Positions 1 to 64,000 of a DNA stretch of 64,000 nt are shown in pieces. A program made the position numbers and the translations under genes. Source of the stretch: Eledone cirrhosa (Eukaryota). Under the pieces are notes generated by a model, which saw only the letters and a program-made list of their open reading frames with translations, was not told the origin of the DNA and did not search any database. Positions within the stretch are counted from its first letter, which is position 1. Each line of letters begins with the position of its first letter. The DNA lies in NCBI GenBank assembly GCA_964016885.1, contig OZ024744.1, positions 8,494,001 through 8,558,000 of the forward strand, read 5' to 3'.

Positions 1-3000
1 AGTAGTGTGGTGTATATTATAGTAGTGTGGTATATATTGTATTAGTGTGGTATATATTATAATAGTCTGGCATATATTATAGTAGTGTGGTGTATGTTAT
101 AGTAGTGTGGTGGTGTATATTATAGTAGCGTAGCGTATATTATAGTAGTGTGGAATATATTACAGTAATATGGTGTATATTATAGTAGTGTGGTGTATAT
201 TATAGTAGTTTGGTATATATTATAGTAGTCTGGTATATATTATAGTAGTGTGATGTATGTTATAGTAGTATGGTGGTGTATATTATAGTAGTGTAACCTA
301 TATTATAGTACTGTACCGTACATTACAGTGGTGAGGTATACATTATAATAGGGTGGTGGTATATATTATAGTGGTGTGGTATATATTATAGTAGTGTGGT
401 ATATATTATAGTAATGTGGTGTACATTCTAGTAGTGTGGCGTATATTATAGTAGAGTTGTGTATATTATGGTAGTGTGGTGTATATTATAGTAGTGTGGT
501 GTATATTATAGTAGTGTGCTGTATATTATAATAGTGTGACATATATTATAGTAGTGTGACATACATTAAAGTAGTGTGGTGTATATTATATTTGTTTGGT
601 GTACATTATAGTAGTTTGGTGTATATTATAGTAATGTGGTGATGTATATTATAGTAGTGTGGTGTATATTATAGTAGTGTGGTATATATTATAGTAGTGT
701 TTTGTAGATTATATTAGTGTTGTATAAGTTACACTAGTGTGGTGTATATTATAGTAGTGTGATGTATATTATAGCAGTGGGGTGTATATTATAGTAGTGT
801 GGTATATATGAGAGTAGTGTGGCATATATTATAATAGTGTTGTATATATTATAGTAGTGTGGTAAATATTATAGCTGTGTGGTATATATTATAGTAGTGT
901 GGTTTATATTATAATAGTGTGGTGTATCTTATATTAGTGTGGTGTATATTATAGTAGTGAGTGGATGTTATAGTAGTGTGGTGGTGTATATTATAGTAGC
1001 GTGCTATATATTATAGGTGTGTGGTATATATTATTGTAGTGTGGTATTTATATTATAGTAGTGTGGTATATATTATAGTAGTGTGGTGTTTATTATAGTA
1101 GTGTGGTATATATTATAGTAGTGTGGTGTATATAATAGTAGTGTGGTATATATTATAGAAGTGTTGTGGTATATATTATAGTAATGTGGTTTATATTATA
1201 ATATTTTGGTATATATTATAGTAGTGTGGTGTTTATAATATTAGTGTGCTGTATATTATAGCAGCGGGGTGTATATTATAGTAGTGTGGTGTATATTATA
1301 GTAATGTGGTATATATATTATAGTAGAGTGGTATATATTATAGTAGTGTGGTGGTATATACTATAGTAGTGTGCTATATATTATAGTAGTGTGGTATATG
1401 TTATAGTAGTGTGGTGTATATTATAATAGTGTGGTATGTATTACAGTACTGTGGTAGTATATCTTATAGAAATGTGGTATATATTATAGCTGTCTGGTGT
1501 ATATTATAGTAGTGTGATTTATATTATAGTAGTGTTGCACATATTATAGTAGGGTGGTGTATGTTATATTAGTGTGATGATGTATATTATAGCATTGTGA
1601 TATATATTACTGTTGTGTGGCATATATTATTGTAGTGGAGTATATGTTGTAGTAATGTGGTATATATTATAGTATATATTATCATGTGGTATATGTTATA
1701 ATATGGTGTATATTATAGTAGTGTAGTATATATTATTGTAGTCTGGTATATATTATAATAGTATGGTGTATGTTATAGTAGTGTGGTGGATGTTATAGTA
1801 GTGTGGTGGTGTATATCATAGTAGCGTGCTATATATTATAGGTGTGTGGTATATATTATTGTAGTGTGGTATTTACATTATAGTAGCGTGGTATATATTA
1901 TAGTAGTGTGGTGTTTATTATAGTAGTGTGGTATATATTATAGTAGTGTGGTGTATATTATAGTAGTGTGGTATATATTATAGTAGTGTGTTATATATTA
2001 TAGTTGTGTACTGTATAATATAATAGTGTGACATATATTATAGTAGTTTGACATATATTAAAGTAGTGTGGTGTATATTATAGTAGTTTGGTGTATATTA
2101 CATTAGTGTGGTTGTATATATTATAGTAGTGTGGTATATATTTTAGTAGTGTGGTATATATTGTAGTAGTGTGGTATATATTATAGTAGTGTGGTGTATG
2201 TTATGGTAGTGTGGTTGTGTATATTATAGTAGTGTGGAGTATATTATAGTAGTGCGGTGTATATTATAGTAGTGCGGTGTATATTATAGTAGTGTGGTAT
2301 ATATATCATAGTAGAGTGGTATATATTATAATAGTGTGATGTATTTTATAATAGTGTGGTAAATGTTTTAGTAGGGTGGTATATATTATAGTAGTGCGGT
2401 ATATATTATAGTAGTGTTGTATATATTATAGTAGTGTGGTGTATATTATAGTAGTGTGGTATATATTGTATTAGTGAGGTATATATTATAATAGTCTGGT
2501 ATATATTATAGTAGTGTGGTGTATGTTATAGTAGTGTGGTGGTGTATATTATAGTAGCGTAGCATATATTATAGTAGTGTGGAATATATTACAGTAATGT
2601 GGTGTATATTATAGTAGTGTGGTGTATATTATAGTAGTTTGGTATATATTATAGTAGTCTGGTATATATTATAGTAGTGTGATGTATGTTATAGTAGTAT
2701 GGTGGTGTATATTATAGTAGTGTAACCTATATTATAGTAGTGTACCGTACATTACAGTAGTGAAGTATACATTATAATAGGTTGGTGGTATATATTATAG
2801 TGGTGTGGTATATATTATAGTAGTGTGGTATATATTATAGTAATGTGGTGTATATTCTAGTAGTGTGGCGTATATTATAGTAGTGTTGTGTATATTATGG
2901 TAGTGTGGAGTATATTATGGTAGTGTGGTGTATATTATAGTAGTGTGCTGTATATTATAATAGTGTGACATATATTATAGTAGTGTGACATACATTAAAG

Positions 3001-5960
3001 TAGTGTGGTGTATATATTATAGTAGTTTAGTGTATATTATAATAGTGTGGTTGTATATATTATAGTAGTGTGGTATATTTTGTAGTAGTGTGGTATCTAT
3101 TGTAGTAGTGTGGTATATATTATTGTAGTGTGATATATATTATAATAGTGCGGTGTATGTTATAGTAGTGTGATGGTGTATATTATAGCAGGGTGTTATA
3201 TATTATAGTAGTGTCGTGTATATTATAGTAAACTGGTGTATATTATATTAGTGTGGTATATATCATGGTAGTGTGGAGTATATTATAATAGTGTGGTGTA
3301 TATTATAGTAGTGTGATATATATTATAGTAGTGTGATATATATTATAGTAGTGTATATTATAGTAGTGTGGTGTATATTATAGTAGTGCGGTGTATATTA
3401 TAGTAGTGTGGTATATACATTATATTAGAGTTGTGTATTTTATAGTAGTGGGGTATATATTATAATAGTGTGGTATATATTATAGTAGTGTGGTATATAT
3501 TATAGTAGTGTGGTTTATATTATAGTAGTGTGCTGTATATTATAGTAGTGTGGTATATATTATATTAGTGTGGTGTATTTTTTAGTAGTGTGGTATATAT
3601 TATAATAGGGTGGTGTTAGTAGTCTGGTATATATTATAGTAGTGTGGTGTATATTATTGTAGTGTGCTGTATATATTATTGTAGTGTGGGATATATTATA
3701 ATAGTGTGGAATATATTATAGTTATGTGGTATATATTATAGTAGTATGGTATATATTATAGTAGAGTGGTATATATTATAGTAGTCTGGAATATATTAAC
3801 GTAGTGTGGTGTATATTATAGTAGTGTGTTGTATATTAAAGTAGTGTGGTATATATTATAGTAGTGTGGTGGTGTATATTATAGTAATGTGGTATATATT
3901 ACAGTAGTATGGTATGTATTATAGTAGCGTGGTGGTGTATATTATAGAAGTGTGGTATATATTATAGCAGTCTGGTGTATATTATAGTAGTGTGGTATAT
4001 ATTGTAGTAGATTTGTGTATATTAGAGTAGTGTGATATATATTATATTAGCGTGGTGTATATTATAGTAGTGTGATATATATTATAGTAGTATGGTGTAT
4101 GTTATAGTAGTGTGGTTGTGTATATTATAGTATTTTGGTGTACAAAATAGTATTATGGTGTATATTATAGTAGTGTGGTATATATTATATCAGTGTGGTG
4201 TATTTTATAGTAGTGTGGTATATATTATAGCAGTGTGGTATATATTATAATAGTGTGGTTTTTATTATAGTAGTGTGTAGTATATTATAGTAGTGTGGTA
4301 TATATTATATTAGTGTGGTGTATTTTATAGTAGTGTGCTATATATATTATATGTTATAGTAGTGTGTTGGTGTATATATTATAGTAGTGTGGTGTATATT
4401 ATAGTAGTGTGTTGTATATAATACTATTGTGGTCTATATTATAGTAGTGTGGTACATATTATAATAGTGTGCTGTATATTATAATATTGTTGCTAATATT
4501 ATAGTAGGGTGATATATATTATAGTAGTGTGGTATATATTACAGTAGTGTGGTATATATTAAAATAGGGTTGTGTTAGTAGCGTGGTATATATTATAGTA
4601 GTGTGGTGCATATATTATTGTAGTTTGGTATATATTATAATAGTTTCGTGTATATTATAGTAGTGTGATATATATTATAGTAGTGTGGCCTATATTATTG
4701 TAGTGTGGTATAAATTGAGGTAGTGTGGTATATATTGTAGTAGTGTGGTGTATGTTATAGTAGTGTCGTTGTGTATAATATATTAGTGTGGTGTATATTA
4801 TAGTAGTTTGGAGTATATTATAGCAGTGTGGTGTATATTATAGTAGTATGGTATATATTATATTGGTACTGTGTATATTATAGTAGTGTGGTATATATTA
4901 TTGTAGTGTGGTATATATTATAATAGTGTGGTGTATGTTATAGTAGTGTGATGGTGTATATTATAGCAGTGTGGTATATATTATAGTAGTGTGGTGTATA
5001 TTGTAGTAATCTGGTGTATATTATATTAGTGTGGTGTATATTATGGTAGTGTGTAGTTTATTATAGTAGTGCTGTATATATTATAGTAGTGTTGTATATA
5101 TCATAATAGTCTGGTATATATTATAGTAGTTTCGTGTATGATATAGTAGTGTGGTGGTGTATATTATAGTAGTATAGCGTATATTATACTAGTGTGGTAT
5201 ATATTACAGTAGTGTTAAGTATATTATAGTAGTGTGGTATATATAACACTAGTGTGGCGTATATTATAGTAGTTTGGTGTATATTATAGTGGTGTAGCTT
5301 ATATTAAAGTAGTGTAGCGTACATTACAGTAGTGTGTTATACATTATAATAGGGTGGTGGTATATATTATAGTAGTGTGGTATATATTATAGTAGTGTGC
5401 TATATATTATAGTAACGTGCTATATATTATAGTAATGTAGTGTATATTATAGTAGTGTGGCGTATATTATAGTATTGTTGTGTATATTATGGTCGTGTGG
5501 TGTATATTATAGTAGTGTGGTGTATATTATAGTAGTGTGTTATATATTATAGTAGTGTGCTGTATAATATAATAGTGTGACATATATTATAGTAGTTTGA
5601 CATATATTAAAGTAGTGTGGTGTATATTATAGTAGTTTGGTGTATATTACATTAGTGTGGTTGTATATATTATAGTAGTGTGGTATATATTGTAGTAGTG
5701 TGGTATATATTGTAGTAGTGTGGTATATATTATAGTAGTGTGGTGTATGTTATGGTAGTGTGGTTGTGTATATTATAGTAGTGTGGAGTATATTATAGTA
5801 GTGCGGTGTATATTATAGTAGTGTGGTATATATTATTGTAGTGTGGTATATATTATATTTGTGTGGTGTATGTTATAGTAGTGTGATGGTGTATATTACA
5901 GCAGGGTGTTATATATTAAAGTAGTGTCGTGTATATTATATTAATCTGGTGTATATTAGT
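1..5960. repeat. 20-bp GT-rich minisatellite array, diverged monomers (block 1, runs off window start)
   Basis: Continuous tandem TATATTATAGTAGTGTGGT(G/A) monomers with scattered substitutions and 23-bp +GGT variants; the + strand is nearly devoid of C. Confidence 0.97.
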
Positions 5961-6147
5961 AGTGGTGGATTGGCAGTATCGGTAGAGGGTCGGACCCCAT
6001 ACTTTCCAGCATAGTTACGTCCCTTTACGATCTGAGTTCTAATCCCGCGGAGGTTGACTTTGCCTTTCATCCTTACGGGGTCGATAAAATGAAAGTACCA
6101 GTAATGCACTGGTGTATTGCTGGCCTGGTGCCTAAAGTAGAAACAAT
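5961..6147 (+). mobile_element. tRNA-derived SINE (copy 1)
   Basis: A-box-like TGGCAGTATCGG (5971) and B-box-like GAGTTCTAATCC (~6034). Core TTTGCCTTTCATCCTTACGGGGTCGATAAAA..AGTACCAGT, A/T-rich end. Homologous in inverted orientation to 11502-11688. Possible TSD TATATTAGT (5952-5960/6148-6156), but low complexity. Confidence 0.85.
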
Positions 6148-6610
6148 TATATTAGTTTGGTGTATATCATGGTTGTGTGGAGTATTTTATAGTAGTGTGA
6201 TATATATTATAGTAGTGTGGTATATATTATACTAGTGTGGTATATATTACAGTAGTGTCGGTATATATTATAGAAGTGTGGTATATATTATAGTAGTTAT
6301 GTATACATGTGGTGTATACATCATAGTGTGGTGGTGTATATTATAGTAGCGTAGTGTATATTATAGTAGTGTGGAATATATTACAGTAATGTGGTGTATA
6401 TTATAGTAGTGTGGTGTATATTACACTAGTGTGGTGTATATTATAGTAGTGTAGCGAATATTATAGTAGTGTAGTATATATTATAGTAGTGTGGTATATA
6501 TTATATTAATTTGGTGTATATTATAGTAGTTTTGTGTATATTATAGTAGTGTGGTATATATTATAGCAGTGTGGTATATATCACAGCAGTGTGGTGTATA
6601 TTATCGTAGT
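6148..6610. repeat. 20-bp minisatellite (block 2)
   Basis: Same monomer as block 1. Confidence 0.95.
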
Positions 6611-9600
6611 CATCATCATCATCATCATCACCGTTTTACGTCCGTTCTTCCACGCTAGCATGGGTTAGACGGGTTGTCCTGTTGTGGGCAGTGTCTGGTC
6701 GGCTGACCATGCCTTGCTCATACAGGAACTGATCTGGCTTGATTTCTACAGCTGGATGCCCTTCCTAGCACCAACCTCATTTACAGTGAGTGCTGGGTGC
6801 TTTTTCGTGGCGCCTACACGTCCACTTTACAGTGTGGGCTGGGTGCTTTTTTGCCGTGGCACCTCCACGACCACCTTGCGGTGGGGGGGGGGGGGGGGGG
6901 GGCATATTGTTTATATGCTTCAGCATGTACCCATGGGAGGTCGGGTACCCTGTATTACTGCGTGACGCCAGAAGTCACGGTCGTGTGTCATTGACTTTGA
7001 GAGGTGTAGTTGGGTAAGGTCGGCTTTTATCACCTCATCCCAAGTCATCTTGGGTCTCCCCACTCCGCGGTTTCCATCAACTTCTAGTGCTCTGCACCTT
7101 TTTATGCAGCTGTCATCCTTCATACGCATCACATGTCCATACCAGCGTAACCGCCTCTCCTGCACGCAGCATTTGATTCCTCTTATGCTCAGTCTCTCTC
7201 TCAATTCATTTATGCTTTGTCGTTCATATATATTACTGTTACACATCCATCGGAGCATGCAGGCTTCGTTTCTCTCTAATCTACGTAAGTCTTCCACCTT
7301 CAGCGCCCAGGTCTCACTACCATGCAACATCGCTGTTCGGATACACGCATCATACAGTCTGCCTTTCATTCTGAGGGGGAAGCCTTTTGCAGCTAGCAGT
7401 GGTAGTAGTTCCCTAAACTTCTTCCATCCCGTTCTTACCCTAGTTATTGTACTTTCTGAGCACCCACCTCCGTTGCTAATTCGGTCACCTAGGTAGCAGA
7501 AGCTGTCTACTGTTTCTACAGGGCCCTCCCAGAGATTGGTGGTACTTGTTTCCTGTGGCTGTTTGCTTGCTGTTTCAGCACAGCTGCTGCATGTGAATCC
7601 TACATTCTTAATTAAGCTTCCTGAGATCCCGCTACATCTCTTGTGTACCCATTGTTTGCATTTGGGGCAAAGAATGGAGTTCCTACCTACACCTTTCCTA
7701 CATACTGAGCAAGGCCATTTCCCTGAGGGGATCTGGGTTCTGTTTTCTCGTCTACTTATAAGGACCTTAGTCTTTGTCATGTTGACTTTGAGGCCCTTTC
7801 TCTCTAGTCCCTGCTTCCAGGTTTGGAATTTATTCTCTAGTTCTACCATAGATTCAGCTATGAGTGCGAGGTCATCAGCATACAGGAGTTCCCATGGGCA
7901 TCCGGTCTTAAACTCCTCCGTTATTGCCTGCAGGACTATGATGAACAGGAGAGGGCTAAGAACAGAGCCCTGGTGGACCCCAACCTGTACGCTAAATTCC
8001 TCGCTATACTCATTGCCAATCCTAACTTTGCTGACTGCTCCCCTATACATGGCTTGTACCGCTTTCACAAGCCATTCATCTACTCCTAGTTTTCTAAGAG
8101 CCCACCAGATTACTGCACGTGGAACTCTGTCAAAGGCTTTCTCAAGGTCGACAAATGCCAAGTAGAGTGGCTTACTTTTAGCTAGGTACTTTTCCTGTAA
8201 TTGCCTCACAAGGAAGAGCGCATCAGTGGTGCCTTTCCCTGGTACAAACCCAAATTGCATCTCGTCTATATTCACCCGGTCCCTAATCAGCTGTGCTATA
8301 ACTCTTTCTGTTACTTTCATGACCTGGTCCATCAACTTTATACCTCTATAGTTTCCTCTATCTAGTGCATCGCCTTTACCTTTGTAGCAGTTGACAATGA
8401 TGCTACTGCACCAATCTTTTGGTATGGCCCCCTCTAGTATTACCTGGTTAACGATACGTGTGGTTATAGTGTGACCTACAGACCCAGATGCCTTCAGCAT
8501 CTCGGCAGCTATACCCGATGGACCGGTTGCCTTCCCTATCTTCATATCTCTGATTGCCTTACTTACTACGCTGCCGCTGACTTGTACTGCTGGTCCCTCT
8601 ATAGGGTCTACGTGGGGTAGGGTCTCTTCTTCCCATGCATTCTCCTCATTTAGTAATCTATCATAATGACTCTTCCATGCATCTTTCTTCTCAGCACTTG
8701 TGAGGGCAAGCTCACCTTTATCATTCCGGATACACTTCTCTCCAATGACATCACAACTATCTCTGACACACTGCCTCGCAATCTTGAATACCTCCTGTTT
8801 CTGGTCCTCACGTTGTAAAACATGCTTGAATTTTCTATCCTCTGCTTCCCTCCTAGCTAAGTATACTTGTCGCCTAGCTTCCCTCTTGGTCTCTATGTAA
8901 TGTACCCTGCTCCCCCCGTTCTTCCATTCTTTCCATGCCTGTCTCTTGGCCTTGACTGCTTCATCTACCTTATTGTTCCACCACCAAGTCACTCTCCTCC
9001 TGCTTGAGGTCTTACTCCAGCCACAAACCTCATCCGTCGCCTCTAGTAAGTTATTTTTTAGGAACTCCCAGTTCTCTTCTACGTTAAATGTCTCTATCTG
9101 TTCTTCTTTACTGTCGTAGGCGTTGAGTAAAATATCTTTACATCTGTTACTGGTTGAGGGGACTTTCAGCTTCCAGATCTTTCTTCTCCAGGTTGGCCTC
9201 TGTTTCAGGGCTCGTCTAGTTCTGACCGTGAGGTCGCTGACAACTAAGCTATGTTGGGATGTACATTCCTCACTAGGGAAGGCTTTTGTGTTTACGACCG
9301 TCCATCTGTCACGTCCTCTGATGAGGATAAAATCTAACTGACTAGAGTGCTCCCCTGATCTATAGGTGATCAGGTGGTTGTCGGGTTTTTTAAAGTTTGT
9401 GTTACATATCGACATGTCATTGGCGTCGCAGAATTCTAGAAGTCTGAATCCTTCCTCATTCCTTGTGCCAACTCCATGGCCTCCATGTACTCTATTGAAG
9501 CCGTCGCAGTGTTTACCTACATGTCCGTTAAAATCTGCTGCAATGATTAGGAAGTCCTTGTCGTCTGTTAGAGCAGTAGTGTGTATTAGGGACTCGTAAA

Positions 9601-9693
9601 ACCTATCCTTAAGTTCGTCTGGCAGCCCCGATTGGGGTGCGTAAGCTGATATTATTGTGGTAATTGTCTTATTCAGGACTAGTCTGAGTTTAA
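6611..9693 (-). mobile_element. RTE-clade non-LTR retrotransposon, 5'-truncated (RTE copy 1)
   Basis: (CAT)n microsatellite tail at 6611-6630, 3'UTR with GGATGCCCTTCCTA motif and G20 run, single APE-RT ORF. Sequence stops abruptly inside the endonuclease domain at ~9693, where satellite resumes. Confidence 0.95.
6920..9693 (-). CDS. APE endonuclease (partial)-reverse transcriptase polyprotein with embedded PHD-type finger
   Basis: 831-aa track ORF (6920-9415). The frame reads open further upstream to the truncation point (IKLRLVLNKTITTIISAYAPQSG...ADFNGHVG...GTRNEEG). Motifs: DFIL, SQH, WWW, YRGIKL, QFGF, FVDLEKAFD, GVHQGSVLSPLLF, YADD, RRLRWYGHV, GRPK.TW. No native start codon. Confidence 0.92.
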
Positions 9694-11390
9694 TGTGTGG
9701 TATATATTACCCTAGTGTGTTGTATATTATAGTAGTGTGGTGTATATTATAGTAGTGTGGTGCATATTACAGTAGTGTGGTATATATTATAGCAGTGTGG
9801 TATATATTATAGTATTGTGCTGTATATTATAGTAGTGTGGCATATATTATAGTAGTGTGGTGTATATTATAGTAGTTTGGTATATATTATAGTAGTGTGG
9901 TGGTATATACTATATTAGTGTGGTGTATATCATTGTAGTGTGGTGGTATATATTATATTAGTATGTTATATATTATAGTAGTGTGTTATATATTATTGTA
10001 GTGTGGTACATGTTATAGTAATGTGTTATATATTATAGTAGTGTGGTGGTATATATTATAGTAGTGTGGTGTATACTATAATAGTGTAGCGAATATTATA
10101 GTAGTGTGGTATATATTACAGTAGTGTGGTATATATTAATTTAGAGCGGTGTATATTATAGTAGTCTGGTATATATTATAATAGTGTGATGTATGTTATA
10201 GTAGTGTGGTTGTGTATATTATAGTAGTGTAGCGTATATTATGATAGTGTGGTATATATTATAGTTGTGTGGTGTATATTATAGTAGTGTGGTGCATATA
10301 TTATTGTAGTGTGGTATATATTATAGTATTGTGGTATATATTATAGTAGTATTGTGTATATTATTTCAGTGTGGTGTATATTATAGTAGTGTGGTGTATA
10401 TTATATTAGTGTGGTGGTATATATTATAGTAGTGTCGTATATATTATTGTAGTGTGGTGGAATGTATGATAGTAGTGTGCTATATATTATAGTAGTGTGG
10501 TATATATTATAGTAGTGTGGTAGTATATATTATAGTAGTGTGGTATATATTATAGTAGCGTGGTGTTATATATTATATTAATGTGGTGTATATTATAGTA
10601 GGGTAATGGATATTATAGTAGTGTTGTATATTTTATAGTAGTGTGGTGGTGTATATTATAGTAATGTGGTATATATTACAGTAGTGTGGTATATATTATA
10701 GTAGTGTGCTATATATTATAGTTGTGTGGTTGTATATATTATAGAAGTGTGGTATATATTATAGAAGTGTGGTATATATTATATCAGTCCGGTGTATATT
10801 ATAGTAGTGTGGTTTATATTATAGTAGTGTGCTATATATTATAGTAGTGTGGTGGTATATATTATAGAAGTGTGGTATATATTATAGAAGTGTGGTATAT
10901 ATTATATCAGTCCGGTGTATATTATAGTAGTGTGGTTTATATTGTAGTAGTGTGATATATATAATAGTAGTGCGGTATATATTATAGTAGTGTGGTGTAT
11001 GTTATAGTAGTGTGGTGGTGTATATTATAGTAGTGCATTGTATATAATAATAGTGTGGTGTATATTATAGTAGTGAGGTATATATTATATTAGTGTGGTG
11101 TATATTATAGTAATGTTGTATATCGTATAGTAGTGTGGTATATATTATAGTAGTGTGTTGGTATATAATATAGAAGTGTGGTATATATTATATCAGTCTG
11201 GTGTATATTATAGTAGTGTGGTATATATTATAGTAGTTTTGTGTATATTATAGTAGTGTTGTGTATATTATAGTATTGTGCTGGTATATATTATAGTAGT
11301 GTGGTATATATTATAGTAGTGTGGTATATATTAATTTAGTGTGGTGTTTCTTATAATAGTGTTGTATATATTATAGTAGTCTGGTATATA
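9694..11390. repeat. 20-bp minisatellite (block 3)
   Basis: Same monomer. Confidence 0.96.
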
Positions 11391-11993
11391 TTTAGCAACA
11401 TAGTGTATAAATGTTATTGAGACACGAGTAACATAATAATGATGTCAACAGCAGAAATTATACATGAAATGTATGTTTATTTTTGTTGTAGCACAAATAA
11501 TTGTTTCTACTTTTGGCACTAGGCCAGCAATTACCCACTGTATTACTGGTACTTTATTTAATCGACCCCATAAGGATGAAAGGCAAACTTAACCTCGGCG
11601 GGATTTGAACTCAGTATGGCAAGGGCCGTAACTCTATGCCTCAAAGCATGGCGTCCGACCGTCTACCGTTACTGCCAATCCACCACCCTTGTAGCACAAA
11701 TAATGTTTGTTAACTTGTGTGGTTGAAGTTACACATAAAATGAGGTTACAAAAGGGAATGTGCCATTGTGCCGGAAAGCGGGCAGGCCAAATTGCAAAAT
11801 CTCACCGTCACATGTTGTACGTGTTGCTGGTTCTAAGTTTCTCGTGCTAGAGGAAGATTCTTCAAATCTTCGCCGGGAATTTCTCCCTCCGGGCGCGTAT
11901 GGATACATCCTCTTCTACTGGCATTGATTGGCTGAGCTGAGCTAAATCAGGCACAGAGAATGTATGTGAGACCGCGGAATGTAGGTCACTACA
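11391..11993 (-). mobile_element. Probable solo LTR (~400 bp net), interrupted by a SINE
   Basis: On the minus strand it begins TGTAGTGAC and ends TGTTGCTAAA, one mismatch from TGTAG...CTACA termini. Flanked by TATA/TATA (11387-90, 11994-97). CCAAT (~11927-31) and AATAAA (~11477-82) occur in the expected order on the minus strand. Non-coding. Confidence 0.62.
11502..11688 (-). mobile_element. tRNA-derived SINE (copy 2) with perfect 16-bp TSD
   Basis: TSD TTGTAGCACAAATAAT at 11486-11501 and 11689-11704. Minus strand reads GGTGGTGGATTGGCAGTAACGG...GAGTTCAAATCCCGCCGAGG...TTTGCCTTTCATCCTTATGGGGTCGAT...AGTACCAGT...GTAGAAACAAT. Same family as copy 1. Confidence 0.92.
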
Positions 11994-14900
11994 TATATTA
12001 AAGTGCGGTGGATGTTATAGTAGTGTGGTGGTGTATATTATAATAGTGTGGTGTATATTATAATAGTGTGGTGTATATTATAGTAGTGTGGCATATATTG
12101 CAATAGTGTGGTGTATATTATAGTAGTGTTGTATATATTATAGTAGTATGGCGGTGTATATTATAGTAGTGTGATATATATTATAGTAGTGTGGGGTCTA
12201 TTATAGTAGATTAGTATATATTATAGTAGTGTGGTGGTATATACTATAGTAGTGTGGTGTATATTATTTTAGTGTGGTGGTATATATTATAGTATTGTCG
12301 TATATATTATAGTAGTGTGGTAAATATTATATTAGTGTGTTGTATATTATAGTAGTACGGCATATATTATTGTAGAGTGGTACATGTTATAGTACTGTGT
12401 TATATATTATAGTAGTGTGTTGGTATATATTATAGTAGTGTAGAGTATATTATAGTAGTTTTGTGTATATTATAGTAGTGTGGTGTATATTATAGAAATG
12501 TGGTATATATTAATTTAGTGGGGTGTATATTATAGTTGTCTGGTATATATTATAATAGTGTGGTGTATATTATAGTAGTGTAGCGTATATTATTATAGTG
12601 TGGTATATATTACAGTAGTGTGGTTATATTATATTAGTGTGGTGTATATTATAGTAGAGTGGTGCATATATTATTGTAGTGTGGTATATATTATAGTATT
12701 GTGGTATATATTATAGTAGTGTTGTGTACATTATAATAGTGTGGTGTATATTATAGTAGTGTGGTGTATATTATAGTAGTGTGGTGGTATATATTATAGT
12801 AGTGTGGTATATATTATAGTAGTGTGGTGGAATGTATTATAGTAGTGTGGTATATATTATATTAGTGTGGTGTATATTATAGTAGGGTAATGGATATTAT
12901 AGTAGTGTTGTATATATTATAGTAGTGTTGTGTATATATATTATAGTAGTGTGGTATATATTATAGTATTGTGGTATATATTATTGTACTGTTGTGTATA
13001 TTATAGTAATATGGTATATTATAGTAGTGTGGTATATATTATAGTAGTGTGTTGTATATTATAGTAGTTTGATATATATTATAGAAGTTTGGTATATATT
13101 ATAGTAGTGTGGTATACATTATATAGTAGTGTGGTATACATTATATAGTAGTGTGGTATACATTATAGCGCCATATATATTGTAGTAGTGTGGTGTATGT
13201 TATAATAGTGTGGTGGTGTATATTATATTAGTGTGGTGTATATTATAATAGGGTGCTGTATATTATAGTTGTGTGATATATATTATAGTAGTGCGGTATA
13301 TATATATTATAGTAGAGTGGTATATATTATAGTAGTGTGATGGCATATATTATAGTAGTGTGGTATATATTAGTGTAGTGTGGTATATATTATGGTAGTG
13401 TGGTGTATATTATAGTAGTGTGGTATATATTACAGTAGTGTGGTCTATATTATATTAGGCTGGTAGTAGTAGTATGGTATATATTATAGTAGTGTGGTGT
13501 ATATTATAGTAGTGTGGTGCATATATTATTGTAGTGTGGTATATTTTATAGTATTGTGGTATATATTATAGTAGTGTTGTGTATATTATTTTAGTGTGCT
13601 GTATATTATAGTAGTGTAGTGTATATTATAGTAGTGTGGTGGTATATATTATAGTAGTGTGGTGTATATTATAGTACTGTGGTGCATATATTATTGTAGT
13701 GTGGTATATTTTATAGTATTGTGGTATATATTATAGTGGTGTGGTGGTATATATCATAGTAGTGTGATATATATTATATTTGTGTGGTCTATATTATGGT
13801 AGGTTAATGGATATTATAATAGTGTTGTATATATTATAGAAGTGTGTTGGTGTATATAATAGTAATGTGGTAAATATTATAGTAGTGTGGTATAAATTAT
13901 AGTAGTGTGGTGGTATATATTATAGAAGTGTGGTTTATATTATATCAGTCCGGTGTATATTATAGCAGTGTGGTATATATTATAGTACTGTGGTGTACAT
14001 TATAGTAGTGTGATATATATTATAGTAGTGTGGTATATATTATAGTAGTGTGCTGTATGTTATAAATATGTGGTGGTGTATATTATAGTAGTGTGTTGTA
14101 TATTATAATAGTGTGGTCTATATTATTGCAGTCTTGTGAATATTATAGTAGTGTGGCATATATTATAGTAGTTTTGTGTATATTACAGTAGTGTTGTGTA
14201 TATTATAGTAGTGTGGTATATATTATAGTATTGTGCTGGTATATATTATATTAGTGTGGTATATATTACAGTAGTATGATTTATATTAATTAGGTGTGGT
14301 ATATATTATAGTAGTCTGGTATATATTATAGTAGTGTGGTGTATGTTATAGTAGTTGGGGTGTATATCATAGTAGTGTAGCGTATATTACTGTAGTGTGG
14401 TATCTATTACAGTAGTGTGGTTTATATTATAGTAGTGTGGTATATATTGCACTAGTATGGTGTATATTATAGTAGTGTGCTGTATATTATAGTAGTGTAG
14501 CGTATATTATTATAGTGTGGTATATATTACAGTAGTGTGGTTATATTATATTAGTGTGGTGTATATTATAGTAGAGTGGTGCATATATTATTGTAGTGTG
14601 GTATATATTATAGTATTGTGGTATATATTATAGTAGTGTTGTGTACATTATAATAGTGTGGTGTATATTATAGTAGTGTGGTGTATATTATAGTAGTGTG
14701 GTGGTATATTTTATAGTAGTGTGGTATATATTATAGTAGTGTGGTGGAATGTATTATAGTAGCGTGCTATATATTATAGTAGTGTGGTATAGATTATTGT
14801 AGTGTGGTGGTATATATTATAGTAGTGTGGTATATATTATATTAGTGTGGTGTATATTATAGTAGGGTAATGGATATTATAGTAGTGTTGTATATATTAT

Positions 14901-17900
14901 AGTAGTGTTGTGTATATATATTATAGTAGTGTGGTATATATTATTGTATTGTGGTATATATTAATGTACTGTTGTGTATATTATAGTAATATGGTATATT
15001 ATAGTAGTGTGGTATATATTATAGTAGTGTGTTGTATATTATAGTAGTTTGATATATATTATAGAAGTTTGGTATATATTATAGTAGTGTGGTATACATT
15101 ATATAGTAGTGTGGTATACATTATATAGTAGTGTGGTATACATTATAGCGCCATATATATTGTAGTAGTGTGGTGTATGTTATAATAGTGTGGTGGTGTA
15201 TATTATATTAGTGTGGTGTATATTATGATAGGGTGCTGTATATTATAGTTGTGTGATATATATTATAGTAGTGCGGTATATATATATTATAGTAGAGTGG
15301 TATATATTATAGTAGTGTGATGGCATATATTATAGTAGTGTGGTATATATTAGTGTAGTGTGGTATATATTATGGTAGTGTGGTGTATATTATAGTAGTG
15401 TGGTATATATTACAGTAGTGTGGTCTATATTATATTAGGCTGGTAGTAGTAGTATGGTATATATTATAGTAGTGTGGTGTATATTATAGTAGTGTGGTGC
15501 ATATATTATTGTAGTGTGGTATATTTTATAGTATTGTGGTATATATTATAGTAGTGTTGTGTATATTATTTTAGTGTGCTGTATATTATAGTAGTGTGGT
15601 GTATATTATAGTAGTGTGGTGGTATATATTATAATAGTGTGGTGTATATTATAGTACTGTGGTGCATATATTATTGTAGTGTGGTATATTTTATAGTATT
15701 GTGGTATATATCATAGTAGTGTGATATATATTATATTTGTGTGGTCTATATTATGGTAGGTTAATGGATATTATAATAGTGTTGTATATATTATAGTAGT
15801 GTGTTGGTGTATATAATAGTAATGTGGTAAATATTATAGTAGTGTGGTATAAATTATAGTAGTGTGGTGGTATATATTATAGAAGTGTGGTTCATATTAT
15901 ATCAGTCCGGTATATATTATAGTAGTGTGTTGTATATTATAATAGTTTGGTCTATATTATTGCAGTCTTGTGAATATTATAGTAGTGTGGTATATATTAT
16001 AGTATTGTGCTGGTATATATTATATTAGTGTGGTATATATTACAGTAGTATGATTTATATTAATTATGTGTGGTATATATTATAGTAGTCTGGTATATAT
16101 TATAGTAGTGTGGTGTATGTTATAGTAGTTGTGGTGTATATCATAGTAGTGTAACGTATATTACTGTAGTGTGGTATCTATTACAGTAGTGTGGTTTATA
16201 TTATAGTAGTGTGGTATATATTGCACTAGTATGGTGTATATTATAGTAGTGTGCTGTATATTATAGTAGTGTGGTATATATTATAGTAGTGTGGTGTATA
16301 TTATAGTAGTTTGGTATATATTATAGTAGTGTGGTGCTATATACTATAGTAGTGTGGTGTATATCATTGTAGTGTGGTGGTATATATTACAGTAGTGTGG
16401 TGTATATTACAGTAGTATGGTAAATATTATATTAGTGTGTTATATATTATAGTAGTGTAGCTTATATTATAGTAATGTGGTATATATTACAGTAGTGTGG
16501 TATATATTATATTAGGGTGGTTGTATATATTAGAGTAATGTGGTGTATATTATAGTAGTGTGGTGTATATTATAGTAGTTTGGTGTATATTATAGTAGTG
16601 TAGTGTATATTATAGTAGCGTGGTGGTATATATTATAGTAGTGTGTGTTATATTATTATAGTGTGGTACATGTTATAGTATTGTGTTATATATTATAGTA
16701 TTGTGGTGGTATATATTATAGTAGTGTGCTATATATTATAGTAGTGTGGTGGTATATATTATAGTAGTTTGGTATATATTATAGTAATGCGGTGGTATAT
16801 ATTATAGTAGTGTGGTATATATTATATTAGTGTGGTGTATATTATTGTAGGGTAATGGATATTATAGTAGTGTGGTGTAGATTATAGTAGTGTGGAATAT
16901 ATTATGTTAGTGTGGTGTATATTAGAGTAATGTGGTATATATTATAGAAGTGTGGTATATATTATAGTAGTGTGGTGGTATATATTATAGTAGTCTGCTG
17001 TATATTATAGTAGGGTGGTATATATTATAGTAATGTGGCATATATTATTTTAGTGTGGTATATATTATAGTAGTGTGGTAAATATATATTATAGTAGTGT
17101 GGTTTAAATTATAGTAGTGTGGTGTATCTTAAAGTAGTGTGGTATATATTATAGTAGCGTGGTGGTATATATTATAGTAGTGTGGTACATATTATAGTAG
17201 TGTGGTATATATTATATTAGTGTGGTGTATATTATAGTACTGTGGTATATATTATAGTATTGTTGTATATACTATAATAGTGTTGTGTATATTATTTTAG
17301 TATGGTGTATATTATAGTAGTTTGGTGTATATTATAGTAGTGTAGTGTATATTATAGTAGTGTGGTGGTATATATTATAGTAGTGTGTGTTATATTATTA
17401 TAGTGTGGTACATGTGATAGTACTGTGTTATATATTATAGTATTGTGGTGGTATATATTATAGTAGTGTGGTATATATTATAGTAGTGTGGTGGTATATA
17501 TTATAGTAGTGTGGTATACATTAGAGTAGTGTGGTATATATTATATTAGTGTGGTGGTATATATTATAGTAGTGTGGTATATTTTATATTAGTGTGGTGT
17601 ATATTATAGTAGGGTAATGGATATTATAGTAGTGTTGTATATATTATAGTAGTGTGATAGTGTATATTATAGTAGTGTGGTATATATTATAGTAGTGTGG
17701 TATATATTATAGTAGTCCGGTATATAGTATAGTAGTGTGGTGTATGTTATAATAGTGTGGTGTATATTATAGAAGTGTGGTATATATTATATTAGTGTGG
17801 TGTAGATTATAGTAATGTGGTGTATGTTCACAGTAGTGTGGTATATTTTATAGTAGTGTGTTGGTATATAATATAGAAATGTGGTATATATTATAGCATT

Positions 17901-20900
17901 CTTGTGTATATTATAGTATTGTTGTATATATTACAGTAGTATGGTGTATATTATAGTATTGTGGTATATATTGTTGTAGTGTGGTATACATTATATTAGT
18001 GCTGTATATATTATAGTAGTGTGGTGTATATTATAATTGAGTGGTGGTGTATATTATAGTAGTGTGGTGTATATTATAATAGTGTGGTGTACATTATAGT
18101 AGTGTGGTGTAGATTATAGTAGTGTGGTGTAGATTATAGTAGTGTGGAATATATAATGTTAGTGTGGTGTATATTAGAGTAATGTGGTATATATTATAGA
18201 AGTGTTGTATATATTATAGTAGTGTGGTGGTATATATTATAGAAGTGTGGTATATATTATAGTAGTCTGGTGTATATTATAGTAGGGTGGTATATATTAT
18301 AGTAGTGTTGTGTACATTATAGTAGTGTGATATATTATAGTAATGTGGTATATATTATTTTAGTGTGGTATATATTATAGTAGTGTGGTAATTATATATT
18401 ATAGTAGAGTGGTATAAATTATAGTAGTGTGGTGTATCTTATAGTAGTGTGGTATATATTATAGTAGAGTGGTGGTATATATTATAGTAGTGTGGTACAT
18501 ATTATAGTAGTGTGGTGTATATTATAGTAGGATAATGGATATTATAGTAGTGTGTTATATGTATAGTAGTGTGGTATATATTATATTAGTGTGGTGTATA
18601 TTATAGTAGGATAATGGATATTATAGTAGTGTGTTATATGTATAGTAGTGTGGTATATATTATAGTAGTGTGGTCGTATATATTATAGAATTATGGTATA
18701 TATTATAGAAGTCTGGTGTATATTATAGTAGTGTGTAATATACTACAGTAGTGTGGTATATATTAGATTAGGGGGGTTGTATATATTATAGTAGTGTGGT
18801 ATATATTATAGTAATCAGGTATATATTATATAATGTGGTGTATATTATAGTAGTGTTGTGTATATTATAGTAGTTTGGTGTATATTATAGTAATGTGGTC
18901 GTATATATTATAGTAGTGTGGTATATATTACAGTAGTGTGGTGGCATGTATTATATTAGTGTGGTATATATTATAGTAGTGTGGTGGTATATGTTATAGT
19001 AGTGTGGTATATATTATATTATTGTGGTAAATATTATATTAGTGTGGTGTATATTATAGTAGGGTAATGTATATTATAGTAGTGTGGTGTATATTAGAGT
19101 AGTGTGGTGTATTTTATAGTAATGTGGTACATATTATATTAGTGTGTTGTATATTATAGTAGTGTGGTATATATTATAGTAGTGCGGTATATATTATAGT
19201 TTTGTGGTATATGTTATATTAGTGTGGTGGTGTATATTATACTAGTGCGGTATATATTATAATAGTGTGGTGTATATTATAGTAGTGTGGTATATATTAT
19301 ATTAGTGTGGTGTATATTCTAGTAGGGTAATGTATGTTAGAGTAGTGTGATGGTGTATATTTGTAATGTGGTATATATTATAGTAGTGTGGTATATATTA
19401 TTGTAGTGTGGTGGTATATATTATAGCAGTCTGGTATATATTATAGTAGTTTGGTATATATTATCGTAGTGTGGTGTCTGTTATAGTAGTGTGGTGGTGT
19501 ATATTATAGTAGTGTGCTTTATATTATAGTAGCGTGGTGTATATTATAATAATGTGGTGTAGAGTATCATATTGTGGTGTATATTATAGAAGTGTGGTAT
19601 ATATTATATTAGTGTGGTGTATATTATAGTAGTGTGGTATATATTATAGTATTGTGCTATATATTAGAGTAGTGTGGTGTATGTTATAGTAGTGTAGTGG
19701 TGTATAGTATAGTAGTGTAGCATATATTATAGTAGTGTGGTATATATTACAGTAGTGTGGTATATATTATAGTAGTGTGGTGTATATTATAATTGAGTGG
19801 TAGTGTATATTATAGTAGTGTGGTGTATATTATAATAGTGTGGTGTATATTATAGTAGTGTGGTCTAGATTATAGTAGTGTGGAATATATTATGTTAGTG
19901 TGGTGTATATTATAGTAATGTGGTGGTATATATTATAGAAGTGTGGTATATATTATAGTAGTCTGGTGTATATTATAGTAGTGTGGTATATATAATAGTA
20001 GTGTGGTGTATATTATAGTAGTGTGATATATATTATAGTAATGTGGCATATATTATTTTAGTGTGTTATATATTATAGTAGTCAGGTATATATATATTAT
20101 AGTAGTGTGGTATAAATTATAGTAGTGTGGTGTATCTTATAGTAGTGTGGTATATATTATAGTAGCGTGGTGGTATATATTATAGTAGTGTGGTACATAT
20201 TATAGTAGTGTGGTATATATTATATTAGTGTGGTGTATATTATAGTAGGATAATGGATATTATAGTAGTGTAGTATATATTATAGTAGTGTGGGGATATA
20301 TATTATAGTAGTGTGGTATATATTATATTAGTGTGCTGTATATTATAGTAGGATAATGGATATTATAGTAATGTGGTATATGTTATAGTAGTGTGGTATA
20401 TATTATCGTAGTGTGGTGGTATATATTATAGAAGTATGGTATTCATTATAGAAGTCTGGTGTATATTATAGTAGTGTGGCATATATTATTGTAGTGTTGT
20501 GTATATTATAGTAGTGTGATATATATTATAGTAGTTTGGTATATATTATAGTAGTGTAGCGTATATTATAGTAGTGTGGTATATATTACAGTAGTGTGGT
20601 ATATATTATATTAAGGTGGTTGTATATATTATAGTAGTGTGGTATACATTATAGTAGTGTGGTATATATTATAGTAGTTTTGTGTATATTATAGTAGTGT
20701 GGTGTATATTATAGTAGTGTGGTCTTTATTATAGAAGTGTGGTATACATTATAGTAGTGTGGTGTATATTATAATAGTGTGGTGTATATTATAGTAGTTT
20801 GGTGTATATTATAGTAATGTGGTGTTATATATTTTAGTAGTGTGGTATTTACTATAGTAGTGTGGTGGCATGTATTATATTAGTGTGGTATATATTATAG

Positions 20901-23900
20901 TAGTGTGGTATATATTATATTAGTGTGGTAAATATTATATTAGTGTGGTGTACATTATAGTAGGGTAATGTATATTATAGTAGTGGTGTATATATTATAG
21001 TAGTGTGGTGGTGTATATTATAGTAATGTGGTTATATTATAGTAGTGTGCTATATATTATAGTAGGGTAATGGATATCATAGTTGTGTGTTGGTGTATAT
21101 TTGTAATGTGGTATATATTATAGTAGTGTGCTATATATTATAGCAGTTTGGTGGTATATATTATAGCAGTCTGGTGTATATTATAGTAGTTTGGTGTATA
21201 TTTAAGTAGTGTGGTGTATATTATTGTAGTGTGGTATATATTAATTTAGTATGGTGTATATTATAGTAGTCAGGTATATATTATAATAGTGTGGTGTAGT
21301 AGTGTGGTATATATTATAGTAGTGTGGTGTATATTATAGTAGTGTGGTGCATATATTATTGTAGTGTGGTATATATTATAGTATTGTGGTATATATTATA
21401 GTACTGTTGTGTATATTATAGTAGTGTGGTGTATATTATAATAGTGTGGTGTATATTATAGTAGTGTGGTGGTATATATTATAGTAGTGTTGTATATATT
21501 ATATTAGTGTGGTGTATATTATAGTAGGGTAATGGATATTATAGTAGTGTTGTATATAATATAGTAGTGTGGTGGTGTATATTATAGTAATATGGTATAT
21601 ATTATAGTAGTGTGGTATATATTATAGTAGTGTGGTGGTATATATTATAGAAGTGTGTTATATATTATACTAGTGTGGTGTATGTTATAATAGTGTGTTG
21701 CTCTATATTATAGTAGTGTGTTGTATATTATAATAGTATGCTGTATATTACAGTAGTGTGGTGCTGTATATTATAGTAGTGTGTTGTATGTTATAATTAT
21801 ATACTGTATATTATAGTAGTGTGCTGTTTATTATAGTAGTGTGGTATATATTACAGTAGTGTGGTGTATACTATAGTAATGTGGTATATATTATAGTATT
21901 GTGGTATATATTATAGTAGTGTGGTGTATATTATAGTAGTGTGGTATTTATTATAGTAATGTGCTATATATTACACTAGTGTGGTGTATATTATAGTAGT
22001 GTGCAGTATATTATAGTAGTGTTGTGTATATTACAGTAGTGCGGTATATATTATAGTAGTGTGGTATATATTATAGTAGTGTAGTGTTGTATATTATTGT
22101 CGTGTGGCATATATTATAGTAGTGTGATATATATTATAGTAGTGTGGTGTATATTAAAGTAGTTTGGAATATATTATAGTAGTGTGGTGTATATTATTGT
22201 AGTGTGGTGGTATATATTATAGTAGTGTGGTATATATTATAGTAGTGTGGTAAATATTATATTAGATGTTATATATCATAGTAGTGTGGTATATATTATT
22301 GTAGTGTGGTATATGTTATAGTACTGTTTTATATATTATAGTAGTGTGGTGGTATATATTATAGTAGTGTGGTGTATATTAGAGTAGTGTAGCGTATATT
22401 AGAGTAGTCTGGTATATATTACAGTAGTGTGGTATATATTATATTAGGGTGGTTGTATATATTATAGTAATGTGGTGTATATCATAGTAGTGTTGTGTAT
22501 ATTATAGTAGTTTTCTGTATATTATAGTAGTGTGGTATATATTATAGTAGTGTGGGGTATATTATAGTAGTGTGGGAATATATTAATGTACTGCGGTGTA
22601 TATTATTGCAGTCAGGTATATATTATGATAGTGTGGTGTAGTAGTGTGTTATATATTACATAGTGTGGTATATATTATAATAGGGTGGTGTTAGTAGTGT
22701 TATATATATTATAGTAACGTGGTGTATATTATAGTAGTGTGGTGCATATATTATTGTAGTTGGTATATATTATAGCATTGTTGTATATATTATTGTAGTG
22801 TTGTCTATATTATAGTAGTGTGGTGTATATTATAGTAGTGTGCTGTATATTATAGTAGTGTGGTGGTATATATTATAGTAGTGTGGTATATATTATATTA
22901 GTGTGGTGTATATTATGGTAGGGTAATGGATATTATAGTAGTGTGGTATATATATTTTAGTAATGTAGTATATATTATAGTAGTGTTGTCTATATTATAG
23001 TAGTGTGATAGATATTATAGTAGTGTGGTATATATTATAGTAGTGTGGTGTATGTTATAATAGAGTGGTGGTGTATATTATAGTAGTGTGGTGTATATTA
23101 TATTAGTGTGGTGTATATTATAGTAGTGTGGTGTAGATTATAGTAGTGTGGAATATAATAAGTTTGTGCGTTGTATATTATTGTAATGTGGTATATATTA
23201 TAGTAGTGTGGTGTATATTATAGTAGTGTGGTATTTATTATAGTAATGTGCTATATATTACACTAGTGTGGTGCATATTATAGTAGTGTGCAGTATATTA
23301 TAGTAGTGTGGTGTATATTACAGTAGTGCGGTATATATTATAGTAGTGTGGTATATATTATAGTAGTGTAGTGTTGTATATTATTGTCGTGTGGCATATA
23401 TTATAGTAGTGTGATATATATTATAGTAGTGTGGTGTATATTAAAGTAGTTTGGAATATATTATAGTAGTGTGGTGTATATTATTGTAGTGTGGTGGTAT
23501 ATATTATAGTAGTGTGGTATATATTATAGTAGTGTGGTAAATATTATATTAGATGTTATATATTATAGTAGTGTGGTATATATTATTGTAGTGTGGTATA
23601 TGTTATAGTACTGTTTTATATATTATAGTAGTGTGGTGGTATATATTATAGTAGTGTGGTGTATATTAGAGTAGTGTAGCGTATATTAGAGTAGTCTGGT
23701 ATATATTACAGTAGTGTGGTATATATTATATTAGGGTGGTTGTATATATTATAGTAATGTGGTGTATATCATAGTAGTGTTGTGTATATTATAGTAGTTT
23801 TCTGTATATTATAGTAGTGTGGTATATATTATAGTAGTGTGGGGTATATTATAGTAGTGTGGGAATATATTAATGTACTGCGGTGTATATTATTGCAGTC

Positions 23901-24679
23901 AGGTATATATTATGATAGTGTGGTGTAGTAGTGTGTTATATATTACATAGTGTGGTATATATTATAATAGGGTGGTGTTAGTAGTGTTATATATATTATA
24001 GTAACGTGGTGTATATTATAGTAGTGTGGTGCATATATTATTGTAGTTGGTATATATTATAGCATTGTTGTATATATTATTGTAGTGTTGTCTATATTAT
24101 AGTAGTGTGGTGTATATTATAGTAGTGTGCTGTATATTATAGTAGTGTGGTGGTATATATTATAGTAGTGTGGTATATATTATATTAGTGTGGTGTATAT
24201 TATGGTAGGGTAATGGATATTATAGTAGTGTGGTATATATATTTTAGTAATGTAGTATATATTATAGTAGTGTTGTCTATATTATAGTAGTGTGATAGAT
24301 ATTATAGTAGTGTGGTATATATTATAGTAGTGTGGTGTATGTTATAATAGAGTGGTGGTGTATATTATAGTAGTGTGGTGTATATTATATTAGTGTGGTG
24401 TATATTATAGTAGTGTGGTGTAGATTATAGTAGTGTGGAATATAATAAGTTTGTGCGTTGTATATTATTGTAATGTGGTATATATTATAGTAGTGTGGTA
24501 CATATTATAGTAGTGTGGTTTATATTATAGAAGTGTGGTATATATTATAGTAGTCTGGTGTATATTATGGTAGTGTGGTATATATTATATTATTGCGGTG
24601 TATATTATAGTAGTGTGATATATATTATAGTAGTGTTGTATATATTATTGTAGTGTGGTATATATTATAATAGTGTGGT
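11994..24679. repeat. 20-bp minisatellite (block 4) containing kb-scale tandem duplications
   Basis: Same monomer; diagnostic variant strings recur at offsets of 1980 bp and 1287 bp. Confidence 0.97.
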
Positions 24680-24779
24680 ATCATCATCATCATCAGGTTT
24701 AGCGTCCGTGTTCCACGCTTGCATTGGTTTGGACGGGGGTTTTCCCACTTGAGGCAAGAGTGGTTGTCTTGCTCACATA

Positions 24780-25010
24780 GGACTGTCTGGCGGGTTTTCT
24801 ACAGTTGGATGCCCTTCCTAACACCAATCACATTTACAGTGTGGGGCTGGGAGTTTTTTACCGTCTTGCCTACACGGCCACATTACAGAGTGGACTGTCT
24901 GGCGGGTTTTCTACAGTTGGATGCCCTTCCTAACACCAACCACATTTACAGTGTGGGGCTGGGAGGTTTTTACCGTGTTGCCTACACGGCCACATTTACA
25001 GCGTGGACTG
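24780..25010. repeat. ~112-bp tandem duplication in the RTE2 3'UTR
   Basis: GGACTGTCTGGCGGGTTTT(T)CTACAGTTGGATGCCCTTCCTAACACCAA... starts at 24780 and 24892; GGACTG recurs at 25005. Confidence 0.9.
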
Positions 25011-25081
25011 TGTGTTTTTTTGTCGTGACACCTACACGATCTCATTTGTTTCGGCCTGGATGTTGTGGGACCAACATAACT

Positions 25082-28000
25082 TTACATTGAAAGGGGCGGT
25101 GTGGATGGGGTGGAGGTGGTGGGACGGGGCGGTGTTTTGATAGAGATGCCTTCTGACTTTAGTAGGTTTTTACTTTGTATGTAGGTAAGGCGGGTCTTCT
25201 CTATTACTGAGTACCGCCAAAGGTCTCGGTCCAGTGACATTGTCTTGGAGAGGTGTAAGTGTGTGAGGTCGGAATTTATCAGCTCGTCCCATGTTTTTCT
25301 AGGTCTGCCTACTCCGTGGCTACCGTCTATCTTTATTGCCCTGCACTTTGTTATACAGCTGTCGTCTTTCATGCGCATCACGTGACCGTACCAACGTAGC
25401 CTTCTCTCGAGTAAACAACATCTGATCCCTCTTATTTCTAATTTTTTCCTTAGTTCGTTAATGCTTTGCCGTTCACGTATATTACTATTGCACATCCAGC
25501 GGAGCATGCAAGCTTCGTTCCTCTCTAGTGTGCGTATATCCTCTGCACACAATGCCCAGGTCTCACTGCCATGCAGCATTGCTGTTCGTATGCAGGCATC
25601 GTATAACCTGCCTTTCATTTTTAGGGAGAACCCTCTAGCGGCTAATAGTGGTATAAGCTCTCTGAACTTTTTCCATCCAGTTCTGACTCTAGCTACTGTA
25701 CTTTCAGAGCACCCTCCCACACTGCTGATTTTGTCACCCAGGTAACGGAAGCTGTCCACTATTTCTATAGAACCCTCTGTGCAGTTGAAGGAGCTAGTAT
25801 TTTGTGGGCACTTGCTGCTACTTATTGCACCAGAGCACCGGCCACATGTAAAATCTATGTTCTTAGTTAGCTTACCTGTGATCCCACTACATCTTTTATG
25901 CACCCATACTTTGCATTTGGGACATAAAATGGAGTTTCTACCTATGCCTTTCCTACACACTGAGCATGGCCATTTCCCAGATGGGACTGCTGCCTTATTT
26001 TCTTTCCTACAAACTAGAACTTTAGTCTTAGCCAGGTTAATTTTAAGGCCTTTTGATTCTAGGCCGTGCTTCCATGTTTGGAATTTCTTCTCTAGTTCGG
26101 TCATTGATTCAGCTATGAGCGTTAGATCATCTGCGTATAGGAGTTCCCATGGGCAGCCGGTCTTGAACTCCTCTGTTATAGCCTGAAGGGCAATAATAAA
26201 TAGTAGGGGGCTAAGAACAGAGCCCTGATGGACACCAACTTTTACGCTAAACTCTTCACTATATTCGTTGTTAATTCTAACCTTACTGACTGTTTCTTTA
26301 TACATGGCTTGTATAGCTCTCACAAGCCATTCGTCAACACCTAGTTTTCTAAGAGACCACCAGATAATGGAACGGGGGACTCTGTCGAAGGCTTTCTCCA
26401 AGTCGACGAAAGCTAAGTATAGGGGTTTACTTTTAGCTAGGTACTTCTCCTGTAGTTGTCGTACAATGAAAAGAGCGTCTGTGGTACTTTTGCCTGACAC
26501 AAACCCGAACTGCATTTCATCTAGATCAATTCTCTCTCTGATTAGTTGCGCTATTACTTTTTCCGTGACCTTCATGACCTGGTCGATTAATTTAATGCCT
26601 CTATAGTTACTCCTATCTAAGGCATCTCCTTTTCCCTTATAGCAGTTAACGATGATGGTGCTACGCCAGTCCTTCGGAACAACCCCATTCTGTACGACTT
26701 GGTTAACTATCCGGGTGACCATGGTGTGTCCCACCGAACCAGATGCCTTTAGCATCTCAGCAACTATTTCCGAAGGACCAGCCGCCTTACCCGTCTTCAT
26801 ATCTTTGATTGCCTTGCTTATTGTACTATCCTGGACTAACACTGCTGGTCCCTCTATTGGGTCGATGTGGGGGAGACTGTCTTTCTCCCATTTGTTCTCC
26901 TCATTTAGAAGCCTTTCGTAGTGACACTTCCAAGCTACCTTCTTATCAGCGTCGGTGATGGCAAGTATGCCATCATCGTTAAGTACACACTTCTCCCCGA
27001 CAATATCACGGTTTTCCTTGACACTTGCCTGGCAATCCTGAACACCTCACGTTTTTGGTCTTCACGTTGTAGAACATGCTTGAACTTTCTTTCCTCTGCT
27101 TCCCTTCTTGCGAAGTACACTTGTCTCCTAGCTTCCCTCCTGGCCACTTGATAGTCTTCTCTACTTCCCCCATCCCGCCATGCTTTCCAAGCCTGCTTTT
27201 TGGCCTTAATTGACTCCTCCACCTTACTGTTCCACCACCATGTTACTCTCCTCCTACCTACAGGCCTGCTCCAGCCACAGACTTCGTCTGCCGCCGTCAG
27301 CAGGTTTGCTCTCAGGAATTCCCACTGTTCCTCTATATTATACGACTCTAATTGCTCTTCCTTACTGTCGAAAGCGTCAAGTAATATGCTTTGAAATTTA
27401 TTTCTGGCTATGGGGTCCTTTAGCTTCCATATTTTTCTCCTGAGGATAGTCCTCTTCCGCTGTCTAGTACATCTCGTCCTGACTATGAGGTCGCTAATTA
27501 TCAGTCTATGTTGGGAGGTGAATTCTTCATGGGGGTGGGATTTAGTGTTAACAACAGACACTCTGTCACGTCTTCTGGTAAGGATATAATCTACCTGGCT
27601 TGTGTGTTCCCCCGATCTATAGGTGATCAAGTGATTGTCTCGTTTTTTGAAGTTAGTGTTACAGATAGTTAAGTTATTTGCGTCGCAGAATTCCAGGATT
27701 CTGGAGCCTTCCTCATTTCTAGTACCGAACCCATAGCCTCCATGGATTCCGTCATAGCCGTCACAATGTTGTCCAACGTGACCATTTAGGTCGCCTGCAA
27801 TAACTATATAGTCACTGTCGGTTATTTGGGAGGTAGCGAGCATCAGTGTCTCGTAGAATCTGTCTTTTATAGCACCGGGCAGTCCGGATTGTGGTGCGTA
27901 CGCAGATATTACTGTCACCGTAGTTTTATTGAGGACAAGTCTTATTTTAATTATTCTGTCGTTCACTCTATTTACGTCTATTATCTTATCTGCCCACTTT

Positions 28001-28429
28001 TCTGCTACCATGATTCGTACCCCACCCAACCCATTGTCATTTCCCACCCAGAAAAGCTTATAGCATCGTTCTTTACCCACGATGAATCTAGCCGACCCTC
28101 CTCTCCACCTGGTCTCTTGAATACAACAAACATCGACCTCCTTACGTTCAAGCATTTCTACAACCTCGTTAGAGCGACCCTTTAAGGTGCCTACATTCAT
28201 GGTACCAACTCTGAAGTTTTGGATTGCGTTTGGAGGGTGGGAGCGGTGGAGCGCGGGGGGGGGGGTATGGGGTTATGTTAGCCATCCTGGGCCGAAACAA
28301 GGCGGAGTGCTTGCATTCTCGTCCACGAGGTGAATTTGTCTTTATCTTTGGCATTGTCGCTGAGCGTCCACATTTTTCTCTCTTCAACTCTCCAGAATTC
28401 CGTAGTCCATCCATCATATCGAAAAGCAA
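25082..28429 (-). pseudogene. Frameshifted APE-RT ORF of RTE2 (track ORFs 28169-28429, 26935-28200 and 25082-26842 are one gene)
   Basis: APE motifs NVGTL, IQETRW, SAYAP, GDLNGH, DYIL, SQH; RT motifs GVHQGSVLSPLLF and YADD. Adding 1 nt at 27024/27025 restores ARQ(C)VKENRDIVGEKC, colinear with RTE1. Removing 1 nt in or near the G11 run (28255-28265) joins the N-terminal ORF. Confidence 0.88.
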
Positions 28430-28514
28430 CCAGTTAAGCGATATTATGGGCCTCTGACTTATGATTGGTCCACGTAATAATGGTGGTGCGTGGGGGCGGG
28501 TGGCAGGGATGATG

Positions 28515-31500
28515 GGTTGTTAGCGAGAATGTAAGGTTTAAGATAAGATCGCCGTATTTTGGGCATAATTTAACAATAATCGAAAAAAAAGATTTGTTTT
28601 GTTTAAGAAAATACGATAGAGAAAATGCGGTGATAGGGAAAATATGATTTTTAGAGAAAAAATATGATATAGAATGGTGAAAATATGATATAGTGTGAAA
28701 TTAGGACATAGAATAGTGTTGAATGAATGGAATCGAATGGAGAGAAGAATCGAGAAAAATATTTGAACGTATATATTATAGTAGTGTGGTGGTATATATT
28801 ATAGTAGTGTGGTATATATTATATTAGTGTGGTATATATTATAATAGTGTGGTGTATATTATAGTAGTGTAATGGATATTATAGTAGTAGTGTATATTTT
28901 ATAGTAGTGTGGTGGTGTATATTATAGTAATGTGGTATATATTATAGTAGCGTGTTATATATTATAGTAGTGTGGTGGTAAATATTATAGAAGTGTGGTA
29001 TATATTATAGCAGTCTGGTTTATATTATAGTAATGTGGTATATATTATCGTAGCGTGGTGTATATTATAGTAGTGTGGTGTATGTTTCAGTAGTGTTGTG
29101 GTGTATATTATAGTAGCGAGAATGTAAGGTTTAAGATAAGATCGCCGTATTTTGGGCATAATTTAACAATAATCGAAAATACAAGATTTGTTTTGTTTAA
29201 GAAAATACGATAGAGAAAATGTGGTGATAGCGAAAATATGATTTTTAGAGGAAAATTATGATATAGAATGGTGAAAATATGATATAGTGTGAAATTAGGA
29301 CATAGAATAGTGATTGAATGAATGGATTCGAATGGAGAGAAGAATCGAGAAAAAATATGATATAGAATGGTGAAAATATGATATAGTGTGAAATTAGGAC
29401 ATAGAATAGTGATTGAATGAATGGATTCGAATGGAGAGAAGAATCGAGAAAAATATTTGAACGTATATATTATAGTAGTGTGGTGGTATATATTATAGTA
29501 GTGTGGTATATATTATATTAGTGTGGTGTATATTATAGTAGTGTAATGGATATTATAGTAGTAGTGTATATTTTATAGTAGTGTGGTGGTGTATATTATA
29601 GTAATGTGGTATATATTATAGTAGCGTGGTATATATTATAGTAGTGTGGTGGTAAATATTATAGAAGTGTGGTATATAATATAGCAGTCTGGTTTATATT
29701 ATAGTAATGTGGTATATATTATCGTAGCGTGGTATATATTATAGTAGTATGGTGTATGTTTGAGTAGTGTTGTGGTGTATATTATAGTAGCGAGAATGTA
29801 AGGTTTAAGATAAGATCGCCGTATTTTGGGCATAATTTAACAATAATCGAAAATACAAGATTTGTTTTGTTTAAGAAAATACGATAGAGAAAATGCGGTG
29901 ATAGGGAAAATATGATTTTTAGAGGAAAAATATGATATAGAATGGTGAAAATATAATATAGTGTGAAATTAGGACATAGAATAGTGATTGAATGAATGGA
30001 TTCGAATGGAGAGAAGAATCGAGAAAAAATATGATATAGAATGGTGAAAATATGATAAAGTGTGAAATTAGGACATAGAATAGTGATTGAATGAATGGAT
30101 TCGAATGGAGAGAAGAATCGAGAAAAAATACATAGAATGGTGAAAATATGATATAGTGTGAAATGAGGACATAGAATAGTGATTGAATGAATGGATTCGA
30201 ATGGAGAGAAGAATCGAGAAAAATATTTGAACGTATATATTATAGTAGTGTGGTGGTATATATTATAGTAGTGTGGTATATATTATATTAGTGTGGTATA
30301 TATTATATTAGTGTGGTGTATATTATAGTAGTGTAATGGATATTATAGTAGTAGTGTATATTTTATAATAGTGTGGTGGTGTATATTATAGTAATGTGCT
30401 ATATATTATAGTAGCGTGGTATATATTATAGTAGTGTGGTGGTAAATATTATAGAAGTGTGGTATATATTATAGCAGTCTGGTTTATATTATAGTAATGT
30501 GGTATATATTATCGTAGCGTGGTGTATATTATAGTAGTGTGGTGTATGGTTGAGTAGTGTTGTGGTGTATATTATAGTAGCGAGAATGTAAGGTTTAAGA
30601 TAAGATCGCCGTATTTTGGGCATAATTTAACAATAATCGAAAATACAAGATTTGTTTTGTTTAAGAAAATACGATAGAGAAAATGCGGTGATAGGGAAAA
30701 TATGATTTTTAGAGGAAAAATATGATATAGAATGGTGAAAATATGATATAGTGTGAAATTAGGACATAGAATAGTGATTGAATGAATGGATTCGAATGGA
30801 GAGAAGAATCGAGAAAAATATTTGAACGTATATATTATAGTAGTGTGGTGGTATATATTATAGTAGTGTGGTATATATTATATTAGTGTGGTATATATTA
30901 TATTAGTGTGGTGGTAAATATTATAGAAGTGTGGTATATATTATAGCAGTCTGGTTTATATTATAGTAATGTGGTATATATTATCGTAGCGTGGTGTATA
31001 TTATAGTAGTGTGGTGTATGTTTGAGTAGTGTTGTGGTGTATATTATAGTAGTGTGGTGCATATTATTATAGTGTGGTGTATATTAGAGTAGTGTGCTGT
31101 ATATTATAGTAGTGTGGTACATATTATATTTATGTGGTCTATATTATAGTAGTGTGGTTGTTAGCGAGAATGTAACGTTTAAGATAAGATCGCCGTATTT
31201 TGGGCATAATTTAACAATAATCGAAAATACAAGATTTGTTTTGTTTAAGAAAATACGATAGAGAAAATGCGGTGATAGGGAAAATATGATTTTTAGAGGA
31301 AAAATATGATATAGAATGGTGAAAATATGATATAGTGTGAAATTAGGACATAGAATAGTGATTGAATGAATGGATTCGAATGGAGAGAAGAATCGAGAAA
31401 AAATATGATATAGAATGGTGAAAATATGATAAAGTGTGAAATTAGGACATAGAATAGTGATTGAATGAATGGATTCGAATGGAGAGAAGAATCGAGAATA

Positions 31501-34500
31501 AATACATAGAATGGTGAAAATATGATATAGTGTGAAATGAGGACATAGAATAGTGATTGAATGAATGGATTCGAATGGAGAGAAGAATCGAGAAAAATAT
31601 TTGAACGTATATATTATAGTAGTGTGGTGGTATATATTATAGTAGTGTGGTATATATTATATTAGTGTGGTATATATTATATTAGTGTGGTGTATATTAT
31701 AGTAGTGTAATGGATATTATAGTAGTAGTGTATATTTTATAATAGTGTGGTGGTGTATATTATAGTAATGTGGTATATAGTATAGTAGCGTGGTATATAT
31801 TATAGTAGTGTGGTGGTAAATATTATAGAAGTGTGGTATATATTATAGCAGTCTGGTTTATATTATAGTAATGTGGTATATATTATCGTAGCGTGGTGTA
31901 TATTATAGTAGTGTGGTGTATGGTTGAGTAGTGTTGTGGTGTATATTATAGTAGCGAGAATGTAAGGTTTAAGATAAGATCGCCGTATTTTGGGCATAAT
32001 TTAACAATAATCGAAAATACAAGATTTGTTTTGTTTAAGAAAATACGATAGAGAAAATGTGGTGATAGCGAAAATATGATTTTTAGAGGAAAATTATGAT
32101 ATAGAATGGTGAAAATATGATATAGTGTGAAATTAGGACATAGAATAGTGATTGAATGAATGGATTCGAATGGAGAGAAGAATCGAGAAAAAATATGATA
32201 TAGAATGGTGAAAATATGATATAGTGTGAAATTAGGACATAGAATAGTGATTGAATGAATGGATTCGAATGGAGAGAAGAATCGAGAAAAATATTTGAAC
32301 GTATATATTATAGTAGTGTGGTGGTATATATTATAGTAGTGTGGTATATATTATATTAGTGTGGTGTATATTATAGTAGTGTAATGGATATTATAGTAGT
32401 AGTGTATATTTTATAGTAGTGTGGTGGTGTATATTATAGTAATGTGGTATATATTATAGTAGCGTGGTATATATTATAGTAGTGTGGTGGTAAATATTAT
32501 AGAAGTGTGGTATATAATATAGCAGTCTGTTTTATATTATAGTAATGTGGTATATATTATCGTAGCGTGGTATATATTATAGTAGTATGGTGTATGTTTG
32601 AGTAGTGTTGTGGTGTATATTATAGTAGCGAGAATGTAAGGATTAAGATAAGATCGCCGTGTTTTGGGCATAATTTAACAATAATCGAAAATACAAGATT
32701 TGTTTTGTTTAAGAAAATACGATAGAGAAAATGCGGTGATAGGGAAAATATGATTTTTAGAGGAAAAATATGATATAGAATGGTGAAAATATAATATAGT
32801 GTGAAATTAGGACATAGAATAGTGATTGAATGAATGGATTCGAATGGAGAGAAGAATCGAGAAAAAATATGATATAGAATGGTGAAAATATGATAAAGTG
32901 TGAAATTAGGACATAGAATAGTGATTGAATGAATGGATTCGAATGGAGAGAAGAATCGAGAAAAAATACATAGAATGGTGAAAATATGATATAGTGTGAA
33001 ATGAGGACATAGAATAGTGATTGAATGAATGGATTCGAATGGAGAGAAGAATCGAGAAAAATATTTGAACGTATATATTATAGTAGTGTGGTGGTATATA
33101 TTATAGTAGTGTGGTATATATTATATTAGTGTGGTATATATTATATTAGTGTGGTGTATATTATAGTAGTGTAATGGATATTATAGTAGTAGTGTATATT
33201 TTATAATAGTGTGGTGGTGTATATTATAGTAATGTGGTATATATTATAGTAGCGTGGTATATATTATAGTAGTGTGGTGGTAAATATTATAGAAGTGTGG
33301 TATATATTATAGCAGTCTGGTTTATATTATAGTAATGTGGTATATATTATCGTAGCGTGGTGTATATTATAGTAGTGTGGTGTATGGTTGAGTAGTGTTG
33401 TGGTGTATATTATAGTAGCGAGAATGTAAGGTTTAAGATAAGATCGCCGTATTTTGGGCATAATTTAACAATAATCGAAAATACAAGATTTGTTTTGTTT
33501 AAGAAAATACGATAGAGAAAATGCGGTGATAGGGAAAATATGATTTTTAGAGGAAAAATATGATATAGAATGGTGAAAATATGATATAGTGTGAAATTAG
33601 GACATAGAATAGTGATTGAATGAATGGATTCGAATGGAGAGAAGAATCGAGAAAAATATTTGAACGTATATATTATAGTAGTGTGGTGGTATATATTATA
33701 GTAGTGTGGTATATATTATATTAGTGTGGTATATATTATATTAGTGTGGTGTATATTATAGTAGTGTAATGGATATTATAGTAGTAGTATATATTTTATA
33801 GTAGTGTGGTGGTGTATATTATAGTAATGTGGTATATATTATAGTAGCGTGGTATATATTATAGTAGTGTGGTGGTAAATATTATAGAAGTGTGGTATAT
33901 ATTATAGCAGTCTGGTTTATATTATAGTAATGTGGTATATATTATCGTAGCGTGGTGTATATTATAGTAGTGTGGTGTATGTTTGAGTAGTGTTGTGGTG
34001 TATATTATATTAGCGAGAATGTAAGGTTTAAGATAAGATCGCCGTATTTTGGGCATAATTTAACAATAATCGAAAATACAAGATTTGTTTTGTTTAAGAA
34101 AATACGATAGAGAAAATGCGGTGATAGGGAAAATAGGATTTTTAGAGAAAAAATATGATATAGAATGGTGAAAATATGATATAGTGTGAAATTAGGACAT
34201 AGAATAGTGATTGAATGAATGGATTCGAATGGAGAGAAGAATCGAGAAAAATATTTGAACGTATATATTATAGTAGTGTGGTGGTATATATTATAGTAGT
34301 GTGGTATATATTATATTAGTGTGGTATATATTATATTAGTGTGGTGTATATTATAGTAGTGTAATGGATATTATAGTAGTAGTGTATATTTTATAGTAGT
34401 GCGGTGGTGTATATTATAGTAATGTGGTATATTTTATAGTAGCGTGGTATATATTATAGTAGTGTGGTGGTAAATATTATAGAAGTGTGGTATATATTAT

Positions 34501-37500
34501 AGCAGTCTGGTTTATATTATAGTAATGTGGTATATATTATCGTAGCGTGGTGTATATTATAGTAGTGTGGTGTATGTTTGAGTAGTGTTGTGGTGTATAT
34601 TATAGTAGCGAGAATGTAAGGTTTAAGATAAGATCGCCGTATTTTGGGCATAATTTAACAATAATCGAAAATACAAGATTTGTTTTGTTTAAGAAAATAC
34701 GATAGAGAAAATGCGGTGATAGGGAAAATATGATTTTTAGAGGAAAAATATGATATAGAATGGTGAAAATATGATATAGTGTGAAATTAGGACATAGAAT
34801 AGTGATTGAATGAATGGATTCGAATGGAGAGAAGAATCGAGAAAAATATTTGAACGTATATATTATAGTAGTGTGGTGGTATATATTATAGTAGTGTGGT
34901 ATATATTATATTAGTGTGGTATATATTATATTAGTGTGGTGGTAAATATTATAGAAGTGTGGTATATATTATAGCAGTCTGGTTTATATTATAGTAATGT
35001 GGTATATATTATCGTAGCGTGGTGTATATTATAGTAGTGTGGTGTATGTTTGAGTAGTGTTGTGGTGTATATTATAGTAGTGTGGTGCATATTATTATAG
35101 TGTGGTGTATATTAGAGTAGTGTGCTGTATATTATAGTAGTGTGGTACATATTATATTTATGTGGTCTATATTATAGTAGTGTGGTTGTTAGCGAGAATG
35201 TAAGGTTTAAAATAAGATCGCCGTATTTTGGGCATAATTTAACAATAATCGAAAATACAAGATTTGTTTTGTTTAAGAAAATACGATAGAGAAAATGCGG
35301 TGATAGGGAAAATATGATTTTTAGAGGAAAAATATGATATAGAATGGTGAAAATATGATATAGTGTGAAATTAGGACATAGAATAGTGATTGAATGAATG
35401 GATTCGAATGGAGAGAAGAATCGAGAAAAAATATGATATAGAATGGTGAAAATATGATAAAGTGTGAAATTAGGACATAGAATAGTGATTGAATGAATGG
35501 ATTCGAATGGAGAGAAGAATCGAGAATAAATACATAGAATGGTGAAAATATGATATAGTGTGAAATGAGGACATAGAATAGTGATTGAATGAATGGATTC
35601 GAATGGAGAGAAGAATCGAGAAAAATATTTGAACGTATATATTATAGTAGTGTGGTGGTATATATTATAGTAGTGTGGTATATATTATATTAGTGTGGTA
35701 TATATTATATTAGTGTGGTGTATATTATAGTAGTGTAATGGATATTATAGTAGTAGTGTATATTTTATAATAGTGTGGTGGTGTATATTATAGTAATGTG
35801 GTATATATTATAGTAGCGTGGTATATATTATAGTAGTGTGGTGGTAAATATTATAGAAGTGTGGTATATATTATAGCAGTCTGGTTTATATTATAGTAAT
35901 GTGGTATATATTATCGTAGCGTGGTGTATATTATAGTAGTGTGGTGTATGGTTGAGTAGTGTTGTGGTGTATATTATAGTAGCGAGAATGTAAGGTTTAA
36001 GATAAGATCGCCGTATTTTGGGCATAATTTAACAATAATCGAAAATACAAGATTTGTTTTGTTTAAGAAAATACGATAGAGAAAATGCGGTGATAGGGAA
36101 AATATGATTTTTAGAGGAAAAATATGATATAGAATGGTGAAAATATGATATAGTGTGAAATTAGGACATAGAATAGTGATTGAATGAATGGATTCGAATG
36201 GATAGAAGAATCGAGAAAAAATATGATATAGAATGGTGAAAATATGATATAGTGTGAAATTAGGACATAGAATAGTAATTGAATGAATGGATTCGAATGG
36301 AGAGAAGAATCGAGAAAAAATATGATATAGAATGGTGAAAATATGATATAGTGTGAAATTAGGACATAGAATAGTGATTGAATGAATGGATTCGAATGGA
36401 GAGAAGAATCGAGAAAAAATATGATATAGAATGGTGAAAATATGATATAGTGTGAAATTAGGACATAGAATAGCGATTGAATGAATGGATTCGAATGGAG
36501 AGAAGAATCGAGAAAAATATTTGAACGCATATATTATAGTAGTGTGGTGGTATATATTATAGTAGTGTGGTATATATTATATTAGTGTGGTATATATTAT
36601 ATTAGTGTGGTGTATATTATAGTAGTGTAATGGATATTATAGTAGTAGTGTATATTTTATAGTAGTGTGGTGGTGTATATTATAGTAATGTGGTATATTT
36701 TATAGTAGCGTGGTATATATTATAGTAGTGTGGTGGTAAATATTATAGAAGTGTGGTATATATTATAGCAGTCTGGTTTATATTATAGTAATGTGGTATA
36801 TATTATCGTAGCGTGGTGTATATTATAGTAGTGTGGTGTATGTTTGAGTAGTGTTGTGGTGTATATTATAGTAGCGAGAATGTAAGGTTTAAGATAAGAT
36901 CGCCGTATTTTGGGCGTAATTTAACAATAATCGAAAATACAAGATTTGTTTTGTTTAAGAAAATACGATAGAGAAAATGCGGTGATAGGGAAAATATGAT
37001 TTTTAGAGGAAAAATATGATATAGAATGGTGAAAATATGATATAGTGTGAAATTAGGACATAGAATAGTGATTGAATGAATGGATTCGAATGGAGAGAAG
37101 AATCGAGAAAAATATTTGAACGTATATATTATAGTAGTGTGGTGGTATATATTATAGTAGTGCGGTATATATTATATTAGTGTGGTATATATTATATTAG
37201 TGTGGTGGTAAATATTATAGAAGTGTGGTATATATTATAGCAGTCTGGTTTATATTATAGTAATGTGGTATATATTATCGTAGCGTGGTGTATATTATAG
37301 TAGTGTGGTGTATGTTTGAGTAGTGTTGTGGTGTATATTATAGTAGTGTGGTGCATATTATTATAGTGTGGTGTATATTAGAGTAGTGTGCTGTATATTA
37401 TAGTAGTGTGGTACATATTATATTTATGTGGTCTATATTATAGTAGTGTGGTTGTTAGCGAGAATGTAAGGTTTAAGATAAGATCGCCGTATTTTGAGCA

Positions 37501-40500
37501 TAATTTAACAATAATCGAAAATACAAGATTTGTTTTGTTTAAGAAAATACGATAGAGAAAATGCGGTGATAGGGAAAATATGATTTTTAGAGGAAAAATA
37601 TGATATAGAATGGTGAAAATATGATATAGTGTGAAATTAGGACATAGAATAGTGATTGAATGAATGGATTCGAATGGAGAGAAGAATCGAGAAAAATATT
37701 TGAACGTATATATTATAGTAGTGTGGTGGTATATATTATAGTAGTGTGGTATATATTATATTAGTGTGGTATATATTATATTAGTGTGGTGTATATTATA
37801 GTAGTGCAATGGATATTATAGTAGTAGTGTATATTTTATAGTAGTGTGGTGGTGTATATTATAGTAGCGTGGTATATATTATAGTAGTGTGGTGGTAAAT
37901 ATTATAGAAGTGTGGTATATATTATAGCAGTCTGGTTTATATTATAGTAATGTGGTATATATTATCGAAGCGTGGTGTATATTATAGTAGTGTGGTGTAT
38001 GTTTGAGTAGTGTTGTGGTGTATATTATAGTAGCGAGAATGTAAGGTTTAAGATAAGATCGCCGTATTTTGGGCATAATTTAACAATAATCGAAAATACA
38101 AGATTTGTTTTGTTTAAGAAAATACGATAGAGAAAATGCGGTGATAGGGAAAATATGATTTTTAGAGGAAAAATATGATATAGAATGGTGAAAATATGAT
38201 ATAGTGTGAAATTAGGACATAGAATAGTGATTGAATGAATGGATTCGAATGGAGAGAAGAATCGAGAAAAAATATGATATAGAATGGTGAAAATATGATA
38301 TAGTGTGAAATTAGGACATAGAATAGTGATTGAATGAATGGATTCGAATGGAGAGAAGAATCGAGAAAAAATATGATATAGAATGGTGAAAATATGATAT
38401 AGTGTGAAATTAGGACATAGAATAGTGATTGAATGAATGGATTCGAATGGAGAGAAGAATCGAGAAAAATATTTGAACGTATATATTATAGTAGTGTGGT
38501 GGTATATATTATAGTAGTGTGGTATATATTATATTAGTGTGGTATATATTATATTAGTGTGGTGTATATTATAGTAGTGTAATGGATATTATAGTAGTAG
38601 TGTATATTTTATAGTAGTGTGGTGGTGTATATTATAGTAATGTGGTATATATTATAGTAGCGTGGTTTATATTATAGTAGTGTGGTGGTAAATATTATAG
38701 AAGTGTGGTATATATTATAGCAGTCTGGTTTATATTATAGTAATGTGGTATATATTATCGTAGCGTGGTGTATATTATAGTAGTGTGGTGTATGTTTGAG
38801 TAGTGTTGTGGTGTATATTATAGTAGTGTGGTGCATATTATTATAGTGTGGTGTATATTAGAGTAGTGTGCTGTATATTATAGTAGTGTGGTACATATTA
38901 TATTTATGTGGTCTATATTATAGTAGTGTGGTTGTTAGCGAGAATGTAAGGTTTAAAATAAGATCGCCGTATTTTGGGCATAATTTAACAATAATCGAAA
39001 ATACAAGATTTGTTTTGTTTAAGAAAATACGATAGAGAAAATGCGGTGATAGGGAAAATATGATTTTTAGAGGAAAAATATGATATAGAATGGTGAAAAT
39101 ATGATATAGTGTGAAATTAGGACATAGAATAGTGATTGAATGAATGGATTCGAATGGAGAGAAGAATCGAGAAAAAATATGATATAGAATGGTGAAAATA
39201 TGATAAAGTGTGAAATTAGGACATAGAATAGTGATTGAATGAATGGATTCGAATGGAGAGAAGAATCGAGAATAAATACATAGAATGGTGAAAATATGAT
39301 ATAGTGTGAAATGAGGACATAGAATAGTGATTGAATGAATGGATTCGAATGGAGAGAAGAATCGAGAAAAATATTTGAACGTATATATTATAGTAGTGTG
39401 GTGGTATATATTATAGTAGTGTGGTATATATTATATTAGTGTGGTATATATTATATTAGTGTGGTGTATATTATAGTAGTGTAATGGATATTATAGTAGT
39501 AGTGTATATTTTATAATAGTGTGGTGGTGTATATTATAGTAATGTGGTATATAGTATAGTAGCGTGGTATATATTATAGTAGTGTGGTGGTAAATATTAT
39601 AGAAGTGTGGTATATATTATAGCAGTCTGGTTTATATTATAGTAATGTGGTATATATTATCGTAGCGTGGTGTATATTATAGTAGTGTGGTGTATGGTTG
39701 AGTAGTGTTGTGGTGTATATTATAGTAGCGAGAATGTAAGGTTTAAGATAAGATCGCCGTATTTTGGGCATAATTTAACAATAATCGAAAATACAAGATT
39801 TGTTTTGTTTAAGAAAATACGATAGAGAAAATGCGGTGATAGGGAAAATATGATTTTTAGAGGAAAAATATGATATAGAATGATGAAAATATGATATAGT
39901 GTGAAATTAGGACATAGAATAGTGATTGAATGAATGGATTCGAATGGATAGAAGAATCGAGAAAAAATATGATATAGAATGGTGAAAATATGATATAGTG
40001 TGAAATTAGGACATAGAATAGTAATTGAATGAATGGATTCGAATGGAGAGAAGAATCGAGAAAAAATATGATATAGAATGGTGAAAATATGATATAGTGT
40101 GAAATTAGGACATAGAATAGTGATTGAATGAATGGATTCGAATGGAGAGAAGAATCGAGAAAAAATATGATATAGAATGGTGAAAATATGATATAGTGTG
40201 AAATTAGGACATAGAATAGCGATTGAATGAATGGATTCGAATGGAGAGAAGAATCGAGAAAAATATTTGAACGCATATATTATAGTAGTGTGGTGGTATA
40301 TATTATAGTAGTGTGGTATATATTATATTAGTGTGGTATATATTATATTAGTGTGGTGTATATTATAGTAGTGTAATGGATATTATAGTAGTAGTGTATA
40401 TTTTATAGTAGTGTGGTGGTGTATATTATAGTAATGTGGTATATTTTATAGTAGCGTGGTATATATTATAGTAGTGTGGTGGTAAATATTATAGAAGTGT

Positions 40501-43500
40501 GGTATATATTATAGCAGTCTGGTTTATATTATAGTAATGTGGTATATATTATCGTAGCGTGGTGTATATTATAGTAGTGTGGTGTATGTTTGAGTAGTGT
40601 TGTGGTGTATATTATAGTAGCGAGAATGTAAGGTTTAAGATAAGATCGCCGTATTTTGGGCGTAATTTAACAATAATCGAAAATACAAGATTTGTTTTGT
40701 TTAAGAAAATACGATAGAGAAAATGCGGTGATAGGGAAAATATGATTTTTAGAGGAAAAATATGATATAGAATGGTGAAAATATGATATAGTGTGAAATT
40801 AGGACATAGAATAGTGATTGAATGAATGGATTCGAATGGAGAGAAGAATCGAGAAAAATATTTGAACGTATATATTATAGTAGTGTGGTGGTATATATTA
40901 TAGTAGTGCGGTATATATTATATTAGTGTGGTATATATTATATTAGTGTGGTGGTAAATATTATAGAAGTGTGGTATATATTATAGCAGTCTGGTTTATA
41001 TTATAGTAATGTGGTATATATTATCGTAGCGTGGTGTATATTATAGTAGTGTGGTGTATGTTTGAGTAGTGTTGTGGTGTATATTATAGTAGTGTGGTGC
41101 ATATTATTATAGTGTGGTGTATATTAGAGTAGTGTGCTGTATATTATAGTAGTGTGGTACATATTATATTTATGTGGTCTATATTATAGTAGTGTGGTTG
41201 TTAGCGAGAATGTAAGGTTTAAGATAAGATCGCCGTATTTTGAGCATAATTTAACAATAATCGAAAATACAAGATTTGTTTTGTTTAAGAAAATACGATA
41301 GAGAAAATGCGGTGATAGGGAAAATATGATTTTTAGAGGAAAAATATGATATAGAATGGTGAAAATATGATATAGTGTGAAATTAGGACATAGAATAGTG
41401 ATTGAATGAATGGATTCGAATGGAGAGAAGAATCGAGAAAAATATTTGAACGTATATATTATAGTAGTGTGGTGGTATATATTATAGTAGTGTGGTATAT
41501 ATTATATTAGTGTGGTATATATTATATTAGTGTGGTGTATATTATAGTAGTGCAATGGATATTATAGTAGTAGTGTATATTTTATAGTAGTGTGGTGGTG
41601 TATATTATAGTAGCGTGGTATATATTATAGTAGTGTGGTGGTAAATATTATAGAAGTGTGGTATATATTATAGCAGTCTGGTTTATATTATAGTAATGTG
41701 GTATATATTATCGAAGCGTGGTGTATATTATAGTAGTGTGGTGTATGTTTGAGTAGTGTTGTGGTGTATATTATAGTAGCGAGAATGTAAGGTTTAAGAT
41801 AAGATCGCCGTATTTTGGGCATAATTTAACAATAATCGAAAATACAAGATTTGTTTTGTTTAAGAAAATACGATAGAGAAAATGCGGTGATAGGGAAAAT
41901 ATGATTTTTAGAGGAAAAATATGATATAGAATGGTGAAAATATGATATAGTGTGAAATTAGGACATAGAATAGTGATTGAATGAATGGATTCGAATGGAG
42001 AGAAGAATCGAGAAAAAATATGATATAGAATGGTGAAAATATGATATAGTGTGAAATTAGGACATAGAATAGTGATTGAATGAATGGATTCGAATGGAGA
42101 GAAGAATCGAGAAAAAATATGATATAGAATGGTGAAAATATGATATAGTGTGAAATTAGGACATAGAATAGTGATTGAATGAATGGATTCGAATGGAGAG
42201 AAGAATCGAGAAAAATATTTGAACGTATATATTATAGTAGTGTGGTGGTATATATTATAGTAGTGTGGTATATATTATATTAGTGTGGTATATATTATAT
42301 TAGTGTGGTGTATATTATAGTAGTGTAATGGATATTATAGTAGTAGTGTATATTTTATAGTAGTGTGGTGGTGTATATTATAGTAATGTGGTATATATTA
42401 TAGTAGCGTGGTTTATATTATAGTAGTGTGGTGGTAAATATTATAGAAGTGTGGTATATATTATAGCAGTCTGGTTTATATTATAGTAATGTGGTATATA
42501 TTATCGTAGCGTGGTGTATATTATAGTAGTGTGGTGTATGTTTGAGTAGTGTTGTGGTGTATATTATAGTAGTGTGGTGCATATTATAATAGTGTGGTGT
42601 ATATTAGAGTAGTGTGCTGTATATTATAGTAGTGTGGTACATATTATATTTATGTGGTCTATATTATAGTAGTGTGGTTGTTAGCGAGAATGTAAGGTTT
42701 AAGATAAGATCGCCGTATTTTGGGCATAATTTAACAATAATCGAAAATACAAGATTTGTTTTGTTTAAGAAAATACGATAGAGAAAATGCGGTGATAGGG
42801 AAAATATGATTTTTAGAGGAAAAATATGATATAGAATGGTGAAAATATGATATAGTCTGAAATTAGGACATAGAATAGTGATTGAATGAATGGATTCGAA
42901 TGGAGAGAAGAATCGAGAAAAATATTTGAACGTATATATTATAGTAGTGTGGTGGTATATATTATAGTAGTGTGGTATATATTATATTAGTGTGGTATAT
43001 ATTATATTAGTGTGGTGGTAAATATTATAGAAGTGTGGTATATATTATAGCAGTCTGGTGTATATTATAGTAATGTGGTATATATTATCGTAGCGTGGTG
43101 TATATTATAGTAGTGTGGTGTATGTTTGAGTAGTGTTGTGGTGTATATTATAGTAGTGTGGTGCATATTATTATAGTGTGGTGTATATTAGAGTAGTATG
43201 CTGTATATTATAGTAGTGTGGTACATATTATATTTATGTGGTCTATATTATAGTAGTGTGGTTGTTAGCGAGAATGTAAGGTTTAAGATAAGATCGCTGT
43301 ATTTTGGGCATAATTTAACAATAATCGAAAATACAAGATTTGTTTTGTTTAAGAAAATACGATGGAGAAAATGCAGTGATAGGGAAAATATGATTTTTAG
43401 AGAAAAAATATGATATAGAATGGTGAAAATATGATATAGTGTGAAATTAGGACATAGAATAGTGATTGAATGAATAGATTCGAATGGAGAGAAGAATCGA

Positions 43501-46500
43501 GAAAAATATTTGAACGTATATATTATAGTAGTGTGGTGGTATATATTATAGTAGTGTGGTATATATTATATTAGTGTGGTATATATTATATTAGTGTGGT
43601 GTATATTATAGTAGTGTAATGGATATTATAGTAGTAGTGTATATTTTATAGTAGTGTGGTGGTGTATATTATAGTAATGTGGTATATATTATAGTAGCGT
43701 GGTATATATTATAATAGTGTGGTGGTAAATATTATAGAAGTGTGGTATATATTATAGCAGTCTGGTTTATATTATAGTAATGTGGTATATATTATCGAAG
43801 CGTGGTGTATATTATAGTAGTGTGGTGTATGTTTGAGTAGTGTTGTGGTGTATATTATAGTAGCGAGAATGTAAGGTTTAAGATAAGATCGCCGTATTTT
43901 GGGCATAATTTAACAATAATCGAAAATACAAGATTTGTTTTGTTTAAGAAAATACGATAGAGAAAATGCGGTGATAGGGAAAATATGATTTTTAGAGGAA
44001 AAATATGATATAGAATGGTGAAAATATGATATAGTGTGAAATTAGGACATAGAATAGTGATTGAATGAATGGATTCGAATGGAGAGAAGAATCGAGAAAA
44101 AATATGATATAGAATGGTGAAAATATGATATAGTGTGAAATTAGGACATAGAATAGTGATTGAATGAATGGATTCGAATGGAGAGAAGAATCGAGAAAAA
44201 TATTTGAACGTATATATTATAGTAGTGTGGTGGTATATATTATAGTAGTGTGGTATATATTATATTAGTGTGGTATATATTATATTAGTGTGGTGTATAT
44301 TATAGTAGTGTAATGGATATTATAGTAGTAGTGTATATTTTATAGTAGTGTGGTGGTGTATATTATAGTAATGTGGTATATATTATAGTAGCGTGTTATA
44401 TATTATAGTAGTGTGGTGGTAAATATTATAGAAGTGTGGTATATATTATAGCAGTCTGGTTTATATTATAGTAATGTGGTATATATTATCGTAGCGTGGT
44501 GTATATTATAGTAGTATGGTGTATGTTTGAGTAGTGTTGTGGTGTATATTATAGTAGCGAGAATGTAAGGTTTAAGATAAGATCGCCGTATTTTGGGCAT
44601 AATTTAACAATAATCGAAAATACAAGATTTGTTTTGTTTAAGAAAATACGATAGAGAAAATGCGGTGATAGGGAAAATATGATTTTTAGAGGAAAATTAT
44701 GATATAGAATGGTGAAAATATGATATAGTGTGAAATTAGGAGTAGTATTATAGTAGTATTATAGAAGTGTGGTATATAATATAGCAGTCTGGTTTATATT
44801 ATAGTAATGTGGTATATATTATCGTAGCGTGGTATATATTATAGTAGTATGGTGTATGTTTGAGTAGTGTTGTGGTGTATATTATAGTAGCGAGAATGTA
44901 AGGTTTAAGATAAGATCGCCGTATTTTGGGCATAATTTAACAATAATCGAAAATACAAGTTTTGTTTTGTTTAAGAAAATACGATATAGAATGGTGAAAA
45001 TATGATATATTGTGAAATTAGGACATAGAATAGTGATTGAATGAATGGATTCGAATGGAGAGAAGAATCGAGAAAAAATATGATATAGAATGGTGAAAAT
45101 ATGATATAGTGTGAAATTAGGACATAGAATAGTGATTGAATGAATGGATTCGAATGGAGAGAAGAATCGAGAAAAATATTTGAACGTATATAGTATAGTA
45201 GTATTATAGAAGTGTGGTATATAATATAGCAGTCTGGTTTATATTATAGTAATGTGGTATATATTATCGTAGCGTGGTATATATTATAGTAGTATGGTGT
45301 ATGTTTGAGTAGTGTTGTGGTGTATATTATAGTAGCGAGAATGTAAGGTTTAAGATAAGATCGCCGTATTTTGGGCATAATTTAACAATAATCGAAAATA
45401 CAAGATTTGTTTTGTTTAAGAAAATACGATAGAGAAAATGCGGTGATAGGGAAAATATGATTTTTAGAGGAAAAATATGATATAGAATGGTGAAAATATA
45501 ATATAGTGTGAAATTAGGACATAGAATAGTGATTGAATGAATGGATTCGAATGGAGAGAAGAATCGAGAAAAAATATGATATAGAATGGTGAAAATATGA
45601 TATATTGTGAAATTAGGACATAGAATAGTGATTGAATGAATGGATTCGAATGGAGAGAAGAATCGAGAAAAAATATGATATAGAATGGTGAAAATATGAT
45701 ATAGTGTGAAATTAGGACATAGAATAGTGATTGAATGAATGGATTCGAATGGAGAGAAGAATCGAGAAAAATATTTGAACGTATATATTATAGTAGTGTG
45801 GTGGTATATATTATAGTAGTGTGGTATATATTATATTAGTGTGGTATATATTATATTAGTGTGGTGGTAAATATTATAGTAGTGTAATGGATATTATAGT
45901 AGTTGTATATATTTTATAGTAGTGTGGTGGTGTATATTATAGTAATGTGGTATATATTATAGTAGCGTGGTATATATTATAGTAGTGTGGTGGTAAATAT
46001 TATAGAAGTGTGGTATATATTATAGCAGTCTGGTTTATATTATAGTAATGTGGTATATATTATCGTAGCGTGGTGTATATTATAGTAGTGTGGTGTATGT
46101 TTGAGTAGTGTTGTGGTGTATATTATAGTAGCGAGAATGTAAGGTTTAAGATAAGATCGCCGTATTTTGGGCATAATTTAACAATAATCGAAAATACAAG
46201 ATTTGTTTTGTTTAAGAAAATACGATAGAGAAAATGCGGTGATAGGAAAATATGATTTTTAGAGGAAAAATATGATATAGAATGGTTTAAAATATGATAT
46301 AGTGTGAAATTAGGACATAGAATAGTGATTGAATGAATGGATTCGAATGGAGAGAAGAATCGAGAAAAAATATGATATAGAATGGTGAAAATATGATATA
46401 GTGTGAAATTAGGACATAGAATAGTGATTGAACGAATGGATTCGAATGGAGAGAAGAATCGAGAAAAAATATGATATAGAATGGTGAAAATATGATATAG

Positions 46501-49500
46501 TGTGAAATTAGGACATAGAATAGTGATTGAATGAATGGATTCGAATGGAGAGAAGAATCGAGAAAAAATATGATATAGAATGGTGAAAATATGATATAGT
46601 GTGAAATTAGGACATAGAATAGCGATTGAATGAATGGATTCGAATGGAGAGAAGAATCGAGAAAAATATTTGAACGCATATATTATAGTAGTGTGGTGGT
46701 ATATATTATAGTAGTGTGGTATATATTATATTAGTGTGGTATATATTATATTAGTGTGGTGTATATTATAGTAGTGTAATGGATATTATAGTAGTAGTGT
46801 ATATTTTATAGTAGTGTGGTGGTGTATATTATAGTAATGTGGTATATATTATAGTAGCGTGGTTTATATTATAGTAGTGTGGTGGTAAATATTATAGAAG
46901 TGTGGTATATATTATAGCAGTCTGGTTTATATTATAGTAATGTGGTATATATTATCGTAGCGTGGTGTATATTATAGTAGTGTGGTGTATGTTTGAGTAG
47001 TGTTGTGGTGTATATTATAGTAGTGTGGTGCATATTATGATAGTGTGGTGTATATTAGAGTAGTGTGCTGTATATTATAGTAGTGTGGTGCATATTATAT
47101 TTATGTGGTCTATATTATAGTAGTGTAGTTGTTAGCGAGAATGTAAGGTTTAAGATAAGATCGCCGTATTTTGGGCATAATTTAACAATAATCGAAAATA
47201 CAAGATTTGTTTTGTTTAAGAAAATACGATAGAGAAAATGCGGTGATAGGGAAAATAGGATTTTTAGAGAAAAAATATGATATAGAATGGTGAAAATATG
47301 ATATAGTGTGAAATTAGGACATAGAATAGTGATTGAATGAATGGATTCGAATGGAGAGAAGAATCGAGAAAAATATTTGAACGTATATATTATAGTAGTG
47401 TGGTGGTATATATTATAGCAGTGTGGTATATATTATATTAGTGTGGTATATATTATATTAGTGTGGTGTATATTATAGTAGTGTAATGGATATTATAGTA
47501 GTAGTGTATATTTTATAGTAGTGTGGTGGTGTATATTATAGTAATGTGGTATATTTTATAGTAGCGTGGTATATATTATAGTAGTGTGGTGGTAAATATT
47601 ATAGAAGTGTGGTATATATTATAGCAGTCTGGTTTATATTATAGTAATGTGGTATATATTATCGTAGCGTGGTGTATATTATAGTAGTGTGGTGTATGTT
47701 TGAGTAGTGTTGTGGTGTATATTATAGTAGCGAGAATGTAAGGTTTAAGATAAGATCGCCGTATTTTGGGCATAATTTAACAATAATCGAAAATACAAGA
47801 TTTGTTTTGTTTAAGAAAATACGATAGAGAAAATGCGGTGATAGGGAAAATATGATTTTTAGAGGAAAAATATGATATAGAATGGTGAAAATATGATATA
47901 GTGTGAAATTAGGACATAGAATAGTGATTGAATGAATGGATTCGAATGGAGAGAAGAATCGAGAAAAATATTTGAACGTATATATTATAGTAGTGTGGTG
48001 GTATATATTATAGTAGTGTGGTATATATTATATTAGTGTGGTATATATTATATTAGTGTGGTGGTAAATATTATAGAAGTGTGGTATATATTATAGCAGT
48101 CTGGTTTATATTATAGTAATGTGGTATATATTATCGTAGCGTGGTGTATATTATAGTAGTGTGGTGTATGTTTGAGTAGTGTTGTGGTGTATATTATAGT
48201 AGTGTGGTGCATATTATTATAGTGTGGTGTATATTAGAGTAGTGTGCTGTATATTATAGTAGTGTGGTGCATATTATATTTATGTGGTCTATATTATAGT
48301 AGTGTGGTTGTTAGCGAGAATGTAAGGTTTAAGATAAGATCGCCGTATTTTGGGCATAATTTAACAATAATCGAAAATACAAGATTTGTTTTGTTTAAGA
48401 AAATACGATAGAGAAAATGCGGTGATAGGGAAAATATGATTTTTAGAGGAAAAATATGATATAGAATGGTGAAAATATGATATAGTGTGAAATTAGGACA
48501 TAGAATAGTGATTGAATGAATGGATTCGAATGGAGAGAAGAATCGAGAAAAATATTTGAACGTATATATTATAGTAGTGTGGTGGTATATATTATAGTAG
48601 TGTGGTATATATTATATTAGTGTGGTATATATTATATTAGTGTGGTGTATATTATAGTAGTGTAATTGATATTATAGTAGTAGTGTATATTTTATAGTAG
48701 TGTGGTGGTGTATAGTATAGTAGCGTGGTATATATTATAGTAGTGTGGTGGTAAATATTATAGAAGTGTGGTATATATTATAGCAGTCTGGTTTATATTA
48801 TAGTAATGTGGTATATATTATCGAAGCGTGGTGTATATTATAGTAGTGTGGTGTATGTATGAGTAGTGTTGTGGTGTATATTATAGTAGCGAGAATGTAA
48901 GGTTTAAGATAAGATCGCCGTATTTTGGGCATAATTTAACAATAATCGAAAATACAAGATTTGTTTTGTTTAAGAAAATACGATAGAGAAAATCCGGTGA
49001 TAGGGAAAATATGATTTTTAGAGGAAAAATATGATATAGAATGGTGAAAATATGATATAGTGTGAAATTAGGACATAGAATAGTGATTGAATGAATGGAT
49101 TCGAATGGAGAGAAGAATCGAGAAAAAATATGATATAGAATGGTGAAAATATGATATAGTGTGAAATTAGGACATAGAATAGTGATTGAATGAATGGATT
49201 CGAATGGAGAGAAGAATCGAGAAAAATATTTGAACGTATATATTATAGTAGTGTGGTGGTATATATTATAGTAGTGTGGTATATATTATATTAGCGTGGT
49301 ATATATTATATTAGTGTGGTGTATATTATAGTAGTGTAATGGATATTATAGTAGTAGTGTATATTTTATAGTAGTGTGGTGGTGTATATTATAGTAATGT
49401 GGTATATATTATAGTAGCGTGTTATATATTATAGTAGTGTGGTGGTAAATATTATAGAATGTGGTATATATTATAGCAGTCTGGTTTATATTATAGTAAT

Positions 49501-52500
49501 GTGGTATATATTATCGTAGCGTGGTGTATATTATAGTAGTGTGGTGTATGTTTGAGTAGTGTTGTGGTGTATATTATAGTAGCGAGAATGTAAGGTTTAA
49601 GATAAGTTCGCCGTATTTTGGGCATAATTTAACAATAATCGAAAATACAAGATTTGTTTTGTTTAAGAAAATACGATAGAGGAAATGCGGTGATAGCGAA
49701 AATATGATTCTTACAGGAAAAATATGATATAGAATGGTGAAAATATGATATTATGTGAAATTAGGACATAGAATAGTGATTGAATGAATGGATTCGAATG
49801 GAGAGAAGAATCGAGAAAAATATTTGAACGTATATATTATAGTAGTGTGGTGGTATATATTATAGTAGTGTGGTATATATTATATTAGTGTGGTATATAT
49901 TATATTAGTGTGGTGTATATTATAGTAGTGTAATGGATATTATAGTAGTAGTATATATTTTATAGTATTGAGGTGGTGTATATTATAGTAATGTGGTATA
50001 TATTATAGTAGCGTGGTATATATTATAGTAGTGTGGTGCTAAATATTATAGAAGTGTGGTATATATTATAGCAGTCTGGTTTATATTATAGTAATGTGGT
50101 ATATATTATCGTAGCGTGGTGTATGTTATAGTAGTGTGGTGTATGTTTGAGTAGTGTTGTGGTGTATATTATAGTAGCGAGAATGTAAGGTTTAAGATAA
50201 GATCGCCGTATTTTGGGCATAATTTAACAATAATCGAAAATACAAGATTTGTTTTGTTTAAGAAAATACGATAGAGAAAATGCGGTGATAGGGAAAATAT
50301 GATTTTTAGAGGAAAAATATGATATAGAATGGTGAAAATATGATATAGTGTGAAATTAGGACATAGAATAGTGATTGAATGAATGGATTCGAATGGAGAG
50401 AAGAATCGAGAAAAAATATGATATAGAATGGTGAAAATATGATATAGTGTGAAATTAGGACATAGAATAGTGATTGAATGAATGGATTCGAATGGAGAGA
50501 AGAATCGAGAAAAAATATGATATAGAATGGTGAAAATATGATATAGTGTGAAATTAGGACATAGAATAGCGATTGAATGAATGGATTCGAATGGAGAGAA
50601 GAATCGAGAAAAATATTTGAACGCATATATTATAGTAGTGTGGTGGTATATATTATAGTAGTGTGGTATATATTATATTAGTGTGGTATATATTATATTA
50701 GTGTGGTGTATATTATAGTAGTGTAATGGATATTATAGTAGTAGTGTATATTTTATAGTAGTGTGGTGGTGTATATTATAGTAATGTGGTATATATTATA
50801 GTAGCGTGGTTTATATTATAGTAGTGTGGTGGTAAATATTATAGAAGTGTGGTATATATTATAGCAGTCTGGTTTATATTATAGTAATGTGGTATATATT
50901 ATCGTAGCGTGGTGTATATTATAGTAGTGTGGTGTATGTTTGAGTAGTGTTGTGGTGTATATTATAGTAGTGTGGTGCATATTATGATAGTGTGGTGTAT
51001 ATTAGAGTAGTGTGCTGTATATTATAGTAGTGTGGTGCATATTATATTTATGTGGTCTATATTATAGTAGTGTAGTTGTTAGCGAGAATGTAAGGTTTAA
51101 GATAAGATCGCCGTATTTTGGGAATAATTTAACAATAATCGAAAATACAAGATTTGTTTTGTTTAAGAAAATACGATAGAGAAAATGCGGTGATAGGGAA
51201 AATAGGATTTTTAGAGAAAAAATATGATATAGAATGGTGAAAATATGATATAGTGTGAAATTAGGACATAGAATAGTGATTGAATGAATGGATTCGAATG
51301 GAGAGAAGAATCGAGAAAAATATTTGAACGTATATATTATAGTAGTGTGGTGGTATATATTATAGCAGTGTGGTATATATTATATTAGTGTGGTATATAT
51401 TATATTAGTGTGGTGTATATTATAGTAGTGTAATGGATATTATAGTAGTAGTGTATATTTTATAGTAGTGTGGTGGTGTATATTATAGTAATGTGGTATA
51501 TTTTATAGTAGCGTGGTATATATTATAGTAGTGTGGTGGTAAATATTATAGAAGTGTGGTATATATTATAGCAGTCTGGTTTATATTATAGTAATGTGGT
51601 ATATATTATCGTAGCGTGGTGTATATTATAGTAGTGTGGTGTATGTTTGAGTAGTGTTGTGGTGTATATTATAGTAGCGAGAATGTAAGGTTTAAGATAA
51701 GATCGCCGTATTTTGGGCATAATTTAACAATAATCGAAAATACAAGATTTGTTTTGTTTAAGAAAATACGATAGAGAAAATGCGGTGATAGGGAAAATAT
51801 GATTTTTAGAGGAAAAATATGATATAGAATGGTGAAAATATGATATAGTGTGAAATTAGGACATAGAATAGTGATTGAATGAATGGATTCGAATGGAGAG
51901 AAGAATCGAGAAAAATATTTGAACGTATATATTATAGTAGTGTGGTGGTATATATTATAGTAGTGTGGTATATATTATATTAGTGTGGTATATATTATAT
52001 TAGTGTGGTGGTAAATATTATAGAAGTGTGGTATATATTATAGCAGTCTGGTTTATATTATAGTAATGTGGTATATATTATCGTAGCGTGGTGTATATTA
52101 TAGTAGTGTGGTGTATGTTTGAGTAGTGTTGTGGTGTATATTATAGTAGTGTGGTGCATATTATTATAGTGTGGTGTATATTAGAGTAGTGTGCTGTATA
52201 TTATAGTAGTGTGGTGCATATTATATTTATGTGGTCTATATTATAGTAGTGTGGTTGTTAGCGAGAATGTAAGGTTTAAGATAAGATCGCCGTATTTTGG
52301 GCATAATTTAACAATAATCGAAAATACAAGATTTGTTTTGTTTAAGAAAATACGATAGAGAAAATGCGGTGATAGGGAAAATAGGATTTTTAGAGGAAAA
52401 ATATGATATAGAATGGTGAAAATATGATATAGTGTGAAATTAGGACATAGAATAGTGATTGAATGAATGGATTCGAATGGAGAGAAGAATCGAGAAAAAT

Positions 52501-55500
52501 ATTTGAACGTATATATTATAGTAGTGTGGTGGTATATATTATAGTAGTGTGGTATATATTATATTAGTGTGGTATATATTATATTAGTGTGGTGTATATT
52601 ATAGTAGTGTAATTGATATTATAGTAGTAGTGTATATTTTATAGTAGTGTGGTGGTGTATAGTATAGTAGCGTGGTATATATTATAGTAGTGTGGTGGTA
52701 AATATTATAGAAGTGTGGTATATATTATAGCAGTCTGGTTTATATTATAGTAATGTGGTATATATTATCGAAGCGTGGTGTATATTATAGTAGTGTGGTG
52801 TATGTATGAGTAGTGTTGTGGTGTATATTATAGTAGCGAGAATGTAAGGTTTAAGATAAGATCGCCGTATTTTGGGCATAATTTAACAATAATCGAAAAT
52901 ACAAGATTTGTTTTGTTTAAGAAAATACGATAGAGAAAATCCGGTGATAGGGAAAATATGATTTTTAGAGGAAAAATATGATATAGAATGGTGAAAATAT
53001 GATATAGTGTGAAATTAGGACATAGAATAGTGATTGAATGAATGGATTCGAATGGAGAGAAGAATCGAGAAAAAATATGATATAGAATGGTGAAAATATG
53101 ATATAGTGTGAAATTAGGACATAGAATAGTGATTGAATGAATGGATTCGAATGGAGAGAAGAATCGAGAAAAATATTTGAACGTATATATTATAGTAGTG
53201 TGGTGGTATATATTATAGTAGTGTGGTATATATTATATTAGTGTGGTATATATTATATTAGTGTGGTGTATATTATAGTAGTGTAATGGATATTATAGTA
53301 GTAGTGTATATTTTATAGTAGTGTGGTGGTGTATATTATAGTAATGTGGTATATATTATAGTAGCGTGTTATATATTATAGTAGTGTGGTGGTAAATATT
53401 ATAGAAGTGTGGTATATATTATAGCAGTCTGGTTTATATTATAGTAATGTGGTATATATTATCGTAGCGTGGTGTATATTATAGTAGTGTGGTGTATGTT
53501 TGAGTAGTGTTGTGGTGTATATTATAGTAGCGAGAATGTAAGGTTTAAGATAAGATCGCCGTATTTTGGGCATAATTTAACAATAATCGAAAATACAAGA
53601 TTTGTTTTGTTTAAGAAAATACTATAGAGAAAATGCGGTGATAGCGAAAATATGATTTTTACAGGAAAAATATGATATAGAATGGTGAAAATATGATATT
53701 ATGTGAAATTAGGACATAGAATAGTGATTGAATGAATGGATTCGAATGGAGAGAAGAATCGAGAAAAATATTTGAACGCATATATTATAGTAGTGTGGTG
53801 GTATATATTATAGTAGTGTGGTATATATTATATTAGTGTGGTATATATTATATTAGTGTGGTGTATATTATAGTAGTGTAATGGATATTATAGTAGTAGT
53901 GTATAGTTTATAGTAGTGTGGTGGTGTATATTATAGTAATGTGGTATATATTATAGTAGCGTGGTATATATTATAGTAGTGTGGTGGTAAATATTATAGA
54001 AGTGTGGTATATATTATATCAGTCTGGTTTATATTATAGTAATGTGGTATATATTATCGTAGCGTGGTATATATTATAGTATTGTGGTGTATGTTTGAGT
54101 AGTGTTGTGGTGTATATTATAGTAGTGTGGTGCATATTATAATAGTGTGGTGTATATTAGAGTAGTGCGCTGTATATTATAGTAGTGTGGTACATATTAT
54201 ATTTATGTGGTCTATATTGTAGTAGTGTGGTTGTTAGCGAGAATGTAAGGTTTAAGATAAGATCGCCGTATTTTGGGCATAATTTAACAATAATCGAAAA
54301 TACAAGATTTGTTTTGTTTAAGAAATACGATGGAGAATATGCGGTGATAGGGAAAATATGATTTTTAGAGAAAAAAATATGATATATAATGGTGAAAATA
54401 TGATATAGTGTGAAATTAGGACATAGAATAGTGATTGAATGAATGGATTCGAATGGAGAGAAGAAATCGAGAAAAAATATGATATAGAATGGTGAAAATA
54501 TGATATAGTGTGAAATTAGGACATAGAATAGTGATTGAATGAATGGATTCGAATGGAGAGAAGAATCGAGAAAAAATATGATATAGAATGGTGAAAATAT
54601 GATATAGTGTGAAATTAGGACATAGAATAGTGATTGAATGAATGGATTCGAATGGAGAGAAGAATCGAGAAAAATATTTGAACGTATATATTATAGTAGT
54701 GTGGTGGTATATATTATAGTAGTGTGGTATATATTATATTAGTGTGGTATATATTATATTAGTGTGGTGTATATTATAGTAGTGTAATGGATATTATAGT
54801 AGTAGTGTATATTTTATAGTAGTGTGGTGGTGTATATTATAGTAATGTGGTATATATTATAGTAGCGTGGTTTATAGTATAGTAGTGTGGTGGTAAATAT
54901 TATAGAAGTGTGGTATAAATTATAGCAGTCTGGTTTATATTATAGTAATGTGGTATATATTATCGTAGCGTGGTGTATATTATAGTAGTGTGGTGTATGT
55001 TTGAGTAGTGTTGTGGTGTATATTATAGTAGCGAGAATGTAAGTTTTAAGATAAGATCGCCGTATTTTGGGCATAATTTAATAACAATTGAAAATACAGG
55101 ATTTGTTTTGTTTAAGAAAATACGATAGAGAAAATGCGGTGATAGGGAAAATATGATTTTTAGAGGAAAAATATGATATAGAATGGTGAAAATATGATAT
55201 AGTGTGAAATTAGGACATAGAATAGTGATTGAATGAATGGATTCGAATGGAGAGAAGAATCGAGAAAAATATTTGAACGTATATATTATAGTAGTGTGGT
55301 GGTATATATTATAGTAGTGTGGTATATATTATATTAGTGTGGTATATATTATATTAGTGTGGTGGTATATGTTATAGTAGTGTGGTATATATTATATTAG
55401 TGTGGTGTATATTATAGTAGTGTAATGGATATTATAGTAGTAGTGTATATTTTATAGTAGTGTGGTGGTGTATATTATAGTAATGTGGTATATATTATAG

Positions 55501-58500
55501 TAGCGTGGTATATATTATAGTAGTGTGGTGGTAAATATTATAGAAGTGTGGTATATATTATAGCAGTCTGGTTTATATTATAGTAATGTGGTATATATTA
55601 TCGTAGCGTGGTGTATATTATAGTAGTGTGGTGTATGTTTGAGTAGTGTTGTGGTGTATATTATAGTAGCGAGAATGTAAGGTTTAAGATAAGATCGCCG
55701 TATTTTGGGCATAATTTAACAATAATCGAAAATACAAGATTTGTTTTGTTTAAGAAAATACGATAGAGAAAATGCGGTGATAGGGAAAATATGATTTTTA
55801 GAGGAATAATATGATATAGAATGGTGAAAATATGATATAGTGTGAAATTAGGACATAGAATAGTGATTGAATGAATGGATTCGAATGGAGAGAAGAATCG
55901 AGGAAAAATATGATATAGAATGGTGATAATATGATATAGTGTGAAATTAGGACATAGAATAGTGATTGAATGAATGGATTCGAATGGAGAGAAGAATCGA
56001 GGAGAAATATGATATAGAATGGTGAAAATATGATATAGTGTGAAATTAGGACATAGAATAGTGATTGAATGAATGGATTCGAATGGAGAGAAGAATCGAG
56101 AAAAATATTTGAACGTATATATTATAGTAGTGTGGTGGTATATATTATAGTAGTGTGGTATATATTATATTAGTGTGGTATATATTATATTAGTGTGGTG
56201 TATATTATATTAGTGTGGTGTATATTATAGTGGTGTAATGGATATTATAGTAGTAGTGTATATTTTATAGTAGTGTGGTGGTGTATATTATAGTAATGTG
56301 GTATATATTATAGTAGCGTGGTATATATTATAGTAGTGTGGTGGTAAATATTATAGAAGTGTGGTATATATTATAGCAGTCTGGTTTATATTATAGTAAT
56401 ATGGTATATATTATCTTAGCGTGGTGTATATTATAGTAGTGTGGTGTATGTTTGAGTAGTGTTGTGGTGTATATTATAGTAGTGTGGTGCATATTATAAT
56501 AGTGTGGTGTATATTAGAGTAGTGTGCTGTATATTATAGTAGTGTGGTACATATTATATTTATGTTGTCTATATTATAGTAGTGTGGTTGTTAGCGAGAA
56601 TGTAAGGTTTAAAATAAGATCGCCGTATGTTGGGCATAATTTAACAATAATCGAAAATACAAGATTTGTTTTGTTTAAGAAATACGATAGAGAAAATGCG
56701 GTGATAGGGAAAATATGATTTTTAGAGAAAAAAATATGATATAGAATGGTGTAAGTATGATATTGTGTGAAATTAGGACATAGAATAGTGATTGAATGAA
56801 TGGATTCGAATGGAGAGAAGAATCGAGAAAAAATATGATATAGAATGGTGAAAATATGATATAGTGTGAAATTAGGACATAGAATCGTGATTGAATGAAT
56901 GGATTCGAATGGAGAGAAGAATCGAGAAAAAATATGATATAGAATGGTGAAAATATGATATAGTGTGAAATTAGGACATAGAATAGTGATTGAATGAATG
57001 GATTCGAATGGAGAGAACAATCGAGAAAAAATATGATATAGAATGGTGAAAATATGATATAGTGTGAAATTAGGACATAGAATAGCGATTGAATGAATGG
57101 ATTCGAATGGAGAGAAGAATCGAGAAAAATATTTGAACGTATATATTATAGTAGTGTGGTGGTATATATTATAGTAGTGTGGTATATATTATATTAGTGT
57201 GGTATATATTATATTAGTGTGGTGTATATTATAGTAGTGTAATGGATATTATAGTAGTAGTGTATATTTTATAGTAGTGTGGTGGTGTATATTATAGTAA
57301 TGTGGTATATATTATAGTAGCGTGGTATATATTATAGTAGTGTGGTGGTAAATATTATAGAAGTGTGGTATATATTATAGCAGTCTGGTTTATATTATAG
57401 TAATGTGGTATATATTGTCGTAGCGTGGTGTATATTATAGTAGTGTGGTGTATGTTTGAGTAGTGTTGTAGTGTATATTATAGTAGCGAGAATGTAAGGT
57501 TTAAGATAAGATCGCCGTATTTTGGGCATAATTTAACAATAATCGAAAATACAAGATTTGTTTTGTTTAAGAAAATACGATAGAGAAAATGCGGTGATAG
57601 GGAAAATATGATTTTTAGAGGAAAAATATGATATAGAATGGTGAAAATATGATATAGTGTGAAATTAGGACATAGAATAGTGATTGAATGAATGGATTCG
57701 AATGGAGAGAAGAATCGAGAAAAATATTTGAACGTATATATTATAGTAGTGTGGTGGTATATATTATAGTAGTGTGGTATATATTATATTAGTGTGGTAT
57801 ATATTATATTAGTGTGGTGTATATTATAGTAGTGTAATGGATATTATAGTAGTAGTGTATATTTTATAGTAGTGTGGTGGTGTATATTATAGTAATGTGG
57901 TATATATTATAGTAGCGTGGTATATATTATAGTAGTGTGGTGGTAAATATTATAGAAGTGTGGTATATATTATAGCAGTCTGGTTTATATTATAGTAATG
58001 TGGTATATATTATCGTAGCGTGGTGTATATTATAGTAGTGTGGTGTATGTTTGAGTAGTGTTGTTGTGTATATTATAGTAGTGTGGTGCATATTATAATA
58101 GTGTGGTGTATATTAGAGTAGTGTGCTGTATATTATAGTAGTGTGGTACATATTATATTTATGTTGTCTATATTATAGTAGTGTGATTGTTAGCGAGAAT
58201 GTAAGGTTTAAGATAAGATCGCCGTATTTTGGGCATAATTTAACAATAATCGAAAATACAAGATTTGTTTTGTTTAAGAAATACGATAGAGAAAATGCGG
58301 TGATAGGGAAAATATGATTTTTAGAGAAAAAAATATGATATAGAATGGTGAAAATATGATATTGTGTGAAATTAGGACATAGAATAGTGATTGAATGAAT
58401 GGATTCGAATGGAGAGAAGAATCGAGAAAAAATATGATATAGAATGGTGAAAATATGATATAGTCTGAAATTAGGACATAGAATAGTGATTGAATGAATG

Positions 58501-60040
58501 GATTCGAATGGAGAGAAGAATCGAGAAAAAATATGATATAGAATGGTGAAAATATGATATAGTGTGAAATTAGGACATAGAATAGCGATTGAATGAATGG
58601 ATTCGAATGGAGAGAAGAATCGAGAAAAATATTTGAACGTATATATTATAGTAGTGTGGTGGTATATATTATAGTAGTGTGGTATATATTATATTAGTGT
58701 GGTATATATTATATTAGTGTGGTGTATATTATAGTAGTGTGATGGATATTATAGTAGTAGTGTATATTTTATAGTAGTGTGGTGGTGTATATTATAGTAA
58801 TGTGGTATATATTATAGTAGCGTGGTTTATATTATAGTAGTGTGGTGGTAAATATTATAGAAGTGTGGTATATATTATAGCAGTCTGGTTTATATTATAG
58901 TAATGTGGTATATATTATCGTAGCGTGGTGTATATTATAGTAGTGTGGTGTATGTTTGAGTAGTGTTGTGGTTTATATTATAGTAGTGTGGTGCATATTA
59001 TAATAGTGTGGTGTATATTAGAGTAGTGTGCTGTATATTATAGTAGTGTGGTACATATTATATTTATGTGGTCTATATTATAGTAGTGTGGTTGTTAGCG
59101 AGAATGTAAGGTTTAAGATAAGATCGCCGTATTTTGGGCATAATTTAACAATAATCGAAAATACAAGATTTGTTTTGTTTAAGAAAATACGATAGAGAAA
59201 ATGCGGTGATAGGGAAAATATGATTTTTAGAGGAAAAATATGATATAGAATGGTGAAAATATGATATAGTGTGAAATTAGGACATAGAATAGTGATTGAA
59301 TGAATGGATTCGAATGGAGAGAAGAATCAAGAAAAATATTTGAACGTATATATTATAGTAGTGTGGTGGTATATATTATAGTAGTGTGGTATATATTATA
59401 TTATTGTGGTATATATTATATTAGTGTGGTGTATATTATAGTAGTGTAATGGATATTATAGTAGTAGTGTATATTTTATAGTAGTGTGGTGGTGTATATT
59501 ATAGTAATGTGGTTTATATTATAGTAGCGTGGTATATATTATAGTAGTGTGGTGGTAAATATTATAGAAGTGTGGTATATATTATAGCAGTCTTGTTTAT
59601 ATTATAGTAATGTGGTATATATTATCGTAGCGTGGTGTATATTATAGTAGTGTGGTGTATGTTTGAGTAGTGTTGTGGTGTATATTATAGTAGCGAGAAT
59701 GTAAGGTTTAAGATAAGATCGCCGTATTTTGGGCATAATTTAACAATAATCGAAAATACAAGATTTGTTTTGTTTAAGAAAATACGATAGAGAAAATGCG
59801 GTGATAGGGAAAATATGATTTTTAGAGAAAAAATATGATATAGAATGGTGAAAATATGATATAGTGTGAAATTAGGACATAGAATAGTGATTGAATGAAT
59901 GGATTCGAATGGAGAGAAGAATCGAGAAAAATATGATATAGAATGGTGAAAATATGATATAGTGTGAAATTAGGACATAGAATAGTAATTGAATGAATGG
60001 ATTCGAATGGAGAGAAGAATCGAGAAAAATATTTGAACGT
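28515..60040. repeat. Composite higher-order tandem array, ~46 units: ~140-bp head + (99 bp)x1-4 + captured 20-mer satellite block
   Basis: Head GCGAGAATGTAAGGTTTAAGATAAGATCGCC... counted by eye 46 times (28523, 29116, 29790 ... 59098, 59693). The 99-bp repeats nearly always end in TATTTGAACG(T/C), followed by the same ordered series of satellite variants. Units are near-identical. Confidence 0.96.
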
Positions 60041-60470
60041 TACTTTATAGCGCAGGAACAGCCATCCCAGAAATAGCGAGTTGGCGATTGTGATTAATTT
60101 TGGTAGGGTTTATCTTATATGTATAGAGAGGGAGGTGTGTGGGGGGGGGGGGGGGGGGCAGGAACCAGCATGATGTATGGGTAGGGGGTAGAAGATGGGA
60201 TGGAGCAGAGGTTAAGAGTTTAAATAGGTACTAGAAGTTTTGCGTAGAACTTAGCAAGTTTAACAAAATATATTTAAAGGAATATATAATAGTGATTTGT
60301 TTTTGTTATGAAAATACGACAGAATAAGAAAATATGACAGAATTAAGCGAGAATGTAAGGTTTAAGATAAGATCGCCGTATTTTGGGCATAAATTAACAA
60401 TAAACGAAAATACAAGATTTGTTACGTTTAAGAAAATACGATAGAGAAAATATGATTTTTAGAGAAAAAA
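59693..60470. other. Un-deleted 'parent' of the array's non-satellite module (unclassified element with direct repeats)
   Basis: The last unit continues past GAACGT into ~300 bp of unique sequence (G18 run at 60141-60158). A diverged second copy of the head follows at 60347-60470. Confidence 0.7.
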
Positions 60471-63361
60471 TATATATCTTATAGTAGTGTGGTATACATT
60501 ATATATTTAATAAATACTGTGGTGGTATATAAATTATATTTATTATAGTAGTGTGGTATAAATTATAGTAGGGTGGTGTATCTTATAGTAGTGTAGTATA
60601 TATTATAGTAGCGTGGTAGTATATATTACACCAGTGTGGTACATATTATAGTAGAGTGGTATATATTATATTAGTGTGGTGTATATTATAGTAGGCTAAT
60701 GGATATTATAGTAATGTGGTATATATTATAGTAGTGTGGTATATATTATATTAGTGTTGTGGTATATATTATAGAAGTATGGCATATATTATAGAAGTCT
60801 GGTGTATATTATAGTAGAGTGGTATATATTATAGTAGTATGGTGTATATTATAGTAGTGTGATATATATTATAGTAGTTTGGTGTATATTATAGTAGTCT
60901 GGTGTATATTATTGTAGTTTGCTGTATATTATAATAGTGTGGTGGTATATATTATAGTAGTGTGGTATATATTATATTAGTGTGGTATATATTATATTAG
61001 TGTGGTGTATATTATAGTAGTGTAATGGATATTATAGTAGTAGTGTATATTTTATAGTAGTGTGGTGGTGTATATTATAGTAATGTGGTATATATTATAG
61101 TAGCGTGGTATATATTATAGTAGTGTGATGGTAAATATTATAGAAGTGTGGTATATATTATAGCAGTCTGGTTTATATTATAGTAATGTGGTATATATTA
61201 TCGTAGCGTGGTGTATATTATAGTAGTGTGGTGTATGTTTGAGTAGTGTTGTGGTGTATATTATAGTAGTGTGGTGCATATTATAATAGTGTGGTGTATA
61301 TTAAAGTAGTGTGCTGTATATTATAGTAGTGTGGTACATATTATATTTATGTGGTCTATATTATAGTAGTGTGGTATATATTATAGTAGTGCAGTATATA
61401 TTATAGTAGGGTGGTGTATGTTATATTAGTGTGGTGGTGTATATTATACTAGTGTGGTATATAACATAGTAGTGTGGTGTATATTATAGTAGTGTGGTAT
61501 ATATTATATTAGTGTGGTGTATATTATAGTAGGTTAATGGATATTATATTAGTGTTGTATATATTATAGTAGTGTGGTGGTGTATATTATAGTAATGTGG
61601 TATATATTATAGTAGTGTGGTATATATTATAGTAGTGTGGGTATATTATAGTAGTGTGGGTATATTATAGTAGTGTGGTGTATATTATAGTATTGTGGTG
61701 TAGAGTATCATATTGTGGTGTATATTATAGTAGTGTGGTATATATTATAGTATTGTGGTATATATTAGAGTAGTGTGGTGTATGTTATAGTAGTGTGGTG
61801 GTGTATATTATAGTAGTGTAGCGTATATTAGAGTAGTGTGGTATATATTACAGTAGTGTGGAATATATTATAGTAGGGTGGTTGTATATATTATAGTAGT
61901 GTGGCATATATTATAGTAATGTGGTGTATATTATATTAATTTTGTGTATATTATAGTAGTGTGGTGTATGTTATAGTAGTGCGGTGGTGTATATTATAGT
62001 AGTGTGGTGTATATCATAGTAGTGTAGCGTATATTATAGTAGTGTGGTATATATTACAGTAGTGTGGTGTATATTATTGTAGTGAGGTATATGTTGCACT
62101 AGTGTGGTGTATATTATAGTAGTATGCTGTATATTATAGTAGTGTGGTGTATATTACAGTAGTGTGGTATACATTATAGTGGCGTTGTATTTATTATAGT
62201 AGTGTGCTGTATATTATAGTAGTGTGACATATATTATAATAGTGTGGTGTATATTATAGTAGTTTGCTATATATTATAGTGGGCGGGTGCTATATACTAT
62301 AGTAGTGTGGTGTATATTATTGTAGTGTGGTGGTATATATTATAGTAGTGTGGTATATATTATAGTAGTGTGGTAAATATTATATTAGTGTGTTATATAT
62401 TATTGTAGTGTGGTATATCTTATAGTACTGTGTTATATATTATAGTAATGTGGTGGTGTATATTATAGTAGTTTTGTGTAGATTATAGTAGTGTGGTGTA
62501 TATTATATTAGTGTGGTATATATTATAGTAGGGTAATGGATATTATAGTAGTGTGGTATATATTATAGTAGTGTGGTATATATTATAGTAGTGTGGTGGT
62601 ATATATTATAGAAGTGTGGTTTATATTATAACGGTCTGGTGTATATTATAGTAGTGTGGTATATATTATAGTAGTGTGGTGTATATTATAGTAGTGTGAT
62701 ATATATTATAATAGTGTGGTATATATTATAGTAGTGCGGTATATATTATATTAGTGCGGTATATATTATTGTAGTGTGGTGTATGTTATATTAGTGTGGT
62801 GCTGTATATTATAGTAGTGTGTTGTATATTATAGTAGTGTGGTGTATATTATAGTAGTGTGGTATATATCACAGTAGTGTGGTGTATACTATAGTAGTGT
62901 GGTATATATTACACTAGTGTGGTGTATATTATAGTAGTGTGCTGTATATTATAGTAGTGTGGCATATATTATCGTAGTCCGATATATATTATAGTGGTGT
63001 GGTGTATATTATATTAGTGTGGTAAATATTATATTAATTTGTCATATATTATAGTAGTGTGGTATATATTATCATAGTGTGGTACATTTTATAGCACTGT
63101 GTTATATATTATAGTAGTGTGGTTGTATATATTATAGTAGTGTTGTGTATACTATAGTAGTGTAGCGTATATTATAGTAATGTGGTATATATTATGTTAG
63201 GGTGGTTGTATATATTATAGTAATGTGGTGTATATCATAGTAGTGTGGTATGTATTTGTGTAGTGTGGTATATATTATAGTAGTGTTGTGTATATTATAA
63301 TAGTGTGGTGTATATTTTATAGTAGTGTGGTACATATTATAGTAGTGTGGTATATATTATA
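60471..63361. repeat. 20-bp minisatellite (block 5), including the donor block of the composite array at ~60924-61375
   Basis: Same monomer. 60924-61375 carries the exact variant order used in the array units (GTAATGGAT, TAGCAGTCTGGTTT, ATCGTAGCG, GTTTGAGTAG, ATATTTATGTGGTCT). Confidence 0.95.
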
Positions 63362-64000
63362 AATGTCTTTATTAGCCACAAGGGGACAAATACAAATGGG
63401 GAGTTTACATACAGGTATATGAAAATAAAACTATTAATAAAATAACAAATAACAATTGATATCCCCAATAGGGGGGAGGATTTACACAGTGGTTGTACAC
63501 AGCCCGAAAAAATGTACAACCCTCATCTTCAGGAGCATCAAGAGTGAGTACTCCCTTCCTCTCTTCCTCCTTTCCCTCAACCTACAGGCTTATATAGAGA
63601 GAAGGCCCAACCACTCGGGCCATCTTTGCTACATTCACCCACCTTTTATAAAAGTTGCTGGGGTACAGCACCTCTCTCTCCATCCTGATTCTTCTTCCAA
63701 AATGATATTTGAAAAAACGAATCAGTTGCTCGCCGGAGAGAAAGGTGTCTGATCCCAGCCCTTTTAACCTCATCCACCATATAACCTCTTTCACCATAGC
63801 CATAACACATAGGAAAACCGCCTCTCCCTCGTTTTGGAAGGAGGGTGCTGTTTGATCATGACAATAGACTCGGTGGTCAACTGGATTGGTCCCACCCGCG
63901 ACAATAGTCGTTCTACATATCCCCACAGGTCGGTAACGCCCGGACAGTGTATAAATGCGTGCGCGACGGGTTCCTCGTCGCGCACGCATCTCGGACAGAT
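63362..64000 (-). mobile_element. 3' end of an L1/Tx1-type LINE (continues beyond window)
   Basis: ORF2 C-terminus with CCHC knuckle CPRC-x8-H-x4-C (ICPRCVRDEEPVAHAFIHC), then LW and IWWMR motifs. Stop at 63582, ~220-nt 3'UTR, AATAAA at 63368-63373 on the minus strand. Confidence 0.82.
63582..64000 (-). pseudogene. Frameshifted ORF2 C-terminus (zinc-knuckle region) of the L1/Tx1-type element
   Basis: The protein-like reading switches from the 63791-63985 frame to the 63582-63989 frame near 63850. Confidence 0.72.

What the first reader, a model, noticed from the sequence alone, without database searches (positions are those of the whole stretch)
28515..61375. Birth of a new composite satellite with both parent sequences preserved next to it
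Seen: each of ~46 units joins a non-satellite module to one specific ~450-bp run of 20-mer variants. The module exists in longer form once (59693-60470), and the satellite run exists uninterrupted once (~60924-61375). A unit equals this locus with ~60041-60923 removed (junction GAACGT|ATATATT instead of GAACGT|TACTTT) and 61375 joined back to the module start (GTGTGGT|TGTTAGCGAG). Inference: a ~0.7-kb chimeric segment, formed by duplication plus deletion or as an excised circle, was amplified to ~31.5 kb recently by rolling-circle, break-induced replication or unequal exchange. This is a readable record of a satellite capturing foreign DNA and changing its monomer.
Basis: partly seen in the sequence, partly recalled or inferred. 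Interest (0 to 1): 0.75.

Follow-up and report, generated by a model that had tools for sequence, protein, structure and literature searches.

The report
LINE front end captures flanking satellite
A 31,000-base tandem array sits inside the front end of one young jumping gene, and its 45 units join a piece of that front end to satellite DNA matching one stretch 450 bases beyond the insertion, so it likely grew on the spot soon after the element landed.

Summary
The array is real: 45 units (28518-59692), each a module plus satellite matching 60925-61375 at 98.9% (next best 87%). The module is not anonymous foreign DNA. It is the 5' UTR monomer of the RTE-like LINE that starts at 24680 and ends at 60473, so the array lies inside one LINE copy. 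There are two satellite-to-module junctions (15 and 30 units), not one, and only 8 of 45 units keep the whole run. The composite junction occurs only here. LINE body (0.61%), units (0.68%) and parent (4 of 682) are about equally diverged, so growth likely began near insertion. Block duplications and mosaic units argue against one rolling-circle burst. The family grows 5' arrays elsewhere (6 of 100 listed copies reach 4 kb or more). This scan had noted that on other DNA. What this locus adds: captured target DNA rules out arrival in RNA, and 8 of 16 independent duplication junctions re-enter beside one G-quadruplex-type tract. The polymerase involved is inferred. New variant of a known kind.

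The parts
1..24681 (.). Host 20-bp satellite, left flank (target of the LINE), with other inserts
24680..24695 (-). (CAT)n 3' tail of the LINE
25180..28417 (-). Single LINE ORF (endonuclease, reverse transcriptase, PHD-like finger); broken here by a 1-bp loss at 27024; intact 1078-aa ORF in another copy
28418..28517 (-). Proximal 5' UTR; ends in a G-rich tract on the + strand (about 28490-28517) whose right edge is the duplication re-entry hotspot; this copy has a private G>C at 28504
28518..59692 (.). Composite array, 45 units: UTR module (head, 1-4 x 99 bp, tail) plus 148-472 bp of captured satellite
34932..42922 (.). Recent block duplication, offset 3746 bp, 5 mismatches in 4245 bp
46366..53406 (.). 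Recent block duplication, offset 3947 bp, 4 mismatches in 3094 bp
59693..60040 (-). Last module, continuous with the rest of the UTR monomer
60041..60345 (-). U part of the native UTR monomer, absent from all units (replaced by satellite)
60346..60473 (-). Truncated second monomer, the LINE's 5' end
60474..60923 (.). Right-flank satellite skipped by the units
60924..61375 (.). Source satellite run copied into the units; unique in the genome
61376..63344 (.). Rest of the host satellite, to its end

Best explanation
The array is a tandem expansion inside the 5' UTR of one young RTE-like LINE, and its units contain satellite DNA matching one run of the flank, so it likely arose in place, at or soon after insertion, by two microhomology-guided template switches followed by repeated unequal exchange. 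Shown: layout ORF-UTR-[module+satellite]45-module-U-head-satellite; the source run; 1-3 bp shared at the joints; star-like units with later block duplications. Inferred: a polymerase making the minus strand stalled at the G-rich tract beside the module head, jumped back to 61375 (shared GGT), copied 451 bp, and skipped 884 bp back into the module. That made two module copies around one satellite run. Unequal exchange or break-induced copying between the copies then multiplied them, an early 112-bp deletion (shared TAG) made the second joint, and 3-4-kb blocks were duplicated later.
For: Other copies carry ORF-UTR-head-99mer-tail-U-head in one run; 169 exact UTR-head joints in the genome. Composite joint: 38 of 38 exact hits lie in this window. 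Source-run marker: 16 of 16 hits here, 15 units plus the parent. Parent-private bases at 61128 and 61304 are in no unit. Divergence: LINE body 19 of 3101 = 0.61% (CI 0.37-0.96), units 172 of 25347 = 0.68%, parent 4 of 682. One private base is fixed in the modules (45 copies, 0 elsewhere). Blocks differ by 0.12-0.22%. T60C, 61094T and 61110T occur in all four pairwise combinations, so units are mosaic or mutated in parallel. 8 of 16 independent duplication joints re-enter at -13 to -3 of the head; P 8e-7 to 2e-5 after correcting for window choice, and microhomology supply there is ordinary. L1 insertions with sequence templated from nearby genomic DNA are reported (PMC11702581, passages).
Against: Two other G-rich tracts of like score (G4Hunter 2.6 and 2.0 against 2.28) have no re-entry joints, so a G-quadruplex alone does not explain the hotspot; a GC/AT boundary or bound protein fits too. 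Age agreement is loose, 'private' LINE changes include unsampled donor changes, and arrays may mutate faster. In 4 other arrays (C1:366.5, C2:355.2, C4:173.2, C5:3.5 Mb) monomers have 0 private alleles while bodies have 0.10-0.32%, which fits later growth. No two-copy intermediate survives, so one double switch cannot be told from duplication then deletion. The unit tree has weak deep support. No clear target-site duplication.
Confidence: 0.7

Rival explanations
1. Same local origin, but the capture was a much later replication accident unrelated to insertion, and the units look old because arrays mutate fast.
For: One private base was fixed before expansion. Four other arrays look younger than their LINE bodies. 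Parent clock rests on 3-4 changes.
Against: The single-copy parent segments, not part of the array, carry 4 of 682 private changes, as expected for the LINE's full age. Only 1 shared change in about 700 bp precedes the expansion, against about 4 per unit after it.
Confidence: 0.15
2. A module-plus-satellite circle was excised, copied in one rolling-circle burst and re-inserted.
For: Star-like tree with 58 singleton variants; all but two units share one module-to-satellite joint.
Against: Two satellite-to-module joints are spread over many lineages, sub-repeat number varies 1-4, there are nested block duplications and mosaic units. A circle could have aided the early phase but cannot give the whole array.
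Confidence: 0.1
3. The array was carried in the LINE's RNA from a donor, as monomer stacks of this family can be.
For: Short stacks share variants between loci; arrays at C3:295.4 and C1:175.2 Mb have only singleton variants at the age of their bodies.
Against: Units contain a satellite run found once in the genome, 450 bp beyond this insertion and continuous with its flanks.
Confidence: 0.03
4. Assembly artefact.
For: No long reads were available; the best short-read runs may be from the assembled animal.
Against: Units carry 58 singleton changes. Contigs over the source run have depth 78-209 against 5-24 for flanking satellite contigs; the depth-209 contig carries the unit allele at 61128, and a contig spans the first joint.
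Confidence: 0.02

Closest known systems
Mouse L1Md monomeric 5' UTRs (PMC6454616; abstract and passages)
   Same: LINE with tandem monomers at the 5' end, number varying between copies, 5' monomer truncated; duplication mechanism unclear there too.
   Different: Here stacks reach 23-31 kb, monomer boundaries differ by locus, and this one contains target-site DNA. Promoter activity of these monomers is untested.
Ogre 3' UTR satellites of Lathyrus sativus (PMC7004042; passages)
   Same: Short UTR tandem repeats of a retrotransposon expand in place at many copies, all stages visible.
   Different: LTR element, 3' UTR, plant; the passages read describe no capture of flank into the monomer.
Sobo of wild potato (original not held; known from a passage of PMC3648361)
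   Same: Single-locus, composite monomer of retrotransposon, satellite and genomic DNA.
   Different: 4.7-kb monomer, about 360 kb, LTR-derived. Here the host element and both source pieces are in place and the joints are read at base level.
Maize CRM1TR and CRM4TR (PMC3648361; abstract and passages)
   Same: Independent arrays from one element region, with one monomer end at the same site; short-homology deletions proposed.
   Different: Two arrays, entirely element-derived, LTR element. Here 8 independent joints map to one 11-bp stretch.
Templated insertions at L1 integration sites (PMC11702581; passages; its Fig. S10 not seen)
   Same: Nearby genomic DNA copied into the insertion.
   Different: Single small events in cultured cells, no amplification described in the passages read.

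Membership tests
RTE-clade LINE | Single ORF with APE endonuclease and reverse transcriptase | tested here: met
   Exo_endo_phos and RVT_1; one 1078-aa ORF in an intact copy
RTE-clade LINE | Short tandem-repeat 3' tail | tested here: met
   (CAT)n at 24680-24695; feature named in PMC9115989 passage
RTE-clade LINE | No RNase H domain | tested here: met
   No such Pfam hit at E 0.001 in 3 of 3 frames; the feature is recalled
RTE-clade LINE | RT phylogeny inside the RTE clade | not tested
   Relatives found (best 53% identity) were almost all unnamed; no tree with named references, so 'RTE-like'
RTE-clade LINE | Target-site duplication | tested here: inconclusive
   Best candidate has 2 mismatches in 23 bp inside satellite
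L1Md-type monomer 5' UTR | Tandem monomers at the 5' end, variable in number | tested here: met
   108 copies parsed: median 539 bp, 23 at 1 kb or more
L1Md-type monomer 5' UTR | Each monomer is a promoter | not testable with these tools
   No RNA holder listed
Retrotransposon-derived satellite DNA | Head-to-tail array of tens of kb whose monomer derives from an element | tested here: met
   31.2 kb, module 95-100% to family
Retrotransposon-derived satellite DNA | Spread to other loci | tested here: not met
   38 of 38 joint hits in this window; it is a single-locus array
Ribozyme-headed LINE | Self-cleaving ribozyme in the 5' UTR | tested here: not met
   No ribozyme family among 94 Rfam matches at E up to 5 in 3 copies; divergent forms could be missed

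The most novel reading that the evidence does not exclude
Integration of this LINE itself seeds satellites: second-strand synthesis on the fresh cDNA stalls at a G-quadruplex in the 5' UTR and slips back, making head-to-tail duplications with one fixed end. The same slip renews the element's promoter monomers and, when it lands in the target DNA, founds a new composite satellite at the moment of insertion.
Probability: 0.3. Interest if true: 0.7.

Novelty: new variant of a known kind. Interest (0 to 1): 0.45.

Why it matters
How the first tandem copy of a satellite forms, and how LINEs renew monomeric 5' ends, are both open. This locus keeps the host element, both source pieces and all joints, and its captured flank rules out arrival in RNA. 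The family gives over a hundred natural replicates with a shared breakpoint, so a stall-and-slip mechanism can be tested directly. The general idea, element-derived satellites, is well known, which caps the score.

Tried and rejected
Ribozyme at the hotspot: no Rfam ribozyme match. Splicing as the cause of the 884-bp skip: the skipped piece ends in CT, not AG. Target-site duplication or a paralogous empty site: none clear. Three RAD runs of other samples: module reads are almost all family allele and the source run is nearly uncovered; reduced representation, so no verdict on presence. No RNA holder listed. One run of another organism has a 164-bp contig matching the module at low depth; not interpreted. 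Left-right age polarity of units: weak (rho 0.33, P 0.03), not used. Protein search gave no usable names. Literature: (listings) showed no title or abstract on this family or on flank capture by a LINE 5' array; only 2 papers held all cephalopod-satellite terms, neither relevant. The library lacks most subscription papers. Host taxon was not tested; scan notes call the genome octopus-like.

Full report
Observation. The window is G000:C28:8494001-8558000 of a 3.0-Gb genome. It holds 46 module heads between 28523 and 59693 and one more at 60347: 45 units, 333-1004 bp, 31,170 bp in all. Each has a head, 1-4 copies of a 99-bp sub-repeat, a tail and a satellite part. A full-length satellite part aligns to 60925-61374 at 98.9%; the next best stretch in the window plus 10 kb upstream is 86.6%. 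A 33-base marker of that run has 16 hits in the genome with up to one mismatch: 15 units and the parent. The module-to-satellite joint has 38 exact hits, all in this window. Two points need correcting. There are two satellite-to-module joints: 61375 to 28518, sharing GGT, in 15 of 45 units, and 61269 to 28524, sharing TAG, in 30 of 45. Only 8 units keep the whole run.

What the module is. To the left lies a LINE on the minus strand: (CAT)n tail at 24680, endonuclease, reverse transcriptase and PHD-like domains. An intact copy elsewhere has one 1078-aa ORF whose start maps to 28417; this copy has lost one base at 27024. Searches with 59693-60470 and 28100-28520 return the same loci, where ORF, proximal UTR, head, sub-repeat, tail, U and a second head run without a break. 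The UTR-head joint has 169 exact hits. The module is therefore the LINE's 5' UTR monomer. The element spans 24680-60473, and the array sits inside its UTR. In each unit the 305-bp U part of the native monomer is replaced by satellite from the right flank.

The family does this elsewhere. I examined all 100 listed of the 169 copies, plus other hits. Of 108 copies parsed in one run, the median 5' extension was 539 bp and 23 reached 1 kb; that set is slightly enriched for arrays. Among the 100 listed copies, 6 reach 4 kb or more: C1:175.2 (4.1 kb), C1:366.5 (8.3), C3:287.2 (7.9), C4:173.2 (4.5), C4:234.6 (23) and C5:3.5 Mb (at least 8, across a gap). Outside that list are C21:31.5 (24.6 kb) and C1:365.7 Mb (at least 26.5 kb, beside a gap). 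Monomers differ by locus. Earlier notes of this scan report 5' arrays of this kind on other DNA; I reached the reading before opening them. Flank DNA inside the repeat was seen at only 1 other of 119 copies parsed: a two-copy fold-back on the small contig C137.

Age. The LINE body has 19 private changes in 3101 bp (0.61%). Units differ from their inferred ancestor at 172 of 25,347 sites (0.68%; 43 units, two rearranged ones and 16 indel-shifted columns left out), and the parent segments at 4 of 682. One private base is fixed in the modules. The tree is star-like and the parent is not nested: its private bases at 61128 and 61304 occur in no unit; two more differences lie in the joint zone and are ambiguous. 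Growth therefore began early in the copy's life, with wide limits. In other arrays the picture is mixed: two match their bodies, four have no private alleles although their bodies do.

Growth. Blocks of 1.8-4.2 kb were duplicated recently (0.12-0.22% apart). Variants recombine between units or arose twice. With two joints and variable sub-repeat number, this fits many rounds of unequal exchange, not one rolling-circle burst.

Breakpoint hotspot. Distinct duplication joints were listed from the parsed copies. I collapsed point variants of inherited joints. I left out joints at -2 to +5, which could be deletion products of the native dimer (they lie in the same zone, so this is conservative), and one homopolymer change. 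Of 16 remaining, 8 re-enter at -13 to -3 of the head, including this array's first joint at -8. The chance is 8e-7 to 2e-5 after allowing for picking the window afterwards, and microhomology supply there is 4.7-5.5% of the total. The zone borders a + strand tract of four G runs with one-base loops, present in most copies. A polymerase making the minus strand would meet it from this side, as would second-strand synthesis on the LINE's cDNA (inference). Against this, two other G-rich tracts show no such joints, and the site is also a GC-to-AT boundary. G-quadruplex barriers are linked to rearrangements in a review (PMC12708500, passages). A ribozyme was not found.

Reality check. Short-read contigs of one sample, possibly the assembled animal, show depth 78-209 on the source run against 5-24 on flanking satellite, and one spans the first joint. 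RAD runs of other samples gave no verdict.

Comparison and verdict. It works like L1Md monomer stacks and Ogre UTR satellites, and resembles Sobo in being composite and single-locus. A review lists LINE UTRs among satellite sources (PMC12628747, passages). Searches found no account of this family or of flank capture by a LINE 5' array. It is a new variant of a known kind: a clean, datable case with one testable extra, the hotspot. Interest 0.45.

Noticed in passing
window 6611-9697: A second, 5'-truncated RTE-like LINE of another family (74.5% DNA identity) with a 928-aa open frame, same orientation, in the same satellite.
   Followed up: partly
window 5966-6146 and about 11396-11990: Two related SINE-like inserts, 84% alike, in opposite orientation.
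   Followed up: no
window 63955-63989: Perfect 14-bp GC-rich inverted repeat with a 7-base loop just past the end of the satellite.
   Followed up: no
G000:C28, about 45 kb left of the window: The 20-bp satellite runs at least 50 kb further left and switches strand there.
   Followed up: no
L034, G000:C137:10404-11756: LINE 5' end with AT-rich flank, an inverted UTR piece and a second module copy: a fold-back capture of flank, on a small contig, possibly an assembly error.
   Followed up: partly
L094, G000:C2:284120117-284122878: Two copies of this LINE with 5' ends facing each other 2.7 kb apart.
   Followed up: no
G000:C4:234615000-234638000: 23-kb UTR array with a regular higher-order pattern on a LINE body with 0 private changes in 3077 bp: very young.
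   Followed up: partly
family-wide, monomer position +275 to +299: 15 of 103 5' ends fall in this 25-bp bin, the fullest one; possibly a transcription start.
   Followed up: no
window 24181-24656 and 22894-23369: Local 95% duplicate within the host satellite, offset 1287 bp.
   Followed up: no
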